DNA of 64,000 nt from Nitrospinota bacterium. Lineage in GTDB: Bacteria; Nitrospinota; Nitrospinia; Nitrospinales; VA-1. The position numbers and the translations under genes were made by a program. The first letter of the stretch is position 1, and each line of letters opens with the position of its first letter. Shown piece after piece: positions 1 to 64,000 of this stretch. The notes under the pieces are model-generated. The model saw only the letters and a list, made by a program, of their open reading frames with translations, ran no database searches and was not told where the DNA came from. The stretch covers positions 3,499 to 67,498 of the forward strand of contig DUZG01000001.1 in NCBI GenBank assembly GCA_013349585.1. The letters run 5' to 3'.

Positions 1-2
1 TC

Positions 3-1259
3 GCATTCAACAAGTTTGTGTTGGGAGAAAATTTTTGTAAAGACGTTTTGAATCTTTCAGATGAGCAACTGGATTCCATTACTTTTAATTTGTTATCGCA
101 TTTGGGATATACCAATGAAGAAATTCAATCTGCAAACAATTTTATCTGCGGTCGCATGACGGTCGAGAATGCTCCGCATCTAAAAGAAAGACATTATTCA
201 GTTTTTGATTGTGCTACCAAATGCGGAAGATATGGCGAACGATTCATTCGTCCGGAAGCGCATATCCAGATGATGGCTGCAGCACAGCCTTTTCTTTCAG
301 GGGCTATTTCCAAAACCATTAATATGCCAAACGAAGCAAGCATTGAAGATGTAGAAAAGGCTCACATGCTTAGCTGGAAGCTCATGCTGAAGGGAACCGC
401 CGTATATCGAGATGGATCGAAACTCAGCCAACCTCTAAACAGCGTGGCGACCGAAAGCTTTAAAGAACTGCAAATGGAAGATGATGAGGTTGCCGCGCCT
501 CCGGTAGCGCCAGCTATGAAAGCTGCCGAACAGATTATTAAGGTTATTGAGCACAAACGTAGGGCTCTGCCACATCGGCGCAAAGGCTACACTCAGAAAG
601 CGTCCATTGGCGGACACAAGGTTTATCTTAGAACAGGTGAATATGACGATGGCACTCTCGGGGAGATTTTCATCGATATGCATAAGGAAGGCGCGGCCTA
701 CCGAAGTCTGATGAACTGCTTTGCAATTGCCATTTCTTTAGGACTGCAACATGGGGTTCCTCTGGAAGAATTTGTAGACGCTTTCGTTTTCACTCGCTTT
801 GAACCCAATGGAATGGTTACGGGAAATAAGTCCATCAGCATGTCCACTTCCACCATTGACTATATCTTCCGTGAATTGGCAATCAGCTATCTGGGGCGTG
901 ACGATCTCGCACAGGTAACCCCGGATGATTTACGGTCCGATTCTATTGGTAAAAAAAATCAGCAGTCGAGTGATGAAGATGATGCCCCCGTATTAAAAAG
1001 TGAAAAGAAAGAATCCTCCGAAACCAATGCGCAGGTTGCCCCCGTTACTCAGGCCGTTCCAACTAACGGAAACGGTAATGGAAATGGCAACGGTGCTACG
1101 AAATTGAGTGGAGGTACTGCTGTTGCCACCACAGCTGTGATTGCCAAGCTTAAAGGATATGAAGGAGATGCGTGTCAGGAATGCGGTAGCTTGACGCTGG
1201 TGCGAAATGGTACGTGTTTAAAATGCATGACCTGCGGAGCGACATCAGGCTGCTCTTGA
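3..1259 (+). CDS. nrdJ: Adenosylcobalamin-dependent (class II) ribonucleotide reductase, C-terminal part; the 5' end lies outside the window
   Basis: The frame is open from the window edge. Conserved RNR core strings are present ([72 protein letters not shown]). The Cys-rich tail [28 protein letters not shown] is typical of NrdJ. Confidence 0.85.
1065..1094 (+). repeat. (AAY-GGN)x5 hexanucleotide repeat encoding NGNGNGNGNG in the NrdJ C-terminal linker
   Basis: Read directly: aac gga aac ggt aat gga aat ggc aac ggt, in frame with the ORF that starts at 18. Confidence 0.9.
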
Positions 1260-1655
1260 TTTAAACCCACCTCATTTAAGTTATTTGTTTGCAGGAGTTT
1301 GGCCGGCGATTTCTTCGCTGGCCTCTCAGCTTTCTAGCCCTCTTACGAGAGTGGCTATTGGTCAATTGACTCAAACTCTCAGTGCATTAGCCTGATTGAT
1401 GAAACATTCAAAGTAACCCTGACTGGCTCCTGCTAAAATATACCCTGTTGTAAACCCCCGGAAATCAATGGTCTTCCCGCCACATATCTCACCGATTGTC
1501 TTGAAAATAGGAAACAGTAAAAAGATATAATGTGATCGAAGAACTTTGGCTTCCGACCCAAAACGGAGGTTAGATGCGTGTAGGTCATTATCATTTTTAA
1601 CTAAACAAACTATTTCAAAGGTTGCTGAATATCGGAAGAAAAATCAGAGGAGCAG

Positions 1656-3208
1656 TTGGAATATGAAAAGAGGCTTCATGGCAGAGAAGAGATGAAGAAA
1701 CCTATATCACTTAGCGAAATACAAAATCAATACTTTAAATTCATAGAGCATAATTTTGATGTTTTATATAAGGTCATGCTAGAGAAAAAATTAACTCCTC
1801 ATGATATCGGAATGTCATTGACAAAAAACTCCAATGAATACGAAAAGTGGACCAAAGATTTAGATAAGTTTCTATCTCTTATTGATGAATTCTGGGAATC
1901 TGCAGGTGAAATAGCACAAATGCATATTGATGACATGCATGGGAATGTTAAAGGTGTTTTTGGCGGCGATTTGTTTGCGTCACACGGTGAAAACATAGCG
2001 TCAAAATGCGGTATCTATACAGATACAATAGTCTTTCCAGATCCCTTTCTTCGAATAAAGTATATTTTTGAACAAAACAACAAAGAAGATCAAACTTATT
2101 ATCTAATAAAGCATGGTTTGAATATCCTTCAATACAAGCTGCTCGCATGTGCTGATATTAAAACCCCTATTGTAGCCATCCTTCCAGATCTATCTATCCT
2201 TGAGAATAATGAGCAAAAGCTTTTCTTTCAACTTGGGCAGAAAGACTCTCTATGACACTCAGAAAAACTTTTCGGACGAAAAATTAAGTCAGCTGAAGAA
2301 CTATTTGAATTTTTTCAGACCCTGGATACTATTGAAAAAGCTGTAGCTGAAATAAAAAAATGACAACAGGATGCTATTTGACACGACATGGAAAGAAGAT
2401 ACCCCTACTAAGCTAAGAAAAGCTATGGCAAAAGATAATATAAATTTGACGGGTTCACAGTCTCCAGGCCAAATATTGGTAGCGTAGTCAGTTAGCCGGC
2501 TGGGTATTTGCAATGAACTACTTGTCAAATCTAGAAGGCTCAACGGAACACCCATTATTGATGCCCCGACCTTCTTGGCAATATCTGGTATGGAAAATGG
2601 AATATAATGCCGATAGAGCCGAACAAGAAACCGAAGTTCAAAACTTAAATATCGTTAAAGGCTTACAGGAATTAGCAGGCAGTGATATGGAATGGCTTGG
2701 AAACATCCTTCCCGACGCTCTGATAGAAGTTCGCCAATAAGGTGCAATGGATGAGATTAGAGAGATTCTGGGAAACGGCGTAAACAATTTAGTTCAATCA
2801 AACCCCACCAACTTTCACCGAAGCCAAGATAAGATATTTGATAATATTAATGAGGCCTTTGAACAGCGTCAAAAAAATAAAAGAATTGCGTGAAAAAAAT
2901 GTAAATTTGCAGGAAAAGATATCGGGTCTTGGTTGGTAACGGGATTTTTGGGTATTACCGCAATTGCAACAGGAGTTCCGGTATGGGGCCTTGCTGCTAT
3001 TGCGGCTGATCAATTATTGGATGCTCCAAAATTAAAAGAAATTCCACAATCAATTCGTAACTTAGTTGCCGAAAATAACAAAGTTAATAAGTCATCTGTC
3101 GGAATGTTATTTAGTGTGAGTAAAAAAACTGAGGCCAACGTAAAAACCAAACGTCCACTTTTGGCCGATTTCTGCCAATTTATCCCGTTTTTATTTTCGA
3201 TTTTCTAA
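1656..3208 (+). pseudogene. Heavily degraded gene of unknown function (about 510 codons, putative C-terminal TM segment)
   Basis: Three ORF fragments (1656-2255, 2513-2740, 2933-3208) join into one reading. It has in-frame stops at 2253-2255 (TGA), about 2360 (TGA after an A7 run), 2738-2740 (TAA) and about 2890 (TGA), plus at least two frame changes between 2360 and 2590. The sequence between fragments still looks protein-like (HSEKLFGRKIKSAEELFEFFQTLDTIEKAVAEIKK; GAMDEIREILGNGVNNLVQSNPTNF). Confidence 0.6.
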
Positions 3209-3279
3209 CATTTTTTCAAAAGATATTTAACTATTTCCAGATGCACAATTATTGTGACAGGAAAAAATAGTATCGACCT

Positions 3280-4143
3280 CTAGAGTCCAGCTTCACGCTG
3301 GCAGCGGAAGCCGAAGGTTGGATTTTTCAGTTTTGCGTCTACCTTGTTACGAAAAGAAATTTTGGACTGATTATTGTAGCTGGTCCAGCCGCCTCCCTTT
3401 ACAATTTGCAAACCTTTGTTTTTTGTCTGCACCCATTCCCAAACATTGCCTGTCATATCCATGATTCCATAAGGGCTTGCGCCTACATCAAAAGAAGCCA
3501 CGGGTGCAACGGATAAATATCCGTCTTCTTTGCCAAACGTGTTGGCATGTTGAGGTAGAAACTCATTTCCCCAGGGCCAGGTGTTGGTCGAGTTGCCCCG
3601 GGCCGCAGCTTCCCATTCTTCTTCACTTGGTAAACGTTTGCCAGCCCATTGGCAATATTTTCGTGCCTGATTCCAGTTGATTCCCATGGCGGGGCATTGC
3701 GGGCAGGGTTTGCCATTTGTATAAGGCTTTTCACTATATAGCGGTTGGAATTTTTGAAAATTATCTACAGTTATTTCTGTCCTATCAATGTAGAAAGCCG
3801 AGAGTGTTACAAAATGGGAGCTGTTTGCATCGGGACGGGGGGTTCCACTTGCCGCTATTTTTTTTTCACCGACAAGGTATTTTCCCTGATTGATTAGGAT
3901 CATCAATGTCTGATCCTTCTCATTTAAAATAGTGGGAAGAAGAGAGGTGTTACTTGTTGTAAGTCGTGGAAGGCTTTTCAGTTTTTGAGGAGGTTTCTTT
4001 TTTGCCTGAACTGGTTTATTCTGGGATTTTTTATAGTAGCGTTCAGAGCTGTCCTGTTTTGCATATCTTTTTCGATGCTTCTTGGCAGGCGTGCAGGCAC
4101 TCACCCAGGTAAATATAAGGATGAAGGCAATAATCAGTCTCAA
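3280..4143 (-). CDS. FGE-sulfatase (SUMF1/formylglycine-generating enzyme) domain lipoprotein
   Basis: Lipobox WVSAC at the N-terminus. FGE-family motifs are present: RLPSEEEWEAAARG, MTGNVWEWV, VKGGGW, NPTFGFRC. The start overlaps the upstream TPR gene by 4 nt (ATGA). Confidence 0.8.
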   Translation of the reverse strand: MRLIIAFILIFTWVSACTPAKKHRKRYAKQDSSERYYKKSQNKPVQAKKKPPQKLKSLPRLTTSNTSLLPTILNEKDQTLMILINQGKYLVGEKKIAASGTPRPDANSSHFVTLSAFYIDRTEITVDNFQKFQPLYSEKPYTNGKPCPQCPAMGINWNQARKYCQWAGKRLPSEEEWEAAARGNSTNTWPWGNEFLPQHANTFGKEDGYLSVAPVASFDVGASPYGIMDMTGNVWEWVQTKNKGLQIVKGGGWTSYNNQSKISFRNKVDAKLKNPTFGFRCQREAGL

Positions 4144-4556
4144 TGTTCTTTCTGGCTCATGAGCGAATCCATTTTCCCTTTCAGGCGGCGATACTTTTTA
4201 TAGCTTGCTTCTGCTTCATCTTTCTTACCCATCAATTCGTAGGTGTAACCCAGGCTATACCAAGCGTTGTGATGGGTGGGGTCGATTTTTAAAACCGATT
4301 TAAATACTTGCTCAGCATCTTTAAATTTTTTCTGATAATTGTAGATACCTCCGAGACTATAATAGCCATCTACGTTATTTGCATCTTTCTCTATTGCTTT
4401 TAAAAAGGATTTTTTGGAGGAGTCATATTGTTCGTGATTTAAATGCTCCAATCCTTCCTGTACATATTCACCGCTATTTTTGTCGCTGCATTGAGTTAAA
4501 ATCATTCCTAACAGGATCAATGCTAAAAATTTATAGAAAGGGCGAATCATCTTCAC
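4140..4556 (-). CDS. TPR-repeat lipoprotein
   Basis: Signal peptide with lipobox (LTQC). TPR-like repeats are visible (YYSLGGIYNYQKKFKDAEQVFKSVLKIDPTHHNAWYSLGYTYELMGKKDEA). It is translationally coupled to the FGE-domain gene. Confidence 0.7.
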   Translation of the reverse strand: MKMIRPFYKFLALILLGMILTQCSDKNSGEYVQEGLEHLNHEQYDSSKKSFLKAIEKDANNVDGYYSLGGIYNYQKKFKDAEQVFKSVLKIDPTHHNAWYSLGYTYELMGKKDEAEASYKKYRRLKGKMDSLMSQKEH

Positions 4557-4660
4557 CTGCCTTAATAATGTTTGCTAACCTGTTTCCTAAATTTCGGAAA
4601 CATATAGTGTCAATATAACACCAATGCTTATTCTCCATTATATTTAAAACGGAAAGCAAT

Positions 4661-5848
4661 ATGACACTCTTTGATATTCTTCTTCTATCCGGCGTTGTCA
4701 CGTTAGCCGTGATGCTCAGTATAAAGAATGAGCTGATCGGAGGCTATCGCCTTTTGTCGTGGATGAAAAGGCGATTGGCTTTATTGAAAGAACGTGGTCA
4801 AAAAACTATCTTGGAAAAAGAACAACTGGCTATTCAGGAAACATTGATGGCTTGCGAGGGATTGTGGAATATTAGTTTTGAAGAATGGGATTTTAAATCT
4901 GCAACACTTTCTTTGATCAAAAAAATTGCTTTTATTTATCATCCAAATGAAAAGTCTCCAATAGAGCAAGCGCGGTTGGAAGATGTCCTCGAAGCATTGC
5001 AGGAAGCAAACCAGAAAATTTTACATGTCATTCATCTTCCCCAGGTTGAATATGTGACGCAGTTTCGGGTTGCTCATATTTTTAAAAACTACAAGACATC
5101 ACCCAATAACTCAAGAGACACCGGGCCAAGCAAATCAGGAATAAAAAGCCGTTTGTTAAAACCATTAATTCTTAAGTGGGTTGTCAGGTCGCTTCTCATT
5201 CAGTGGGTGTTATTGGTAGGAGAGGCTGCACTCAAGGTCTATGGAGGCGATAAGGAAGAAGGGGGAGTGGAAGCCGAAGCCGTTCTTGCGGATTTGGAAA
5301 ACCTTCCGGATGCACCGGATATACCGTTGCCTGAGAGTGTGAAAAAGATTGTTGAGTCTTCGAAAAAGAAGATCGTTTTTTCGCCGACTGAAATTCCTTG
5401 GAGAAAGGTCGGGCAAATTTATTTTATACTCACAGATCAAATTGCCCGACACTACCATTCTGATTCTACTTTCCCAATATACGAAGCACGTGTTTGCGAT
5501 TTGCTCAAGTCTGTTGCCGACTTTCTGGAGGGGGTAACTCGATTGGGCCAGAAACCCGTATTGAATAAAATTTTGAAAATTCGAATCTCACGATTGACGC
5601 AAGCGAAAGACCTCGCTCTTCCTTTTGGACAGAATAAGATTTCGGAATGGGTGAACAAGTATCAGGTAGGCGGTATCGCTAAATGGTCGCATACACTATA
5701 TAGAACCCTGCAGAAAAAACAGCCGGGAATCCTTTTGCGAGATGTTGTCCTTGGAATTGTTAAGGAGGGAGGCAAACGCTGGTTCGTTTTATATCTCCAT
5801 GGTAAAGTTGCCGCCGAAGCGAATAAGCTTTATGACCCAAACCCTTAA
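4661..5848 (+). CDS. Hypothetical protein with an N-terminal TM anchor
   Basis: Long uninterrupted ORF with a hydrophobic N-terminus (LLLSGVVTLAVMLSI). I recognise no family motif. Confidence 0.5.
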   Translation: MTLFDILLLSGVVTLAVMLSIKNELIGGYRLLSWMKRRLALLKERGQKTILEKEQLAIQETLMACEGLWNISFEEWDFKSATLSLIKKIAFIYHPNEKSPIEQARLEDVLEALQEANQKILHVIHLPQVEYVTQFRVAHIFKNYKTSPNNSRDTGPSKSGIKSRLLKPLILKWVVRSLLIQWVLLVGEAALKVYGGDKEEGGVEAEAVLADLENLPDAPDIPLPESVKKIVESSKKKIVFSPTEIPWRKVGQIYFILTDQIARHYHSDSTFPIYEARVCDLLKSVADFLEGVTRLGQKPVLNKILKIRISRLTQAKDLALPFGQNKISEWVNKYQVGGIAKWSHTLYRTLQKKQPGILLRDVVLGIVKEGGKRWFVLYLHGKVAAEANKLYDPNP

Positions 5849-5850
5849 AT

Positions 5851-6684
5851 TTATTTTTTCTTGTGTAACGAATAGGAAACTCGGATACCACTAGTATATA
5901 TATCGGCCCAGTGGGAGGATTTTTTTTGCTGGGGTGTGAGCAAGTCGTGATAGGTACAAGGCCGGATTCCGTATGTCGACCAGTCCAGTTTTTTGAATTG
6001 AGCGTTCAGAGACTGAAACCAAATTTCAAGTAGCTCAGCGCTGGGTAATGTGATCAGGCTGAGGTCTTTGCTGCGGTAATCAAAGGAATGTGGCAGTGTG
6101 TAATCTTTTTTTTCGGGTTGCGTCAACGCAGTGAGAAGGATCGGAAGCTTTAGTGTTTCTTCATTGACGTTTTCATAAACCTGCGGTGCGTCTTTTCCTT
6201 GAATAGCAGCATAGGCTGCTGTGAAAGTGTCGAGGATCACAGTTTCTTTTGCCGCACGCAACATGAGCTTGAGCAGTCGATAAGGTTCAGTTGTGTAATA
6301 AAGCATCCCTAAGCAAAGCACAGTATCAAAACTTCCTTCCTCAACATTCTCCAGATATTGCAGGGCATCCCCAACGGCCATGGAATATTTTTCCTTCGCA
6401 ATATTGAGTTCCTGAAATAATTCCTGCCCCAAACGAATCATTTTTTCTTCCGTATCGATTCCCTGAATGAAATCCGCACCGGATTCTAAAGCCGCGTAAG
6501 CGAACGTTCCCATATGTGAGCCGACATCGAGAATTCTTTTCCCCTGGATATATTTCTGATTTTTTACCAGAAGATGGTCAAGTCTGGCATTGAGGCATTC
6601 GGGATGATATGGAATGGCCCATCTGGTTTTCCGGGTTTCGTGGGCGAGAAAGGGAGAATCGTCAGAAATTAGAGGTTTTTTCAT
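5851..6684 (-). CDS. Class I SAM-dependent methyltransferase
   Basis: Motif I ILDVGSHMGTFAYAALESGA and a post-I acidic residue (GIDTEE). Motif IV-like DTVLCLGMLYY. Confidence 0.7.
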   Translation of the reverse strand: MKKPLISDDSPFLAHETRKTRWAIPYHPECLNARLDHLLVKNQKYIQGKRILDVGSHMGTFAYAALESGADFIQGIDTEEKMIRLGQELFQELNIAKEKYSMAVGDALQYLENVEEGSFDTVLCLGMLYYTTEPYRLLKLMLRAAKETVILDTFTAAYAAIQGKDAPQVYENVNEETLKLPILLTALTQPEKKDYTLPHSFDYRSKDLSLITLPSAELLEIWFQSLNAQFKKLDWSTYGIRPCTYHDLLTPQQKKSSHWADIYTSGIRVSYSLHKKK

Positions 6685-7005
6685 ATCGAGATAAAAAAAT
6701 TATTTTTGTGCTTTTATGATTTTTTTGAGGCAATTTTAATGTAGCAGGAAAACCGAAACTATCCAATTTTAAAGGGGTTTCTATTCTATAGAAGGGGTCT
6801 TTTCTTAACTTAATCTGTTTTAATGGTTGTAGTTGTTTGATTTATTTGGAGTTATGGGTTTCTGTATAGAGGCGTAAAATATTATATTTAAAACCATCAA
6901 AACTGAAGTTATTTAGATGTTGGTTTATTTGTACGGCTCTTGTTTTATTGGGTGGAAAACCTGATAAATAAAATATTACCAGTTAATAAAATTAGCGAGT
7001 GAGTG

Positions 7006-7689
7006 ATGTCTTCTGTTGTTCAGATATTAAGTCCTCAAGCTGAAGAGTTGCAGGCCAAGCGGTGCGAGTTAGCAAAATTGCGCAAAAATCTGGCTGATCT
7101 TATTACTCAGGGCAAGTCGCGGTCTACAGTGGATTAGGCTTACAACGCGCTTAGCTATTTTCATAAGGCGGTTTACGATCAGCATCTGGTTCTGGAAGGG
7201 TTCAAAAGACCAGGGAAGAAATAATTAAATCCAGTAGTGCTTACCATTAGTGAGGCTAAAAGGATTGCGACTTCTGCTGAAAACTTGAAGCATTGATTGA
7301 TGATTGAAATAGCTTAAACCGCGGGGCTAAGGGTCTCTGAGCTGGTTGAGGTAAAGGTTCAGCATCTGAATCTGGAAAAGCTGAAAATATTTGTACCGGG
7401 AATCGGCAAACTGGGTGCCCGAACAACAATTTTTTCTATGGGTTTTAAAGATGCTTTACAAAGGCGGATTGGTAACAAAGGCCCGAATGATTATCTTTTT
7501 CTAAGTGAGAGAGGTGGAAATTTGACCACACGAAGTGTGACCAAGTTGTTCAAGGTTGCTTTGCAAACCTCGGGAGTTGAAAAGTAAGTAACTCCGCATT
7601 CGTTACGGCAGTCTTTCACAGATATCATGCTTGCCAAAGGAAACGATCAGGCTTTGGTGCAATCGTTATCAGGTCGTCGCGCCCTCTAG
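7006..7689 (+). pseudogene. Tyrosine recombinase / phage-type integrase relic; 5 internal stops and 3'-truncated before the catalytic Tyr
   Basis: A single frame from ATG 7006 reads ...AGLRVSELVEVKVQHLNLEKLKIFVPG...YLFLSERGGNLTTRSVTKLFKVALQTSGVEK*VTPHSLRQSFTDIMLAKGNDQALVQSLSGRRAL*. The integrase R and HxxR boxes are recognisable. Internal stops are TAG, TAA, TGA, TAA, TAA, and no frameshift is needed. Confidence 0.8.
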
Positions 7690-7763
7690 CGAGGGAGGCA
7701 ATTGGTCAATAACTTTCAAGCTGACAGATACGGTTTCCCTTTTTACTTTTGTCCGCCTGCATT

Positions 7764-7818
7764 CCCTCCCCTTACCATCAAGCCCGATGATTTGAGGGCT
7801 TGATGGGTAAGGGGAGGG
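7764..7818. terminator. Long near-perfect hairpin between convergent genes; putative bidirectional terminator or REP-like palindrome
   Basis: CCCTCCCCTTACCATCAAGCCC (7764-7785), a 10-nt loop, then GGGCTTGATGGGTAAGGGGAGGG (7796-7818). That is a 22-bp stem with one bulged G. It lies 24 nt past the stop of the minus-strand gene at 7842. The U-tract is weak. Confidence 0.5.
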
Positions 7819-7841
7819 TTAGATAAATTTCCCACCAAAAA

Positions 7842-8915
7842 TTAATCTACCGATTGGTATTGCATGTTGCGGCGTTGAGGGGTGAAGCCGCCATCGGTGA
7901 TAAGCCTTTTAATTTCTTCTTCGTCGAGAGAATAGACAGTGCCTGCTGCAGCCACTACATTTTCTTCCATCATCGTACTCCCCATATCATTGGCCCCATA
8001 GTAAAGAGAAACCTGTCCAATTTTGGGTCCCTGTGTTACCCATGAGGATTGCAAATTATCGAAGTTGTCGAGAAAAATTCTGCTGATAGCCAGAGTCTTT
8101 AAATAGTCGAACCCACTAACGGCTGTTGTTATCCCTGTTTGTCCTTGTAGTTCGGTATTTCCCGGTTGAAACCCCCATGCAATGAAAGCGGTGAATCCGC
8201 CTGTTTTATCCTGCAGTTGACGGAGCCGATTGAGGTGTTCGATCCGCTCTTCCAAGGTCTCTACATGACCGAACATCATAGTAGCGGTGGTGGGGATATC
8301 CATTTGATGCGCCTGCTCCATCACTTCCAGCCACTCGTCACTATTGCATTTTTTTGGACTGATGATCTGCCGTACTCGATCCACAAGAATTTCTGCGCCA
8401 CCTCCGGGTATGGAGTCAAGTCCTGCCGCTTTCATTCTTTTTAAAGTTTCATTCAGAGATATTTTAGATATCCGACTGGTATGCAGTATCTCGGAAGGCG
8501 AGAGTGCATGCAGATGAATATTATATTTTGCTTTGATATTTTTAAACAGGTCTTCAAAATAATCGATTTTGAGATTATTGTTATGTCCACCCTGAAGCAA
8601 TATCTGCTGCCCGCCAATTGCCAGGGTTTCTTCGATTTTTTTTGCAATGGTTTCGAAAGGCAGGACGTATGCATCTTTGTCGGGTTCTTTTCGGTAAAAA
8701 GCACAGAAGGAACAGTCAGTGACACAGATGTTAGTGTAGTTGATATTGCGATCAACGATATATGTTACCGTTTTATTTTTTTTGAGTTTTTTCCGGGTAA
8801 GTCGCGATGCCACATTTCCGAGCAATAGAATATCTTTTGCGCTGAAAAGTTTAACCGCTTCAGAAGGTTCGAGGCGTTGTCCTGCAATAGCTTTTTCGAG
8901 GATGAATTCAATCAT
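7842..8915 (-). CDS. mqnC: Radical SAM enzyme of the futalosine menaquinone pathway (MqnC-type; MqnE not excluded)
   Basis: Motifs: NINYTNICVTDCSFCAFYR (CxxxCxxC), LLQGGHN, GGGAEIL, TATMMFGHVETLEERIEHL, GGFTAFIAWGFQPGNT, SSWVTQG, GANDMGSTMMEENVVAAAG. I chose the start at M24 (ATG 8915), which overlaps the upstream stop by 8 nt. The ORF track offers 8984. Confidence 0.75.
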   Translation of the reverse strand: MIEFILEKAIAGQRLEPSEAVKLFSAKDILLLGNVASRLTRKKLKKNKTVTYIVDRNINYTNICVTDCSFCAFYRKEPDKDAYVLPFETIAKKIEETLAIGGQQILLQGGHNNNLKIDYFEDLFKNIKAKYNIHLHALSPSEILHTSRISKISLNETLKRMKAAGLDSIPGGGAEILVDRVRQIISPKKCNSDEWLEVMEQAHQMDIPTTATMMFGHVETLEERIEHLNRLRQLQDKTGGFTAFIAWGFQPGNTELQGQTGITTAVSGFDYLKTLAISRIFLDNFDNLQSSWVTQGPKIGQVSLYYGANDMGSTMMEENVVAAAGTVYSLDEEEIKRLITDGGFTPQRRNMQYQSVD

Positions 8916-9303
8916 TAGGATTGTCGCAATGAATTTCCAGGTGATTGTCATCGGGATCATTGAAATAGATAGACTCTCCATCACCTCGTTTAACCGGGCC
9001 GCTATCTATATGGATGTTTTTAGATTGAAGTTCTTTAACGACACTTTCAAAGTCCGCGTGGTCAGCTTCGAAGGCAAGGTGTAGATAGCCTTCTTCACTT
9101 AAAAGGTTCATGGCCTCTTTGACTTCCAATTCAGGGGCTTCAAAAAGGGCGATGGCGGCGTTTCCGGTTTCCAGCATAAGATGCCGCAGTCCTTTGGAAA
9201 ATCGGTGCGTTACTTGGAATCCCAATACATCGATGTAGAACCTTTCGGCTCGATCGAGATCTTTTACATTGAGAGCAATATGATGAATACCATTGAGTTG
9301 CAT
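8908..9303 (-). CDS. VOC-family (glyoxalase/bleomycin-resistance/dioxygenase fold) protein
   Basis: GIHHIALNVKDLDRAERFYIDVLGF ... HLAFE ... SIYFNDPDDNHLEIH is the typical paired beta-alpha-beta-beta-beta VOC signature. Confidence 0.75.
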   Translation of the reverse strand: MQLNGIHHIALNVKDLDRAERFYIDVLGFQVTHRFSKGLRHLMLETGNAAIALFEAPELEVKEAMNLLSEEGYLHLAFEADHADFESVVKELQSKNIHIDSGPVKRGDGESIYFNDPDDNHLEIHCDNPND

Positions 9304-9314
9304 GACAGGGAGGG

Positions 9315-9692
9315 CTAAAGAGTTCCGGGGCCAGCACCAGCTGGTAGTGAGAGTCCATCAACACCGAGATCACCCATCGCCTCTTCTTCGGTTACTATGA
9401 AAATATGGTATCCGAATTTGCTTTTTATGGGGCCACGCACTTCTCCGACAGGGGTTTCCATTGCAGCTTTTTCAAGTTCCGGTGCGGAGGTATTGAATTC
9501 GATGAAACCTAAATCGCCGCCTTTGTTCCGGGTGCCGCAGGCACTGTATTTTTTTGCCATCTTTGCAAACACCTTAAACAGCATTTCCTTGTCTTTATAT
9601 TCATCTTCTCTAAGATGATCGAGCAGAACATTTGCCAGCTCTTCTGTGGATAAAACAATATGGCTTACTCGAATAGATCTTATGGGTGGCAT
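9315..9692 (-). CDS. Parvulin-type peptidyl-prolyl cis-trans isomerase (PpiC-like)
   Basis: Motifs: RVSHIVL ... CGTRNKGGDLGFIEF ... GPIKSKFGYHIFIV. Confidence 0.8.
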   Translation of the reverse strand: MPPIRSIRVSHIVLSTEELANVLLDHLREDEYKDKEMLFKVFAKMAKKYSACGTRNKGGDLGFIEFNTSAPELEKAAMETPVGEVRGPIKSKFGYHIFIVTEEEAMGDLGVDGLSLPAGAGPGTL

Positions 9693-9771
9693 TTTGGCAT
9701 CCTCGCCCTTTGCGTTTGGAATAATTTATATTTCCAAATTATACGGGAACTGGCAGTTAAAAAGAAGGAAA

Positions 9772-11304
9772 TTAAGACTTATAGTAGTCCTCAATAGCAT
9801 CGAGTAGGGATGCGACCGTATATTCATGGGGAAGGATATCGACCTTTAATCCGGCCTCTTCTGCGGTTTTTGCAGTGACGGGGCCAATGCAGGCGATGCG
9901 GATTTTTTTAATTTTCGGCAAGAGTGCTTTTCCGGTTAAGGTGAGAAAATTTTTGACGGTGGATGAGGAGGTGAATGTCAGTACATCGATATTCTCCGAT
10001 TGCAGTCTTTTTGCTAGGGCATCGGATTTGATTCTCGGTAAAACGGTTTGGTATGTGGGAGCGACATCTACCATTGCTCCCATTTCTCGAAGTTTTTCAG
10101 GGAGAATTTCGCGGGCAACGGTAGCGCGGGGAATGAGGAAACGTTTTCCATCAATATTTTCTTTGCCAATGCTTTCTATCAGAGACTCGGCGATAAAGTC
10201 ATCTGGAACAACGTCTACGCAAATTCCTAGATCACGAACCGCTTCGGCTGTCTTTGGTCCAATGGTAAAAATTCGCACGTCTTTTAAATTGCGGATGTCT
10301 TGCTGGGTTTCTTTGAGCCGTTGTACAAAAAAACGTACTCCGTTAACGCTGGTAAAAATGAGGCCATCGTAACGAGAAAGGTTATTCAATGCGTCATCAA
10401 GCGGTGCCCAGTCATCAGGTGCAGTCGTCTCGATAACCGGGAAGAAAAAAGGTTCTGCGCCTAATTCCCGCAACCGTTCGATCATGCTTTCGGCCTGGTC
10501 TCCCTTACGGGTTACCACAATGGTTTTACCGAATAGGGGTAAGTGCTCATACCATTCTATTTCGGATTTGAGGTTAACCACTTCGCCGATAACGGTGAGG
10601 GCTGGGGGTAAGATTTTTTCTTTGGAAGCGGTTTCTACAATGGTCGAGAGAGTCCCCTTCCAGGTTTTCTGGCGCGCGGTTGTTCCCCATTGAATAACGG
10701 CAATGGGTGTTTCCGGGCTTTTACCAAACTTTATTAGTTTTTCTGCGATCAAAGGCAATTTGCGCGCGCCCATCAAAAATACCAGGGTACCGGATCGGGA
10801 AGCTATTTTTTCCCAGTCGATATGAATGTCACCTTGGTTCTTTTCGTTGCTTCCCGTGATAACGGATAAAGTAGATGACAGATGTCGATGAGTTAGAGGA
10901 ATGCCGGCATAGGCTGCAACCCCGGTTACCGATGTAACCCCCGGAACAACAAGAAAGGGGATTTTTAACTTGTTGACCGCTTGAATCTCTTCACCACCGC
11001 GGCCAAATATAAAAGGGTCTCCGCCTTTGAGTCGTATAACAATTTTTCCTTCTTTGGCTTTTTCAACAAGCAGATCGTTAATTTTTTCCTGTTTGAGACT
11101 GGCAACACCTTCTTTTTTACCAACGTAGATTAGTTCTGTCTCTTTTTGCGTAAAACGTAACAGGTCTTCGTTGACCAAATGGTCGAAAAGAACGACATCG
11201 GCTTTTTGTAGCCAGTGCTTTCCCTGTAAGGTCAACAGACCCGCATCCCCTGGACCAGCACCGACGAGGATTACTTTTCCCTGCTTGTTGCTTGAATTAT
11301 TCAT
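9772..11304 (-). CDS. cobA/hemD: Bifunctional uroporphyrinogen-III C-methyltransferase / uroporphyrinogen-III synthase
   Basis: The N-terminal half carries VILVGAGPGDAGLLTLQG, RLKGGDPFIFGRGGEE and VVPGVTS (SUMT). The C-terminal half is HemD-like (GKTIVVTR...FTS.NGV...IGPKTA repeated). The start is set at M29 (ATG 11304), overlapping the rsmA stop by 8 nt. Confidence 0.85.
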   Translation of the reverse strand: MNNSSNKQGKVILVGAGPGDAGLLTLQGKHWLQKADVVLFDHLVNEDLLRFTQKETELIYVGKKEGVASLKQEKINDLLVEKAKEGKIVIRLKGGDPFIFGRGGEEIQAVNKLKIPFLVVPGVTSVTGVAAYAGIPLTHRHLSSTLSVITGSNEKNQGDIHIDWEKIASRSGTLVFLMGARKLPLIAEKLIKFGKSPETPIAVIQWGTTARQKTWKGTLSTIVETASKEKILPPALTVIGEVVNLKSEIEWYEHLPLFGKTIVVTRKGDQAESMIERLRELGAEPFFFPVIETTAPDDWAPLDDALNNLSRYDGLIFTSVNGVRFFVQRLKETQQDIRNLKDVRIFTIGPKTAEAVRDLGICVDVVPDDFIAESLIESIGKENIDGKRFLIPRATVAREILPEKLREMGAMVDVAPTYQTVLPRIKSDALAKRLQSENIDVLTFTSSSTVKNFLTLTGKALLPKIKKIRIACIGPVTAKTAEEAGLKVDILPHEYTVASLLDAIEDYYKS

Positions 11305-12076
11305 TTTTGGGGTGGAGATAATTGGCCATATTTGCAAAGTCGGACATGGACAGAGTTTCGCCTCGTCTGGAAAGGTCGATGCCAGCAAGTCGGGTTTGAC
11401 CTTGTTCGAATTTATCTTCCCATGGTTTTAGATTGTTTTTAAGCATTTTTCGTTTGTGCAAAAAAGCCGCGTTGACTAGTTTAAAAAAAAGTTGTGGGTC
11501 TTCAACTTGCACGCTGGGCTGCGGCAGTGGTTTCAGCGAGAACAGCGAAGAATCTATTTTTGGACGCGGTGAAAAAGCAGTGTTGGGAATTTCCAACAAG
11601 CGTTCTACTTTGCAGTGGTATTGCACATAAACCGATAGGGAACTGTATTCTTTGTTGCACGGTTCCGCTGTTAGTCGATCGACGACTTCTTTCTGCATCA
11701 TCAGAGTCATAGACTGAATTCGGCTGCCAAAATGAATTAGTTTTTTCATTATATGGGTGGCAGCATAGTAAGGAAGGTTGGATACGACTTTGAAGCCGGA
11801 CTCGAGAGATGCATAGTCGAATTTTGCGGCATCCTTTTCTATTATTTTTAATGAAGGGCTATCAGAAAAGCGATTTTCCAATTCCCGGCACAGTTTAGGG
11901 TCGAGCTCAATAGCAGTCAGGGAACGGGCTATAGGGAGGAGCCGTTGCGTGAGAACGCCCTTTCCGGGTCCGATTTCGACAACGTGATCATTGGGTTGGA
12001 TATTTGCTAACGTGATAATATTGTGCGCAATTTCAGAATCGACAAGAAAGTTTTGCCCGAGAGGCCTTTTTCTCAT
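11297..12076 (-). CDS. rsmA: 16S rRNA (adenine1518/1519-N6)-dimethyltransferase
   Basis: Motifs: LGQNFLVD, VVEIGPGKGVLT, VVSNLPYY. It has a 4-nt overlap with pdxA upstream. Confidence 0.9.
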   Translation of the reverse strand: MRKRPLGQNFLVDSEIAHNIITLANIQPNDHVVEIGPGKGVLTQRLLPIARSLTAIELDPKLCRELENRFSDSPSLKIIEKDAAKFDYASLESGFKVVSNLPYYAATHIMKKLIHFGSRIQSMTLMMQKEVVDRLTAEPCNKEYSSLSVYVQYHCKVERLLEIPNTAFSPRPKIDSSLFSLKPLPQPSVQVEDPQLFFKLVNAAFLHKRKMLKNNLKPWEDKFEQGQTRLAGIDLSRRGETLSMSDFANMANYLHPKNE

Positions 12077-13065
12077 TGCATGGAAAGGGTGGATTGCGAC
12101 AACCGAGTCGCAGTTCTTAATGCTAGCTTAAGGTTTTCTGCAGAGGCTTTATTGCGACCCACAATATCGTAGGCAGTGCCATGATCCACAGAGGTTCGCA
12201 AAATGGGCAGGCCCATAGTTATATTGACGCCCATGCCGTTCATTTTCACGGGGATCATACCCTGATCGTGGTACATGCAGATGACCGCATCGTACTTTTC
12301 GGATGCCGTTCTTTGAAACAAGGAGTCTGCTGGATAGGGGCCGCTTGCCTGAATGCCTTCCTGCTGGGCAATTTTTATTGCGGGAAGGATGAACTCTATT
12401 TCTTCCTGCCCAAAAATACCTCCATCACCAGAATGGGGATTAAGACCGACCACCGCAATACTGGGAATATCTGTAACATGTTTCTGTAACCAGTCATTTG
12501 TTTGTCGGATGCTTTGCAAAACTTTTTCTTCAGTAATTTGCGACTTGACCTGATCCAAAGGAAGATGAGTTGTTACTAATACCACTCGCAGTAAATTACC
12601 TTCCATCATAAGACTGGGATTTTTAGAGTCTGTCAAGTGGCCTAAAAGTTCAGTGTGTCCCGGGAAAGTATGACCCGCCAAATGTAAACTTTGCTTATTA
12701 ATGGGAGCTGTGGTGATGGCGGCGACCTCATTTTTGAGAGCGAGCTCAACGGCTTTTTGGATGGCTTCATAACTGGCCTTACCGCCCTCTGCAGAGGGTT
12801 TTCCCAGGGGGAGTGCCTCGGGTACATTGTTAAGATCAATGACATCTATGGTGCTGGTCTGGTACCAAGCTTCTTTAGGTGAGGTGACCGAATGGATGAG
12901 AATTTCTGGTGCAATTTGCTTTGCTGTTTTTTTAAGTAACTCGGCATCGCCAATTACTAAAACCCGAGTATCGATCGATAATTGTTCGTCCTGAAACGCT
13001 TTGACAATTATTTCAGGGCCGATACCCGCAGGGTCGCCGAGAGTTAATGCGATGATGGCTTCCAT
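12073..13065 (-). CDS. pdxA: 4-hydroxythreonine-4-phosphate dehydrogenase
   Basis: Motifs: LGDPAGIGPEI, FPGHTELL, GLNPHSGDGG, MYHDQG, SVDHGTAYDI. Confidence 0.9.
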   Translation of the reverse strand: MEAIIALTLGDPAGIGPEIIVKAFQDEQLSIDTRVLVIGDAELLKKTAKQIAPEILIHSVTSPKEAWYQTSTIDVIDLNNVPEALPLGKPSAEGGKASYEAIQKAVELALKNEVAAITTAPINKQSLHLAGHTFPGHTELLGHLTDSKNPSLMMEGNLLRVVLVTTHLPLDQVKSQITEEKVLQSIRQTNDWLQKHVTDIPSIAVVGLNPHSGDGGIFGQEEIEFILPAIKIAQQEGIQASGPYPADSLFQRTASEKYDAVICMYHDQGMIPVKMNGMGVNITMGLPILRTSVDHGTAYDIVGRNKASAENLKLALRTATRLSQSTLSMQ

Positions 13066-13141
13066 TTATTATTCTTTTAGGTGTAAGTAAGTGTGGGGGA
13101 AACAGTTGCAAAAAAAAACTAACCGCATTTGATGCAATAAA

Positions 13142-13174
13142 TTTACCCGCTCTTGGATTGCAAGAGCGGGTAAA
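13142..13174 (-). terminator. Rho-independent terminator of pckA
   Basis: Perfect 13-bp stem (TTTACCCGCTCTT / AAGAGCGGGTAAA) with a 7-nt loop. On the minus strand it is followed by TTTATTGC, 27 nt past the pckA stop. Confidence 0.65.
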
Positions 13175-13200
13175 GGGTTGAAACCATTTTTCTGAGATTG

Positions 13201-14856
13201 CTATTTTCTAAGCTCGTGAATTTTTCCGGCAGACTTTCCCTTGCCTGCAACAGGCTTTGGGCTTGCATCGAGAATTTTCTTATCCACGTTATCCTCATAT
13301 TCTTTAAAGTTTTCAATAAACTGGTTAGCCAGTTCATTGGCTTTCTCGTCATACGCTTCCGGATTTTTCCAGGTATTTCTGGGAAACAGGTATTCTTTAG
13401 GTACATCTTTAACAACCAGAGGGATTTGTATCCCGAACACCGGATCGGTTTCGGTTTCAACATTGTCCAGTTGACCTTCGAGAATAGCCTTGATCATAGC
13501 GCGGGTGTATTTAATTTCGATTCTTTTCCCTACCCCGTATGCTCCTCCCGTCCAACCTGTGTTGACGAGCCAGCAGGAGACTTTATGCTTGTCAATTCTT
13601 TCACCAAGCATATCGGCATAAACAGAAGGATGCAATGACATGAAGGGAGCGCCAAAACAGGTACTAAAAATAGCCGTAGGTTCGCGGCTCATGCCCTTTT
13701 CGGTGCCCGCAACCTTTGCGGTGTAACCAGAAATGAAATGGTACATGGCTTGTTCGGGTGTCAGCTTTGAAACCGGAGGCATGACACCATAAGCATCGCA
13801 GGTGAGCATGATTACATTATTAGGATGACCACCCATACCTTCGAGTACCGCGTTGTTAATGTGTGTGATGGGGTAGCTGGCACGCGTGTTTTCAGTCAGG
13901 CTGGCATCGTCCAAATCCAGTCGCCGTGCATCTTTGCTCAGAACCACGTTTTCAAGCAAGGTACCGAATTTACGTGTGCATTCAAAAATTTCCGGCTCAG
14001 ATTTTTGAGAGAGGCGGATTACTTTGGCATAACAACCGCCTTCAAAATTAAAAACACCGCGATCGCTCCACCCGTGCTCATCGTCTCCTATCAGTTTCCT
14101 TTTTGGGTCGGCGGACAAAGTGGTTTTGCCAGTTCCGGAAAGACCAAAAAATATCGCAGAATCGCCTTTATCGCCAATATTTGCTGAGCAATGCATGGAT
14201 AAAACGGACTGCTTCTGTGGCAACAGGTAATTTAAAATGGAGAAAACGGATTTCTTGATTTCACCCGCGTAGCTGGTGCCTCCGATAAGAACCAACTGCC
14301 TGCCAAAGTCAACAATGACAAATACCTCTGAATTGGTTCCATCGATAGCTGGCACAGCTTTGAAGTCTGGCACGTGCATGATGGTGAATGCGGGGTCGTG
14401 GTTTTCCAGCTTTGCCATATCGCGTATCTGGATAAACATATTTCGCGCAAAAAGACTGTGCCATGCATGTTCGGTTATAACCCGGATATGGGTCTGGTGT
14501 TTGGGGTCGCAACCAGCGCAACAATCCTGAACATAGACTTCCTTACCTTGCAAATAGGCAAGAATGCGAGAATAGAGGGCTTCAAATTGTTCTACGGAAA
14601 AGGGGCGGTTTACTTTCCCCCACCAGATATTTTCCTGGCTGGAAGGCTCCTTTACGATAAACTTGTCGTTAGGTGCTCTACCCGTATGCTCACCTGTGGT
14701 TACGCAAACAGGGCCAAGATGCGACAATTCGCCTTCTTTATTGGCTATGATGTGTTCGTAAAGTTGTGGAGTGGATAAATTCCAGTTGATTTTTTTTAAG
14801 TTTTTGAGGCCGTGAGTTTCCAAACCTACTTTATGCTTTAAAACGTTTTGCGGCAT
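13201..14856 (-). CDS. pckA: Phosphoenolpyruvate carboxykinase (ATP)
   Basis: Motifs: GLSGTGKTTLS (kinase-1a), GDDEHGW, FNFEGGCYAK, NTGWTGG. I prefer ATG 14856, preceded by AAGGAA, over the TTG at 14862. Confidence 0.9.
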   Translation of the reverse strand: MPQNVLKHKVGLETHGLKNLKKINWNLSTPQLYEHIIANKEGELSHLGPVCVTTGEHTGRAPNDKFIVKEPSSQENIWWGKVNRPFSVEQFEALYSRILAYLQGKEVYVQDCCAGCDPKHQTHIRVITEHAWHSLFARNMFIQIRDMAKLENHDPAFTIMHVPDFKAVPAIDGTNSEVFVIVDFGRQLVLIGGTSYAGEIKKSVFSILNYLLPQKQSVLSMHCSANIGDKGDSAIFFGLSGTGKTTLSADPKRKLIGDDEHGWSDRGVFNFEGGCYAKVIRLSQKSEPEIFECTRKFGTLLENVVLSKDARRLDLDDASLTENTRASYPITHINNAVLEGMGGHPNNVIMLTCDAYGVMPPVSKLTPEQAMYHFISGYTAKVAGTEKGMSREPTAIFSTCFGAPFMSLHPSVYADMLGERIDKHKVSCWLVNTGWTGGAYGVGKRIEIKYTRAMIKAILEGQLDNVETETDPVFGIQIPLVVKDVPKEYLFPRNTWKNPEAYDEKANELANQFIENFKEYEDNVDKKILDASPKPVAGKGKSAGKIHELRK

Positions 14857-15037
14857 GGACAAAATTCCTTTATGATGAGTCGGTGAGCGACCGTAAACCC
14901 TTGTTGGGGAACAGTTTCCCCTATTCTCGGAGCCTACTAATAAACCATAATTTATTTTAGCATATAAAATAAAAATGAAAATAGGTTTTTGGGGCTAAAA
15001 CTCTAATTCTTATCGGTTAAAAACAGGAACCCTTAAA

Positions 15038-15955
15038 ATGTTCAATTTTCTGAAAAAAAAGGCAAAAGAGCCGGTAATTAAGGTGTTGGCCCGAGAAAGT
15101 ACCCAGTATAACGACATTTATGTCATTCAAAATGAAGATTACCGGGAGCTTTGGTTTAAGGGCAATGGCGACTATTTTCTGCAAAGTCGAGTGAATATCG
15201 AGCAGCAAAAACAATTGGCATTGGTTTATTCCAATATGATGATGGCATCTTTGCTTTTCTGTCCCAAGCCACAAAGATTATTAATGGTCGGATTAGGGGG
15301 GGCAGCGGTTACTAATTTTCTCAGCCAACAGTTCCCGAATTTGCACATTGATGTTGTGGAAATTGACCCCAAAGTAATTGAGGTTTCTAAAAAGTATTTT
15401 TATCTGCGTGAATCTAATCGTTATCGGGTTTTTGAAGAAGACGGCAGAGTGTTTATTCAGAAACGAAAAGGGCAGGAACCGTATGACTGGATTATTCTCG
15501 ATGCATTCAAAAGCGGGTCTATTCCATATCATTTAAAGACCTATGAGTTTTATAAAGAGATCCGCGCTATTTTAAAACCCGATGGAATCGTGGGCTCGAA
15601 CTTATACGGCAAGGGAAATTCTTTAAAACCTCGAGATACAAAAACCTTCATGTCGGTTTTTCCAAATATTTATTGTTTTGAGGATGACGAACGCGTTGCA
15701 ACCGTATTAATCGCCAATGGTGGGGAGCGTTGGTCTGAAAAAAAAATAAACGAAAGGGCAGCAATTTCTAATAAAATGCCCGAACCGTTTTCGATGCAGG
15801 AGGTTGCGAAAACCTATCGACCAGGAAAGTTTTTCAAAGAATCTGTAGCGAGGTTTGACGACCACTTTTCAGAGAAGGGTTTTATGCATGACGTGGGGAA
15901 AGAGAACCGATCAAGTGTTAAGCCCAGACGGTATCCGATAAAAAATATTCACTGA
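15038..15955 (+). CDS. Spermidine-synthase-fold (aminopropyltransferase-like) methyltransferase-family protein
   Basis: Motifs: LLMVGLGGAAVTNFL, VVEIDPKVIEVSKKYF, DGRVFI, DWIILDAF ... PYHLKTYEFY ... LKPDGI. Confidence 0.65.
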   Translation: MFNFLKKKAKEPVIKVLARESTQYNDIYVIQNEDYRELWFKGNGDYFLQSRVNIEQQKQLALVYSNMMMASLLFCPKPQRLLMVGLGGAAVTNFLSQQFPNLHIDVVEIDPKVIEVSKKYFYLRESNRYRVFEEDGRVFIQKRKGQEPYDWIILDAFKSGSIPYHLKTYEFYKEIRAILKPDGIVGSNLYGKGNSLKPRDTKTFMSVFPNIYCFEDDERVATVLIANGGERWSEKKINERAAISNKMPEPFSMQEVAKTYRPGKFFKESVARFDDHFSEKGFMHDVGKENRSSVKPRRYPIKNIH

Positions 15956-15973
15956 AAAACGAGAGTGTGGTTT

Positions 15974-18900
15974 TTAAGAGGGAAGATTGAAAACTTGTAT
16001 TTTTCTGCCATCAAAGTTTGATACAGCCAACCGACCGTTGTGAATAGAAAGCCCCGCTGTTTTGCCAAGTCCTCCGGTTCTGTTTCCTTGCTTACGATAG
16101 GTATCAACAACTTCGAGGTCGTTGTTCAAATGGATGATCTGGTTGTTCCAAAAATCGGAACCAAATATTCCATGTTCAGGGTCGCAGGCAAGAAAATAAA
16201 TATCATCGAAACCCAGGCCTTCTTGTTGTACCTGGTTAATCAATTTTCCATCGGCATCGAAACGTTTCAATAAGAATTCTGAGCGATCACCTACAATGAT
16301 TCCCCCATCTTCTAGGCAAAAGACTCCGCAGGGTGCCTTCAGGTTTTCTGATTGCTCGACAGAGAGGGGAGTTGCTTTCCCATTCGAGTCGAAGATTGCG
16401 ATACGGTTGTTGTCGGGATCGGCGATATGAATTTTGTCTTGAGAGTCTATTGAAAGCGAAAAGACATGACCAAGAACACCCTCCTCGAATTGAAGGATGA
16501 AGTTTCCTTTCACATCAAATTTTTTAACCACTCCATTTCCTTCGTCAATGACATAAATATTGTCGTGACTATCGGTAGCTATGTTGATCGGATATTTGAA
16601 AGCCCCTGGATTGTTTCCCCATGTCCCAAAATGAAATCTGTATTTTCCCTCGGATGAATAGCAATGAATGCGATGGTTTTCATAGTCGGCTACCAAAAGG
16701 TCTCCTTTGCTATTATGGACAAGGCCTTGAGGGTTTAAAGGCAATCCAATTTCTGAGCCAACTTTACTAATAGAAAAAATTTGCTTTAACTGCGTCTCTG
16801 GCGCAGATGCATTTGCTTCTGTAAAATTTAGAATCAGATTGAGCAAATTTTTTGATCGCATGCTTCTCTTAAGTTTCAGCTCTAATCGATTTATATTTGC
16901 CTGGAGTTGGGTAATATTAGCATCCACTTTTATGGATGCATCGATGTCGGATATATCGTGAGCGGATTCAAACTGTTTTTGCTGCAACCTCAAAGCGGCC
17001 ATTTCAAAAAAATTTGATTTTCTCTCGCGGGAAATTTCTAAGGTGTCGTTGTCTAGTTTTTTTGTGTAGATTGCAAGTTCATCGAACAATTGCGCATTAT
17101 CTTGAGGTTGATTTAAAACCTGAGCTAATGCTGCCCCTGCAATAAGTCGATGCAGGTTGAGATTTTCGTTGATATCGAGCCCTTTAATCATCCTACGTAT
17201 CAGATTCAACTGGAATTCAAAAACGGCGATATTGTTGTTTATGCCAATGGGGGTTGTTTTGTCTTCTGTTCCTACCTGTCTTTGTTGTACGTCCAAATCT
17301 CTTCTTTGTCGCTCCATATCATCCAACTGATCCAATAACTCCACGGATTTTTCTTCGAAAACAGATTGTGTTTTCAGGGCGGCGAGACATTGTGCGACCA
17401 GTTCGCTTTTCTGGTTTGCAAGGGAAGCTGAATTATATTTATTCGGGCCCCATAGCAATATCCCGTTTTCAAATCTAATTTCAGCGGATTGTGACTGCAG
17501 GACTTTGGCTGTTTGTTCTATATCCAGATTTTCGGAATCAAAAGCGACTGGTGCAAAATTGTCGATACTGGGTTCTGTAACAGAACTGTTTTTATTTTCC
17601 CAGTGAGGCATGACTGAATCCAGAGTTTCCAGAAATTGCGGCTCTAAAAAATCTAGTGTTTGCCAATGTTCATGAAAGCGGATAATTATGCGGGTCGCGT
17701 TCTCGGAGAAAGTGGAACTTGAGGTCAGGCTGCGAAGAAGTTTTCTGGCTTTTTCATTGTCGGTTGCCTGACGAGCTAGAACTTTCAAAACTTGAAAATG
17801 GGTTCGCATTTGAAATTGCAAATGCAAGAGAAGGTCCATGATTCTGTCGCTATAATAATTCTTTATAAGAAAGGAGGGGAGTTGGTCACTTCCGACATCT
17901 CCTAAAATTTGCACCATGGACTCTTCACATTTTTCTTTTTTATCAAAGTATTCATTGATGATGTCTACCGAAAAATTCCACTGGCGATCCAGCAGGCTCG
18001 TGATAGTTTCCATCTGTGTTTCATTGATTTCACTTTCAATCAGGTAGTAAATGAAACTGTAAAATTGTTGTGTCATTTTTCGAAAGGAATAAAAAGTGTT
18101 GCGGGTCTGTCGAAAGTATTCCCTGTCTTCCTGCTCGTATTTGTAAAGGTCCTTGTTGAATTCGCGAAGTCCTTGCGGGTCACTTTGGATCAATTTTTGT
18201 TCCTGCATCTGAAGCTCATTGAGTTTTTGCGCGGCCTCTTGCCAGAGCTGAAAAGCGGTTGTCATGCTTTTTCTTGATTCATTGAGTTGGTTTTCGATCA
18301 ATGGAATAGCGAGATCAATACTTGATCCTGTAATTTTTTTTCCTTCAAAAGCCAGCCGGCCAAGTTGAAGAGGCGCCTCTGAATTTTTGCCTGTAGGGTT
18401 TTTGCTGAGCAGGTCTAATGTTTGCTCCAGAGTTGCTAACGATTTGGGGTCGTTTTCATTTTTTGCCTGTACGAGAGAATAATAATAAATGTGTTCTGGG
18501 TTCAGGGGTTCGCTCGTTGCTAACTTTTCTGCCAGAGTATTTTCTGTGCCTGTCGGAATTTGATACTTCAGTATTTTGGTGTCAAATGTTGAACCGATAA
18601 ATAAATTCCCTGCAGAGTCTACCCGTGTCAGGCAGGGCGCTTCCAGCGGTGTTTCTTCGTGTTCGATCGCGTTCAGATATTGACCGAAGGCAGTGAATAT
18701 CTGGATCCGGTTGTTGTTCAGGTCAGCGATATAAAGTAAATCATTGGCGGCGATCGCAACACAAAGTGGGTATTGAAATTGTCCCGGCTCATCCCCTTGT
18801 TCCCCAAAAGTTAATATTTCTTGCCATTTTTTATCAAATTTTCGAATACGATGATTGCCGCTGTCTGTAACGAAATAATTTTCATGACTGTCGGTGGCGA

Positions 18901-19453
18901 TGGAGGTGGGAAACTCGAATAGTGGTGGCGCCAATAGATTAAAAGGAGTTTCATAATTACTCGCCAGTTCCTCTTCCAGAACTGTCCCTCTTTGCCCGAC
19001 CCACCCCAGTGATTTACCATGACCATCGAAGAATTGAATTCGGTGATTGTATCTTTCTACAACAATCAGAGTTCCCGATGAGTCGATGAGGATGTCGTAG
19101 GGCTCGTTCAACTCGCCTTTACCATCACCACATGAGCCAAAAGATAGAAGCGGTTTGCCCTGTGAGTCGAATTTTTGTATTCGGTGATTCCAACTGTCGG
19201 CGACAAAAATATTTCCCTCTTTATCTACTGCGATGCCTTTTGGGTATTGAAGCTGGCCTTGTTCTTTGCCTTTTTCGCCAAAGCTGGTTATTAGCTTGAA
19301 TTGCGGATCGTAAATCTGAATTCGGTGATTGAAATCGTCTGCTAATAGAATATTACCATCATGAGTGAAGCATAATCCTGATGGCGGAGACAATTCTTCG
19401 TCTTCTTTAGTTCTGAAGGAAGCATCGAATGTTACGGGAAAAAGGGAAGTCAT
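15974..19453 (-). CDS. Large protein with two NHL-repeat beta-propellers separated by a ~580-aa helical region; no signal peptide
   Basis: The N-terminal blades carry NHRIQIYD, NHRIQKFD, NHRIQFFD, NHRIRKFD and NNRIQIFT. The C-terminal blades carry NHRIHCYS, NGVVKKFD, NNRIAIFD, LLKRFD, NNQIIHLN and GRKIQVFN. The middle is Q/E/L-rich with no family motif I recognise. The start is set at M15 (ATG 19453). Confidence 0.8.
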   Translation of the reverse strand: MTSLFPVTFDASFRTKEDEELSPPSGLCFTHDGNILLADDFNHRIQIYDPQFKLITSFGEKGKEQGQLQYPKGIAVDKEGNIFVADSWNHRIQKFDSQGKPLLSFGSCGDGKGELNEPYDILIDSSGTLIVVERYNHRIQFFDGHGKSLGWVGQRGTVLEEELASNYETPFNLLAPPLFEFPTSIATDSHENYFVTDSGNHRIRKFDKKWQEILTFGEQGDEPGQFQYPLCVAIAANDLLYIADLNNNRIQIFTAFGQYLNAIEHEETPLEAPCLTRVDSAGNLFIGSTFDTKILKYQIPTGTENTLAEKLATSEPLNPEHIYYYSLVQAKNENDPKSLATLEQTLDLLSKNPTGKNSEAPLQLGRLAFEGKKITGSSIDLAIPLIENQLNESRKSMTTAFQLWQEAAQKLNELQMQEQKLIQSDPQGLREFNKDLYKYEQEDREYFRQTRNTFYSFRKMTQQFYSFIYYLIESEINETQMETITSLLDRQWNFSVDIINEYFDKKEKCEESMVQILGDVGSDQLPSFLIKNYYSDRIMDLLLHLQFQMRTHFQVLKVLARQATDNEKARKLLRSLTSSSTFSENATRIIIRFHEHWQTLDFLEPQFLETLDSVMPHWENKNSSVTEPSIDNFAPVAFDSENLDIEQTAKVLQSQSAEIRFENGILLWGPNKYNSASLANQKSELVAQCLAALKTQSVFEEKSVELLDQLDDMERQRRDLDVQQRQVGTEDKTTPIGINNNIAVFEFQLNLIRRMIKGLDINENLNLHRLIAGAALAQVLNQPQDNAQLFDELAIYTKKLDNDTLEISRERKSNFFEMAALRLQQKQFESAHDISDIDASIKVDANITQLQANINRLELKLKRSMRSKNLLNLILNFTEANASAPETQLKQIFSISKVGSEIGLPLNPQGLVHNSKGDLLVADYENHRIHCYSSEGKYRFHFGTWGNNPGAFKYPINIATDSHDNIYVIDEGNGVVKKFDVKGNFILQFEEGVLGHVFSLSIDSQDKIHIADPDNNRIAIFDSNGKATPLSVEQSENLKAPCGVFCLEDGGIIVGDRSEFLLKRFDADGKLINQVQQEGLGFDDIYFLACDPEHGIFGSDFWNNQIIHLNNDLEVVDTYRKQGNRTGGLGKTAGLSIHNGRLAVSNFDGRKIQVFNLPS

Positions 19454-19577
19454 AGTTGCCTTTAGATGATACGGGGGGTAGTTGATTAAGAGCACTCAGC
19501 CTGACCAGTCAGGCCGCATTTAATCACAAAAACAAGGACATTACAAATGACCTGTCGGTGGTACTGATTGCAGAGAA

Positions 19578-19925
19578 TTATTTGGGTTTCTGCGCCACAC
19601 CAGTATTATTTTCGTTATATTTAATTGTCCATTCATTGGAAGAGTCTATCTCTTTCTGCCAGATTTTTCATGTGTTCTGGCTCATCATACATTCGGCACC
19701 TTGAATCAGGTTCCAATGATCGAAACAATAGAGATGTCCCTTCTCCGAATTATTAACGGCGTTTCCTAAAATGATATAACTTTTTCCATGCCAGGAGCCG
19801 ACTTCAATAATCGTCCTTGGATTCTCCAGAAGTTAAATCATAGAGAAGTCGCGCATGTTCTTCAGGCGTATAGGGAGATGCAATATGCTGCGCCTGGTTC
19901 CAGATAGCGTTAAATATTATGTCGG
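19578..19925 (-). pseudogene. Relic of a class I SAM-dependent methyltransferase (Methyltransf_24-like), frameshifted and lacking a start
   Basis: The minus strand reads ...PYTPEEHARLLYDL in one frame. It then shifts to LLENPRTIIEVGSWHGKSYIILGNAVNNSEKGHLYCFDHW in another, and a further in-frame stop follows. No ORF of 60 aa or more is called here. Confidence 0.5.
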
Positions 19926-19988
19926 ACCTTTTTTTTCCTGAGTAGGGGGGAGCTCAGGGTTTCTTTGTGGCTCGGGGAACTGTTTTTC

Positions 19989-21503
19989 TTAAATAGATTT
20001 ATTGTTTCTTTTCGCGAATAAGAATAATTGGTAGTCCAGCGGGAACCCAAATAATTTGTATTTCCATCTGAATTTTGCGATTTTAGCAAAGATGTTGTAG
20101 GCCCATACGAAGAATAGTTTTTTGATTGGACTTTCTATTCTTCCTTTTGCCCAAATTATGGTGTCGGAATCGAGGAACATAAATATATAGCTGGATATCA
20201 TCGAAACCAATTGCGCTTGTTTGGGGGTGACCCAAGGTGTTTGTTTGTCATAAAGTTTCATATGAGCCCAGCCTTCTAGTTTCTTGGGTTCCTGAAAGCC
20301 AAGTTCTACCGCAGTATCGTATAACGGGGTGCCGGGGTATGGCATGTAAATAAACATCTGCCCTCGGTTGCGGCTATCATAAGAAAGAAACTTATCGAGC
20401 ATTTCGATCGTGGCATCTATCTGATTGTTTGTTTTTTGGGTTAGCTCTTGGTGGGTATGGTTCAGCATGGGTATTCCCACAAGAGTAGAAAAGATAACTT
20501 TGACTCCGTAGTCGCGGCATTTTTCAGCGAACTTATAATTGTCTTCGACATCCATGTCTTTATCGATGGCATCCAAAGATTCTTGGTCTCCGGATTCAGC
20601 GCCACATAAGATGCTGTAAGTGCGCGACTCCCTTAAAAGTTCCCAAAGTTCATCGTCAGCTTCGGCTAGTTGTTTGGCCCGGCCATCTAGATTGCCGAGT
20701 CTTAGGGTCAAGCCCCGGTCGATAATTCCTTTCAGAATAGCTTTGGCTCTTTTGACATTCACAAAAAACAGACTGTCGTATAAATTGACCCCATTGACGT
20801 TGTATTTATTCTGAAGTTTTTCCAAGTCATCGAGAACCGCTTCGGGATTCAACCCGACCCAGCTTCTATTGTTTACGGTAACTTCACTACAGAATGAACA
20901 CCGATAAGGGCATCCATAGCTGGAAACGTAGTTGATGGTCCGGGTCCCGAATTCGGTGACCATGACGCATTTTTCAATATCAACGAGATGGTAGGGAAGC
21001 GGCGGCCAGTCATCTATAGATTCTAGACTTCTGTCTGGATTGGTAAATACCTCGCCGTTTTCTTTCCAGATCACTCCGGGGATGTCTTTATATTTCTCAC
21101 CGGCTTCAATTCTTTTTACAACATCATGGAGTGCCCGGGCACCCTGTCCTTTAATTACAATATCTATAAATGGACTTTCCAGTACCTGATATGGATGAAC
21201 TGATGGGTGCCAGCCGCCCCAAATTATTTTTATATCTTTATTCGTCTCTTTGGCAATCTGACTTGCCTTAAGTCCGCCCTGGATTTGCAGACCCGTCATA
21301 GCGGATATTCCTAAAACCAGGCTGTCTTTGGCCGATTCTCGTATTTCTTGATAAGGATCGGGGTACAAGTTTTCAGCGATGATCTTTATGGGATAACCTT
21401 CTTTATCTAGAAATCGGGATACGCAAATAAGAGAAAGGGGGAGGTCTACCGGCTTGTAATACGGATCTGGTCTTGGATTGAATAAAAGAATTGAGCTTTT
21501 CAT
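19989..21503 (-). CDS. B12-binding-domain radical SAM protein (class B)
   Basis: The N-terminus has a Rossmann-like B12-binding region (LVLGISAMTG...IIWGGWHPS). The radical-SAM cluster motif is SSYGCPYRCSFCSE. Confidence 0.8.
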   Translation of the reverse strand: MKSSILLFNPRPDPYYKPVDLPLSLICVSRFLDKEGYPIKIIAENLYPDPYQEIRESAKDSLVLGISAMTGLQIQGGLKASQIAKETNKDIKIIWGGWHPSVHPYQVLESPFIDIVIKGQGARALHDVVKRIEAGEKYKDIPGVIWKENGEVFTNPDRSLESIDDWPPLPYHLVDIEKCVMVTEFGTRTINYVSSYGCPYRCSFCSEVTVNNRSWVGLNPEAVLDDLEKLQNKYNVNGVNLYDSLFFVNVKRAKAILKGIIDRGLTLRLGNLDGRAKQLAEADDELWELLRESRTYSILCGAESGDQESLDAIDKDMDVEDNYKFAEKCRDYGVKVIFSTLVGIPMLNHTHQELTQKTNNQIDATIEMLDKFLSYDSRNRGQMFIYMPYPGTPLYDTAVELGFQEPKKLEGWAHMKLYDKQTPWVTPKQAQLVSMISSYIFMFLDSDTIIWAKGRIESPIKKLFFVWAYNIFAKIAKFRWKYKLFGFPLDYQLFLFAKRNNKSI

Positions 21504-21632
21504 AAATTTTCGATTAAAGTTGGAACTCTATTCTTAACGGTATTTCCGGCTGAAAAATGAAATGGTGGGACAACTATACCCATGATCTAATCCATTATAG
21601 TTTAGTTGTGTTTTTGTCATGAGGAATAATTT

Positions 21633-24600
21633 TTAATCGGTGATTATATGTTTTTCGATTTCAGTGTCTGTCCTGATTCGAGTTCTTTGAATCTGGAATC
21701 GTCGAAAAAGCATTTTCGGAAGCAACTTTAAGGCATCCCATTTACTTTTTAACAAAACCTGACCTTGCCCACGGTAGGTGAAATATTTAATGTCATTGAA
21801 CTGGTGCTTCCAGATGGAATAGAGATATTTGAAATACATCTTTAAAGAATAGTTTTTGATGAAAACCCAGATGTCGTTGCGTTTGCATAAATAAACATAG
21901 CGATCACTGTACAAGCCTACTGTTGCGGTGCCGATGTGGTAGACCTTTGATTTTGGCAAATAGACAGCTTGAAACCCATGCAACTGGCTACGCATGTTTA
22001 GATCAACATCTTCCGCGAAAATAAAAAAGTCTTCATCAAACAATCCGATTTGTTTAAAAAGTTCTTTTCGGTAAATTCCTGCTCCGGCGCAGGCTCCGAA
22101 AACATAATCCTCCTGGTCATACTGGCCGTTGTCTTTATCGCCTTGACCGCGTCCGCCTCCTGCGGACCATGAATGAAACAAGTCGCCGGTGTTATAGAAG
22201 ACTTCTCTGTTATCAAGGAACATCATTTTTGTGGTTCCCATGCCACATTCAGGATGCCGCTCCATGCCTTCATAAAGCTCGCTTAGCCAATCGGGCACGA
22301 CTTCTATATCGTTGTTGAGCAATACAACATATTCCGCGTTGGATGCTTTGATTCCTTCATTACAGGCAATGGCGAACCCCATATTGTGTGGAAGTTTCAA
22401 CAGCTGCACCCAGGGATATTTTTCTTCTATCATTTCGCGGGAACCGTCCATAGAGCCGTTGTCAACCACAATGACTTCAAAATTTTCGAAGTGTAATTGA
22501 GCCAGAGAGTCCAGACACATGCCAACGAATCGCATTCCGTTCCAGTTGGGAACAATGACACTCACTAACGGATTTTCCGACTGGGGCTGTTTTGATGTTT
22601 CTGCTATGTTTTTTGTGGAGTTACTTGCTGTTTCGCCCAACATTGCTTGAGCTCCTTGATGAGAAGGGTTAAGTTTTATACATTTTTTTAATAGCTCTTG
22701 CCTCTTTTTCAAGGGTGCCGAGCGGGCTATTCTGAAACAGGCATTGGCCTGAATATGTGGGTAGTGTTCGGAGGAATCTACGATTTCCGCAAACTGGGAA
22801 GAGGCTGCAAATAAGTCACCTATGTTTTCAAGGGCAGAGGCTGTAGCATATCTTAAAATCCCGTTTTCAGGATTATTTTTCAAATATAGGTTTAGAGTTT
22901 CATGTTCAGGCCTTGTTTGAGAGTCCAGCTCCGCCAGAGCTTGTACGATTTTAGTGTGCAGCCATTCCTGATCTTTTTTAGGGTGAATATCGCGAGCTTC
23001 CTCGAATAAATTTTTCAACTCATCCTGATTTTTTAATTTGACGAGGCATTCGATAGAAAATTTCCAGCAGTCATGGCGGTCTGGGAACTGTCTCCTTATA
23101 TGATCAAACTCTCCCCAAGCTTCCTTATATTTTCCATTATATTTAAAGAGTAGCCCATTCAAAAAATCATCTTCAACATGAAAGTCAAAGCGTTTGATTT
23201 CTTCTTGAATCAAAGGAATGGCTTCGTCAAATTTTTTAAACTGTATTTTTATATTGGCAAGATGAATTCTCAAATGTTGCCATTCGGGAGATAGTTCAAC
23301 GGCTTTTTCAAAAGCCGTTTCTGCTTGATGGGGAAGGTCGAGTGCCAAATAGATTTCGCCTAAATATACATTCCCTTCCCTATCTTCAGGGTTCAGACGT
23401 AAGAGATTGCGGCATTCCTTGAATGCGGTGGTTAGTTTTCCTCTCTCTAAATCTGCGCGGTTCAATGCTGGGGCATGCCATTCTCCCTGCGTAAGTTCTT
23501 CCATTTGTTCCATTTTTTTCTGCCAGGGAAATGAAAGGGGATCAGTGGTTAGGGATTCGGAACTTTCCAGACGGTAAACAGGAAATCTTGCCAGAACAAC
23601 TTTTAAAAGTGTGTATTTTAAACCAGTTATGTCTTCTAACTGCTGTATATCAAGGTCGGGAAAGGTTTTGATTATGTACTTGGGTTTATGTTTTATGACT
23701 CCACCTATCATGCTGTCGTAAAACCCTTCCAAGTCTTGCGTATCCCAGGGGCCTATTGTGTAGTGGAGAAAATTGTCAGCTGCGGGGCAATCTGTTAAGT
23801 GATAAAGCTGAGAGAAGGTTCCCCACACGAAAATCCGTTCGCCAGATTCTCCTCGCATTCTCATTAGTCGCTTTAGACTTTTTCCCAACCGAGGAATATA
23901 CAAGTATTGATCGTATTTTTCATATTGCACCAAGGTCTCGGGCTGAGTTGGTTTTGAATAATAAAGAAATAGGGATTTAATATTCCAGACGAGAATGGCG
24001 AAGAAAACTGTCGCAACCACTATTGCCAGTCCAGGTTCTTGTTGCATTACCCAATGCATTCCCAAACCACAGCCCAACGAAAGCAACGCGAACCAGGGGA
24101 GGTAATGGTATCGGGAAAAGGCTCGCTGAAAAACGATGTTACTTAAGGTAATGAGGGTGAAAGTTGCGAGCCAAAGGTTTTCTGATTTAGAGAGGTAGAA
24201 TGCTAAGGCAGCAATTCCCGCTATCCAGATAGGCAGGGCTTGCTTCATCAATAAATAAATTTCATAGCAAATGCTGAAATGCAGAGATTTTGTTTTTGTT
24301 ATTCGCATTGTGGTCGCCATGCGGGTTTTCATTTGCTTTATGGACTGGGCATCCCAGAACCCGAGTGCCCACTCTATTGAATTGGAAAGGATGGTTATGC
24401 TGGATACCGTAATGGCAAAAATAACTGCGGAGGTTCCGCCATAAGATATCCACACAGCCGGAGCCAGAATGCCAGCATAGATGACCATGGTGCATTTACA
24501 TATGACGGCAAAGCCAAAACAAAGTCCGGCATAAAAAACCGCGCCATTTAAAAGAAAAGCCAACCCGGCAAAGATAAAAGGAATATAGAATTGTTCGAAG

Positions 24601-25007
24601 TTGAAAGAGCCTGCGGTCAGATCGGGTGAAGTTCCATAAAATGAGTAGAGCAGTCCACCTGTAAATGCCGCCCATTGATTTTGTGTTACAACCAAAACGA
24701 CCCAGTAAATAGAAAGGCAGGCTGCCACATGAAAAAGGGTCTGCAAATGTCGGATTCGTAAATGCCCTTTTTTGGAAGAGGCAAAAACCTTATCGAATAG
24801 CATCATCTTCCACATCGGAACTCCTATGACTTGCAAATCATCTTTCCAGAGAAAACCTCTGTTCGCGAAATGGGCACGGTAGGTGTAAATAGCAAAATCG
24901 TCGTCCACAGGAAATTTGAGAAAAGGCAAGCGGCAAAGAAAGGCCGAGATGATAAGTATTAGAAGATGAAATGTAGTCAAGAGTTCCATAGACATTTGTG
25001 GGTTCAC
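21633..25007 (-). CDS. Three-module fusion: polytopic GT-C-like membrane domain, TPR repeats and a family 2 glycosyltransferase domain
   Basis: About aa 1-345 hold many TM helices, with an FPVDDDFAIYTY acidic loop motif after TM1. About aa 510-790 are TPR-like repeats (e.g. GNVYLGEIYLALDLPHQAETAFEKAVELSPEW). From about aa 805 to the end is a GT2 domain: VSVIVPNWNG, VVDNGSMDGS, VVLLNNDIEV, FIFAEDVDLNMR. Confidence 0.75.
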   Translation of the reverse strand: MNPQMSMELLTTFHLLILIISAFLCRLPFLKFPVDDDFAIYTYRAHFANRGFLWKDDLQVIGVPMWKMMLFDKVFASSKKGHLRIRHLQTLFHVAACLSIYWVVLVVTQNQWAAFTGGLLYSFYGTSPDLTAGSFNFEQFYIPFIFAGLAFLLNGAVFYAGLCFGFAVICKCTMVIYAGILAPAVWISYGGTSAVIFAITVSSITILSNSIEWALGFWDAQSIKQMKTRMATTMRITKTKSLHFSICYEIYLLMKQALPIWIAGIAALAFYLSKSENLWLATFTLITLSNIVFQRAFSRYHYLPWFALLSLGCGLGMHWVMQQEPGLAIVVATVFFAILVWNIKSLFLYYSKPTQPETLVQYEKYDQYLYIPRLGKSLKRLMRMRGESGERIFVWGTFSQLYHLTDCPAADNFLHYTIGPWDTQDLEGFYDSMIGGVIKHKPKYIIKTFPDLDIQQLEDITGLKYTLLKVVLARFPVYRLESSESLTTDPLSFPWQKKMEQMEELTQGEWHAPALNRADLERGKLTTAFKECRNLLRLNPEDREGNVYLGEIYLALDLPHQAETAFEKAVELSPEWQHLRIHLANIKIQFKKFDEAIPLIQEEIKRFDFHVEDDFLNGLLFKYNGKYKEAWGEFDHIRRQFPDRHDCWKFSIECLVKLKNQDELKNLFEEARDIHPKKDQEWLHTKIVQALAELDSQTRPEHETLNLYLKNNPENGILRYATASALENIGDLFAASSQFAEIVDSSEHYPHIQANACFRIARSAPLKKRQELLKKCIKLNPSHQGAQAMLGETASNSTKNIAETSKQPQSENPLVSVIVPNWNGMRFVGMCLDSLAQLHFENFEVIVVDNGSMDGSREMIEEKYPWVQLLKLPHNMGFAIACNEGIKASNAEYVVLLNNDIEVVPDWLSELYEGMERHPECGMGTTKMMFLDNREVFYNTGDLFHSWSAGGGRGQGDKDNGQYDQEDYVFGACAGAGIYRKELFKQIGLFDEDFFIFAEDVDLNMRSQLHGFQAVYLPKSKVYHIGTATVGLYSDRYVYLCKRNDIWVFIKNYSLKMYFKYLYSIWKHQFNDIKYFTYRGQGQVLLKSKWDALKLLPKMLFRRFQIQRTRIRTDTEIEKHIITD

Positions 25008-25264
25008 CCGCAGTTTCCAAATTGGAAACTTACGTGTTTATAATGCAGGCGATCTTGTACTCATCGGCAAAAACTTGAATTGGCTTTAGTTGATATCCCC
25101 TGACAAAATAAGGGGATTAGATAAGAATCGGTGAAGCCATGCTGAGTATAATTAAGGCTAAGCTTGGGTTCAACCTTCTGTTTTGAACCATAGCTCGTGC
25201 TAGCTTGCTTTTCTTCGGCAGATTGGCGAAAATAGACCGAATATCAACTAACACGGAGAATCGA

Positions 25265-26384
25265 ATGCAAGAAGATCACACCAAAGATTTTAAGGATATA
25301 GAAGTTAGAATTGATCAACTCCGGGGGTTTCTTTGACGTTGATAATAAATTAAAAACCCTCAAATCCCTTGACGAAACCATCACCCAGCCAGGGTTCTGG
25401 GATGATAATCAAGAAGCGCAAAAAATACTGCAAAACAGGTCCGCAATGCAACGTCAAGTGGATATCTGGAAAAGCCTTCACAATGCCAGCGAAGATATTT
25501 CGGCTATGCTGGAATTAGCTGAAGATGAGGACGACCCATCGCTATTGACAGAAATTCATTCTTCGCTAGCAGATCTCGACGTTGAGGTTGCGGAGGCAGA
25601 GTTTAAAGCACTCCTTTCTGAAAAAAATGATTTCAGTAACGCTATCGTGGCGATCAATTCTGGCGCTGGGGGAACGGAGTCTCAGGACTGGGCAGATATG
25701 TTGCTTCGCATGTATTTACGCTGGGGAGATCGAAATGGGTTCAAAACAGAAGTTCTCGACACCCAATATGGTGATGAAGCGGGAATAAAAAGTGCCACTA
25801 TTTTATTGTCCGGTGACTATGTTTTCGGATATTTAAAGGCAGAAATCGGAGTGCATCGCCTAGTACGAATATCGCCGTTTGACTCAAATAAAAGAAGGCA
25901 CACTTCTTTTGCTTCGGTTTTTGTTTATCCTGAAGTCGATGATGGCATCGAAGTGGAAATTAAGGAAGAAGATCTGAAGGTAGATGTCTATCGTGCTTCC
26001 GGCCCAGGTGGGCAGGGGGTGAATACGACCGATTCGGCAGTCCGCCTGACTCACATCCCATCGGGGATTGTGGTTCAGTGTCAGAACGAAAGATCGCAAC
26101 ATAAAAATAAATCTTCAGCGACCAAGGTTTTGAAGGCACGGTTGTATGAGATGGAACAGAACAAGCAGGATGAGGAAAAGAAAGAAATGGAAAAGCAGAA
26201 AAAGAAAATTGAATGGGGAAGTCAGATACGCTCCTACGTCTTGCACCCTTACCAGTTGGTCAAGGATCTGAGGACCAATGTGGAAACGGGCAATGTGGAT
26301 GCAGTTTTGGATGGTGATCTGGATGTTTTTATTCAGGCATTCCTGCGTTTTAATAATTCGGAGTCGGAGAGGTCGGGAAAATGA
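25265..26384 (+). CDS. prfB: Peptide chain release factor 2, expressed through a programmed +1 frameshift
   Basis: ORF0 (ATG 25265) codes MQEDHTKDFKDIEVRIDQLRGFL and ends at TGA 25334-25336. The +1 frame from 25335 continues DVDNKLKTL... and carries SPF and GGQ (SGPGGQGVNTTDSAVR). Confidence 0.9.
25322..25337 (+). promoter_or_regulatory. prfB autoregulatory +1 frameshift site
   Basis: CGG GGG TTT CTT TGA C. An internal SD-like GGGGG sits 3 nt before the slippery CTT, followed by in-frame TGA and C. This matches the classical E. coli arrangement (AGG GGG TAT CTT TGA C). Confidence 0.85.
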
Positions 26385-27409
26385 AGTCGAGTTTTAATGC
26401 GTCTTTGGTTAATGATCCTTTTGGAGACCCTGGGTTATTGGTGCAGTTCTTATTTCAGAAACGGGCGCTCTTATTCGACCTTGGTGATATTTCTTCGTTG
26501 AGCAATGCGGAACTTTTAAAGGTTTCGCATGTTTTTGTCAGCCATACACATATCGATCATTTCATTGGTTTTGATCGATTACTACGAACGGTTTTTGGTC
26601 GAGAAAAAACTCTGACCTTTTTCGGGCCTGAAAATTTTATAAAGAATGTGGAAGGCAAACTGGCAGGTTTTACCTGGAATTTGGTAGACCGCTATGAAGA
26701 ATCGCTGACTATTAAAGTCGTTGAGGTAAGAGAAGATAAACTGCTAAAGGGCACATTCAGAGCTATCGATAAGTTTAAAATCTCAGGAGAGGAAGAGGTG
26801 AAATTTGAGGATGGAATAATTCTGAATGACTCCACGTGTGTGGTTCGAGCGGCTGTTCTTGAGCACCGGGTGCCGTGTTTGGGGTTTTCCTTGCAGGAAA
26901 ACCTTCATGTAAATATAAATAAAGACCGATTGAAATCTATGTGCGTCGTTGAAGGCGCATGGTTGAATGCTTTAAAACAAGCGGTTGTAGAAGAGAAGCC
27001 GGATTCCTATGCGATTGAGATGCCTGTTACTAGGGAAGGTATTTCAAGTTTTGAAAAAAACACACTCGGGCAGTTGAAAGAAAACCTCATAGAAATTTCC
27101 CAGGGGCAGAAAATCGGATACGTTGTGGACACGATTTATAATGAGCCGAATAGTAAGAGAATTATAGAATTGGTCAAATCTGCTGATATATTTTTTTGTG
27201 AATCTCCTTTTTTAGCCGATGAAGAGACCAGAGGCCAGGAAAGGTTTCACCTTACCTCACATCAAGCTGGAACTCTGGCGCGAGAAGCTGGCGTGAAAAA
27301 ATTACAAGTCTTTCATTTTTCCTCTAGGCATCGGGATTGCCGGGAGCAATTCTATAATGAAGCGCAGGAGACTTTTCTGGGAAAAACAAAAGCAAATTGT
27401 CTTTCCTGA
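26381..27409 (+). CDS. MBL-fold metallo-hydrolase (RNase Z-like)
   Basis: The HxHxDH motif is present (VSHTHIDHFIGF), with a C-terminal HLTSHQAG...FHFS. It overlaps the prfB stop by 4 nt. Confidence 0.7.
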   Translation: MKSSFNASLVNDPFGDPGLLVQFLFQKRALLFDLGDISSLSNAELLKVSHVFVSHTHIDHFIGFDRLLRTVFGREKTLTFFGPENFIKNVEGKLAGFTWNLVDRYEESLTIKVVEVREDKLLKGTFRAIDKFKISGEEEVKFEDGIILNDSTCVVRAAVLEHRVPCLGFSLQENLHVNINKDRLKSMCVVEGAWLNALKQAVVEEKPDSYAIEMPVTREGISSFEKNTLGQLKENLIEISQGQKIGYVVDTIYNEPNSKRIIELVKSADIFFCESPFLADEETRGQERFHLTSHQAGTLAREAGVKKLQVFHFSSRHRDCREQFYNEAQETFLGKTKANCLS

Positions 27410-27488
27410 AGGAAGATTTTCCATCCTGAGTTTGTACCTTTGATTCAAATTGATTCCATCTTGCTAAATAATTTTTGAGGGCGCAATT

Positions 27489-28985
27489 TTGCTTTTGATA
27501 GATTTTGGATTGGTGTGGTTTGCCGCGTACCGAGTGGTGAGAGCTTTAAAGGTTATCCCATTCAAATGGGAAAGGCTGGCATTGGCTTTTCTGTTTGCCT
27601 TGGTAGTAAAAAGCCTGATTATTTTTTTTCTGGTTCGATTGGGAATCCAACCGACCGCTGGTCTCCAGTTAGGTTCAAGTGTTTTGGTTCTGGTATCGAC
27701 CTTGTTTTTTTTACGGAAACCAAACGAAAAGGAGGCAATATTTTCAGACCAGAAGACAGGGTTAGCATGGGTCACATGGTCTATGGTGGGTGTGTTGTTT
27801 TTTTTTAGCATTGTCAATGCCTGGTTTTTCCCGATCACCGAGTCCGATGCTATTTGGTACCATATTAGAGGGATGTCATTTTTCCATGAAGTTCGTTTTG
27901 ATTCAGAATGGGTGGTTCCGCAACTCAAACAGTATCCTCCTTTTATCCCCTTGTTATTTGCTTATCTTATTGCGTTTGATGCAGGATTTTTAAAGATAAT
28001 TTTTCCGCTGATGTACCTGTGCCTGAATATAATTTTTTATTCGCGGGTGCTATCACTGTCTCAAGATAAAAAAATGGCATGCCTGTTTACGATGGTTTTG
28101 GCGACAACTCCCTACTTCTGGTGGCATGGAGCATTGCCGTTTCTTGACCTGACTACTGCAGTATTTTATTCAACAGGTACCTTGTATTGGTATTTCTGGA
28201 TTAAAAATAAGGTGGAAGGGGATACGAAAAAAAGTGAAGAGAATTCTTATGCTGCGATTAGTGGTATTTTGCTAGGCCTAGCGGCTTGGACTCGCATAGA
28301 ATTTCTTTTGTATGATCTGGTTCCGATTTTTCTGACGCTATATGTTTTTAGTAGATATCCCGGAAAAAATGAAAGCCTAAAATCATTAAAACTTTTTTTT
28401 GCATGCCTTCTTCTGTTGCCTTCGATTTGGTTTATAACTTTGCTCACTTTCGAAATGGCTCTTTGGAGCCAAATGAAGATGGTTGGCGGAGTTTGCATCT
28501 TTTTATGGGTTCTGGCTTCAGGGCTTACCTGGGGAAGGTGGAAATTTTCTGAGTTAAATATTCTGCTGGCACTCATTTTGGCTGTGGCAGGATATATCCT
28601 CGTTTTATTTCTATCTGGGGCTGGCCCCGTTCCTGTCTGGAAAAAAATTGCTATCAGTTTTTACCGCACCTCTGTTGTACATATATTTTATTTGTTTACA
28701 GCATTTCTTGGGATCTTTGTTTTTTTTGAAAAGTTGAAATCTTTGTCTGAGCAGAAAAAGATACTTGGATGTTTTTTGATTCTATTCCTCTGTACTCATC
28801 TAGCTATTTTTTCATACGCGACTCCAAAATGGTCGACTTTTGGTGAGTTTGTCTACGCAACTTTTATTCAACCTGGAAATAGCGTCAATCTTTCCGATAC
28901 TCGGGGGATGATGTCTTTCTACCCCATTTTTATATTTTTTATTTCGTCATTGCCTTTTGTAAGGCGAGGGATAATAAATGAATAA
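27489..28985 (+). CDS. Polytopic membrane protein, GT-C-fold (ArnT/PMT-like) glycosyltransferase candidate
   Basis: More than 10 predicted TM helices, with a first-loop acidic motif PITESDAIWYHIRG. The start is non-ATG (TTG) and uncertain. Confidence 0.5.
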   Translation: MLLIDFGLVWFAAYRVVRALKVIPFKWERLALAFLFALVVKSLIIFFLVRLGIQPTAGLQLGSSVLVLVSTLFFLRKPNEKEAIFSDQKTGLAWVTWSMVGVLFFFSIVNAWFFPITESDAIWYHIRGMSFFHEVRFDSEWVVPQLKQYPPFIPLLFAYLIAFDAGFLKIIFPLMYLCLNIIFYSRVLSLSQDKKMACLFTMVLATTPYFWWHGALPFLDLTTAVFYSTGTLYWYFWIKNKVEGDTKKSEENSYAAISGILLGLAAWTRIEFLLYDLVPIFLTLYVFSRYPGKNESLKSLKLFFACLLLLPSIWFITLLTFEMALWSQMKMVGGVCIFLWVLASGLTWGRWKFSELNILLALILAVAGYILVLFLSGAGPVPVWKKIAISFYRTSVVHIFYLFTAFLGIFVFFEKLKSLSEQKKILGCFLILFLCTHLAIFSYATPKWSTFGEFVYATFIQPGNSVNLSDTRGMMSFYPIFIFFISSLPFVRRGIINE

Positions 28986-29451
28986 ACGCAAGTGGATTGA
29001 AAATACAATATTGGGGATCATAGTTCTGAATGTTTTTGTTATGGCGTTTGTGTTTTTAACTCCACGGGTGCAATTTATGGCTAACCATTGGGGGTGGAAA
29101 ACAGAAGCCCTTATGGAATCGTCTGGAGCTATGGATACTCCGAATCAATATTCTGAAACTTACAAGGTGGCTAATCAGGTACGGAAAATTGCAACGGAAG
29201 ACTCTGTAATCTACATGCCTGCTAATAAGTGGAGATTTGGATTGAAGAAGTCAGTGGTGATTCAACGCTTATATCCACGAAAGGTTTATTTTTCAGGCGA
29301 TCCTGAGGCGGAGAAAGTTTTTTCTGATATTTCCAAAGTTTCAAACTCATATGTTGTATTTAATGAACACTGGGGGCAAAATTTATGCGCTAAGCAGTCA
29401 GTGAAATATTTAGAGGCCACAAGGGTCGGAATTTGCCGAGCAGGAAAATAA
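28978..29451 (+). CDS. Hypothetical protein with a single N-terminal TM helix
   Basis: 8-nt overlap with the upstream gene. TM segment ILGIIVLNVFVMAFVFL. No family recognised. Confidence 0.4.
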   Translation: MNKRKWIENTILGIIVLNVFVMAFVFLTPRVQFMANHWGWKTEALMESSGAMDTPNQYSETYKVANQVRKIATEDSVIYMPANKWRFGLKKSVVIQRLYPRKVYFSGDPEAEKVFSDISKVSNSYVVFNEHWGQNLCAKQSVKYLEATRVGICRAGK

Positions 29452-29517
29452 AAAAGAAGAAAATAATGATGTCTCTTGGAAATTCATCGGTACACTCCTA
29501 ATTAAAAACAATTTGGT

Positions 29518-30072
29518 TTGAGGAGAATTGCCAGTCAAATGCTAAAGCCACTTTTAAGGAATATTTTCCATATTGTGTTTCAACCTCGGCGGTTCAACCA
29601 TAAATGTATGGTCCGGCTCGCTGGTAAAACGCGGGATAAAAAAATATTAGAGTTAGCCAGCGGGAAACTACATAAGGGCAAATATTATTATTCTGTTAAG
29701 AATTATTTTGATTCCAACAATGAATTTATTCAGTCAGACATCAAAGAAGAGTATGGTCATCGAATCATCGATGCTACCACCATGGAATTTAAGGATGAGT
29801 TTGATATTGTTCTGTGTATGAACCTCCTGGAACATGTATATGGTTTTCAGTTGGCTGTGAGCAATATTTATGAGGCACTGAAAAATAATGGGATGGCGGT
29901 CATTATTGTTCCTGTGTTTTATCCCCTTCATGACGAGCCATATGATTTTTGGAGATTCACGGAGCATTCTCTTAGAAAAATTCTACATCGCTTCTCAATC
30001 AATAGAATACAATGCCACGGAATAAGGCAATACACTTTTGCCTATTATGTCGAAGCGATTAAACGAGACTGA
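29518..30072 (+). CDS. Class I SAM-dependent methyltransferase (Methyltransf_11-like)
   Basis: Motifs: KILELASG, FDIVLCMNLLEHV, LKNNGMAVIIVP. The start may be TTG 29518 or ATG 29539. Confidence 0.6.
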   Translation: MRRIASQMLKPLLRNIFHIVFQPRRFNHKCMVRLAGKTRDKKILELASGKLHKGKYYYSVKNYFDSNNEFIQSDIKEEYGHRIIDATTMEFKDEFDIVLCMNLLEHVYGFQLAVSNIYEALKNNGMAVIIVPVFYPLHDEPYDFWRFTEHSLRKILHRFSINRIQCHGIRQYTFAYYVEAIKRD

Positions 30073-30145
30073 AACTACCTCTAGTTATTGCTTTTCATCA
30101 GGTAGTTCTGTGGGTTGCCAGGCTCGATATTAAATTAAAAATAAA

Positions 30146-31084
30146 TCAGTTTTTGAGAGTGTGAACCGCTTTGGTGCTAAAAAAGAGATCGCGATAGTAT
30201 AAGGAAATAAGGATGGCCCAGAGTAAAACAAAACAACGGTCGAGTAGGGTCGCAAGCATCCCAGTTTGAAAACCCACACCCAACCATTGAGAGAACATTC
30301 CGATGGCTAATTCGCGAGTTCCTAGATCGCTATGGATAATTGGAATGGCGGAGATAACGGGGGTAAGAGTAATAAAGAGCAGGCAATACCCAAATGAGAT
30401 TTCAATGTTTAGTACTTTGCAAACCAGAAACAGCCTGAGCGCGCTCAAGCCAACAAGTAGTATGTTGTGGGTAGAAAGAAGGCAAAACAGCTTTTTGTTT
30501 TTTATTATCCGGTAAAGAGAGTTAATAGCCCGGATCAGTGCATTTAAAAATTTGTTCGAGCGATGCTGAAAATTGAAAGTTTTAGAGAAAAGGAGTATGA
30601 GAAATGCGGCCGCTGAAAAGTAACAAATAACCAAGGGAAAAAATATTTCCTTTTGCTCAAAAACTAGAGCAAGAGAGACAGTCAGTCCGCATAATGCGTT
30701 GATGAAAAAAAGAATCAAGTGGTCGGCCCCCTGGCTGCCTGCAAAGGACATGAAGGGGAATTCATGGCGTTGTTTTAAATAATTTGAGGTGAAAAGAGAG
30801 CCCGCCTTGAAAAAGAAATTGTTGAGAGAGGTGGTAATCGAAGAAAGTCCAATGATTTCGCTGAGATTCAATTGGATGTTGTACGAACCTGCTAAGATCT
30901 TTAATTTTGATCCGTTGATTAACAGTGAGGCGATAACGATTCCTGCAATAAGAAAAAATTGTCCGGCAGATATTTCTTTCAGGGCAAGCAGATTGCTCTG
31001 ATGCTTGGCAAGCTGCGAACCCAGCAGGAAAATTAATAGTCCTGTGACTGCTAATTTGAAAATGTTATTCCATCCAGAAAACAT
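30146..31084 (-). CDS. Flippase-like / LPG-synthase-TM (UPF0104) family membrane protein
   Basis: About 8 TM helices in roughly 310 aa. The size, topology and glycosyltransferase context fit PF03706-type proteins. The assignment is from general resemblance only. Confidence 0.4.
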   Translation of the reverse strand: MFSGWNNIFKLAVTGLLIFLLGSQLAKHQSNLLALKEISAGQFFLIAGIVIASLLINGSKLKILAGSYNIQLNLSEIIGLSSITTSLNNFFFKAGSLFTSNYLKQRHEFPFMSFAGSQGADHLILFFINALCGLTVSLALVFEQKEIFFPLVICYFSAAAFLILLFSKTFNFQHRSNKFLNALIRAINSLYRIIKNKKLFCLLSTHNILLVGLSALRLFLVCKVLNIEISFGYCLLFITLTPVISAIPIIHSDLGTRELAIGMFSQWLGVGFQTGMLATLLDRCFVLLWAILISLYYRDLFFSTKAVHTLKN

Positions 31085-31396
31085 AGGTTTGTTGAGAAAT
31101 GTTATTGACGGGCATCAATGCTTTGTCTGCGATCACCTGAAGTTTTTAGGGGAGAGAGCAACCGCGGCTATTTGATACGGAACAGATTTTCTCACTTTTT
31201 AGCGTTTAGATCAATTGAAAGAAAATCTTGGTTTTTTTTGAGCTTTATACAGATCGCATATAGATAAAGATGGTTAGAGTTTTTTTTCGATAACGATAGA
31301 GAGAGATTTGAGGATAAAGAGATATCTCAGAAGGTTTAATTGACTATTCCTTACAGGGGTGGTTTTGAAAATTGTTATGAATTCTTGGTGCGAAAT

Positions 31397-32110
31397 ATGA
31401 TTATTGGTTCTGGCATGCTTGCGCGGGCATTTGCCCATCCTTTTGCAGGCTCTAGAGAAAGTTGCGTTTATGCCGCAGGTGTTTCAAATTCGAATTGTTC
31501 TGATCAACGCGAATTTGATCGTGAACGAGATCGGCTTATGATTGCAATGGAGCAACACAGATTAGTAGATTTATTTCTATACTTTGGCACTTGCAGTGCT
31601 AATGGTTCTCTGAATTCTCCTTATGTGCAGCATAAGATTAGAATGGAAAAAATTGTTGCTGAACATCCTCGATACCTAATCCTTCGATTGCCTCAGACTG
31701 CAGGAAAAACAGAAAATCCCCATACTTTGTTGAATTATATTTTTACCAGAATAATTAGAAGTGAACGATTTCAAATCTGGAAGAATGCCCGACGTAACAT
31801 AATCGATGTAGATGATGTGGTGCGGATTGCTGTTGGTCTTGCATTAGAAGAAGGGGTGCGAAGAGAATGTATCAATGTTGCAAATTTTTCAGATTATTCT
31901 ATGAGTGATGTAGTGGCTATAATGGAAAAGGTGGTGGGTAAGAAGGCCATTTTTGACTCTTTGAATAAGGGAGATACTTACCCCATTGATACGCTGCGTA
32001 TTGATAGGGTGGCTCGGCGCTGTGGTGTTGTATTTGGTTCGGATTATTTAGAGCCCGTCATTATAAAGTATTATGAATTCAGAGCTTATGAAGAAATCTC
32101 TTTTTCCTGA
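31397..32110 (+). CDS. SDR-fold NAD(P)-dependent reductase/epimerase-like protein
   Basis: N-terminal MIIGSGMLARAF (GxGxxA) and a YxxxK catalytic motif (SPYVQHK). I prefer ATG 31397 to the TTG at 31340. Confidence 0.5.
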   Translation: MIIGSGMLARAFAHPFAGSRESCVYAAGVSNSNCSDQREFDRERDRLMIAMEQHRLVDLFLYFGTCSANGSLNSPYVQHKIRMEKIVAEHPRYLILRLPQTAGKTENPHTLLNYIFTRIIRSERFQIWKNARRNIIDVDDVVRIAVGLALEEGVRRECINVANFSDYSMSDVVAIMEKVVGKKAIFDSLNKGDTYPIDTLRIDRVARRCGVVFGSDYLEPVIIKYYEFRAYEEISFS

Positions 32111-32175
32111 TGATCAATTTTAAAAGAACAGTATTAAGTCAGCGCAGATACCTTTGGTGAGGATCAGGAGGAAGG

Positions 32176-33426
32176 CTACGGCTTCAAACTTTTGTCAATG
32201 TCTTCATAAATGTCCATATACTGTTCGGCAACGGCTTGCCATCTAAAGAATTTAATTATGTGTTCTTTTCCGTTTTGTTCCAATTGTTGTTTCAATTCAC
32301 TGTCTTTGCATAAAGTTATTATTGCTTCGGTAATCGCCTTTGGATCTTTCTGATGAATCAGTAATCCCGTTTCTCCATTCTTCACCATATCTTTAATTCC
32401 CCCCACATCTGATGCAATAATTGCTGTTTTTGAGGCCATTGCTTCAATGAAAGCCGCAGGCTGCCCTTCGGTATCCCCCCCCTCGGCAACGATTGATGGC
32501 CCAATAAATATGTCAGCTGTGGCGTAATAACGGCTTAAATCAGATCGTGATTGGCCTCCTACGAATATTATTTTTTCTTCCAGGTTGAGATTTTTAACCT
32601 GAGTTTTAAGTTCAATTTCCTTTGGCCCATATCCTATAAAAACGAGTTTGGCTTTTGGGAATTCATTGAGAACCTCTGGTATTGCGTCAATCAGATATTT
32701 AAAACCTTTTTTTTCTGCAAATCGGCCTACTGCAAGAAGAAAGGGGCCGTCAATTTTTAATTCAATTTTAAGTTGAGGGTCAAACTTTTTTTCGTTAAAA
32801 AATTTTTCATCAACCCCGACAGGGATGTATTGAAGTTTTGTAAAGGGAGATAACACTTTTAGATTTTGTATGAGGTCATGGCTGTTTGCAGTGCATAACA
32901 GGGAGTTTTTTAGAACCAGACTCTTTAGAAAACGAAAGCCAGGTATATTTCGGAATGAAAAAACATCGCCACCCAAGGCCGTCAAGATATAGGGAATATT
33001 GTAAAGCTTATGAATGATAAGAGAAAAAAAGCCCTGGGGGATTAGCCAGTTGCAATGGATGAAATTGATTTTATGTTTGCGCACGGCTTTTAATATAGCA
33101 AGGAATTGGAAAATCAGAAAAAAAGGCAACTGAAAACGAGCCAGCCAGCTGGACTTGAGATTCGGCAGTATTCCCCCTTCATAGCAAAGGCGTTGTAGCC
33201 GAGTAGGCAAAAAATAGGGGAAGCGGGTTATTCGAACACCTTCCATTTCTTCTGAGTATTTTGCCCCCTCAAAATGGGGTACCAGCACCCATGTTTCTAC
33301 TTTTGGAGCGAGTTGCTGGTTGAGATCAAAGACGAAATGGGGTGTTGAATCTTTTTCCCATCTTGGATAGGTCGTCGCTAAAACTAAAACGCGCAAGTGA
33401 CTTAATGGTTTACTTGGTTTTGGCAT
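32176..33426 (-). CDS. Glycosyltransferase family 4 (GT-B)
   Basis: C-terminal signature EGQPAAFIEAMASKTAIIASDVGGIKDMVKNGETGLL, with the N-terminal RVLVLATTYP. Confidence 0.8.
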   Translation of the reverse strand: MPKPSKPLSHLRVLVLATTYPRWEKDSTPHFVFDLNQQLAPKVETWVLVPHFEGAKYSEEMEGVRITRFPYFLPTRLQRLCYEGGILPNLKSSWLARFQLPFFLIFQFLAILKAVRKHKINFIHCNWLIPQGFFSLIIHKLYNIPYILTALGGDVFSFRNIPGFRFLKSLVLKNSLLCTANSHDLIQNLKVLSPFTKLQYIPVGVDEKFFNEKKFDPQLKIELKIDGPFLLAVGRFAEKKGFKYLIDAIPEVLNEFPKAKLVFIGYGPKEIELKTQVKNLNLEEKIIFVGGQSRSDLSRYYATADIFIGPSIVAEGGDTEGQPAAFIEAMASKTAIIASDVGGIKDMVKNGETGLLIHQKDPKAITEAIITLCKDSELKQQLEQNGKEHIIKFFRWQAVAEQYMDIYEDIDKSLKP

Positions 33427-33462
33427 TTTAAAGCGATTTTGGTTATGTTGAGATAAATGGGG

Positions 33463-34410
33463 TTACTTCCTTTTTCCCAGCTCATCCTTTTTTATTCTCA
33501 CCTGAATATCTTCTAAAAGTTGTCTGTTTACCGAGATGAGTTCTGCGGCTATTCCCATCATAATAATTTGAAAGCCAACAATAAGGAGGATAGCGGATAA
33601 AATCAGAGATTGGATATGGCCCTCAGTCTGTCCCATGAAAAAGAAGAATAGGTATCGACAGCCAATTGCAAATCCAAGTAAGAATGTGGTGCCCCCAGCG
33701 AGAGTGAAAAGCCTTAAAGGGCGGTACATGGAATAAACTTTGAGCATGGTAACCAGAGACCGCTGCAAATAAACTCGAATGCTGGGAAACAGCCTAGATT
33801 CGCGTAATTTTGTATTGGTTTTTACCGGAACGTGCGCAATGGCCAGATTTTTTTTCCCGGCACTGATTATTGTTTCAATAGTATAGGTGAAATCTGAAAC
33901 TACATTCAGTTGCAGAGCCGCGTCCCGACTATAAGCGCGAAATCCACTTGTCGCATCTGGAACTTCAGTGCCTGATAATTGCCGCACAACCCAACTTCCG
34001 AATTTTTGAAGAAATATTTTTATCGGGGAAAAGTGGCGGATGGTTTCCACTTGCCGGTCTCCGACAACGATATCCGCATCTTTTTTTAGAATAGGTTGAA
34101 TCAGTTTGACTATGTCGCCACCAAAATATTGATTGTCGCCATCTGTATTGACTATGATATCCGCACCCAGTTTCAATGATTGATTGATTCCAGAGATGAA
34201 TGCTTTAGCCAGCCCCTTATTGTTAGTGAATTGAAGCACATGATGCACCCCCAGTTTTTTGGCCACTTCAACTGTCTTGTCTGAACTACCATCGTCAATG
34301 ATCAGAATTTCGATTGTATCAATCCCCTCAATTTGCTTTGGCAGGTCTTCCAGGGTTTTGGGGAGAGAGAGTTCTTCGTTTAAGCAGGGAATTTGTATGA
34401 TTAGTTTCAC
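33463..34410 (-). CDS. Family 2 glycosyltransferase with two C-terminal TM helices (polyprenyl-phosphate glycosyltransferase type: ArnC/GtrB/Dpm1-like)
   Basis: Motifs: IQIPCLNE, IIDDGSSDKT, NTDGDNQ (DxD), ATSGFRAY. Two TM helices follow (LFTLAGGTTFLLGFAIG; SLILSAILLIVGFQIIMMGIAAELI). Confidence 0.8.
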   Translation of the reverse strand: MKLIIQIPCLNEELSLPKTLEDLPKQIEGIDTIEILIIDDGSSDKTVEVAKKLGVHHVLQFTNNKGLAKAFISGINQSLKLGADIIVNTDGDNQYFGGDIVKLIQPILKKDADIVVGDRQVETIRHFSPIKIFLQKFGSWVVRQLSGTEVPDATSGFRAYSRDAALQLNVVSDFTYTIETIISAGKKNLAIAHVPVKTNTKLRESRLFPSIRVYLQRSLVTMLKVYSMYRPLRLFTLAGGTTFLLGFAIGCRYLFFFFMGQTEGHIQSLILSAILLIVGFQIIMMGIAAELISVNRQLLEDIQVRIKKDELGKRK

Positions 34411-34430
34411 AGGATCAGTCGTATGGTTAT

Positions 34431-36140
34431 TCAGATTTTATCGGAGCGTTGGAATATATAGACTTTATCGGCGGAAATAGGAGATTTGAAAAGGTGTATT
34501 TGAATTTCGTAGGAATTATTGACCCTTTTTACCGGGGCATTCAATTCAAATTGTTCATATTGATTGTTTTTCAAAATGAATCTAATTTTTTTCTTTAAAG
34601 GGCTAGTTTTTTCCTCTGAATGAAGAGCCCATTGATCGCCTCGTAAAACGATCCAATCTGGTATGCTTTTGTTAGTTAGCTCGCTGTTATGAATCATCTT
34701 GAACCCTGTGTAAAAAGCAAGAGATTCAACTTCGTTGTCAATATAGCATGTTTCCCCCTTTTTCCCATGTATTTCAAAAAATGCAACAATTCCATTTAAG
34801 GGGCCTCGATAGGGGTTGGCAAGCTCTCCCCAGTATTGAAAAAAAATGGACTTGAATTTCACTTCCCGCATAAAAGTCTGGTAAACGCCTTTAAAGTACA
34901 AACTGGGTTGGGCGTCAGGTTGCGGGGATTGGAGTAATTGCTTAACTGGAACCAAGGGGCCCACGTGAATCAGGTTCGAAAAAATAAGAATGGCTGCAAA
35001 GAGGATTTTCTGAATTATGGAGCTTCTAAATAAATGTACGTTTATCCACCCTAACAGGGTAAAGAATATGGGAATGCTGGCGGCGATGTAATGCAATTGT
35101 GGAATGGAATGTAACGAAGCAGTTAGCAAAATAAAAAAAATGCAAATGAGTAAAAGCGAAATAGAACGATTGAATTTTTTTATAGGTAATAAAAATATCA
35201 AGGGAACCAATATAAGAGGGAAAATGTAGTTGTTTATTTGGAAAAGGAATCCCGCAAAATGTTTTAAATAGCCTAATGAAGAGGTGTCTATATATGGACT
35301 GGTGGAAGTGTAAAATTCGGCTATTTTTTTTGATAGAGCAGGAAGGAAAAATAGCCAGGGTAAACACAATAGAGCGGTAACGGCAGCAGGAATTTTAATC
35401 TTTCTTAGATTATTTCGATCAACTTCGTTTCTATAAATAAATAAATGAATTAGCATTCCTGTTATAAGGCCGGCAAACTCGACATACATTGTATGAAAAA
35501 AAATAATTGATGTAACGGTAAAGGGAACAGGATTCCATTTTTTCTTTTCAAAAATATCGATATAAAAAGAGAGCAGAATGGGAGTCAGTAATATAGGAAT
35601 GGCAACGTAACGAGAGGTTCTGAAATAAAGAAGCGCGGGAACACACGTGGCTAAAAATGTTGCAGCCAAAACGGATGCAGATTTATCCTGAGTGATGCGA
35701 ATTGCTAAATGATAAAGGCACCAGATGGAAAAAAAACCAGCTAGGGCGAAAGGTAGTCTGGCAGCAAAAGTATTGTTTCCTAAAAAATTTAATGAAATAG
35801 CCTGGAGATAATAGGGAACCCAGGTTCGATAAATAAACAGACCTTCGAAGATGTCAGCATAGGGCATGGTGTGGTTCAACCCATCTGAATGCATAGGCAA
35901 TCCATGCTTCAAGATTGTTGTCGAAACAAAAGTGTCTCCTCCCTCATCGACTTGCATTACACTGTCATCCAGACCGGTGAATATAGTTAAAAATGCAATG
36001 GGAAGAAGGAGAGTTAAGGCCAGATGAGACTTGAAAAATAATCGGATAGATGTCACTAGATACCCTATAATCAGGTCGTTTAAAACCCCGTTATTATACC
36101 CAAGAGTCTGCCTTGCTTGGGGCGAAAATTGGATCTGCAC
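34431..36140 (-). CDS. Polytopic GT-C-fold (ArnT/PMT-like) glycosyltransferase candidate
   Basis: More than 10 TM helices, a first-loop acidic motif VMQVDEGGDTF, and a soluble C-terminal domain of about 150 aa. It lies directly downstream of the ArnC-like GT2. Confidence 0.55.
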   Translation of the reverse strand: MQIQFSPQARQTLGYNNGVLNDLIIGYLVTSIRLFFKSHLALTLLLPIAFLTIFTGLDDSVMQVDEGGDTFVSTTILKHGLPMHSDGLNHTMPYADIFEGLFIYRTWVPYYLQAISLNFLGNNTFAARLPFALAGFFSIWCLYHLAIRITQDKSASVLAATFLATCVPALLYFRTSRYVAIPILLTPILLSFYIDIFEKKKWNPVPFTVTSIIFFHTMYVEFAGLITGMLIHLFIYRNEVDRNNLRKIKIPAAVTALLCLPWLFFLPALSKKIAEFYTSTSPYIDTSSLGYLKHFAGFLFQINNYIFPLILVPLIFLLPIKKFNRSISLLLICIFFILLTASLHSIPQLHYIAASIPIFFTLLGWINVHLFRSSIIQKILFAAILIFSNLIHVGPLVPVKQLLQSPQPDAQPSLYFKGVYQTFMREVKFKSIFFQYWGELANPYRGPLNGIVAFFEIHGKKGETCYIDNEVESLAFYTGFKMIHNSELTNKSIPDWIVLRGDQWALHSEEKTSPLKKKIRFILKNNQYEQFELNAPVKRVNNSYEIQIHLFKSPISADKVYIFQRSDKI

Positions 36141-36252
36141 TGTCCTTAAGAAAAGGGATTAAACGTTAATGTAATATATTAGCCTATGGTATCATCGCTT
36201 ATTTTGATATATCGGCTTTAAAAATCTCTGATGTTAGCTAAAAATTGAAATA

Positions 36253-36972
36253 ATGGAAACTCCTGAAATATCTGTAGTGGTATTAGCCTATCGAAGCGCA
36301 GCAACGATAACAAGTTTTGTTGATTCCCTTGTTGATTCCTTAGAAAATGAAAAATTATTGTGGGAAATTGTTCTGGTAGGAAATTACTTTGAAGGCGTTG
36401 GAGATCAAACTCCCGAGGTAGTTAGGGGTATTGCCGCCAAGGATTCACGAATAAAAGCGGTGGCCGAAATAAAAAAAGGCATGATGGGGTGGGATATGAA
36501 ATCTGGCTTGCAGGCAGCTACAGGAAGAACTTTGGCGGTAATAGATGGGGATGGGCAAATGCCCAGTAGCGATGTGATTCGCGTATACCAGTTAATGAAA
36601 ACAAATGGATTGGATTTCGCTAAAACCTACCGAGCAAAAAGGAATGATGGTTCTTATAGAAGGTTGATTTCCATTGTCTATAATATTTTATTCAAACTTC
36701 TATTCCCAGGAATCAATGCTTGGGATATGAATTCCAAACCTAAAATTATGACCCGTGAATTTTATGAAAAAGTGCATCTGGAGTCTAACGGATGGTTCAT
36801 CGATGCAGAAATTATGATTTTTGCCAGGCGGTTGCACGCCAAAATCGGAGAAATTGAAACCGTGTTCCACAGCATAGATTCTCGCCCTTCTTTTGTAAAA
36901 CCAAGTTCTATTCTTGAGTTTTTAGGTAATCTGTTTTGGTATAGAGTGAAAGAATTTTATACCCAAAAATAA
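36253..36972 (+). CDS. Family 2 glycosyltransferase
   Basis: Motifs: ISVVVLAYRS and VIDGDGQ (DxD), with the general GT-A layout. Confidence 0.7.
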   Translation: METPEISVVVLAYRSAATITSFVDSLVDSLENEKLLWEIVLVGNYFEGVGDQTPEVVRGIAAKDSRIKAVAEIKKGMMGWDMKSGLQAATGRTLAVIDGDGQMPSSDVIRVYQLMKTNGLDFAKTYRAKRNDGSYRRLISIVYNILFKLLFPGINAWDMNSKPKIMTREFYEKVHLESNGWFIDAEIMIFARRLHAKIGEIETVFHSIDSRPSFVKPSSILEFLGNLFWYRVKEFYTQK

Positions 36973-36987
36973 CCGTTTAGTGTCCGT

Positions 36988-37872
36988 ATGAAAATTCTCA
37001 TCACGGGGGCATCAAGTACCCTGGGTAAAAATCTGACTTCAGAATTATTGAAAACGGAACAGTTTTCGATTCGGCTCCTTGAGCATCGGTCACCGGTGCG
37101 CAAGGAAGATTGTGAAATCTTTCAGGGCAGTCTTCATGATATAGATGGCTTGGATAAGGCTTGTTCTGAGGTCGCCACCGTAGTTCATTTAGCCGCCTTG
37201 ACCCATTCCTCTTCCGGAAAAGCATATTTTAAAATCAATGAAGAGGGCACAAAAAACTTAATTTCTGCCTGCAAGGAAAATAATGTCAAGCGATTTATCT
37301 TTGTCAGCTCGGTAGCAGCTTCGGAGGAGGGTGGCGATTATGGAGTGAGTAAACTGAGATGTGAAGAGTTGGTTGGAAAATCAGGTCTTGACTGGGTGAT
37401 CCTTAGGCCCTCGGAAGTTTATGGGGTAAAGATGGAAGAGGGCATTGGTAAACTGGTTGCCTGGGTAGAAAAGTTTCCAATAATTCCTATTATTGGTGAT
37501 GGGTCGTATTTTCTGAGTCCAGTAAGTGTGGATGATGTGGTTCAGGTAATGGTGGAGATATTGAGGAATGATTCGATTAAAAAAGAAAACCTTAATTTAT
37601 GCGGACCGGAAAAAATGACTATGAATGAATTGATAGACCGACTTGCTCAGATTCAAAAGGTGAAGATAAAAAAAATATTTTTACCAATTTGGTTTGTCAG
37701 GGTAAGTATTGGGATTTTGTCAATTTTTAAATCAAGCATCGCCTTTTCTGATCAGATTCCGCGACTTTTATGCAGGAAGAATCATTCGATTGATAAAACC
37801 CAAGCGATCATTCCTTATAACCCGATAAAAATTGAGAAGGGTTTGTTGTTTTTTCAATCAAAAGAGGCTTAG
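36988..37872 (+). CDS. NAD-dependent epimerase/dehydratase (extended SDR)
   Basis: Motifs: MKILITGASSTLG, FVSSVAAS, YGVSKLRCE (YxxxK). Confidence 0.75.
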   Translation: MKILITGASSTLGKNLTSELLKTEQFSIRLLEHRSPVRKEDCEIFQGSLHDIDGLDKACSEVATVVHLAALTHSSSGKAYFKINEEGTKNLISACKENNVKRFIFVSSVAASEEGGDYGVSKLRCEELVGKSGLDWVILRPSEVYGVKMEEGIGKLVAWVEKFPIIPIIGDGSYFLSPVSVDDVVQVMVEILRNDSIKKENLNLCGPEKMTMNELIDRLAQIQKVKIKKIFLPIWFVRVSIGILSIFKSSIAFSDQIPRLLCRKNHSIDKTQAIIPYNPIKIEKGLLFFQSKEA

Positions 37873-38645
37873 TCTTTTTGACCCGTCACCAGATATTGCC
37901 CGCCAAGAGGTAGCCAACCCAAATAAGGATCCATAAAATTAAGTGCAGATAAAAATTTAGGAAAGAAGGTCGTGTAGATTACTTGAATGTTTGATAAAGA
38001 AACTTGGGTGAAGTAGTTTTTGAGGTTTTTTGAGTAGAGGAGTACTACATCTTCATCAATAGGGCAATCTTTGACGAGTTTTTGTGTGATAGGGTTGAGT
38101 GGATTATGCTCCCAGATCACCAGTCTTCCTCCCTGATTTAGGAGGGAAGATAGCTTGTTGATAAGCCCCATATGTCGAACATGGGGGATATGGTGGAATA
38201 CCCCGGCAGAAAATATAAGGTCATATCCATTTGCTTCCCACTCCTTTGAATCGTGTTCTTGAAAATCTACATCACCAGGATAACGAGAACGAGCTTTTAG
38301 AATCGAATCCTTTGAAAGGTCTACTCCTGTGTAAACAACGGTTGGAAAAAAATTTGCAACTTGCCCGTAAAGATTTCCGACTCCGCAACCAAAGTCCAAT
38401 AAACGAAACGGTTTTTCTGATAAAGATGGAAAAAGACTTCGTAACTTATGAAGCTTGGCAGAGACAAAATTATCTGCATCGTAACCAGTCTGGCGAATGA
38501 CATTATTGACCATTTCATTGTAGTTGTTAGAATAAGAGTCAAAAATTTGGACGTTACACCCACTTGCAACGGGATACCCCATAGTAGGAGTGCTGTTTAG
38601 CTGCTGTATTCCCTGTGAAGTTGAATCGACTATTTCAAGTGCCAT
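37869..38645 (-). CDS. Class I SAM-dependent methyltransferase
   Basis: Motifs: LLDFGCGVGNL, GVDLSKD, DLIFSAGVFHHIP, LNQGGRLVIWEHN. Its stop overlaps the convergent gene's stop (TTAG). Confidence 0.7.
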   Translation of the reverse strand: MALEIVDSTSQGIQQLNSTPTMGYPVASGCNVQIFDSYSNNYNEMVNNVIRQTGYDADNFVSAKLHKLRSLFPSLSEKPFRLLDFGCGVGNLYGQVANFFPTVVYTGVDLSKDSILKARSRYPGDVDFQEHDSKEWEANGYDLIFSAGVFHHIPHVRHMGLINKLSSLLNQGGRLVIWEHNPLNPITQKLVKDCPIDEDVVLLYSKNLKNYFTQVSLSNIQVIYTTFFPKFLSALNFMDPYLGWLPLGGQYLVTGQKD

Positions 38646-38922
38646 GATGAAGATTCGTTTTAATTCCTAATGAGTTTTTTATCTATATATATTTGTATCG
38701 GAAAAAATAGACGAGAACATAATAAAAAACACAAATCTGGTCTCATCACCTAAAAAATAATATTTTAAATTCCGGTTATTCAGTTACCCCTATGAAAATA
38801 AATCTTTCTTGAAGATTATGATACGTTTTTAAAGCGGTTGGCTTGAATCATAGTTCAAATTGCCGTAAAAATGGGTTGCAACTAAGATAAGTTTTTCAAC
38901 CGATTCGGGAGTGAGAACTTAG

Positions 38923-40052
38923 TCAAAGAGAACGATACAGGTTCGTATATTGATTCATGATATTTCCCCAGTCAAATCTGTTTTTGACTTCATTCTGGAT
39001 CCGACGCCCCATTTGTAGTCTTAAATTGCTATTTCTTAAAGATTCAATGCGCTCTTTTATTTCTTCAGGCTTTCCAGATATCTGGAAACCGGTTTCCCCT
39101 TCAATAATTATGTCCCGTGCAATGCCTACAGACGTAGAAATCAAGGGCAGGCCATGTGCGGCAGCTTCAAGTAGAGGCTGCCCAAAATTTTCGTATAGAG
39201 ATGGATAAACAAAAATGTCAGCCGATTGGTAAATAGTTTTTAATTCTAGCGGTGTTTTCTTTCCAACAAACGTCACCTTGTTTTCCAGGTTCAATTGCTT
39301 TGTAAGTTGTGTTAGTTCGTTTAGATAACCCGTGCGTGTGACACTGCTGGTTTTTTCTTCCCCGCCAGCTATGGTTAGATGAAAAGGAAAGTTCAACTGA
39401 CTTGCAGCTTGAAGGAGTAACTCAATTCGCCTGACACGGGCTATGCGGCCAACAAATAGGATTTGCATCTGTTCGAATACGCTTTGATCCTTCTTAATTC
39501 TTTCTACCTCAATGCCCATAGGAATAATATGGATTTTATCTTTTGCGATTCCAAACTCAAGAGCATCTTCGTATTCAAATTTTGAGGAAACGATTATAGC
39601 CTGTGCTCTTTTTGCCGAAGTCTTTAACGTGGCAATATCGTAAAGATGATAGGGCAATCTTTGCGCGAAAGAAGGAAGATAGTTTTTAAAACCGAGAAGT
39701 GAGCCGTGGGTATTTAAGACGAAGGGCTTGCTTTTGGTGCGAGCAAAAAAAAACCACTATCGGTTTGAAAATTACGGTAATTGTGGCTGTGTAAGATATC
39801 AAAGTTTTTCAAGTGGGACAACATTCGCGCGCTGACAAGATAGCGCATGATTTTTAATTGCGATTTGAATCGATGGACAGTAACCCTGCCAATTGTTTCC
39901 AATTTAGGGAGAGTGTGGGAAACATCGGAATAGGTCGTATAAACCGGAGATGAAACGCCTTTCTCCTCAAGACGATTAGATATTTGAAATGCCTGATTAA
40001 CGGGACCGCAAATATAAGGCAAAAAAGTTTCTATGGTACGTAAAACCTTCAA
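38923..40052 (-). pseudogene. Family 4 glycosyltransferase split by a frameshift in a T9 homopolymer (A9 on the plus strand, 39745-39753)
   Basis: The N-terminal fragment (39714-40052) ends ...HNYRNFQTDSGFFLLAPKASPSS*. With one extra T the frame reads ...DSGFFFARTKSKPFVLNTHGSLLGFKNYLPSFAQRLPYHLYD and runs into the C-terminal fragment (38923-39657), which carries the GT4 signature ENFGQPLLEAAAHGLPLISTSVGIARDIIIEGETG. Confidence 0.75.
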
Positions 40053-40447
40053 AGTTGCTCCAGATTTGAAGAATCGATTTGCCAGTTGGATTGTCTAATT
40101 TGTCTTTCCAATGTTTTCTTTTCGAGGTCCAAAATCCCTATGCTCTGAGTCAGTTTGCGGACTTGGTTGGTCAAGGCAGAAATTCGAATGGAGAAGTGTA
40201 GACAGATGACCATGAGGAATAACAACCCAAAAAAGAATAAAGTGGATGTGAATAAAGTGGCTCCGACTAATTCGGAAACCCACTTTAGTAGTCCCTCAGA
40301 AACCGATAGGGCTAACATGCTAGTTCCTGTTACGAGCCAACCCATGGAATATTCTTCGCTCAGATGCTTTCTTCTGACGAGTTCGAAAACGTAAGCAACA
40401 AGAAAAATACAGATTAATATGGATATGATTTGAATTTTAGGTGGCAT
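40049..40447 (-). CDS. DUF2304-like small membrane protein
   Basis: About 130 aa with N-terminal TM helices, the RRKHLSEEYSMGWL motif and a C-terminal coiled coil. It follows a GT2 gene, which is the usual DUF2304 context. It has a 4-nt overlap with the next gene. Confidence 0.6.
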   Translation of the reverse strand: MPPKIQIISILICIFLVAYVFELVRRKHLSEEYSMGWLVTGTSMLALSVSEGLLKWVSELVGATLFTSTLFFFGLLFLMVICLHFSIRISALTNQVRKLTQSIGILDLEKKTLERQIRQSNWQIDSSNLEQL

Positions 40448-40451
40448 GGTT

Positions 40452-41264
40452 TTACCTTTTGGACACGTTTCTTAGTACGGTAACAAAAATGGATAGAAAC
40501 ATTTTGAAAATATAATAAATGGTTTTGTGACCATGGTGCATGGACTCTTTGTCAGGACTAGCATGCATGGTAACGGGAATTTCTTTGACTTTCAAGCCAT
40601 GACGATGCATCAGGATAATAAAGTCAGCATCAGGATAGTCAGGGGGATAATGATCGCTTGCGGCAAAATGGATAGCTCTACCTTTAAGAGCTTGAAATCC
40701 TGAAGTCGGGTCAGTTACTTTCTGGCCACAAATTATAGAGGCGATCTTAGCAAAAATAAAAATACCTGCACGTCTGGCAAAGGATGATTTATAAGAACCG
40801 CTCTCTAGAAACCGAGAACCGATCACAACATCCACCCCGTCCTTTTGTACTTCTTCGATGAGGTTTTTTACACTTTTAGGGTCGTGTTGTCCATCGGAGT
40901 CCATCTGGATAACAATGGCAAAATTTTTTCGGGCGGCAAATATGAACCCTGTTTGCAGTGCCACTCCATAGCCTGAATTATAGGGTAGGGAAATGACATT
41001 AGCACCGTGGCTGCGGGCAACGCTTTCGGTAGTGTCCGAGGAGCCATCATTAATAACCAGAATGGGAATTCCCGGGACTTTTTGCTGGATCATTTCCAGA
41101 ACAGCGCCTATATTTTTTTCTTCGTTATAAGCGGGAATGATTATTAAGGTTTTGGGATAGCTTTTCAAGGGTTTCTTGATGAAAGTGTTTTCAAATTCAT
41201 CATTTTCCAGGATAACGGTTTGCTTCAATGATGATTGTGGTACCTGATAACTGAGTACTTTCAT
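40452..41264 (-). CDS. Family 2 glycosyltransferase
   Basis: Motifs: LIIIPAYNEE, VINDGSSDTT, QMDSDGQHDP (DxD), PTSGFQAL. Confidence 0.8.
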   Translation of the reverse strand: MKVLSYQVPQSSLKQTVILENDEFENTFIKKPLKSYPKTLIIIPAYNEEKNIGAVLEMIQQKVPGIPILVINDGSSDTTESVARSHGANVISLPYNSGYGVALQTGFIFAARKNFAIVIQMDSDGQHDPKSVKNLIEEVQKDGVDVVIGSRFLESGSYKSSFARRAGIFIFAKIASIICGQKVTDPTSGFQALKGRAIHFAASDHYPPDYPDADFIILMHRHGLKVKEIPVTMHASPDKESMHHGHKTIYYIFKMFLSIFVTVLRNVSKR

Positions 41265-41534
41265 TCAAACAGGATCTTTCAATTCTAAAGCATTAAAAAT
41301 CACTTTAAAGAGGTATCAAAATTTTTAAACCAAAATTGTATCCTAAGTTTAAAATTTATGATTTGAGATAAGGCGAATATTTAAATTTTTGGAGCTACAG
41401 GTAATAAAACGGTATTTGTTTGAATAAACTTGACCCTTAATCGAAACCTATTGTATAGGAAATATAAGCTATTGTAAATAATAGGGTTATAGCTCGAATG
41501 GAAGCCCGGCGTGGATTTTTATAAATTGAGTACA

Positions 41535-41788
41535 GGTTTTGCAAATTTGCAAGACGAAATGCTTCTCGTACACGGGCTGTCATTACCTTCATAATGGCAT
41601 TAAGACTGTCCTAAGTGAACTGAAGCACTCTTGAGTTAAAAGCGGACCTTACTTCTACTCAAAAATTTAACCGTTGTAGAGCGGGAATTGTCATCGATCA
41701 GCTCCATTTTCCAAAAGAAATCAGACTTTCCTAGAATTCGGACGAGAATCCTTTTTCTATAGTCATTTTCCGTGATGGCTACCTTTCT
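41535..41788 (-). pseudogene. Truncated, frameshifted paralogue of the adjacent cNMP-binding gene
   Basis: Minus-strand VAITENDYRKRILVRILGKSDFFWKMELIDDNSRSTTVKFLSRSKV aligns with VGIIENTLEGQKLIKRLNENEIFGEMGLIHGRPRSATARALEDSVV of the intact copy. After a stop and a frame change, LNAIMKVMTARVREAFRLANLQN aligns with LPILKVLTSRLRETMKGTSQN. The N-terminal ~30 codons and a start codon are missing. Confidence 0.55.
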
Positions 41789-41795
41789 AATTTAC

Positions 41796-42161
41796 TCACC
41801 ACCTGTTGAACCTATTTTGTGAGGTACCCTTCATTGTTTCTCGCAAACGGCTGGTTAAAACTTTTAATATTGGCAGTAAGACTTCCGGTTTTTCTTTGGA
41901 AAGCTTGTCAAAATTAATTTGAGTCATTCTAAATACAACTGAATCTTCAAGCGCTCGGGCTGTTGCGGAACGAGGCCTCCCATGGATCAAACCCATTTCG
42001 CCAAAAATTTCATTTTCATTTAACCGCTTAATTAGCTTCTGACCTTCAAGAGTGTTTTCTATTATCCCAACGGATCCGGAAATAATGATAAATGCGCAAT
42101 CACTGGGGTTACCCTGACTAAACACGGTTTCGCCTTTTGTTAAATTTCTCCTGTGATTCAT
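41796..42161 (-). CDS. Stand-alone cyclic-nucleotide-binding domain protein
   Basis: Motif FGEMGLIHGRPRSATARA, with the beta-roll context GETVFSQGNPSDCAFIIISGSV. No DNA-binding or other effector domain is present. I prefer ATG 42161. Confidence 0.75.
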   Translation of the reverse strand: MNHRRNLTKGETVFSQGNPSDCAFIIISGSVGIIENTLEGQKLIKRLNENEIFGEMGLIHGRPRSATARALEDSVVFRMTQINFDKLSKEKPEVLLPILKVLTSRLRETMKGTSQNRFNRW

Positions 42162-42179
42162 CTTAGTCACCAATAAATT

Positions 42180-42400
42180 GTTTTAATTTTGTACTTATTA
42201 GTGATACAAGCAAAATTTAAGCCAATTATAATAAAAAAGTTAAAATAACAGCGTAATACTGTTCAAAAAGCGTATTCATAGATAAATATTAAATCTTAAT
42301 TTGTATTAATATATTTAAATGTAATTAAATAGTAAAAATATAATTTATATGTATTAATTTTTATAAATTTTTATTTTTGTGAGAAGCAGATTAGATTTGT
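42180..42400. other. Extremely AT-rich intergenic tract
   Basis: By eye G+C is under ~20% (e.g. taaatcttaatttgtattaatatatttaaatgtaattaaatagtaaaaatataatttatatgtattaatttttataaattttta). It lies upstream of the cNMP-binding gene. Confidence 0.8.
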
Positions 42401-42560
42401 TTGATTCTAGTGATAATCAGATTGAGTCTGCTAAAGTTATTTTTATTAAAATAGAGGAAAATGTGAGTTAAGGAGGGATACTATTGATTTTTTAATTCCT
42501 CTTTTAACGGTCTGATAGATTCAATTTTACCTTTGAGGAGGATATTTCGAAACTCACTGT

Positions 42561-43392
42561 TTATTTTTTAGAGGAGTTCCGACGAAAGAAGGGGGTTTGT
42601 TTAACCTTAATACGGTTTTTTGATCTCACATTGTGCTGAGAGTGAAAGATACGATTAAACGATTTTATATGATTCAGAGCTTCTTCAGCGTTAGGGGTTC
42701 TTTTTATAAGTAGGCGGTCTTCAGTAGATGCAAAGCCGTTTTCTAGCAAAAGAGAGTCCAGTAAATCGAGACAACCATCGAAATAATCATCCTCCTTATG
42801 GTCGAGCAAGGCAATGGATCTGGCATGCACTTTCCCGTTTGGAATAAGGTCAGGTTTTTAAAGCCTTCGTCTATAGTGCCCAATCCAGCTGGAATAATTA
42901 CTGTGGAGTGCGACTCTTTTATAAATACCAGTTTTGAGTAAAAAAATATTTTAACTACATGAGGTTAGCAGAATCGTAAATAAAAGAGTTTGTCGCTTGT
43001 TCGTGAGGTAGTTTTATATTCAATCCGAAACTATTGTCGACAAAGGCTCCACGGTTCGCGGCTTTCATAATTCCTCCACCTGCGCCGGAGTTAATCATGA
43101 AGCCATTTTCAACGAGGCTTTTCGCCAACTCGTAATTAAGGTCTGATTCAACAACTCTGACCGAGCTAAATAAGGCTACTTCCCGTATTTCTCGATAAGG
43201 TTTGAAAATTTTAAATGAAGATCTCAGTTCCTTAAGGGCTTGATTAATGAGTTTATAGTCCCCTCGATCATTATGTTCTATCCCCCCCATTAGCAAAAGA
43301 GTGATTAGAATTTCTTCGAATAGAGACTCGTCACCACAATTTTTGGGAAGCTTACGGATAAATGCCGGGATATCCTGGGGAGATGGGGTCAT
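42561..43392 (-). pseudogene. LOG-family (TIGR00730, cytokinin riboside 5'-monophosphate phosphoribohydrolase-like) gene with two frameshifts
   Basis: Fragment 1 (42955-43392) has INSGAGGGIMKAANRGA and LPHEQATN. The middle piece is in another frame: KIFFYSKLVFIKESHSTVIIPAGLGTIDEGFKNLTLFQTGK (PGGxGTxDE / QT.K motifs). Fragment 3 (42561-42830) carries the C-terminal part in a third frame. Confidence 0.7.
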
Positions 43393-43509
43393 TTTTATTA
43401 AAATTCATTATATGAGCAAATATTTTCAAAGTCTCAATTAAGTTGCTACAATCACTCTAGAAAACTTGTCCCGCACATATGGGGGCTTAATTTGTAAAGG
43501 ATTTCAATT

Positions 43510-43707
43510 ATGAATGATAAAGTATTAATCATTTCCATATTAAGCCTGCTGGGAATCGGCTTTGTTGCTGTACTTTTTGTTGCCGTGCCGTGGCTTATAA
43601 ATTACGCATTGCCCGACTGGGAAAATACTTTATTGGATAGTGGGATCGTAATGGTTGCCATAGTTCTTTTTGTATATGGCTTCTATATGAATACTCGAAT
43701 GCATTAG
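43510..43707 (+). CDS. Small two-TM membrane protein, paralogue 1 (65 aa)
   Basis: AAAGGA RBS 8 nt upstream. Two hydrophobic helices separated by PW...PDW. Confidence 0.55.
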   Translation: MNDKVLIISILSLLGIGFVAVLFVAVPWLINYALPDWENTLLDSGIVMVAIVLFVYGFYMNTRMH

Positions 43708-43716
43708 AGTATCCAT

Positions 43717-43914
43717 ATGGATGAAAAAAAACTGATAATAATTCTGACAAGCCTACTGATATTGGGCTTTCTATCCCTGTTTATCATAATAATTCCTTGG
43801 GCCAATTGGAGCCGTATTCCAGATTGGAAAGCAATAGCAACTGACAACCTCTTAATGAGTCTCATCGCCGCAGCCATTGGTTACGGGATCTATATAGGTT
43901 CCAAGACTATGTAG
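43717..43914 (+). CDS. Small two-TM membrane protein, paralogue 2 (65 aa)
   Basis: Same length as the neighbour, with 19 of 65 identical residues by my alignment. Shared landmarks are K4, LII, SLL, GF, PW, PDW, D, YG.Y. The spacer between the two genes is 9 nt. Confidence 0.55.
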   Translation: MDEKKLIIILTSLLILGFLSLFIIIIPWANWSRIPDWKAIATDNLLMSLIAAAIGYGIYIGSKTM

Positions 43915-43915
43915 C

Positions 43916-44695
43916 CTATATTTTTCTCATTTTAAGAATAACCAGAGCAAAAATCCCTAAAGAAATTAAAGTCCCCGAAGCGCCAAGCAGAAACTCTCCT
44001 ATATAAAAAGTAACGCCAAGGTTAAAAACCAATACCCCAAAATATAAGCCAGGTCCCAAAAGAGCCTGTCCCGGTATTTGCTTTGTTCGGGCAGGGGTTT
44101 TGCGATCTATCCAGGAATTTAAAGCTGCAAAGCAAGTGAGGGTTGCAGCCGCTACAAAAACCCAACCGGCAAAATTGGTTAAAGGGATGTGGAAATATTC
44201 TCCCGGTTCAATATAGAAATAAATTTTACCAAGAAACCATCGATCTCCCAGGAATGCGATAGGATCAATAATAACGTCCATCAACATACACAGAACGGAT
44301 GCCGAAGCGATCACTTTAAAAGAATGTTTGATGGGGGTGATATCGCCTAGACGGATGTCCCATGCCTTTTTATCTAGAGGTGCCCACAAGAACAGACTCA
44401 ACGTATAACTCACATAAATGAGAAATGAAAAAGAAAGCGAGTCCATAAAAGGCACATTGCTGATCCACAGTTCCTGTTCTCGAGTTGTGTCGATATAAGT
44501 GTAAAATCCAAAAGGGAAACCATTTCTTGTGGAAGAATATTCACAGATAAATGCGACAGTGTAAGCCAGAACTGTGAATAGCAAGGAGCGCAACACGCCC
44601 ATATTTAAAATGGCAATTGTCAGGAATACAGCTAGAAAAACGAAAACATAAGGGCGAAGTAATACCGTGCCCCAAAGCAGAGAAAGAGTTTCCAT
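43916..44695 (-). CDS. Carotenoid-biosynthesis-protein-like (PF04240/DUF422) integral membrane protein
   Basis: About 7 TM helices. The motif TRNGFPFGFYTY resembles the PF04240 signature as I recall it. It is probably co-transcribed with the hpnA-like gene (3-nt gap). Confidence 0.5.
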   Translation of the reverse strand: METLSLLWGTVLLRPYVFVFLAVFLTIAILNMGVLRSLLFTVLAYTVAFICEYSSTRNGFPFGFYTYIDTTREQELWISNVPFMDSLSFSFLIYVSYTLSLFLWAPLDKKAWDIRLGDITPIKHSFKVIASASVLCMLMDVIIDPIAFLGDRWFLGKIYFYIEPGEYFHIPLTNFAGWVFVAAATLTCFAALNSWIDRKTPARTKQIPGQALLGPGLYFGVLVFNLGVTFYIGEFLLGASGTLISLGIFALVILKMRKI

Positions 44696-44698
44696 GAA

Positions 44699-45682
44699 TT
44701 AGCGGTGGTTTTCTTGGAACCATTGAACAGACTGGCTCAATGCGTTTTCGACCGGGTTTTGTGGCAGTCCCAATTCGCGGATAGCTTTGGATGAATCAAA
44801 ATACATAAAGTATTTGGCCATCTTCACCCCTGCAAGAGGTACAGCGGGTGGCTTTTGAGTGATTAGGTTAGACATAGCCTCACAGGCCAGACCGGCCGTA
44901 TAAGCCACCCAATAGGGCATCTTGATAGATGGCGCCGGGATGCCTGTTATCTTTTCCAATGCTAGAAGAATTTCTTTTAAAGACATATTTTTGTTTCCAA
45001 GAATATATCGCTCACCGGGCTTGCCCTTTTCTTCGGCAAGAATATGGCCACGGGCGCAGTCGGATACATCGATTAGGTTCAGTCCCGTATCTAGATATGC
45101 GGGCATTTTACCATTTAAAAAATCCACAACAATTTTTCCGGTAGGAGTTGGTTTGATATCACGAGGTCCGACAGGTGTGCTGGGGTTGACAATGATAACA
45201 GGAAGTCCTCTGCCCTGTATTTCAAGTGCGATTTTTTCTGCCTGAAATTTAGATGTTTTGTAATCGTTGCTCAAGGTAGTAGGATCCATAGGCTGGTCTT
45301 CGTTGGCAGGTGTGCCATCGTTACGCAAGCCCATGCAGCCGACGGTGCTGGTATAGACAACTCGTTCCAGCCCAAGTTCCAAAGCCGTTTCAAGAATATT
45401 GCGAGTGCCCTCGACATTGATATCGTAAATGAGCTTTTTATCGCGATCCCATAAACTGTAATAGGCAGCTACATGGTAGAGGGTCGAGCACCCTGTCATG
45501 GCAGATTTTAAAGAGGAGCGATCACGGATATCGCCTTTCACCACTTCTACCTGCAAGCCTGAAGTATTACTCAGGTCTGAATCTTTTCGGACCAACAGCT
45601 TTATCTTTCGCCCGTCTTTAAGTAGTTCTCGTGCAACGGCTGAACCCAAAAAACCTGTGGCACCTGTAACTAAGGTGGTCAT
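44699..45682 (-). CDS. hpnA: Hopanoid-associated sugar epimerase-like NAD-dependent epimerase (dihydroflavonol-4-reductase family)
   Basis: Motifs: TLVTGATGFLGSAVAREL, LYHVAAYYSLW, NVEGTRN, VYTSTVG, YKTSKFQAE (YxxxK). The overall pattern matches HpnA/TIGR03466 as I recall it. Confidence 0.65.
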   Translation of the reverse strand: MTTLVTGATGFLGSAVARELLKDGRKIKLLVRKDSDLSNTSGLQVEVVKGDIRDRSSLKSAMTGCSTLYHVAAYYSLWDRDKKLIYDINVEGTRNILETALELGLERVVYTSTVGCMGLRNDGTPANEDQPMDPTTLSNDYKTSKFQAEKIALEIQGRGLPVIIVNPSTPVGPRDIKPTPTGKIVVDFLNGKMPAYLDTGLNLIDVSDCARGHILAEEKGKPGERYILGNKNMSLKEILLALEKITGIPAPSIKMPYWVAYTAGLACEAMSNLITQKPPAVPLAGVKMAKYFMYFDSSKAIRELGLPQNPVENALSQSVQWFQENHR

Positions 45683-45838
45683 AATTTTTTTAGAGGAGAA
45701 GATTGAAAAAACATTTTATCCCTATCATACTAATCTTCCTCTTTCAGCGGAGAAGAGGTTGTTCGGTTTACTACAACTCCCAGACTAGGGAGAGGGTTTT
45801 GGTGAGGGGAATTTGATAATGCCGTCAATAATGTTTGA

Positions 45839-46864
45839 TTAGATAAAAATTTCTATTTTGGCTGTTTTTTCTAGATCGACTACATATTCTTTGAACAGTT
45901 TTTTTGTTTCCCTTTTCATTAATACATTCAAAATGTCGCTTTGTGCTTCTTTAAAAGGGATCAATACACTTGGAACAATTTCGTCCAGCTTCAAGATATG
46001 GTGTCCAAACGAGCTACTGACGATGTTACTGGTTTCTCCTTCATTTAGTTTTACCATAGATTCTGCGATTTCGGGGATCGTGCTTCCTGGATGCAAATCT
46101 CCCAACATTCCACCCTTTTGCTTTGAAACCTCATCTTCTGAGAACTCTTTCGCGAGTTGTTCAAAATTATCTCCAGTCTTAACTTTTTGCAATACTTCTT
46201 CTGCTTTGGCTTTAGCTTCTTCATTGATCATTCGGGTCATGTGCAGGGCTTTTTTATGACTGGCTTCATCGGCGGATTTTTGGGGAGATGGAATTGTGGA
46301 AATAAGAATATGTCTTATTCGGTACAATGCAGGTTTCATAAATTGAGATTTATTGGTGTTGTAGAAATTTTTGACAGTATCATCTTTTAATTTTACCTTT
46401 GGAGCTATTTCATGGCGAATCAATTCGTCTTCCAAGAGGGTACTTTCAATCTTTTTTTTGAGAGACTTTATATTCATACGTTGAAAAGCTAGTGCCGTGA
46501 TGAATGCGGTATGATTAGGAAACTTGTCTTCAATACCTTGAATTTGCGAGTCAATTTGCTCAGGTGATATTTCGATATCGAGGGATTTTGCTTTCTGAGT
46601 GATTATTTCCTTCATGATCTCTGATTTAAGAACTTCACGGGCTATTATAGGTTCTTCCGAGGGAGAAATTTTTTCCCCTTGAAACTGGGCACGCAATTTA
46701 AAAGAGATGAATTCGCTTTCCAATTGGATGGAGTATATTGAGACTCCATTGACTTTGGCAACAATAGTAGGGACAGGTTTTCCATCTAATTTAAAGACAT
46801 CAGGTTCTGCCTCAACCAGACAGGGGATAAGAAATAACAATAAGGTTAGTAATTTATATTTCAT
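45839..46864 (-). CDS. SurA-like periplasmic chaperone / parvulin-type PPIase
   Basis: Signal peptide MKYKLLTLLLFLIPCLVEA, a SurA-N-like helical region, then a parvulin domain (YRIRHILI...KQKGGMLGDLHPG...SSSFGHHILKLDE). The start at ATG 46864 avoids running through the porin terminator. Confidence 0.75.
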   Translation of the reverse strand: MKYKLLTLLLFLIPCLVEAEPDVFKLDGKPVPTIVAKVNGVSIYSIQLESEFISFKLRAQFQGEKISPSEEPIIAREVLKSEIMKEIITQKAKSLDIEISPEQIDSQIQGIEDKFPNHTAFITALAFQRMNIKSLKKKIESTLLEDELIRHEIAPKVKLKDDTVKNFYNTNKSQFMKPALYRIRHILISTIPSPQKSADEASHKKALHMTRMINEEAKAKAEEVLQKVKTGDNFEQLAKEFSEDEVSKQKGGMLGDLHPGSTIPEIAESMVKLNEGETSNIVSSSFGHHILKLDEIVPSVLIPFKEAQSDILNVLMKRETKKLFKEYVVDLEKTAKIEIFI

Positions 46865-46958
46865 AGTTGGTCTGGTATTTTTTAAGGAAGATAAAAGATA
46901 AGAACATTGAAAAGATATCATAATTCGGTTTCGGTTTACCAGCAAGTGCAGTGGAAAC

Positions 46959-46993
46959 AAAAAAAACCCCCCGACCCAAAAGGGCCGGAGGGT
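46959..46993 (-). terminator. Rho-independent terminator of the porin gene
   Basis: Minus-strand RNA reads ACCCUCCGGCCC-UUUU-GGGUCGGGGGGU, a 12-bp stem that includes two G-U pairs, followed by U8. It lies 17 nt past the stop at 47010. Confidence 0.75.
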
Positions 46994-47009
46994 TTTTGTA
47001 GAGACAAAA

Positions 47010-48461
47010 TTAGAACTTCACATCAAACTGAACGTAGGCCCAGTCTGCGTCATCAGTTCCTGAAAACGTGGAAGCGTTGGTGCGCAATTCAGCTCCATTT
47101 TTCAATGCAAAAAAGCTATTAGTTGCATCATAGTGTGAGTACCCGATCATTACCTTGGTATTAGCATTTATTTTAGTGACTGCAGTAATGTCAAGCTCAG
47201 TACCTAGGTCATTAGAGAGGGATTCCGATCCTGCAGCTGTTGCATTGGCGAAATTTCTCGTGGTTGTATTTGCAGCTATACTTTCAGCTGTCCAGAACCA
47301 ATGGTAGTCTGCTTTTAAGGTCCAACCTGGGATTGGGTTGACTTTCGTCTTTAATGCCAAATCCTGAAGGCCCAGACCCTGTGTTCCAGAACTACCACCT
47401 GAACCTATACCCAAGAATACATCCTGCAAGCCATAGAACTTATGACCCGTATCCCATAGTGTATTAAAACTGCTCCAATCACCATTCCTTTGATCTTCAT
47501 CGTTTGTTCCTGAAAGGTAATCATACCATACCGTAACGCCAGGTTTGAAGGAGACGTTGTTGAATGTCTTCCCTACACGTAAACCAAACATGTACGCTTC
47601 TCTATCAGCATCTGTAGCCAAGTTTGCCGCCGTTAGGGCTGTGTCTTTTTGACCGTTTCCATTACCCCACTGGTAATAAGCTTCCCCACGGTAATCTAAG
47701 CCAGCCAATTTACCTGCCTGACGACCACCCATAGTCCATATATCATTAGCCCTGGTTTGAGCAGCAGCTGCAGAAGAATTTGAATCCCAGTTTAAATAAC
47801 CAGAGAACTGACCTCCTAAAACACCCTTTACATTCAAGTGTGCCAGATAACTTTCTCTATCTGTAGAATCATTTGGATCATCTGTTCTGTCATTTTCTAC
47901 TGCGCTTATGTACGCTAAAAACAAACTAATATTATCATGTTTGTGGCTGAAACTGATTGCATCATGCGTCTGCATACCCGCTGTCCAGATTGTGTTACCG
48001 AACAGGCGCCAACCATCAAGCAAAATTTCCTGACGACCAATCTTTGCATCTAATGGCGCACCGAGGAAATTCTTTAAAGTGAAATAAGCCTGATGCACAC
48101 CAACAGAAGCGTCGGCATCATTTACAGTTCCGGATGCATTACCAGAACCTCCATTATTACCGGTAGCTACACCACCATTTGTTTGACCCCAAGTACGAAT
48201 GCTCTGCATTTGGATGAAAGCGGACGTGGTCTCGTTGACGTTTGCTGTTACCGCAAGTCGAGTTGAGGTGAAGATCGAATCATCGGGCTTATTCGCGAAT
48301 GAACGCCCTGCACCATCACCGGCACCAGCTCCTTGTTCGTTTGCTTCCCAGCGAGATCGAAGCTGCCCACTGAATGTAATGTCGGCTGCTTTAGCAATTT
48401 CTGTCGATACAAAGAATGCGGCGACGGCCATTGCGGCTACAGTCAATAAATTCTTTTTCAT
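47010..48461 (-). CDS. Outer-membrane beta-barrel porin (alginate-export/AlgE-like family candidate)
   Basis: Signal peptide MKKNLLTVAAMAVAAFFVSTEIAKA, alternating amphipathic strands, and a C-terminal aromatic residue (...YVQFDVKF). The N-terminal FSGQLRSRWE resembles Alginate_exp proteins. Confidence 0.7.
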   Translation of the reverse strand: MKKNLLTVAAMAVAAFFVSTEIAKAADITFSGQLRSRWEANEQGAGAGDGAGRSFANKPDDSIFTSTRLAVTANVNETTSAFIQMQSIRTWGQTNGGVATGNNGGSGNASGTVNDADASVGVHQAYFTLKNFLGAPLDAKIGRQEILLDGWRLFGNTIWTAGMQTHDAISFSHKHDNISLFLAYISAVENDRTDDPNDSTDRESYLAHLNVKGVLGGQFSGYLNWDSNSSAAAAQTRANDIWTMGGRQAGKLAGLDYRGEAYYQWGNGNGQKDTALTAANLATDADREAYMFGLRVGKTFNNVSFKPGVTVWYDYLSGTNDEDQRNGDWSSFNTLWDTGHKFYGLQDVFLGIGSGGSSGTQGLGLQDLALKTKVNPIPGWTLKADYHWFWTAESIAANTTTRNFANATAAGSESLSNDLGTELDITAVTKINANTKVMIGYSHYDATNSFFALKNGAELRTNASTFSGTDDADWAYVQFDVKF

Positions 48462-48530
48462 GCTTTTTCTCCTCCAAGTTTTGTTGATGACTAACTACTT
48501 TTTTGAAAACTGAATACTATTTTTAAATTT

Positions 48531-48597
48531 TAATACTTTTTAATACTTTTGAACTCTTTAATACTTTTTAATACTTTTGAACTCTTTTTGAACTCTT
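48531..48597. repeat. Perfect 2 x 28-bp tandem repeat plus a partial third copy, 70-136 bp upstream of the porin start
   Basis: TAATACTTTTTAATACTTTTGAACTCTT occurs at 48531-48558 and identically at 48559-48586, followed by TTT and GAACTCTT (48590-48597). Each unit contains TAATACTTTT twice at a 10-bp period. Confidence 0.9.
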
Positions 48598-48695
48598 TAA
48601 GTAAGTTATTGAAACCTTACGTAAGGTGATTATTCATGTGAGATTGCACTAAAACCAGTAGAAAAGATACCACTATACCAAATAGAAATCAAAGG

Positions 48696-48715
48696 TTTTT
48701 TGGCATTTTTTGGCA
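48696..48715. repeat. Perfect 2 x 10-bp tandem repeat TTTTTTGGCA
   Basis: Read directly at 48696-48705 and 48706-48715, in the same intergenic region. Confidence 0.9.
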
Positions 48716-48838
48716 TTTATTTGATTTTTACCTCATGCTTCTTGCTATTCGTACTAATCGATTTAGGGTAAATCCATTTTATCTAAGAATAAATAGTATA
48801 AGTTATTGAAAATAAAATTAATTTGGACTTGCAAAATT

Positions 48839-50698
48839 TTACTCTAGTTCCCAGAAATAGGTCGAAAAAGTGCTGGTCATAGGGGATGTTTCACTGACAT
48901 AGTCTTTATCTATCGTTACAATGAACACATCGGCCCCGGCATTGCCTTTTCGGGGCACGACCCGAAAAGCACCTAGATAGCCTTTTTGCTTATGGGACTC
49001 GAAAAGTCTCTCAAAACCCTCTCGATTTACGCCTAAAATAGCTAACCCAGAATTTTCTACAATGACCATCTGGTCTAACATCCCATTTCCAGCCACATAA
49101 TTTTTGGGTAGAACCAGAAAACGACGACTGCCATTTTTAACAAACTGGAGTCGGCTTTTGTAGCGAACGGCCTTAGCTCTGGTAATATTGCTAGAGCCAG
49201 AAGCTAGACCTCCAAATTCTTCTACCACTCCGACATCAATAAAACGCGGATCGTGACCGTAGTATTCGTCTGATTTTACTATTACTCTCCCTTCCGGGGA
49301 ATAGACTCTCAGGTGGTATTTATCATCAAGAATAATAGTGTCCTTGATCTTGTTTCCGCTCAGGTCGGTTTGCGTCAAACCATATAAGCTGAAGAATTTG
49401 CCATAAATATCTGGAGTATTCAATTTGGATCCCAAGATATAGCGCCTTTTTTTATATAGAACCTTTTTTATCGAGCCATGAAAGGGGGCTTCAAATCCCG
49501 TGCTTTGCGACAAAAGGGTTGGCTTTGCTCCAAAAGGGCGAATGATGCGGAAATAAAGGTTCACGTCTTTCCAGACATGTTTGAAATTTTTTCCCCCCGG
49601 TTGCCGCTCTAGCGCAAAAGATTCCAGCTTGTCGCCCACCTGGTTAGTGACAAAAATTTCATCACGGCCATTTCCATTGATATCGCCCACATCGACTCCT
49701 AAAAACCGGTCAACCCCTTTTCGCTTCCTTAATTGGCCAATTTTTCTTAGCTTGCCTTTTTTTAGTTTATAGACCATGACCCGATAACGGTCGATGAGAA
49801 CGTATTCGTTTTTGCCATCGCCGTTCAGGTCCCCTGCATCGAAGTCCACAATTTCATAGGGGAACTGATTTTTGTCAATGAATTTGAAAGGTTGATTCTT
49901 GGCGTCAAAACTGGTTTGTGTGCCTCTTCTTGTTTCTCTTCGTGCTTTTGCCGCGGGTAGGTCATCTGATAGTACTTGAGCCTGTTTTTGCAGTGAACCG
50001 TCTTTTGAAGAGACCAGCTTGTAACTCAAAACCATCTTTCCCTTAATAGTGTGGACATTGGGAATCAAAATGAGGTCAGCATTGACTTTGCGCTTCAGCC
50101 GTCTGAGGCTTTTGGATTTTAAGGCAGAGGTCTCGTTTAGTTTTTCATCAATCATCCACAAACCAAAATCAAAAGCTGGAACCTCAAAACGTGGGTGCCT
50201 ATTCAACTTCTTTTCCAGGTTGAGACGAAGCCGGTCGGCATCAATTTTTTTTCGAGTTTTAATATTAGGTGGAGCGACCAGAAAAGTTAGCTTTTGAAAT
50301 GGGCTTCTAACACCATCGCCTTCTTTTGGGAGTGCCGTTGGATTAAGCGATCGAGCATGCGAGAAATCCTTTCGCACTTCTAGTATTTCAACTTCGCCCA
50401 AATCTGTTTCCTTTCGCCCCACCTTCTTTTTGGTGACAGGATGAAAAAGCTCTCTACCGTAACGAATCAGTTTTAGACGGTCTCCTTTTTTTACTGCCAT
50501 ACCACGCTTGAGGTCGAGGGTCAGTCCGTTACCCTCCACGGCAATGACATAACCTTCCAGTGGGGGATAAAGCGATTCAATTTGAGAGACGATGCGATCC
50601 AAAGTTGCATCGGACTGAGCAAAAACAAGCCCAGGCAAAAATGCGGCAAATGAAATTATGGCAATTAGAAATATTTTGAGAAAGCTTTGTTTTTGCAT
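48839..50698 (-). CDS. Secreted FG-GAP/VCBS-like repeat protein
   Basis: Signal peptide (FLKIFLIAIISFAAFLPGLVFAQ). Ca-binding-like FG-GAP loops are present: DFDAGDLNGDGKNEYVLID and GVDVGDINGNGRDEIFV. Confidence 0.5.
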   Translation of the reverse strand: MQKQSFLKIFLIAIISFAAFLPGLVFAQSDATLDRIVSQIESLYPPLEGYVIAVEGNGLTLDLKRGMAVKKGDRLKLIRYGRELFHPVTKKKVGRKETDLGEVEILEVRKDFSHARSLNPTALPKEGDGVRSPFQKLTFLVAPPNIKTRKKIDADRLRLNLEKKLNRHPRFEVPAFDFGLWMIDEKLNETSALKSKSLRRLKRKVNADLILIPNVHTIKGKMVLSYKLVSSKDGSLQKQAQVLSDDLPAAKARRETRRGTQTSFDAKNQPFKFIDKNQFPYEIVDFDAGDLNGDGKNEYVLIDRYRVMVYKLKKGKLRKIGQLRKRKGVDRFLGVDVGDINGNGRDEIFVTNQVGDKLESFALERQPGGKNFKHVWKDVNLYFRIIRPFGAKPTLLSQSTGFEAPFHGSIKKVLYKKRRYILGSKLNTPDIYGKFFSLYGLTQTDLSGNKIKDTIILDDKYHLRVYSPEGRVIVKSDEYYGHDPRFIDVGVVEEFGGLASGSSNITRAKAVRYKSRLQFVKNGSRRFLVLPKNYVAGNGMLDQMVIVENSGLAILGVNREGFERLFESHKQKGYLGAFRVVPRKGNAGADVFIVTIDKDYVSETSPMTSTFSTYFWELE

Positions 50699-50859
50699 AA
50701 GTTGAGTATAAAAAATAGTTCCCGTTACTTTGAGTTACTTAACAGCCAAGGTTTCTAACAAGTATCTTGATGAGAAATATTATTGCTTCCCCCCTCATTC
50801 TGCCCTTATCCCTCCGTGGGAAAAGGGACTGAGTGAACCAACTCCCTAAGGTATGTAAT

Positions 50860-52074
50860 TTATATATCCAGTAACTGAACGGATACTTGTGCACCTTCTT
50901 TAATTTCAGATTCTTCCAGAGGGAAAATCAGCAGTCCATTAGCATTGGCGGCAGATTTTAAAATCCCGGATCCCTGTTCGCCTGCCGGAGTTACCGTATA
51001 TTCGCCACTGCTCGATGAGACGATTGCGCTTAAAAAATGAAGTCGTCCTGGTTTTTTATGGATGGTTCGTGTCAGTTTAGCTTGCACCGTTTGGTGCCGT
51101 AGGTCTATGCACCCCATCACTTTTTTCAGAGAAGGGCGGACAAACTGTTCAAAAGAAACAAATGAAGAAACCGGATTGCCAGGCAGTCCAAAAATAGGCG
51201 TTTCGCCAATGCGACCGAAAGCCAAAGGTTTGCCTGGTTTCATGGCGACCTTCCAGAAAAGCATTTCCTGACCCATTTTTTGCAGGCTGGCTTTGACAAG
51301 ATCGTAGTCCCCCACCGACACACCGCCAGATGAAACCACGATATCGGCTTTCAGTGCCGACTCAAACTTTTCCATCAGATCTTTTTCTGTATCTTTTGCG
51401 ATCCCTAAATAAATAGGCAGACCGCCTGCCGAGCGGATTTGTGCCGCCAACATATGACCGTTGCTATTATAAATTTGGGGTCCTTCCGGTTTCTGGTCGA
51501 GCTCAAGAATTTCGTCGCCGGTGGAAAGAATAGAAACAGTGGGTCGCTGGCCCACGGCCACTTGCGACCGGCCTACCACAGCCATCATACCAATATGAGC
51601 AGGACTCAGAGTAGCGCCTTTTTTAATGACGGTTTCGCCTTTTTGCACATCTTCGCCCGCCTTGCGGATATTTTCTTCGACATCAGCGCGGTCTTTCGCG
51701 AGGATGAAGCTCCCCTTTTTATCTGTGTCTTCCTGCATCAAAACCGCGTTGGCCCCTTCCGGGATGGGAGCACCTGTCATGATGCGCATAGCCTGACCTG
51801 GTTTTAAAATGCCTTTCGCAGTATATCCGGCGGCAATTTCTTCTACCACTTCGAGTTTGACAGGAGAATCGGGAGTGGCGGTGGCAATGTCTTCTGCGAT
51901 TAAAGCGTAGCCATCCATCGCGGAGTTATCGAGAGGTGGATTGTTTAACCCGGCAACGACATCTTCCGCAAGCACCCTTCCCAATGCTTGACCCAGAGAA
52001 ACTTTTTCAACGCCTTTGAAATGAATTTTTTCGAGGATTTGTTTCAGTGCTTCCTCGACGGGAATCAGACTCAT
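50860..52074 (-). CDS. moeA: Molybdopterin molybdenumtransferase
   Basis: Motifs: PPLDNSAMDGYA, MRIMTGAPIP, VSILSTGDEL, SSGGVSVGDYD, KPGKPLAFG, GLPGNPVSS. It has a 4-nt overlap with the upstream gene. Confidence 0.9.
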   Translation of the reverse strand: MSLIPVEEALKQILEKIHFKGVEKVSLGQALGRVLAEDVVAGLNNPPLDNSAMDGYALIAEDIATATPDSPVKLEVVEEIAAGYTAKGILKPGQAMRIMTGAPIPEGANAVLMQEDTDKKGSFILAKDRADVEENIRKAGEDVQKGETVIKKGATLSPAHIGMMAVVGRSQVAVGQRPTVSILSTGDEILELDQKPEGPQIYNSNGHMLAAQIRSAGGLPIYLGIAKDTEKDLMEKFESALKADIVVSSGGVSVGDYDLVKASLQKMGQEMLFWKVAMKPGKPLAFGRIGETPIFGLPGNPVSSFVSFEQFVRPSLKKVMGCIDLRHQTVQAKLTRTIHKKPGRLHFLSAIVSSSSGEYTVTPAGEQGSGILKSAANANGLLIFPLEESEIKEGAQVSVQLLDI

Positions 52075-53249
52075 GATGGTTCCTTTTTTTGATACACGAT
52101 TATTCTTTTGTTCCTCTTCTCATAATCTTCTGTTGTGTTGATGTTCATAAACTTTGACCGGTCCGCTTCGTCGATCTTTAATTTTTTAAATGGGAGCGCC
52201 TCAATAATTCGGGACATGGAAAGCTCTCGTCTTGACATGGCTTCAAAAAGAGGAACGATGAATTTTGGTTCGTAAATGGCGCACATGGGCTCATAACCGA
52301 AACGGCCTTTTTGAACATAGCAGGTACCATATTTTAATGGGTCTCGCTCTTGTAATATTGTCTCAAAATCCTCTTCTTTTAAAAAGGGCATATCGCATGC
52401 GGTTATCATCCACGCCTTATCTGGGAATCGTCCCATCAAAGTCGCCAGTCCTCCTACAGGCCCCAGTTGGATGTGTTCGTCATTGATACGCTCAACATTA
52501 TTGATTTTTGCCAAAGAACTCATATCTAGATCGGCCCGCGAGGAAAGAAATACTTTATTGCAAAATTTGCTCAATAGATTGACTGCCTTCTCTGTTCCCG
52601 ATACGCCATCGTAGTTTAGCGAAAACTTTGGTTTTCCCATTCGCTTGCTTTCACCTCCTACAAAAACAGCTCCAAAAAGTTCGCTGGCACATCTTTTGAA
52701 ATGACCATTGACAAAGTCAAAGATTTTTTCTATTTCGTCTCGATGGAATAGAGGAATGCCCTGTTCAACAAACGGTTCCAGTGTTCCCGTCCCTTGATGC
52801 ACAATTGCACAAATACCCTTGCTTTCAGGGGGAATCGGAAGTTTGCCTACGGCATTAAGAAACACAATTTTGTTGAATGGAGACTGCTTGTATCCTTCTA
52901 TCAATATACAGTCGCAGCGTTCTAATGCATGTGTGATCGTGAGTTGCTTGAAATCATTATCTGCCAGCACTCCAAAGTGGGTCGGGTCATTGATCGCCAC
53001 AATTCCGGCGCCAGCCTCACGAATACGCGCGGTGTCTTTCCCGGTTTTGTCCATCTCGAAGCGGTGCGAATCGTGTTTGTAGTAACCCACACGGATATCC
53101 TCCTCAGCAAACCGTTGGGTCAGTCTTTCGAGCAGGGTGGTTTTGCCGACACCCGAAAAACCTGCAAAGCAAAGAAAAGGTGTTTTGAATTGTTCCCAAT
53201 AAACATCCATAGGAAGTGCGTAAGCCTGTATAATGAAGGCCGAACACAA
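52071..53249 (-). CDS. mobB/mobA: MobB-MobA fusion (molybdopterin-guanine dinucleotide biosynthesis adaptor plus molybdenum cofactor guanylyltransferase)
   Basis: The N-terminus is MobB-like: GFSGVGKTTLLERL...YKHDSHRFEMDKTGKDTARIREAGA. The C-terminus is MobA-like: GAVFVGGESKRMGKPKFSL...ACDMPFL. The start is uncertain (53249 or ATG 53210). Confidence 0.8.
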   Translation of the reverse strand: MCSAFIIQAYALPMDVYWEQFKTPFLCFAGFSGVGKTTLLERLTQRFAEEDIRVGYYKHDSHRFEMDKTGKDTARIREAGAGIVAINDPTHFGVLADNDFKQLTITHALERCDCILIEGYKQSPFNKIVFLNAVGKLPIPPESKGICAIVHQGTGTLEPFVEQGIPLFHRDEIEKIFDFVNGHFKRCASELFGAVFVGGESKRMGKPKFSLNYDGVSGTEKAVNLLSKFCNKVFLSSRADLDMSSLAKINNVERINDEHIQLGPVGGLATLMGRFPDKAWMITACDMPFLKEEDFETILQERDPLKYGTCYVQKGRFGYEPMCAIYEPKFIVPLFEAMSRRELSMSRIIEALPFKKLKIDEADRSKFMNINTTEDYEKRNKRIIVYQKKEPS

Positions 53250-53273
53250 CTGGTTGCATGTTCGGCGGTTAAG

Positions 53274-53286
53274 TCATTTAAAATGA
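53274..53286. promoter_or_regulatory. Perfect 6-1-6 palindrome TCATTT-A-AAATGA in the nirK / mobBA divergent promoter region; candidate repressor operator
   Basis: Read directly. It lies 58 bp upstream of the nirK ATG, between candidate -35 (TTAAGT) and -10 (TATTAC) hexamers. The half-site CATTT/AAATG partly resembles the Rrf2/NsrR-type half-site as I recall it. Confidence 0.3.
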
Positions 53287-53343
53287 GTGTATTACGCTAT
53301 TATTTCGCAGCCATCTAATGCTGTCAACCCTTTTCCTTTCTAA

Positions 53344-54351
53344 ATGAGAATGAATCGAGTGACCCGATTACAAAGATTTAAAAACTTTCTGATAGCAGGA
53401 GCTGTCGTCTCGGTTTTATTTAATAGCCCTGCATTTTCCGAAGAGATAAACACAACCCAGGCGCCCAACGTGCCACCTCATACCTCGCGGATAATGCCTG
53501 AAACGGTGGTGGTAAAATTTGAGGCGAAAGAGTTTATCGGTCCTTTGGACGGCAAAAACTATAAGTTCTGGAGCTTTAACGGAACCGTTCCTGGGCCTAT
53601 GATCCGCGTACGCCTTGGCGATACGGTGGAATTTCATCTTTCCAACGATAGCGCTAATCAGTTTCCGCATAATATTGATCTTCATGCCGTCAACGGACCG
53701 GGAGGCGGGGCGGCAGTCACCCTGGTGGCTCCAGGTGAGGAAAAAGTATTTCAATTTAAAACGCTGCATCCAGGACTCTTTGTTTACCATTGCGCTTCAC
53801 CTGTACCCAGCATCCCGGCGCATATTGCCAACGGCATGTACGGACTGATTCTGGTTGAGCCGAAGCATGGGTTGTCACGCGTGGACCATGAGTTTTATGT
53901 TTTTCAGAGTGAATTTTTCACCCAGCCTTCAGAAGATGAAGATGTGCTGGAATTTTCGCTGGAAAAAGGCATGGCAGAACAAGCGGATTATGTCGTATTC
54001 AATGGTAATTCGGGCGCATTGATGGGGGACAACGCTTTGCAGGCGGAAGTGGGAGACAAAATAAGAATCTATTTTGGCAATATAGGTCCCAACGGAGCTT
54101 CTTCTTTCCATGTTATTGGCGAAGTCTTTGACGAGGTTTATGTGGAAGGTGCATTGAACGGGATCACTAATAAAAACGTGCAAACCACCCTGGTTCCCTC
54201 AGCTGGCACCGCTATTGTAGAATTCAAGGTAGACATTCCTGGGGATTATTTGTTGGTCGACCACAGTATATTCAGAATCAATAAAGGAGCGGTGGGTATG
54301 CTTACTGTCACTGGCGAAGAAAACCCGGAGATTTTTCGAGCTCTTGATTAA
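53344..54351 (+). CDS. nirK: Copper-containing nitrite reductase
   Basis: Signal peptide, then the cupredoxin signatures HNIDLHAVNGPGGGA (T1/T2 Cu His) and VYHCASPVPSIPAHIANGMYGLILVEP (Cys/His/Met ligands), and the second-domain motif HVIGEVFD. Confidence 0.9.
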   Translation: MRMNRVTRLQRFKNFLIAGAVVSVLFNSPAFSEEINTTQAPNVPPHTSRIMPETVVVKFEAKEFIGPLDGKNYKFWSFNGTVPGPMIRVRLGDTVEFHLSNDSANQFPHNIDLHAVNGPGGGAAVTLVAPGEEKVFQFKTLHPGLFVYHCASPVPSIPAHIANGMYGLILVEPKHGLSRVDHEFYVFQSEFFTQPSEDEDVLEFSLEKGMAEQADYVVFNGNSGALMGDNALQAEVGDKIRIYFGNIGPNGASSFHVIGEVFDEVYVEGALNGITNKNVQTTLVPSAGTAIVEFKVDIPGDYLLVDHSIFRINKGAVGMLTVTGEENPEIFRALD

Positions 54352-54365
54352 AGTCTTTCACTAGT

Positions 54366-54461
54366 GAACTTTTTCATAATAGCTGATGATCTGTTTTAAC
54401 CGTTTGAATTTCTCAGCACGGATTTTGGAATTCAAAAGTTTCTGTCTTGCCCAATGGGGTT
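54366..54461 (-). repeat. Copy A of a diverged ~96-bp repeat (relic of a gene 3' end)
   Basis: It aligns without gaps to 57000-57095 at roughly 70% identity by my hand count. The minus strand translates to ...LEPHWARQKLLNSKIRAEKFKRLKQIISYYEKVH*. Confidence 0.65.
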
Positions 54462-54594
54462 CTAACTTCAAGAAATTAGGATAATGGGCCTGCCCACGCT
54501 AAAAAAACTTAATTTCCTGTGAGGCTAATCCATTACCTTTTATTAATCAATAAATTAAGCGTTTATATTTTAAGGAAATGATAATCTGCGATTC

Positions 54595-56835
54595 ATGACT
54601 TCTTTTAATTCAAAATTTTTATTATTTCTGGTGGGGTTGTTTTTATTGACTGTGATTGTATTTCGAGGTGTTCTCGATAACGGGTTTGTTCTGAATTGGG
54701 ACGATTTGGAATACGTTACTGAAAACCCCATGGTTCAGAAATGGCCTAATTTTTTTGAGATGACCACTTCATTTTACGCTGCGAACTGGCATCCGCTAAC
54801 TTGGTTTTGACATGCATTGGATTATCAATTATATGGCTTGAATCCTTGGGGTCATCATTTAACAAATTTGTTGTTGCATGGATTAAATACCTGCTTGGTA
54901 TTTGTGCTATTTGTCTTGTTGGTAGGTAGAGGGAGAGAGGGTTCGGATAATGGTGTGTATATAGGGGGCATTTTTACAGCTCTTCTATTTGGCTTGCATC
55001 CTTTGCGTGTTGAATCCGTAGCCTGGGTTTCTGAACGTAAGGATTTGCTTTGTGGCTTCTTTTTCTTTTCTACCATTGCAGGCTATTGTGCGCTTATGTG
55101 CGCGAGAAAAAACGTTTGGGATATAGCCTTCTGATTTTTTTTCTTTGCATTGGCCATGATGTCCAAGCCGATGGCTGTAACATTACCTATTGTCCTTTTG
55201 CTTTTAGATATTTTTCCTTTGGAACGTTTGCGTTTGACAAAAGACCTTCTCCCCCTTTGTATAGAAAAAATTCCTCTCTTTGCTTTGAGCCTGTTAGGTG
55301 GAGTGCTGACCCTATTGGCGCAGAGCACTACCGGTGCAGTCAGGACATTGCAAGAAACCTCTCTTGCTGACCGGATCATAAATTCTTTCCAAACCCTCTG
55401 GGCATATATAGAAAAAACATTTTGGCTTCAGGACCTGCTTCCGTTTTATCCATTTTTGGAAAACCCTTCCCTGCTCAGCATGAAATTTTTACTGGGATTG
55501 ATTTTATTTCTTGCGATAACTCTGCTTAGTTTTTATCAATGGAGGAAGGGCAACCCTGTATGGCTTGTAGCATTGCTATTTTACCTGATCACAATGGCAC
55601 CAGTTATTGGCATCATCAAAGTGGGGGCACAGGCGATGGCAGATCGTTACACCTACATCCCTACTCTAAGTCTTGCTTTTTTATCTGGAGCAGGGCTAAT
55701 GAACTTGTGGCAACATAATAAGATTCGATCAGGAATAATTTTGGTCACCGCTATCATGGCTTTTGCTTTAAATAACTTATCTGCTAAACAGATCAGAATT
55801 TGGCACGATGGAGAGTCTCTGTGGATACCCGTAGCGGAAAAGTTTCCTGAGAAGGTTTATCATGCCCATGCGAACCTTGCTTCATTTCATTTCCAAGAAG
55901 GTCGACTTAAAAAGGCCGAAGATCAATTGAAAATAGCAATGAAAATTCAACCCAATCAGGTCGACACGCTTTTTTATCTGGGAATGGTTTATACAGATCA
56001 AGGTCGGCTTGCTGAGGCTAAGGAATTATTGGAAAAAGCCTTATTGCTGAATGCTAAAGATGAAAGAGTACTTTATCGGTTAGGTGTATTGTATGAAAAA
56101 TTAGGTCAAGAGAATCTTGCACAAAATGAATATAACAAGGCCCTGACCTTAAAACCTGAGTTAGAACCGGTGCGGCTTCGACTCGGTCAGCTTTATTCGA
56201 AAGCAGGACGATTTAAGGAGGCCGAAGAACAATTTAAAAAAGTGCTGGAACTCAATGCAGAATCTGAGGGAGCGAGGAATAATTTAGGAGTACTGTATTA
56301 TCAAAATGGCAGATTTGAGCAGGCTGAAGCGGAATATTTGCGGGTTATAAAAACTTGGCCCCGCAAAGTGCAAGCCTACAACAACCTGGGTATTCTCTAT
56401 TACGAAACGAAAAAATATGAGGATGCGGAAATTATTTACCAAAAGGTTTTGGAGCTAGACCCAAGCTATATTGAAGCAAAAAATAATTTCGGGGTTCTAA
56501 ACCTGGCGATGAATAAAACAAAGGATGCCCTAAGTCTATTGCAGTCTTCAAAATCCATGGACCCTAACCGTGTTAATACGCTTTACTACCTGGGTATGGC
56601 TTATATGGCTGAAAGAAACTGGCTATCTGCCCAGACGGAATTCAGAGCAGCGTTGTCTTTGAATTCAGATAATGCAGATATATACGACAAACTGGGTATT
56701 GTATTAGCTCAAGAAGGAAAGTGGAAAAAATCACGGGAAGCTTTTCTATCGGCACTTCGGCTAGACCCTTTGCATTTTTCCGCCAAGGGAAATCTTCAAC
56801 GGTTGGAAAATAAAATAATAGCAAACAGTCAATAA
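54595..56835 (+). pseudogene. TMTC-like protein (PMT_2/DUF1736-type GT-C membrane domain plus C-terminal TPR array) interrupted by two in-frame TGA codons
   Basis: The three ORF fragments (54595-54810, 54817-55134, 55150-56835) are all in one frame. The only interruptions are TGA at 54808-54810 (ANWHPLTWF*HALDYQLYGLNPWGHH) and TGA at 55132-55134 (VWDIAF*FFFFALAMMSKPMAVTLPIVLLLLD). The C-terminus holds about 10 TPR repeats. Confidence 0.75.
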
Positions 56836-56999
56836 AAGGTTAATTGGTTCATTGAAATGGACTAAACATCGGGGCTGGGTCAAGAAAACCGAGGGATATT
56901 TCGAGTCCGCGATTAATCTATCATTAGAGGATTAAATAGAAATTAGTGACACTTTAATTTCTTTTTCGATGCTCGGGTTCGTCGGCTGATTTCCGAAGC

Positions 57000-57095
57000 G
57001 AACTTTTTCGTAATAGTCGATGGTCTGTTTTTCTTGATGGGAATTTTCAGTGGGGATGTTGGAGTTCAATAGTTCCCGCGCGGTTCAATGGGGTT
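57000..57095 (-). repeat. Copy B of the diverged ~96-bp repeat (relic of a gene 3' end)
   Basis: The minus strand translates to ...YEELQKRLEKNGIKIKPH*TARELLNSNIPTENSHQEKQTIDYYEKVRFGNQ..., which is homologous to copy A. A TGA sits where copy A has TGG (Trp). Confidence 0.65.
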
Positions 57096-57136
57096 TTATT
57101 TTGATGCCGTTCTTTTCAAGACGCTTTTGCAATTCT

Positions 57137-58950
57137 TCATACAACAATACCGCTTGCGATGATGGCGGTGAAAACCCACTTTTTCTTAAAAGAAAAATAT
57201 AGCCAACCATTACCAGCAGGATCAATAACGTCCATCTTTGATTCGATATCTACTCTTTCCATTCCAATGAAGTCAGATTTTTCAGCGAGTCCATAGCATC
57301 GCGTCCACCGGAGCGGAAGAACCGGATCATGTCGGCTTGATGGTTGACGGAATAACGGATGATATAACGCTGCCAGTTCATCCGTAGGAGGTCGAGGGCT
57401 TGTTTCAGGGGGTTGAGTTGCGGGACAGCTGCTTGCCGAAGCATCTGGCGGGGTTCGGTCAAACACCGCCCAGCTCACTCCAGCTAGGTAAGCTTCGACC
57501 CAGGAATGGGCATGGCTTTGGGACTATAAGGTGATTTCCCCATTCGTGCCATTCGGCACCCACAAAACCGTTGACCAGTCGGGCGGGCACACCGGCTGCC
57601 CGAAGCAGGATGACCATATCAGAAGCAAAACATTCGCTGTGCCCTTCTTTTCTACTAAATAGAAAATGTTCCAGCGCGGTTTTATCGGGGTCGTTTTTCA
57701 TTTCCAGCGTATAAGCAAAATTGCTGAAATGATTGAGAATGTTAAACGCTTTTTCTCGAGCTGAATTGGCAGAATAGGTCAGTTTTGCCGCTAAAATTTT
57801 TGTTGCTGTACTGATTTTTGGAGGTTGCAAAAACCGTTCAGGAAAAACAGTTTCATCGGGATGTGGAAGCTCAAGATTGTAGGTTCTATTCGGATCAGAT
57901 ATTTCAGAGGTTAGCCTATATTTTTTGGGGCCAGACTGCGCACGACCGGTTTTTAAAACGAATCCTTGATCCATGTTCAGTCTTGTGAAATTTCCATCGA
58001 CAAAAACGGGGATGCCATGTGTGAACAAATATGGAATATCAAAGGATTCCATACAAACGATTTACTCAACCACCTCGGTGGGTCGAGATACCTTGAAGAG
58101 GCTGAGTCCATGTCCCGGTTTATTTGACAGACTGAATCCGTTGTTCAAGGTGGGGTTCCAGGTCTTACCGTTGTAATGGTCCAACACCACGCCGCGCCAG
58201 TGGATGTGAGATTTGGGCCGGTAAGGCTGACCGTTTCGGGTATATTCAACGCGCATCACCACCGATGAGTTTTGTTTTATTTTGCCGACATCCCCGAGTG
58301 TGACAACATCCGAAAACCCGGTGATACGGGGAGAAGACGTGTTCAAGGCGATGAAGATGACAGCAGTCATTATAAAACTGAGAGCAACCAGTCCGGTGGC
58401 CCATCCTAGTAAGGTTTTATTGAGCTTCTGATTTTTACCACGGTTTTTAAATAGTTTGGGTGGACTGCGACTGCTAACTTGTTCCGCCATCAGGTGGTAA
58501 GAAATCAGACACCAACTCAACACCAGATAAAAGCTGAGAAAAACAAGACCGAAGGCCAGATCCTAGACGTAAAGGGCTCCGATTAAAAGGCAGACGATAG
58601 CAATGAGATAGCCGAACAGATATCGTTGAATTCTGTTTTAAAAATGAAGTGGGTATAAAGAAGGTAGACTAGGAACCCTGATATTAGATTAAGAATGGGT
58701 AAGCCAAATCCAAGGTAGAGTGAAATCACCAACAGCAAGCCCCAGCTAGAACTTGGAAATTTTTTGAGGGAGCGACACGAATCGTTGCAAGATATTCTAA
58801 CGTGTAACAATAGATCAATCCGGCAATAAGAATTCCTCCCGTAAAGACAGAAAAAATCTCACTCAACGTCAGACAGGTCAGGGCCAATCCGGCGAAGAGG
58901 TAGTTGCTGATGAGGAATCCGGTACGAAGGTTCAGGCTGAAGTTTGACAA
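57137..58950 (-). pseudogene. TgpA-like transglutaminase (N-terminal multi-TM region plus transglutaminase core plus C-terminal domain), fragmented
   Basis: At least five overlapping or abutting fragments cover it. TM pieces are at 58726-58950 and 58583-58810, with an in-frame TAG near 58560. The 58062-58523 piece is a linker and beta region. The 57459-58052 piece carries the core GHSECFASDMVILLRAAGVPARLVNGFVGAEWHEWGNHLIV. After that the frame must shift to read SWAVFDRTPP (57137-57478) and again for NPLKQALDLLRMNWQRYIIRYS (57250-57462). Confidence 0.75.
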
Positions 58951-59062
58951 TCGAAATCCTATTATCTAGAATGATTTCTTTTTAAATATCTTAGTCGGTT
59001 GCAACCGACTAAGAATTATTTTAAATATTCCAATATTATCGCTAATTTTATCTGGAGGTTCC

Positions 59063-59617
59063 ATGAACATTTTTGTAAAAGGCATTGCCGCAAGTTTAAT
59101 GGGAGTATTAATGACCGGGACTGCCGCGCAAGGTGAGGAAATAGCGGTTATAGAAACCACCTTGGGAAATATTGAGCTGGAATTTCTAGATGATCTAGCT
59201 CCAGGTCACACAAAAAACTTCAAAGACCTGGCTAATAAAGGGTTTTATGACGGAACCATTTTTCATCGGGTGATTCCTGGATTCATGATCCAAGGTGGCG
59301 ATCCAAACTCTAAAAGTGAAGACCGTTCAAGTCATGGTACGGGTGGGCCGGGCTATACGATTAATTCGGAGTTCAATGATACGCCGCATGACCGTGGCAT
59401 TCTTTCCATGGCGCGCTCGCAAGACCCGAACAGTGCAGGCTCTCAGTTTTATATTGTGGTAAAAGACTCTCACTTTCTTGATGGTCAATACACAGCATTT
59501 GGTAAAGTGATCAGTGGAATGGATGTGGCGGATAAGATCGTTAACTCTCCTCGTGACTCCGCTGATAACCCGAACGAACGGATAGAAATGAAGTCCGTGA
59601 AAATTGTAAGCAAGTAG
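59063..59617 (+). CDS. Cyclophilin-type peptidyl-prolyl cis-trans isomerase, secreted
   Basis: Signal peptide, then the motifs FHRVIPGFMIQGGDP, LSMARS..PNSAGSQFYIV and YTAFGKVISGMDV. Confidence 0.9.
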   Translation: MNIFVKGIAASLMGVLMTGTAAQGEEIAVIETTLGNIELEFLDDLAPGHTKNFKDLANKGFYDGTIFHRVIPGFMIQGGDPNSKSEDRSSHGTGGPGYTINSEFNDTPHDRGILSMARSQDPNSAGSQFYIVVKDSHFLDGQYTAFGKVISGMDVADKIVNSPRDSADNPNERIEMKSVKIVSK

Positions 59618-59631
59618 CCGAGGATACTACT

Positions 59632-59673
59632 CTCCCCCCTTCAAAAGGAGGGGCAGGGGAGGGTTGGTTTTTT
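59632..59673 (+). terminator. Putative rho-independent terminator after the cyclophilin gene
   Basis: A C-rich / G-rich hairpin (CCCCTTC-AAAA-GGAGGGG, which outer CTCCCC/GGGGAG pairing can extend) is followed by GGTTGGTTTTTT. It shares the GGGGAGGGTT motif with the hairpin at 7764-7818. Confidence 0.5.
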
Positions 59674-59785
59674 ATAGTTGTTCGCCAATCGTCAATATCT
59701 CGACCCTTACCAGTCTCCCCTCGTAAGCACCCGTTGGGTGACGGGGAGGGAATATTTGAAATTCTTCTTTGATACAGGAAATAGA

Positions 59786-60142
59786 ATGGAAACCGAATGT
59801 AAGATTAATGTTTACGAGATCATGGGAACCTCGACTCCAGCGGGTAGAACGTCGGAGTCTGGGGAGCCTTCAGGGGAAACGATAAGAAACCTCATAATAG
59901 AGAACTGGGAAAAGCATGAAAAGCTTTCGATCTATTTCGAAGGGGTGATGCAAATGACCAGGCCTTTTGTCGATGAGGCCTTTGCCAAAGTGCTTGAGGT
60001 TTATTCTTTAGATCAGTTCAATCAGAAACTGCATTTCCCCGATGCCAACGATCGAATCGTAAAAAGTTTGAACGATGCGATTAAATTGCGGATAAAGATT
60101 ATCAAAATGCATAAGGACCGCGCAGAAGAGGAAGCTTTGTAA
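59786..60142 (+). CDS. STAS-like DUF4325 domain protein
   Basis: LSIYFEGVMQMTRPFVDEAFAKVLEVYSLDQFNQKLHFPDANDRIVKSLNDAI fits the DUF4325 pattern as I recall it (x-ldF-xGV-x-it-sF-xDE-f-xkl...). I prefer ATG 59786, which has an AGGAAA RBS, over the TTG at 59678. Confidence 0.55.
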   Translation: METECKINVYEIMGTSTPAGRTSESGEPSGETIRNLIIENWEKHEKLSIYFEGVMQMTRPFVDEAFAKVLEVYSLDQFNQKLHFPDANDRIVKSLNDAIKLRIKIIKMHKDRAEEEAL

Positions 60143-60155
60143 ATAAAACTTCGTT

Positions 60156-60758
60156 CTATTTCAACGTGGTTTTTGCTACGTCTTCTATGAAAGGATTGAG
60201 AAAGGCTGGAATTGCCTCCGCATTCTGAACCGTGTAGACACGGTTGTGTGAAGTGACAGGTTCATCTACTATAATGGCTTTTGCGCCTTCCAATTCCTTG
60301 ATGGCTTTTTTGTTTCCAGGCTCTGTCGTAACCTCCAGATTTTGAAGCAGTTCAGCTTTTCCTAAACAGGGCACGGCACTGCCGATGGCGGCAACTACCA
60401 TTTTAGATCGGTGACGATCATTGAGAACAAGTCGCACTAACTCGTCTTTCCATAAGTAGGATCTTGCACCGTTCCCACCTATTACGATGACCCCATGAAA
60501 AACTCCCTTGATTTGCCGTACTCCTTTGGCTGCGGAAACATAACTGTCCCCAGTGATGCCTTCAATGGCATCGACGATCAATACATCGGGGGTGGTGCGA
60601 CCGCCTTTCATACCTACCGCTTCTTTTAGTTTATTGGATGCGACCATGGCAGTAGCTCCCTCCGATTTCATAGCTTCAAGAACCGGATCGAGTTCGCTCT
60701 CCATATAATAATCTTTGGGAATGATGATCAGTATATTCTTTCCTACAAGCCGCTCCAT
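60156..60758 (-). CDS. DJ-1/PfpI-fold protein apparently lacking the nucleophile cysteine
   Basis: The layout is KNILIIIP...VIVIGGNGA...KMVVAAIGSAVPCLGKAELL...VTS. The position of the conserved 'aaIC.gp' Cys is Gly here. Confidence 0.5.
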   Translation of the reverse strand: MERLVGKNILIIIPKDYYMESELDPVLEAMKSEGATAMVASNKLKEAVGMKGGRTTPDVLIVDAIEGITGDSYVSAAKGVRQIKGVFHGVIVIGGNGARSYLWKDELVRLVLNDRHRSKMVVAAIGSAVPCLGKAELLQNLEVTTEPGNKKAIKELEGAKAIIVDEPVTSHNRVYTVQNAEAIPAFLNPFIEDVAKTTLK

Positions 60759-60761
60759 ATT

Positions 60762-62558
60762 TTAATGCCCTTCAAAATTAAAGCCTGAGTTTTTATTTTG
60801 GTTTCCAGTCTTGGAGTCTAGCATAAAGCGGTAAAGGAGAAACCCGTTTTTTGAGGAGAGTTGTTCCCCATGCAGGTTTAGAAAGTTTTTAAATATTGCT
60901 CTTTCACCTATTGTCAGTGCGGAATTTTTTCCAAATACGTAATTAAAGTTGAACAGGGCATGGTTAATGCCTCGGGTCTGCAGTCGATTTGCTATGTCGG
61001 CCGCATAGACTCCTTTGTCAATAACTTCAGTCAAGGTCTGGGCAAAAGCATCGTTATAGAAAGGTTGATTCATTAAGTATCCCAGGTTTTTCATGTCAAT
61101 CAGCATGACCCTGTCTTTTTCCGTCAATATTTTATTGGCGTCCTGATAGGCAGGGTAAGCCCTGATTTGCCGTGTTAAAAATTGTTCTCGATTTTCCTTG
61201 TTGAGAAGGTAAGAAAGCGGCTCAATGCGAAACCATTCCTTCATTATTAAGGAAGTATTGAAAAACAAACCAAGAGCCAGAACCGTTGTTAAAAAAAACT
61301 TTTCGCTTTTCCCAGTACCGTTTTGCTGGAATAGTTGTTTGAGTCCACTGACCATTAGCACCGAAAGGAAAGCAAATGCAGGTGCAAGAAGGCTAATGGT
61401 TTGCGTCTGGACAAACCAGAAGACCAGCAGCACCAAAAATACAATAACTACAGGGTGAGACTCGCGACGCAAACCCAAAAGAGCAGGCAATAGCAATAAA
61501 TAAAGGATGCCAATTTGACCATTGAATGGGAAGGAATGCAGTTCGCTGAAAATGGTCAGGTTGATGGGGAAGGACAAAGAATCTATAAAAAATAGCGGAT
61601 TGCCGGTAAAAAAATAATTTCTCGCCAGCCAGGGAGAAAGCATCAGCAAAGAACCCAGTATTAGCAAAAAGCACTGGCCTGCCGTCTGGCTCGTTTTTTT
61701 ATGACTACGACCGTGAATAGCGAGCCCTAAGAATGCCAGGGGCAGAATGATGATAGTAGTAAGTTGGGTCGCCACCGCGGCACCGGCAAACAGAGTCATT
61801 AAAAAGAACCAGGCCGGTTGTTTTCGTGTGCATCCGTTTTCCCATGAATAAAAAGCCAGAAAAACATAGGCCGCTGCTTGTAGATCGACATAAGCAGAAG
61901 AGGCCACACTGAAAAAAGTAGGAGTTGAAATAAAAATTAGCGGGGTCAGCCACGCATAACTTTTGCCAACTTTTTTTCTGGAGTATTGCCAGAGAGCGAA
62001 TAAAAGCAGAAAGGCAACTCCTAATCCGGTGAGCTGTGCCAGCGAATCGGAACCCAGGGCCAAAGCAAAAAGGTAAAGCATTTCTATTTGCTGAGGGAAA
62101 AAGGAATAGATGTTGTTGGGCAGATTAACCAATTCCCCAGCTTGCAGGAAAGCTTTCGGGACGGCTAGATGATAGACTAAAGCATCGGTTGCAAACGCAG
62201 GAGCCAGGGCCAGCCCTATAGAAAGAAAAACGAGGAGCCCCAGAAACGACTGCGCCATATTTTTTAATCCGTCATCCTCCATAGGTTGCTGGCTACTGAA
62301 AATATTCAAGACCTGCTTCAGGTGTAGTAAATTTTTCCAGCCGACGAGTAAAAAAACTCCAAGAATAACCCAGCAGACCGTAGAGCTTATGCCGCCAGAA
62401 AAAGCCAAGGCTGTAATAATGGCTGAGATTAGAATGGAGCCTAGCGCGGTGGAAAACAAAAATGCTTCGCCGGGTCCGGAGAATTTTAGTTTGCTTGTGA
62501 GGATCTGGCCGGAATTATTGAAAGCCAGAAAAATTAGGAGAAAAAGTATGAAATCCAT
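60762..62558 (-). CDS. Polytopic membrane protein, GT-C-fold glycosyltransferase candidate with a soluble C-terminal domain
   Basis: More than 10 TM helices. The first-loop motif ATDALVYHLAVPK resembles ESDAIWYHIRG of the 27489 gene. Confidence 0.45.
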   Translation of the reverse strand: MDFILFLLIFLAFNNSGQILTSKLKFSGPGEAFLFSTALGSILISAIITALAFSGGISSTVCWVILGVFLLVGWKNLLHLKQVLNIFSSQQPMEDDGLKNMAQSFLGLLVFLSIGLALAPAFATDALVYHLAVPKAFLQAGELVNLPNNIYSFFPQQIEMLYLFALALGSDSLAQLTGLGVAFLLLFALWQYSRKKVGKSYAWLTPLIFISTPTFFSVASSAYVDLQAAAYVFLAFYSWENGCTRKQPAWFFLMTLFAGAAVATQLTTIIILPLAFLGLAIHGRSHKKTSQTAGQCFLLILGSLLMLSPWLARNYFFTGNPLFFIDSLSFPINLTIFSELHSFPFNGQIGILYLLLLPALLGLRRESHPVVIVFLVLLVFWFVQTQTISLLAPAFAFLSVLMVSGLKQLFQQNGTGKSEKFFLTTVLALGLFFNTSLIMKEWFRIEPLSYLLNKENREQFLTRQIRAYPAYQDANKILTEKDRVMLIDMKNLGYLMNQPFYNDAFAQTLTEVIDKGVYAADIANRLQTRGINHALFNFNYVFGKNSALTIGERAIFKNFLNLHGEQLSSKNGFLLYRFMLDSKTGNQNKNSGFNFEGH

Positions 62559-62635
62559 CAGCGGGAATTCAAAAATGCAGTTCTAGATGAGTTAGCCAGA
62601 CTTAACAAAAGAAGAAACGTGATGGTAAATAGATT

Positions 62636-63802
62636 TTAGTTTGCAACTCCACTGGTTTCCTTGTTTGTAAATAACGAAAACTCTTCACTGGCTTCTTTGT
62701 AATCATCGAACCAAGCGGCATCCGGATTTCTATAGAAGGCCAAAAAGCGAGCGTTATCTTCCTCGTTTGCTGCACGTGCATATTTGAAGAAAATTTGATC
62801 TTCAGTCATTCCCACCACTTCTATTTTTCCCGACTCATGGGACATGACAAGACGAGCCCTTTTAGCAAGGCCGGAACAACGTATTCGTGCCTTTTCAAAA
62901 ATTTCATAACCCTTTTCAATGGGAATAGAATAGGTCTCGTTACCGAGAGTCGGGCGACACAAAAATACATAGTATGGCGGAACACCTATGAAAGAAAGTT
63001 TGGAGAATAGTTCGGCCAGCACATCGGGATCGTCGTTGACTCCTTTTACCATAGGTGTCTGGTTGACCAGTGAGACTCCCGCATCCATCAAAGCGTTGAG
63101 TCCCTCAATCGCCTGCGGCGTAAGTTCCCGTGGATGATTGAAATGCGCCATGACGTAGATTTTCTTTTCGCTGGTGCTGTATTTGCGGAACATTTCAAGC
63201 AAAGACGGATCGTTTAAGATACGAAACGGATTAAAGGCCGGAACCTTGGTGCCTATACGAATGATCTTCACATGATCAATTTCGCGGAACTGTTTGATAA
63301 TTGGTTCCAGTTTGCTGGTGGAAAGGATCAAAGGATCACCGCCCGTTAGCAAAACATTATTGATTTCCTTGTTATTTTTTATGTACTCCAAACCTGCGCT
63401 AATATCTTTGGTGACTTCATCATTCTCGTTCATAAACAGCCGTTTACGAAAACAGAAGCGACAATAAGCAGCACAGACTTCATTGACCAGCAATAATGCA
63501 GTCGAGGTATATTTATGCTCTAAACCGTGGACTTTTGTGTATTTTTCTTCATTAGAAGCATCAAGTTCACCCCATTCATTTAACTCTTCGACATCGGGCA
63601 TAATAATGCGCTTAATGGGGTCGTTTGGGTCGTCCCAATCGATCAGAGACTGATAATAGTCATTGGTGCGGAAAACAAACTTATCATTCACTTTCTGCAT
63701 ATCCTCACGTTCTGAATCGGACAATTGAGGAATCTGCTCAAGTTTCGTTAGATATTTGATTTTTTTAAATTGTGAACTGAGGTGTTTGAGTAAAGCATTC
63801 AT
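62636..63802 (-). CDS. KamA-family radical SAM protein (lysine 2,3-aminomutase-like)
   Basis: Motifs: LLLVNEVCAAYCRFCFRKR (CxxxCxxC), LLTGGDPL, IRIGTKVP, HFNHPRE. Confidence 0.8.
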   Translation of the reverse strand: MNALLKHLSSQFKKIKYLTKLEQIPQLSDSEREDMQKVNDKFVFRTNDYYQSLIDWDDPNDPIKRIIMPDVEELNEWGELDASNEEKYTKVHGLEHKYTSTALLLVNEVCAAYCRFCFRKRLFMNENDEVTKDISAGLEYIKNNKEINNVLLTGGDPLILSTSKLEPIIKQFREIDHVKIIRIGTKVPAFNPFRILNDPSLLEMFRKYSTSEKKIYVMAHFNHPRELTPQAIEGLNALMDAGVSLVNQTPMVKGVNDDPDVLAELFSKLSFIGVPPYYVFLCRPTLGNETYSIPIEKGYEIFEKARIRCSGLAKRARLVMSHESGKIEVVGMTEDQIFFKYARAANEEDNARFLAFYRNPDAAWFDDYKEASEEFSLFTNKETSGVAN

Positions 63803-64000
63803 CGATCCACCTCCCTATAAAAGAGTTAACATTATGTTTTTCATTGAGTTCCTCCCACATAACCACTCAAACAAGCAAAACAAATCGCCTTCCTCAAAAT
63901 AGAGAAAAAATAGAACATTAAATTCTTTGGAGGGGATTGTAAGTACAAGGCTTACTACTAACATTAGCCTTGTAGAATGTGGACTCAAACTTATATTCAA

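Follow-up and report, generated by a model that had tools for sequence, protein, structure and literature searches.

Young lineage-specific pseudogenes and a conserved frameshifted glycosyltransferase gene in a genome segment of an uncultured marine Nitrospinaceae

Introduction

Do the many interrupted genes in one stretch of an environmental genome record real gene loss, and is every one of them decaying? The question arises for the window, i.e., the whole 64-kb stretch of DNA analysed here, which comes from an uncultured planktonic marine member of the Nitrospinaceae (the best genome match is an uncultured Nitrospinaceae and the source names are concordant). The organism is a nitrite oxidiser. 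A preliminary description had listed eight interrupted loci with recognisable families, totalling 8.9 kb (14%), and had seen in them an ongoing decay of accessory functions as known from genome streamlining or host/niche restriction. From the comparisons presented here we consider it likely that the window holds young, lineage-specific pseudogenes together with one conserved frameshift gene, encoding a GT4 glycosyltransferase.

Results

Recurrence of the lesions in independent assemblies

The window is matched at 98.3-100% identity by 39 contigs, which come from no fewer than 12 independent metagenome assemblies (drawn from ENA, JGI and Logan assemblies), and from sample to sample the population is close to clonal (99.9-100% identity). 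Almost every lesion recurs, identical to the base, in 4-10 independent assemblies for each locus; in line with the preliminary description, the lesions are therefore not assembly errors. One could still suppose that stops and frameshifts arose as assembly or consensus errors in metagenome-assembled sequence, since the loss of CG at ~57520 and a difference of 2 bp at 56914 are seen in the window only (0 of 10 other assemblies each) and could be errors of the source. All other lesions, however, are identical between different pipelines and samples, such errors do not typically produce nonsense substitutions, and several lesions are common to strains that differ elsewhere. This explanation is hence largely rejected and, from our point of view, extremely improbable.

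Seven pseudogenes of accessory genes

All eight loci exist, with homology, at or near the positions first proposed, and seven of them are true, young, lineage-specific pseudogenes of accessory genes. These seven, and a deletion junction adjoining the second, are:

Locus 1, about 1630-3208, forward strand: pseudogene of an uncharacterised ~555-aa family
Deletion junction, 6900-7098, forward strand: ~3.7 kb lost, integrase codon 58 now joined to what remains of the 5' end of a DnaJ-domain gene
Locus 2, 7075-7689, forward strand: tyrosine recombinase relic, Xer/integron-integrase-like (Pfam Phage_integrase, 1.5e-23; NCBIfam assignment)
Locus 3, 19578-19925, reverse strand: short class I SAM methyltransferase relic with internal stops (Pfam Methyltransf_24)
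Locus 5, 41524-41788, reverse strand: relic of tandem cNMP-binding paralogues, in pieces in two frames
Locus 6, 42397-43392, reverse strand: pseudogene of a LOG/TIGR00730-family Rossmann protein (Pfam Lysine_decarbox/LOG, 3e-11)
Locus 7, 54595-56835, forward strand: pseudogene derived from a membrane protein of 745 aa whose C-terminal part carries TPR repeats (Pfam TPR)
Locus 8, about 56932-58965, reverse strand: TgpA-type transglutaminase pseudogene (TgpA_N, Transglut_core and DUF4129)

Alignment to orthologues, which the preliminary description had suggested, recovered intact syntenic copies in sister-species contigs for five loci, namely the 555-aa-family gene (a comparison of gene maps only), the integrase, the LOG-like protein, the TPR membrane protein and TgpA, as well as three intact tandem genes at locus 5.

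Locus 1 had been credited with at least three stops and at least two frameshifts and proved to carry four and two, respectively, plus an in-frame loss of ~57 codons close to the N-terminus and a start codon changed from ATG to ATA. A 561-aa relative (P0237, 55% identical) matches it by tblastn in three frames, with stops; the family comprises 247 matches, typically of 545-560 aa, and a Pfam search of the locus returned no match. The slot is filled by an intact 515-aa gene in a sister contig, and five assemblies are identical at locus 1.

For locus 2, the five internal stops without indel were confirmed over 204 codons against an intact 261-aa orthologue in contig L138 (85% aa identity): CAG>TAG (7135), AAA>TAA (7222), AGA>TGA (7294), TAT>TAA (7315) and GAA>TAA (7585), with four assemblies identical. 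Its 5' end was truncated by the ~3.7 kb deletion, which also took out a 770-aa Sel1-repeat gene (DnaJ and Sel1 calls from gene maps and Pfam); in blastn, 5861-7098 of the window corresponds to 5316-6592 of L138, and 7075-7683 to 10288-10895.

Loci 3 and 5 would be the weakest cases, given their weak similarity and, for locus 3, the lack of a sister comparator. The methyltransferase relic was nevertheless recovered at locus 3 (E=2.5e-6, 28.7 bits, profile positions 1-41 of 105), in a sequence identical in nine assemblies. Locus 5, first described as one truncated cNMP-binding paralogue, reaches only 0.0068 against Pfam cNMP_binding and is indeed a relic, although of tandem paralogues: sister species have three intact tandem genes there (127/140/121 aa in L139, 127/143/121 aa in L142) and the window has one, while tblastn places residues 37-69 of the 140-aa protein (61%, 3e-8) and residues 65-121 of the 121-aa protein (47%, 4e-9) in different frames. 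At locus 6, in place of the two frameshifts initially counted, tblastn of the intact 343-aa L139 orthologue revealed three frameshifts and three in-frame stops (four segments in frames -2, -1, -3 and -2); six assemblies agree save for two SNPs. The intact LOG orthologue and the three cNMP-binding genes are syntenic in L139 and L142.

Locus 7 had been thought to contain two in-frame TGA codons and no indel. The first, a TCA>TGA change at 54808, stands and abolishes a conserved Ser (codons TCA/TCG) within a transmembrane segment. The second, at 55132, is not a nonsense change: insertions of GC (55090-91) and of T (T7>T8 in the T-run 55135-42) enclose 45 nt that are out of frame, and this codon lies among them. 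The orthologue is intact in seven contigs (L120, L121, L122, L123, L124, L125 and L127), and dN/dS against L120 is 0.21, so inactivation must be very recent. Two TGA codons in one frame might also suggest functional genes in which the in-frame stops are overcome by readthrough or recoding (selenocysteine, pyrrolysine or an altered code). All three stop codons occur as lesions, however, frameshifts are present at these loci as well, TAA, TAG and TGA serve as ordinary terminators of neighbouring genes, and of the two TGA codons one replaces a conserved Ser while the other is out of frame relative to the orthologues. Recoding was rejected on these grounds and its probability is negligible.

At locus 8 (TgpA_N 8.5e-26, Transglut_core 1.4e-18), where at least four disruptions had been counted, more were found: four frameshifts, four stops and a 30-bp deletion, the intact 691-codon L125 orthologue aligning by tblastn in frames -1, -3, -2, -3 and -1. 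One of these frameshifts, the CG loss at ~57520, is the window-private lesion mentioned above, and a +G at 57407 is private to L038. Intact syntenic orthologues of both locus 7 and TgpA are present in L125 and L120.

Taken over the seven loci, true pseudogene DNA amounts to about 8.1 kb (12.6% of the window), a downward revision of the first estimate. The proposal that many lesions are nonsense changes is borne out, with at least 17 nonsense substitutions against 11 frameshift indels, plus larger deletions.

A conserved frameshift in a glycosyltransferase gene

The remaining interrupted locus differs from the others:

Locus 4, 38923-40052, reverse strand: GT4 glycosyltransferase, its two overlapping frames meeting at a T9 tract (A9 as read on the forward strand, 39745-39753)

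The frameshift reported here is real, as the tract splits the gene (Pfam GT4, 1e-32) into ORFs of 112 aa and 244 aa, which is what an ordinary pseudogene created by a homopolymer frameshift would look like. The same T9 with the same -1 frame offset is, however, found in L139 and L142/L143, with T8 in L141 and T10 in the full-length L140, and five assemblies of the window species all have T9. dN/dS is 0.05 for the N-terminal part and 0.05-0.10 for the C-terminal part, like that of intact neighbours, at saturated synonymous divergence (pS 0.63-0.77), and the halves are free of stops over 372 codons in each of three frameshifted species. Moreover, 68 C-terminal-only ORFs stand against one full-length ORF (P0386, with T10) among the listed GT4 clusters at 67-99% identity, and the tract is conserved whereas 9 of 11 other A/T runs of at least eight are not. 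Because tract and offset are kept at synonymous saturation and both halves are under purifying selection, the gene is not decaying, and by these comparisons locus 4 is a conserved, selected frameshift gene and not a pseudogene. Decay of locus 4 is thus rejected at the level of selection (tract, offset and dN/dS) and very improbable; the mechanism of expression is a separate matter.

It could be imagined that the halves are made as two separate polypeptides of a split GT-B enzyme that needs no frameshifting, as gene callers assign a TTG or ATG start at 'LPYHLYD' to the 244-aa C-terminal ORF in most relatives. Yet the 29 codons between tract and start are conserved as protein (ARTKSKPFVLNTHGSLLGFKNYLPS...) and collinear with full-length homologues, so the tract must be where translation passes into the -1 frame. 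A break would, in addition, land inside the N-terminal Rossmann domain, and we consider a split enzyme unlikely. The fused product is itself collinear with full-length homologues (...SGFFFA...).

The GT4 gene is probably expressed, either by transcriptional slippage or by phase variation. RNA-polymerase slippage on the U/T run would be the most likely route and phase variation by DNA slippage the alternative. A conserved RNA structure downstream of the tract was sought and none was found. It speaks against slippage that intact genes in this region contain several further T9/A9 runs, at which slippage, if frequent in this organism, would be costly.

Transcriptional slippage at 9T/9A runs has been described for Shigella flexneri mxiE and IS-element genes (PMC1088944, citing Penno et al. 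2005). As far as that account goes, GT4 is alike in that two overlapping ORFs join only if one nucleotide is added at nine T's and that the tract and both ORFs are conserved. Unlike mxiE as portrayed there, GT4 belongs to a marine chemolithoautotroph, has relatives with T8, T9 or T10 and is known from DNA alone. Contingency tracts of the pathogens Campylobacter, Haemophilus and Neisseria are mostly poly-G/C or tetranucleotide repeats. Phase-variable surface-glycan glycosyltransferases with homopolymer tracts in these bacteria (PMC3025981, PMC2651432) resemble GT4 in having the tract inside a glycosyltransferase ORF, in a cell-envelope glycosylation cluster and with lineage-variable length. They differ in that ON and OFF states are mixed there, whereas here a poly-T tract leaves almost every relative out of frame (68:1 among the listed clusters), with the same state in five assemblies of the window species.

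Discussion

The pseudogenes are young, because their pairwise dN/dS (0.12-0.21) hardly exceeds that of intact neighbours (0.02-0.21). Decay is also ongoing, as had been proposed, because some lesions still vary between strains: for the stop at 2253 in locus 1 the window clade has TGA but L012/L013 have TTA, locus 7 exists in three haplotypes (GC+/T8 in the window, L030-32 and L035; GC+/T7 in L037; GC-/T7 with an open frame in L034 and L038), and L038, L016 and the window have additional private indels. Relaxed constraint is not visible at the between-strain time scale, as strain differences are no denser in pseudogenes than elsewhere (0.76 vs 0.79 per kb).

The affected functions are envelope, defence-like and transport functions, and the lesions cluster in variable, island-like segments that differ between species, namely the slot next to nrdJ, the integrase-linked element remnant, the cell-envelope glycosylation region and the nirK-TgpA insert. 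Neighbouring housekeeping genes are intact, in agreement with the preliminary description, and core genes are full length wherever sister contigs allow comparison (gene maps, tblastn). Beyond the window, two more genes are broken (a phosphonate-binding protein and an ABC ATPase), which gives about 7 pseudogenes per 64 kb or 9 per ~75 kb, roughly 110-120 per Mb. The ~75 kb examined are one contig and may over-represent flexible regions.

Could the window then sample a genome-wide reductive evolution, with at least 10% of genes being pseudogenes in a host-restricted or post-bottleneck lineage? The local density far exceeds the about 6-32 per Mb of reference nitrifier groups (median pseudogene counts divided by median genome sizes as tabulated in PMC9239080), the population is nearly clonal and all pseudogenes are young. 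Against this stand the intact housekeeping genes, the absence of IS elements and transposases from the gene maps of the window, and the occurrence of the organism across many marine metagenomes, which points to life as free-living plankton and, like the lack of IS elements, leaves the proposed host/niche restriction unsupported. As species-variable segments are where the lesions concentrate, extrapolation to the genome is unsafe, and we regard genome-wide reduction as rather unlikely.

Genome streamlining, the other cause first suggested, is not supported because it predicts few pseudogenes, the reverse of a region rich in them: median counts are 8-13 in streamlined nitrifiers, compared with 18-101 in the reference groups (PMC9239080). 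The lineage studied here resembles those planktonic nitrifiers in losing accessory functions, yet it is pseudogene-rich in this region where they have fewer pseudogenes than the reference groups.

Mass pseudogenisation during reductive evolution is known from Leptospira borgpetersenii, Mycobacterium leprae and Sodalis. Many recently inactivated multi-lesion genes and a low-diversity population are common to these bacteria and the window, which in contrast offers no IS expansion, evidence of host association or core-gene decay, and a pseudogene fraction at the scale of 64 kb. Free-living bacteria are likewise known to carry lineage-specific unitary pseudogenes in their flexible genomic islands, and these share with the present case the dispensable genes hit, the species-variable segments, the intact housekeeping neighbours and the strain-variable lesion states. 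What differs is that the local density, at about 12.6% of the 64 kb, is high for a bacterium abundant in the plankton, and that all are young, with nonsense substitutions outnumbering small indels.

Overall, the comparisons show that the lesions are both real and young and that orthologues free of them exist. Seven dispensable genes in 64 kb, and at least two just outside, were probably inactivated after the split from sister species that retain intact copies. Once disabled or truncated by deletion, a gene would drift neutrally and gain further nonsense substitutions, deletions and small indels, often at homopolymers or short repeats, while some lesions remain strain-variable and recombination tracts bring in divergent alleles. 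As the cause we infer that selection on accessory functions was relaxed, to which a low effective population size or a recent sweep may have contributed.

Source population

Marine Nitrospinaceae account for much of the nitrite oxidation in the ocean and are known mostly from MAGs. Judging from the source names of its homologues (Nitrospinaceae, Nitrospinae or Nitrospinota) and from the best match of its cyclophilin in a species-level genome collection, an uncultured Nitrospinaceae MAG at 73%, the window (G+C content 41%) derives from an uncultured marine nitrite-oxidising Nitrospinaceae, the population of which is nearly clonal across many samples. The cyclophilin scan of this collection returned no conspecific genome, only the 73%-identical Nitrospinaceae and unrelated phyla. 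By exact-protein look-ups with four window ORFs as queries, we matched 39 contigs from ENA, JGI and Logan assemblies that show 98.3-100% identity to the window in mostly gap-free alignments, and ENA contig ERZ27247681 k141_1208554 (96 kb) contains the entire window with ~9 SNPs and two 2-bp indels. The look-up for the nirK-like ORF (53344-54351) gave no match, as its called start probably differs. Scans of the whole 64-kb window for tRNA genes and Rfam families found no tRNA gene and no family at the gathering threshold.

Within strains that are otherwise 99.9% identical, tracts of 5-25% divergence were observed at window coordinates 34567-36500 (contig L003), 25300-29150 (L022, only 76% identical in its 27.6-29.2 kb part), 54900-55950 (L034/L038, 5-6% divergent) and 62800-63450 (L036), a pattern that indicates homologous recombination with other lineages.

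Interrupted loci and their intact relatives

Eight loci of the window have an interrupted reading frame.

Interrupted loci of the window, with families assigned by Pfam on conceptual translations
Locus 1, 1630-3208 (+): 555-aa family; no Pfam match; 247 relatives, typically 545-560 aa, in an exhaustive HMMER search with a 199-aa ORF as query
Locus 2, 7075-7689 (+): integrase; Phage_integrase, 1.5e-23
Locus 3, 19578-19925 (-): methyltransferase; Methyltransf_24, 2.5e-6, with just 41 of the 105 profile positions covered
Locus 4, 38923-40052 (-): glycosyltransferase; GT4 domains, 1e-32
Locus 5, 41524-41788 (-): cNMP-binding protein; cNMP_binding, 0.0068, below threshold
Locus 6, 42397-43392 (-): LOG/TIGR00730 protein; Lysine_decarbox/LOG, 3e-11
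Locus 7, 54595-56835 (+): TPR membrane protein; many TPR families
Locus 8, 56932-58965 (-): TgpA; TgpA_N, 8.5e-26, and Transglut_core, 1.4e-18

Homology combined with an interrupted frame is strong for loci 1, 2, 6, 7 and 8 and weak for loci 3 and 5. Syntenic intact orthologues were found on contigs of other species, namely L138 for locus 2, L139 for locus 6, L120 and L125 for locus 7, and L125 for locus 8. Comparison with intact relatives, as the preliminary description had proposed, hence allowed us to count lesions in the five strong cases, although for locus 1 the count was made against P0237, a 561-aa and only 55%-identical family member, and not against a close orthologue. In a tblastn alignment with P0237, locus 1 runs through frames +1, +2 and +3, corresponding to two frameshifts, and contains four stops; an N-terminal segment is lost with a ~57-codon in-frame deletion, and ATA occupies the position of the start codon. 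In one sister contig the same slot holds an intact 515-aa gene according to the gene map.

Starting from homologues of a 395-aa protein, we reached sister contigs in which an intact 261-aa integrase gene precedes an mqnC-like gene. The same contigs encode a DnaJ-domain protein (256 aa) and a Sel1-repeat protein (770 aa, 14 repeats), and both of these genes are missing from the window. A single deletion in the window lineage (window 6685-7098 versus L138 6347-10288) removed ~3.7 kb upstream together with the first 57 integrase codons and thereby took both genes and the integrase 5' end, all of which are kept in at least three sister contigs. The remaining 204 codons of locus 2 align gap-free to the L138 integrase at 85% identity, with the native stop kept and five internal stops (CAG>TAG, AAA>TAA, AGA>TGA, TAT>TAA and GAA>TAA). 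In this relic, which has zero indels over 612 bp, nonsense changes make up 5 of 30 non-synonymous codon differences, compared to an expectation of ~1.8-2.3 (P about 0.03-0.07), a mild excess over missense changes that we regard as marginal.

Homologues of a GT2 protein led to L139, which carries an intact 343-aa LOG/TIGR00730 gene. Locus 6 aligns to it in four segments (frames -2, -1, -3 and -2), reaches 42397 and contains three stops, all Glu>stop. Between this pseudogene and a carotenoid-synthase-like gene, two tandem 65-aa ORFs lie on the opposite strand (43400-43900, +); gene callers predict them in every assembly as well as in L139, and an A8 run of the window (43724-43731) is also conserved in L139. 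Where the window has one cNMP-binding gene and the locus 5 relic, L139 has three tandem cNMP-binding genes, as do L142 and L143. The relic corresponds to residues 37-69 of the second and 65-121 of the third of these paralogues, in different frames, and was revealed by the sister-species paralogues alone; the neighbouring intact gene gave no match as tblastn query.

When metagenomes were scanned for the locus 7 protein, related species were found at 77-89% amino acid identity. On L125 the gene order is MobBA-NirK-locus 7-TgpA-PPIase-DUF4325-DJ-1-DUF8201-rSAM, with both the locus 7 orthologue (745 aa) and TgpA (691 codons) intact, and the former is also intact in five more contigs that do not share window-type neighbours. 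The TGA at 54808 replaces a Ser codon that is TCA or TCG in all orthologues, whereas the TGA at 55132 lies inside a stretch of 45 nt that an inserted GC (55090-91) and an expansion of the T run (T7>T8, 55135-42) place out of frame; in the native frame, these bases are CTG ATT. Compared to TgpA of L125, locus 8 passes through frames -1, -3, -2, -3 and -1 (four frameshifts) over ~56932-58965, with a 10-codon deletion and four stops, of which two replace Gln, one Trp and one lies in a gapped region.

The preliminary description had thus been accurate, or cautious, for locus 1 (at least three stops and at least two frameshifts), locus 2 (five internal stops, no indel) and locus 8 (at least four disruptions); for locus 6 it gave two frameshifts, one too few, and missed the three stops, and for locus 7 one of its two nonsense TGA codons stands, while "no indel" does not. 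It had also spoken of several nonsense lesions, and we count at least 17 such substitutions, 11 frameshift indels (including one that only the window has) and three larger deletions. Seven of the loci are true pseudogenes, with ~8.1 kb or 12.6% of the 64 kb. Selenocysteine insertion or stop-codon reassignment was ruled out, as TAA, TAG and TGA all occur among the lesions, TGA stands in place of Ser TCA, and there are frameshifts too.

Lesions in independent assemblies

All differences between the window and independent contigs were tabulated across the eight loci. The lesions agree in 4-10 independent assemblies per locus, and assembly error is therefore excluded for nearly all of them, which bears out the earlier view that they are real and not sequencing errors. 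Loci 2, 4 and 5 are identical in every covering assembly (4-8). Loci 1, 3 and 6 differ between assemblies by a few SNPs only, apart from an extra A at 3121 that is private to the same-species contig L016; the single difference among these that removes a lesion is G>T at 2254 in L012 and L013, which turns the first stop of locus 1 from TGA into TTA (Leu). The exception to the general agreement is a CG at ~57520 in locus 8, present in all ten other assemblies and absent in the window alone, and its absence reflects either a mutation private to this strain or an error in the source of the window. With the CG, the ten assemblies have a 305-aa Transglut_core ORF, in place of which the window has two ORFs of 113 and 197 aa.

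Age of the inactivations

Pairwise dN/dS between pseudogenes and intact orthologues is 0.12-0.21, compared to 0.02-0.21 for intact neighbours and 0.18 for two intact locus 7 orthologues against each other. Values approaching 1 were not observed in the pseudogenes, and a dN/dS hardly above that of intact genes is what one would expect of genes inactivated long after the species had split. The similarity to intact genes argues that most of the divergence arose under selection and that inactivation is recent; the decay is specific to the window lineage.

That decay is ongoing, as had been suggested, is supported by lesion states that differ between strains of the species. Position 2253 reads TGA or TTA, private indels occur in L016, L038 and the window, and locus 7 exists in three haplotypes (GC+/T8, GC+/T7 and GC-/T7). 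The last of these has an open frame, an undamaged version of the second lesion, and lies on the ~1 kb recombination tract of 5-6% divergence. Strain-level differences show no excess in pseudogenes (0.76 versus 0.79 per kb), and an indel enrichment in the strain comparison is inflated, since the same indel was counted in many contigs.

Variable segments

In the more distant Nitrospinaceae contig L040, the nirK-locus 7-TgpA block (53300-59000) and the DUF8201/PMT_2 gene (60762-62558) are missing and MobBA directly adjoins the cyclophilin; nirK is therefore located on a variable segment that decaying genes flank. The slot between nrdJ and an FGE-sulfatase gene (window 1260-3280; L138 845-2222) is a variable hot spot, occupied by the locus 1 family in the window and one sister contig and by a HEPN-domain protein and a 179-aa gene in L138. 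In searches with PADLOC and NCBIfam, the N-terminus of the locus 1 family showed a weak likeness to Avs1c (NCBIfam 5e-10, below the cut-off), which hints at a possible defence role, as a lead and not as an assignment. Between the window and L139, the glycosylation region also differs by several genes. The run of pseudogenes extends outside the window, since ~1-2.4 kb past its 3' end (same-species contig L030, 15900-17350) a phosphonate-binding protein gene is broken by 4-5 stops and a frameshift, and the adjacent ABC ATPase gene by two stops and a frameshift; the intact orthologues on L125 encode 317 aa and >234 aa, respectively.

A conserved frameshift in the GT4 gene

Locus 4 had been read as decaying through a T9 frameshift, and this is the one locus for which we do not follow that reading, as cross-species comparison shows it to be a conserved frameshift gene, not a pseudogene. 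Frame 0 reads ...NYRNFQTDSG FF up to GGT TTT TTT TTG, from where the -1 frame continues as (F)ARTKSKPFVLNTHGSLLG..., and one added T yields ...SGFFFA..., collinear with full-length homologues. L139 is only 78% identical in DNA here, yet has the same T9 tract and the same offset, as do L142 and L143; the tract is T9 in three species, T8 in L141 and T10 in L140, the only full-length relative at 74% identity. In comparisons of the three species with T9, pS is saturated (0.63-0.77) while pN is 0.07-0.14, giving a dN/dS of 0.05-0.10, and neither half of the gene contains a stop in any of them. The codons flanking the tract vary synonymously, whereas none of the five species has an interruption in the run itself; among the other A/T runs of at least 8 that can be aligned to L139, 1 of 11 is conserved. 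The 120 homologue clusters listed for the fused query include 68, with identities of 67-99%, that are ORFs of 244-290 aa covering only the C-terminal part, and the full-length GT4 proteins listed show at most 60% identity, except for cluster P0386 (74%, T10), with the junction ...SGFFFA/S.... The tract is separated from the start chosen by gene callers by 29 codons that are conserved as protein, so translation must cross the tract. Elsewhere in the window, T9/A9 runs (3858-3866, 15738-15746 and 27798-27806) lie inside intact ORFs without a frameshift.

From our point of view, the most economical mechanism would be slippage on the homopolymer, either at transcription or at replication. In the first case, RNA polymerase would slip on the T tract and so join the two ORFs. 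This would resemble Shigella mxiE, where an extra U at a run of nine Ts fuses two ORFs (PMC1088944). As in mxiE/IS-type cases, a run of ~9 Ts is found at the junction of two overlapping GT4 ORFs that a one-nucleotide change fuses, and both the tract and the two ORFs are conserved under purifying selection across species. In the second case, slippage in DNA would alter the tract length and cause phase variation, in the manner of the contingency loci of pathogens (PMC3025981, PMC2651432). The GT4 tract varies between species (T8/T9/T10) and is T9 in all five assemblies within the species. Alternatively, ribosomes could shift by -1 at the heptamer U UUU UUU, which is present at the tract; this is unlikely, however, as the sequence following the T9 tract showed no conserved RNA structure that could stimulate it (-3.5 kcal/mol, covariation term 0), and as the T8 relative would need a different shift from the T9 species. 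As for slippage, we hold, with slightly less than even confidence, that this cell-envelope glycosyltransferase of marine Nitrospinaceae may be kept permanently out of frame at its conserved T8-T10 tract and may either be expressed through programmed slippage of RNA polymerase or serve as a heritable ON/OFF switch.

Discussion

The preliminary description was largely right in what it observed, since the lesions are real, and its interpretation needs to be changed. Its statement that core genes are intact agrees with the gene maps, where they are full length and show no decay. Among them, prfB (25265-26384, +) has a canonical programmed +1 frameshift, with a short ORF ending in ...LRGFL* and the protein continuing in the +1 frame, so recoding signals are read normally in this window. 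For host restriction we found no evidence, as the gene maps of the window contain full-length core genes and no transposase that would speak for IS-element expansion. Streamlining does not fit either. Streamlined nitrifier genomes have median PGAP counts of 8-13 pseudogenes, compared to 18-101 in reference groups whose genomes have median sizes of 1.4-3.8 Mb (PMC9239080), and the pattern seen here is the opposite of the few pseudogenes and high coding density that a streamlined genome would show. The local pseudogene density, with 7 in the 64 kb of the window, is high; the analysis covered ~75 kb of one contig. In this free-living marine nitrite oxidiser, decay is concentrated in flexible segments. 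That its broken genes are real, young and strain-variable points to selection having been relaxed recently, or to a sweep, in a single population that is widespread and nearly clonal.

Nothing in these data is categorically new; noteworthy are the density of pseudogenes and the glycosyltransferase that is conserved out of frame. Broken genes in Nitrospinaceae MAGs can be real, young and strain-variable, and annotators should neither "repair" nor ignore them, while the conserved frameshift gene is split or discarded by automated pipelines in dozens of relatives. If the proposed reading of the GT4 tract is true, an abundant free-living marine chemolithoautotroph would possess a conserved recoding or contingency device, which perhaps tunes a surface glycan against phage. 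As such, homopolymer-based expression control of surface glycosylation, be it by slippage or phase variation, would reach beyond pathogens to free-living ocean bacteria.

Follow-up and report, generated by a model that had tools for sequence, protein, structure and literature searches.

The gene described here encodes a protein of 1159 residues that may act as a rigid, soluble cytoplasmic, non-catalytic two-site scaffold, specific to Nitrospinota and functionally coupled, as a docking hub or as the modified protein, to a cassette of glycosyltransferase (GT2), radical-SAM and methyltransferase genes; we put the probability of this reading at roughly 0.4. Nitrite oxidation in the ocean is carried out mainly by Nitrospinota, a phylum whose lineage-specific proteins are for the most part uncharacterised. 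The protein is a 130-kDa, phylum-wide one with a confidently predicted structure, in which a helical domain lies between two NHL propellers (NHL-helical-NHL). Should it be the hub or the target of the cassette, a new type of modification system, cytoplasmic and centred on a protein, would be defined, and the TPR-fused radical-SAM and GT2 enzymes would gain a function as a class. Even without such a role, the protein would add a new domain family and serve as a clean phylogenetic marker of Nitrospinota.

The window is the whole stretch of 64,000 nucleotides from a Nitrospinota bacterium (GCA_013349585.1 DUZG01000001.1:3499-67498), and the features discussed are collected in Table 1. The product of the NHL gene was 100% identical to P0001, 'hypothetical protein HPP54_00085, Nitrospinae bacterium'. 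Since full-length homologues reach down to 33-36% identity in about 55 species, the gene is not a product of chance. Its sole longer reading starts at a GTG at 19495 and adds 14 hydrophilic residues, and an in-frame stop lies 45 nt upstream of the ATG. Since this stop is present and the homologues begin with the same MT(S/T), no upstream start could add a signal peptide, and an alternative start of that kind was ruled out. No TM segment was found in the 1159-aa protein (the top 19-residue Kyte-Doolittle mean was 1.05), nor was a Tat motif, a lipobox, an LPXTG or a PEP-CTERM signal, and the chain stops directly after the last propeller strand. A signal-peptide-like hydrophobic core was likewise absent, and the N-terminus hydrophilic, in 29 of 30 aligned family members; the exception, P0100, has the N-terminus MVELVVCFFSTL, which is probably an over-long start call. 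To judge from its sequence, the protein thus looks cytoplasmic; the sequence-only reading had proposed a cytoplasmic protein with neither signal peptide nor TM segment, and both the sequence scan and the in-frame stop agree with it.

Table 1. Features of the NHL-helical-NHL locus, in positions of the window
Feature	Coordinates	Strand	Extent	Basis and remarks
Spermidine-synthase-like class I transferase	15038..15955	+	305 aa	Pfam Spermine_synth; convergent, 18 bp from the NHL-gene stop
NHL-helical-NHL gene	15974..19453	-	1159 aa, 131.7 kDa, pI 5.0	ORF and translation; ATG start
C-terminal six-bladed NHL propeller	15986..16786	-	residues 890-1156	Pfam NHL and DUF5128; AF2
Orphan helical domain	16820..18544	-	residues 304-878	AF2
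N-terminal six-bladed NHL propeller	18560..19432	-	residues 8-298	Pfam NHL, phmmer, Foldseek; AF2
Family-specific insertion, blades 3/4 of N-propeller	18905..18997	-	residues 153-183	Helix 158-166 (AF2)
Spacer upstream of NHL gene	19454..19988	-	535 bp	Broken Methyltransf_24 remnant (tblastx); accessory-gene slot, nearly emptied
B12-binding radical SAM enzyme	19989..21503	-	504 aa	Pfam B12-binding and Radical_SAM; co-directional, upstream of NHL gene
TPR and GT2 glycosyltransferase	21633..25007	-	1124 aa	Pfam TPR about 495-800, Glycos_transf_2 816-987; co-directional

The full chain was folded by AlphaFold2 (AF2) with a pLDDT of 89.6 and a pTM of 0.88. Since the pTM was 0.88 both for the whole chain and for the centre folded alone (pLDDT 90.8), the model implies a defined arrangement between the domains and not beads on a string. 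Two NHL propellers bridged by a helical region had been claimed from the sequence; AF2 placed about 575 helical residues between the two propellers, as claimed. Seven stretches, distributed over both ends, matched Pfam NHL (PF01436), for a score of 162.5 bits (cut-off 20). The six blades proposed for each end were recovered as six four-stranded blades in the AF2 secondary structure (pLDDT about 90), with strands 8-13 and 890-895 occupying the closing-strand position of the last blade in the respective propeller. However, the motif N[HN]RI[QR]xF[DT], said to recur five to six times per end, occurred in only four exact copies, all within the N-propeller; the looser signature N[HNG]x[IV] gave five copies at the N-end and four at the C-end, and the other blades were degenerate for the NHL motif. 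The two propellers are homologous to each other (hhalign E 9e-40, 29% identity). The insertion between blades 3 and 4 of the N-propeller aligned largely to gaps when the two propeller profiles were compared, the C-propeller carrying an unrelated insertion of its own. In alignment A1, the invariant columns of the N-propeller insertion were G153, R155, T157, E160, L163, T169, F179, E180, P182 and T183.

The centre was nearly all helical in the AF2 model. Four short helices (304-369) and four helices of 39-49 residues (376-563) are followed by short helices with a conserved loop, FxPVxFDSExLD (632-643); a beta-meander of three strands (659-674) then leads into four helices, each 45-52 residues long (675-878). 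Further conserved loops lie at 425-451 and 725-770. Descent of the two four-helix halves from an internal duplication was rejected (hhalign probability < 1%). The composition was rich in L (12.6%), E (8.5%) and Q (8.5%), and the first impression of a Q/E/L-rich centre that matches nothing familiar was confirmed on every search. Pfam and NCBIfam at E <= 1 returned only noise (DUF5500, DUF7036 and ClpS adaptor, E 0.004-0.1), the sequence profile search of the PDB only de novo coiled-coil peptides (E >= 0.08), and Foldseek against the PDB and BFVD a best E of 0.02 with TM <= 0.2. A profile search of 1.84 billion representatives recovered 58 proteins only, of which the full-length ones shared the architecture and the others were fragments. 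The centre is therefore a domain family private to the NHL-helical-NHL proteins, with no detectable fold match. It is predicted to form intramolecular long-helix bundles with a small beta-meander rather than a dimerising coiled coil.

As to distribution, the architecture was confined to Nitrospinota among the named members, which represent about 55 species-level genomes, and one NHL-helical-NHL gene was recovered per genome sampled. It was found mainly in MAGs named Nitrospinota, and three loci were labelled just 'uncultured bacterium'. The locus scan used the full-length alignment, the central-domain alignment being too divergent. Matches in other phyla were mostly single-propeller, mostly secreted NHL proteins. 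The nearest sampled bacterial NHL proteins outside the family mostly carried signal peptides or TM anchors, in line with the sequence-only reading that such proteins are usually exported; its further statement that they usually have one propeller held for most sampled relatives, but multi-propeller bacterial NHL proteins do exist. A search of the published literature found no paper linking Nitrospina with NHL repeats and none on this family.

The arrangement had been called free-standing, which does not hold for its genomic context. At 40-45 of the 55 loci the NHL gene closes a variable GT2/radical-SAM/methyltransferase cassette, and the convergent spermidine-synthase-like gene comes next. The cassette is co-directional and hypervariable, with GT2, B12-radical-SAM, radical-SAM and methyltransferase genes. 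Its conserved head is the TPR-GT2 gene: most of the 55 loci had a homologue upstream of the NHL gene, and in distant lineages TPR and GT2 are encoded by separate genes; the corresponding GT2/TPR/B12-radical-SAM cluster (c0) was present at 45 of 55 loci. The B12-binding radical SAM gene was present in only some close relatives. The gene immediately upstream of the NHL gene, mostly co-directional at the 55 full-length loci, was GT2/TPR/B12-radical-SAM in about 24, a radical-SAM gene of 490-550 aa, often with TPR, in 13, Methyltransf_24 in nine, another methyltransferase in four and a SPASM radical-SAM in one. The spermidine-synthase-like gene (125 bits to NCBIfam PRK04457, cut-off 304) was convergent with the NHL gene at 40 of 55 loci, and at most 700 bp away in 38. 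The flanking housekeeping genes were prfA, PEPCK, pdxA, ksgA and cysG/hemD. Synteny in Nitrospinaceae is largely inherited, so that the 55 loci amount to about six independent genomic contexts.

Strains with NHL proteins 88-90% identical to each other differed in which accessory genes they had, and therefore the accessory function is not essential to the NHL protein. In the window, the slot holds the remnant of a gene that is intact elsewhere (L005 9177-9881, 234 aa, Pfam Methyltransf_24), the window frames being interrupted by stops. Where outer synteny was lost, cassette-class genes were still near the NHL gene in most such lineages: a radical-SAM upstream (L043), a B12-radical-SAM immediately upstream (L026), or GT2 or radical-SAM genes downstream (L003, L057, L058); in L040, L044 and L041, zero, one or two accessory genes, respectively, sat precisely in the gap from a PhzF-like gene to the NHL gene. 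Against the association, one context (L030/L033) had just an FtsJ-like methyltransferase beside the NHL gene, and L040 had no accessory gene directly upstream. Rfam at gathering score and a tRNA search returned nothing in the whole window, the upstream gap included, and promoter-like sites in this gap were at chance frequency. A defence system was rejected, with no PADLOC-DB family at E <= 0.01. Radical-SAM and GT genes are possibly just abundant in Nitrospinota genomes, and the 5' slot may be a hot-spot for insertions that has no functional tie to the NHL gene.

TPR was fused to three cassette enzyme classes (GT2, B12-radical-SAM and radical-SAM), which suggests a common protein partner; in the 490-550-aa radical-SAM and the B12-radical-SAM/TPR fusions the repeats are C-terminal. 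In the scaffold reading, the two six-bladed propellers would be ligand-binding platforms, and the private long-helix domain would fix the geometry between them, a role close to the putative 'bivalent scaffold or receptor' of the sequence-only reading. The scaffold would be coupled to the enzymes encoded immediately 5' of it (GT2, B12- and SPASM/twitch-type radical-SAM, class I methyltransferases), and most likely the TPR modules of these enzymes would dock on the NHL protein as their common hub; alternatively, the NHL protein would be the target that they modify. A broader proposal, which we regard as unlikely, is that the protein forms the invariant core of an undescribed cytoplasmic system of Nitrospinota, in which a hub of new fold recruits strain-variable radical-SAM enzymes, glycosyltransferases and methyltransferases by TPR, or is decorated by them, as a single-chain bacterial counterpart of the dimeric TRIM-NHL pair.

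Taken by itself, the substrate alternative holds that TPR-tagged GT2, SPASM/twitch-type radical-SAM 'maturase'-like enzymes and methyltransferases add strain-variable glycosylation, methylation or cross-links to the NHL protein. The NHL gene closes co-directional cassettes whose content differs among close strains, as in glycosylation islands, and TPR-GT fusions of the kind seen in the cassette are typical of protein-directed transferases (OGT, FlmG). No NCBIfam model named any neighbouring enzyme, the B12-binding radical SAM included, at its cut-off, and the closest names for the 490-aa and 388-aa radical-SAM genes, W_rSAM_matur and rSAM_Geo_metal, are those of protein or metalloenzyme maturases, all far below cut-off. 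However, GT2 alone was upstream in L001 and L024, and no accessory gene was directly upstream in L040. Moreover, an acidic cytoplasmic propeller that is 62% conserved would be an odd target for strain-variable decoration, and no modification site or sequon could be identified. We consider this alternative doubtful.

It is also rather improbable that the neighbourhood is coincidental, with a housekeeping or structural protein specific to the phylum, such as a cytoskeletal or a protocoatomer-type coat-like one, that just happens to be encoded beside an insertion hot-spot. The housekeeping flanks and the unstable content of the slot would fit such a case, as would the top, non-significant Foldseek matches of the centre, which were alpha-solenoids (IFT-A, nucleoporins, Ski3, NatA). 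Like the protocoatomer and membrane-coat-like proteins (IFT-A, nucleoporins, MC proteins of PVC bacteria), the protein has a propeller followed by a large all-helical region. However, the solenoid matches were at noise level (E >= 0.02, TM about 0.1), the helices of 39-52 residues are bundle-like in contrast to short solenoid repeats, and a second propeller stands at the C-terminus. Furthermore, the same accessory families recur beside the NHL gene in several independent contexts.

TRIM proteins carry an N-terminal tripartite motif of RING, B-box and coiled coil, and their NHL domains are binding modules and not enzymes; TRIM-NHL proteins have one propeller per chain and reach a two-NHL arrangement by dimerising. 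NHL domains that bind RNA do so through a basic top face. The TRIM-NHL resemblance noted by the sequence-only reading was borne out by both sequence and fold. Among solved structures, Thin/TRIM32, TRIM71 and TRIM2/3 came closest to both propellers: phmmer against the PDB gave Thin/TRIM32 (6d69, E 3e-71) and TRIM71 (E 1e-63) for the N-propeller and TRIM71 (8j72, E 1e-33) for the C-propeller, and Foldseek gave TM 0.87-0.91 to TRIM-NHL domains at about 30% identity. Among the bacterial proteins encountered in this analysis, these propellers are the most like animal TRIM-NHL domains. The protein shares with Thin/TRIM32, TRIM71/LIN-41, TRIM2/3, Brat and Mei-P26 the six-bladed propellers of the same subtype, the combination of a helical region with NHL and an apparently intracellular location. 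In contrast, it is bacterial and restricted to a single phylum, has two propellers per chain, both acidic, and contains a 575-residue bundle domain with neither sequence nor detectable fold kinship to the TRIM coiled coil. Since no RING or B-box (Pfam, E <= 1) was found, nor a filamin domain, and the chain begins with the propeller, it is not a TRIM relative beyond its propellers.

These matches bear on a third alternative, an RNA-binding post-transcriptional regulator like Brat, LIN-41/TRIM71, Mei-P26 and NHL-2, which would recognise one short RNA motif per propeller, with the helices as a spacer between the two sites. TRIM71 and Brat NHL domains with RNA bound are among the closest structures (E 1e-63 to 1e-29; TM 0.82-0.89), and the apparent cytoplasmic location would suit this role. 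However, both propellers are acidic in bulk values, as distinct from surface electrostatics (net charge -18 and pI 4.8 for the N-propeller, net -10 for the C-propeller; family means 5.1 and 5.8). The likeness to TRIM may merely mirror the bias of the PDB to TRIM-NHL structures, and the best match, Thin/TRIM32, is reported to be an enzyme-binding NHL domain that binds the glycolytic enzymes aldolase and Pglym (PMC7105379). We regard RNA binding as very unlikely.

With secreted or periplasmic bacterial NHL proteins (PknD sensor domain 1rwi, ScyF, the LIC_12708 family) the protein shares the PF01436 propeller, and the ScyF model (NCBIfam NF035926, NHL and PEP-CTERM) matched at E 1e-74 with 251.8 bits, below its cut-off of 350. 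Unlike most sampled relatives, it has no signal peptide or anchor; it also lacks PEP-CTERM, and has a duplicated propeller and an orphan helical domain. E. coli YncE is periplasmic and has a signal peptide, which is lacking in this protein; the JGI name 'YncE' (COG3391) on family members is a generic COG name.

That one propeller is catalytic (peptidyl-alpha-hydroxyglycine lyase, SMP-30/gluconolactonase or Vgb lyase type), making the protein a biosynthetic enzyme of the cassette pathway, is hardly probable: there were weak Pfam matches to SGL (E 9e-12) and Phytase-like, to Vgb_lyase in relatives, and a Foldseek match to PAL (3fvz, E 6e-11), but the Pfam matches span generic blade segments only, Phytase-like and Vgb_lyase being below cut-off and SGL (45.5 bits against 26.3) covering residues 16-100 only. 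SGL/lactonase/PON-type propellers have a Glu/Asp/Asn/His metal-ligand cluster at the mouth of the central channel. In the N-propeller, the six predicted inner strands open with G26, G73, D120, T183/S184, L230/C231 and C274/L275, a modelled set unlike such ligands, with one acidic residue (D120) and no His/Asn/Glu cluster. The very high conservation of the N-propeller would suit an active site, yet each of its invariant histidines falls within the structural N-H-R signature of the repeat, which is common to non-catalytic TRIM-NHL domains.

The N-propeller is the most conserved part of the protein, with a mean family identity of 62-64% compared to 42-49% for the C-propeller and 25-37% for the helical parts; over the whole phylum, the values are about 62% for the N-propeller and 25-30% for the helices. 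As a scaffold, the protein may therefore bind through its N-propeller a partner that is invariant across the phylum, the C-propeller and the helical strut being freer to change. F41, W88 and R134/Y135 fill the variable places in the B-C loop motif and were invariant across the family, consistent with one conserved binding face, the 'top face' and the propeller-helix contacts being placed by secondary structure and motif register.

The NHL gene is a minus-strand ORF (see table) whose product was 100% identical to a 'hypothetical protein' from a Nitrospinae MAG. Its ATG is the real start, because the alignment of 30 homologues begins at this MT(S/T) too and the upstream frame is bounded. The sole possible extension, to a GTG at 19495, would add only 14 residues, which are hydrophilic, and is closed off by an in-frame stop; this excludes a signal peptide supplied from an alternative upstream start. 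The sequence-only reading had described a cytoplasmic protein without signal peptide or membrane segment, and the data agreed: the highest 19-residue hydropathy mean was 1.05, far short of a membrane helix, the N-termini were hydrophilic in 29 of the 30 aligned family members, and no Tat motif, lipobox, LPXTG or PEP-CTERM was found in the sequence. The chain ends directly after its last beta-strand. The exception among the 30, the homologous protein P0100, has a short hydrophobic N-terminal stretch, which seems to come from a start called too far upstream. The sequence-only observation of the protein was borne out except for its repeat count: the exact NHL motif, put at 5-6 copies per end, was found 4 times, all N-terminal, and a looser signature occurred 5 times at the N-end and 4 times at the C-end.

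The whole chain was modelled by AlphaFold2 on the 30-sequence family alignment (mean pLDDT 89.6, pTM 0.88), and two six-bladed propellers bridged by a helical region were predicted, as had been proposed. Strand 8-13 occupies the closing-strand position of N-propeller blade 6, and strand 890-895 the equivalent position in the C-propeller. The centre modelled by itself from 49 sequences gave a pLDDT of 90.8 and a pTM of 0.88; from these high pTM values, we infer that the protein may be compact, with its parts fixed relative to one another, and not a flexible rod. The extended loop in part 3 of the centre is strongly conserved.

Features of the NHL protein and of its associated cassette genes (L-numbers, homologous loci in other genomes; slot, gap between the TPR-GT2 and NHL genes)
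Feature	Position	Strand	Description	Basis
NHL gene	window 15974-19453	minus	ATG-initiated ORF, 1159 codons	
N-propeller	residues 8-298		six four-stranded blades	AlphaFold2 model
Centre	residues 304-878		almost wholly helical	AlphaFold2 model
Centre, part 1	residues 304-369		four short helices	AlphaFold2 model
Centre, part 2	residues 376-563		four helices, 39-49 residues each	AlphaFold2 model
Centre, part 3			short helices, loop FxPVxFDSExLD (632-643), three-stranded beta-meander (659-674)	AlphaFold2 model
Centre, part 4	residues 675-878		four further helices, 45-52 residues each	AlphaFold2 model
C-propeller	residues 890-1156		second six-bladed propeller	AlphaFold2 model
TPR-fusion examples	L038 6256-8064; L019 8295-9797; L063 8274-9800; L005 6528-8003; window 21633-25007			
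Slot content, phylum-wide			B12-radical-SAM genes, with or without TPR	
Slot content, phylum-wide			490-550-aa radical-SAM genes, often with TPR	
Slot content, phylum-wide			SPASM radical-SAM genes	
Slot content, phylum-wide			Methyltransf_24 and CmoB-like methyltransferases	
Slot content, phylum-wide			GT2 genes, with or without TPR	

Pfam NHL matched stretches at both ends (162.5 bits). The suggested likeness to TRIM-NHL proteins was confirmed, since the best PDB matches of both propellers were TRIM-NHL domains: Drosophila Thin/TRIM32 (E 3e-71), TRIM71 (1e-63), TRIM2/3 (about 1e-40) and Brat (1e-29) for the N-propeller, and TRIM71 (1e-33) and TRIM3 for the C-propeller. In Foldseek, the model superposed on these structures with a TM of 0.82-0.91 at 26-31% identity. 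By hhalign, the N- and C-propellers are homologues (E 9e-40, 29% identity), and their mutual similarity does not exceed their similarity to animal NHL domains. The tripartite motif, which defines TRIM proteins, was absent by Pfam; the protein shares TRIM-type NHL modules with them, yet is not a TRIM protein. It also scored below the ScyF cut-off and lacks the PEP-CTERM. 'YncE', the name that JGI gives it, is a non-specific COG label.

The centre was matched by neither Pfam nor NCBIfam. A profile built from 12 sequences (residues 325-900) found nothing among PDB sequences beyond designed coiled-coil peptides (E >= 0.08), and hhalign detected no internal repeat. When 1.84 billion representative proteins were searched with the profile by HMMER, only 58 were retrieved; every full-length one was NHL-centre-NHL, and the remainder were fragments. 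Because of these results, the centre, in which no motif had been recognised earlier, is taken as a domain private to this family. The architecture is real, well-defined and previously undescribed: the TRIM-like NHL modules are known, and their duplication around an orphan helical domain is new.

Scanning a single genome per species yielded 80 loci, 55 with a full-length NHL gene, and one copy was recovered per sampled genome. All named carriers belonged to Nitrospinota (Nitrospinaceae, Nitrospinales, Nitrospinia) and came from the sea or from groundwater. In other phyla, most matches were single-propeller NHL proteins, secreted or anchored, as the sequence-only reading held for bacteria at large, although some of them carry several propellers. 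Mean pairwise identity within the family was 64% for the N-propeller, 49% for the C-propeller and 27-37% for the helical parts, and the N-propeller was still 62% identical between the window protein and members 36-40% identical overall. Among the invariant residues were those of the structural N-H-R signatures and, directly before these, the blade-specific F41, W88, R134 and Y135; others lay in an insertion peculiar to the family (153-183, between blades 3 and 4) and in several loop motifs at long-helix ends in the centre. Deep-branching members (L057 4810-8577, L058 9785-13561, P0097/P0103/P0125-P0138) have an extra N-terminal extension of ~60-100 residues before the first propeller, which is helical-looking and not a signal peptide.

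This architecture, confined to Nitrospinota, is tied to a variable radical-SAM, GT2 and methyltransferase cassette. In the window, two co-directional genes lie upstream of the NHL gene across a 535-bp gap, one for a B12-binding radical-SAM enzyme and, beyond it, one for a 1124-aa TPR+GT2 protein; a convergent spermidine-synthase-like gene lies 18 bp 3'. The whole is framed by housekeeping genes, with prfA at one end and PEPCK, pdxA, ksgA and cysG/hemD at the other. The gap (19454-19988) is what remains, after decay, of a 234-aa Methyltransf_24 gene, the last of three slot genes intact in L005 (6528-9881; GT2-TPR of 491 aa, Methyltransf_24 of 361 aa and 234 aa; NHL protein 88% identical) and otherwise deleted in the window. 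The outer gene frame was kept down to 33% NHL-protein identity, and the convergent neighbour was present in 40 of the 55 loci. The slot differed even among strains with 88-90% identical NHL proteins, from nothing in L004 to three extra genes in L005, and in closely related Nitrospinaceae (L004-L063) it was hypervariable, with 0.1 kb to >6 kb and 0 to 5 genes. No slot gene product reached curated NCBIfam cut-offs; for the radical-SAM genes outside the B12 class, the closest named models, below cut-off, were protein or metalloenzyme maturases.

Where outer synteny was lost, most lineages still had cassette gene classes close to the NHL gene: a B12-radical-SAM gene immediately 5' (L026), a radical-SAM gene upstream with YfhO-like membrane proteins downstream (L043), or GT2 or radical-SAM genes 3' (L003, L057, L058). 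In a context unrelated to the main slot, accessory genes showed the same series: none, one or two of them (L040, L044 and L041, respectively) were inserted precisely where a PhzF-like gene adjoins the NHL gene. Contrary to the sequence-only reading, the protein does not stand free in its genomic setting. The association was seen in five of about six independent contexts and is suggestive; a hot-spot for insertions, or such genes being generally dense in these genomes, could produce the same picture.

NHL propellers of the TRIM-like subtype are binding modules. The NHL domain of Thin/TRIM32, the best structural match, is described as binding metabolic enzymes (PMC7105379). Since, in addition, no metal-ligand cluster of lactonase type was seen among the central-channel entry residues of the model and the N-propeller evolves very slowly, which is consistent with a conserved partner, the most economical reading would be a soluble, non-catalytic, two-site scaffold. 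TPR repeats bind proteins, and they are fused to three cassette enzyme classes (B12-radical-SAM, GT2 and a second radical-SAM family), which suggests that all three may have a protein partner in common. Because these classes are unrelated and the NHL protein is the sole invariant non-enzyme at the cassette, we tentatively favoured (confidence about 0.4) a role of the NHL protein as a hub onto which these enzymes would dock. The main rival, in which the NHL protein is instead the substrate of these enzymes, seems unlikely. A coincidental neighbourhood, for which a hot-spot or gene density could account, is somewhat less probable still, as the association recurs across contexts. An RNA-binding role, as for Brat or LIN-41, is improbable given that every domain is acidic (net charge of the N-propeller, -18), and a single catalytic propeller is equally so in view of the channel-entry residues.

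Several minor observations were made. The window stretch 41265-43915 (2.6 kb) has the lowest G+C (0.353 vs about 0.42) and no ORF longer than 145 aa; neither a tRNA nor an Rfam family was detected in it. In L043 (groundwater Nitrospinae), two convergent ~1000-aa proteins follow the NHL gene (13474-19565), and the one scanned matched YfhO, a GT-C-like membrane glycosyltransferase, weakly. One Nitrospinota MAG (L053 9833-13560) carries the NHL gene as two ORFs of 531 and 699 aa, the result of either misassembly or a frameshift that made it a pseudogene. The first 490 residues of the 1124-aa TPR-GT2 protein (23538-25007, minus strand) had no Pfam match at E <= 0.01; in L001, a distant relative, the TPR and GT2 parts are on separate genes.
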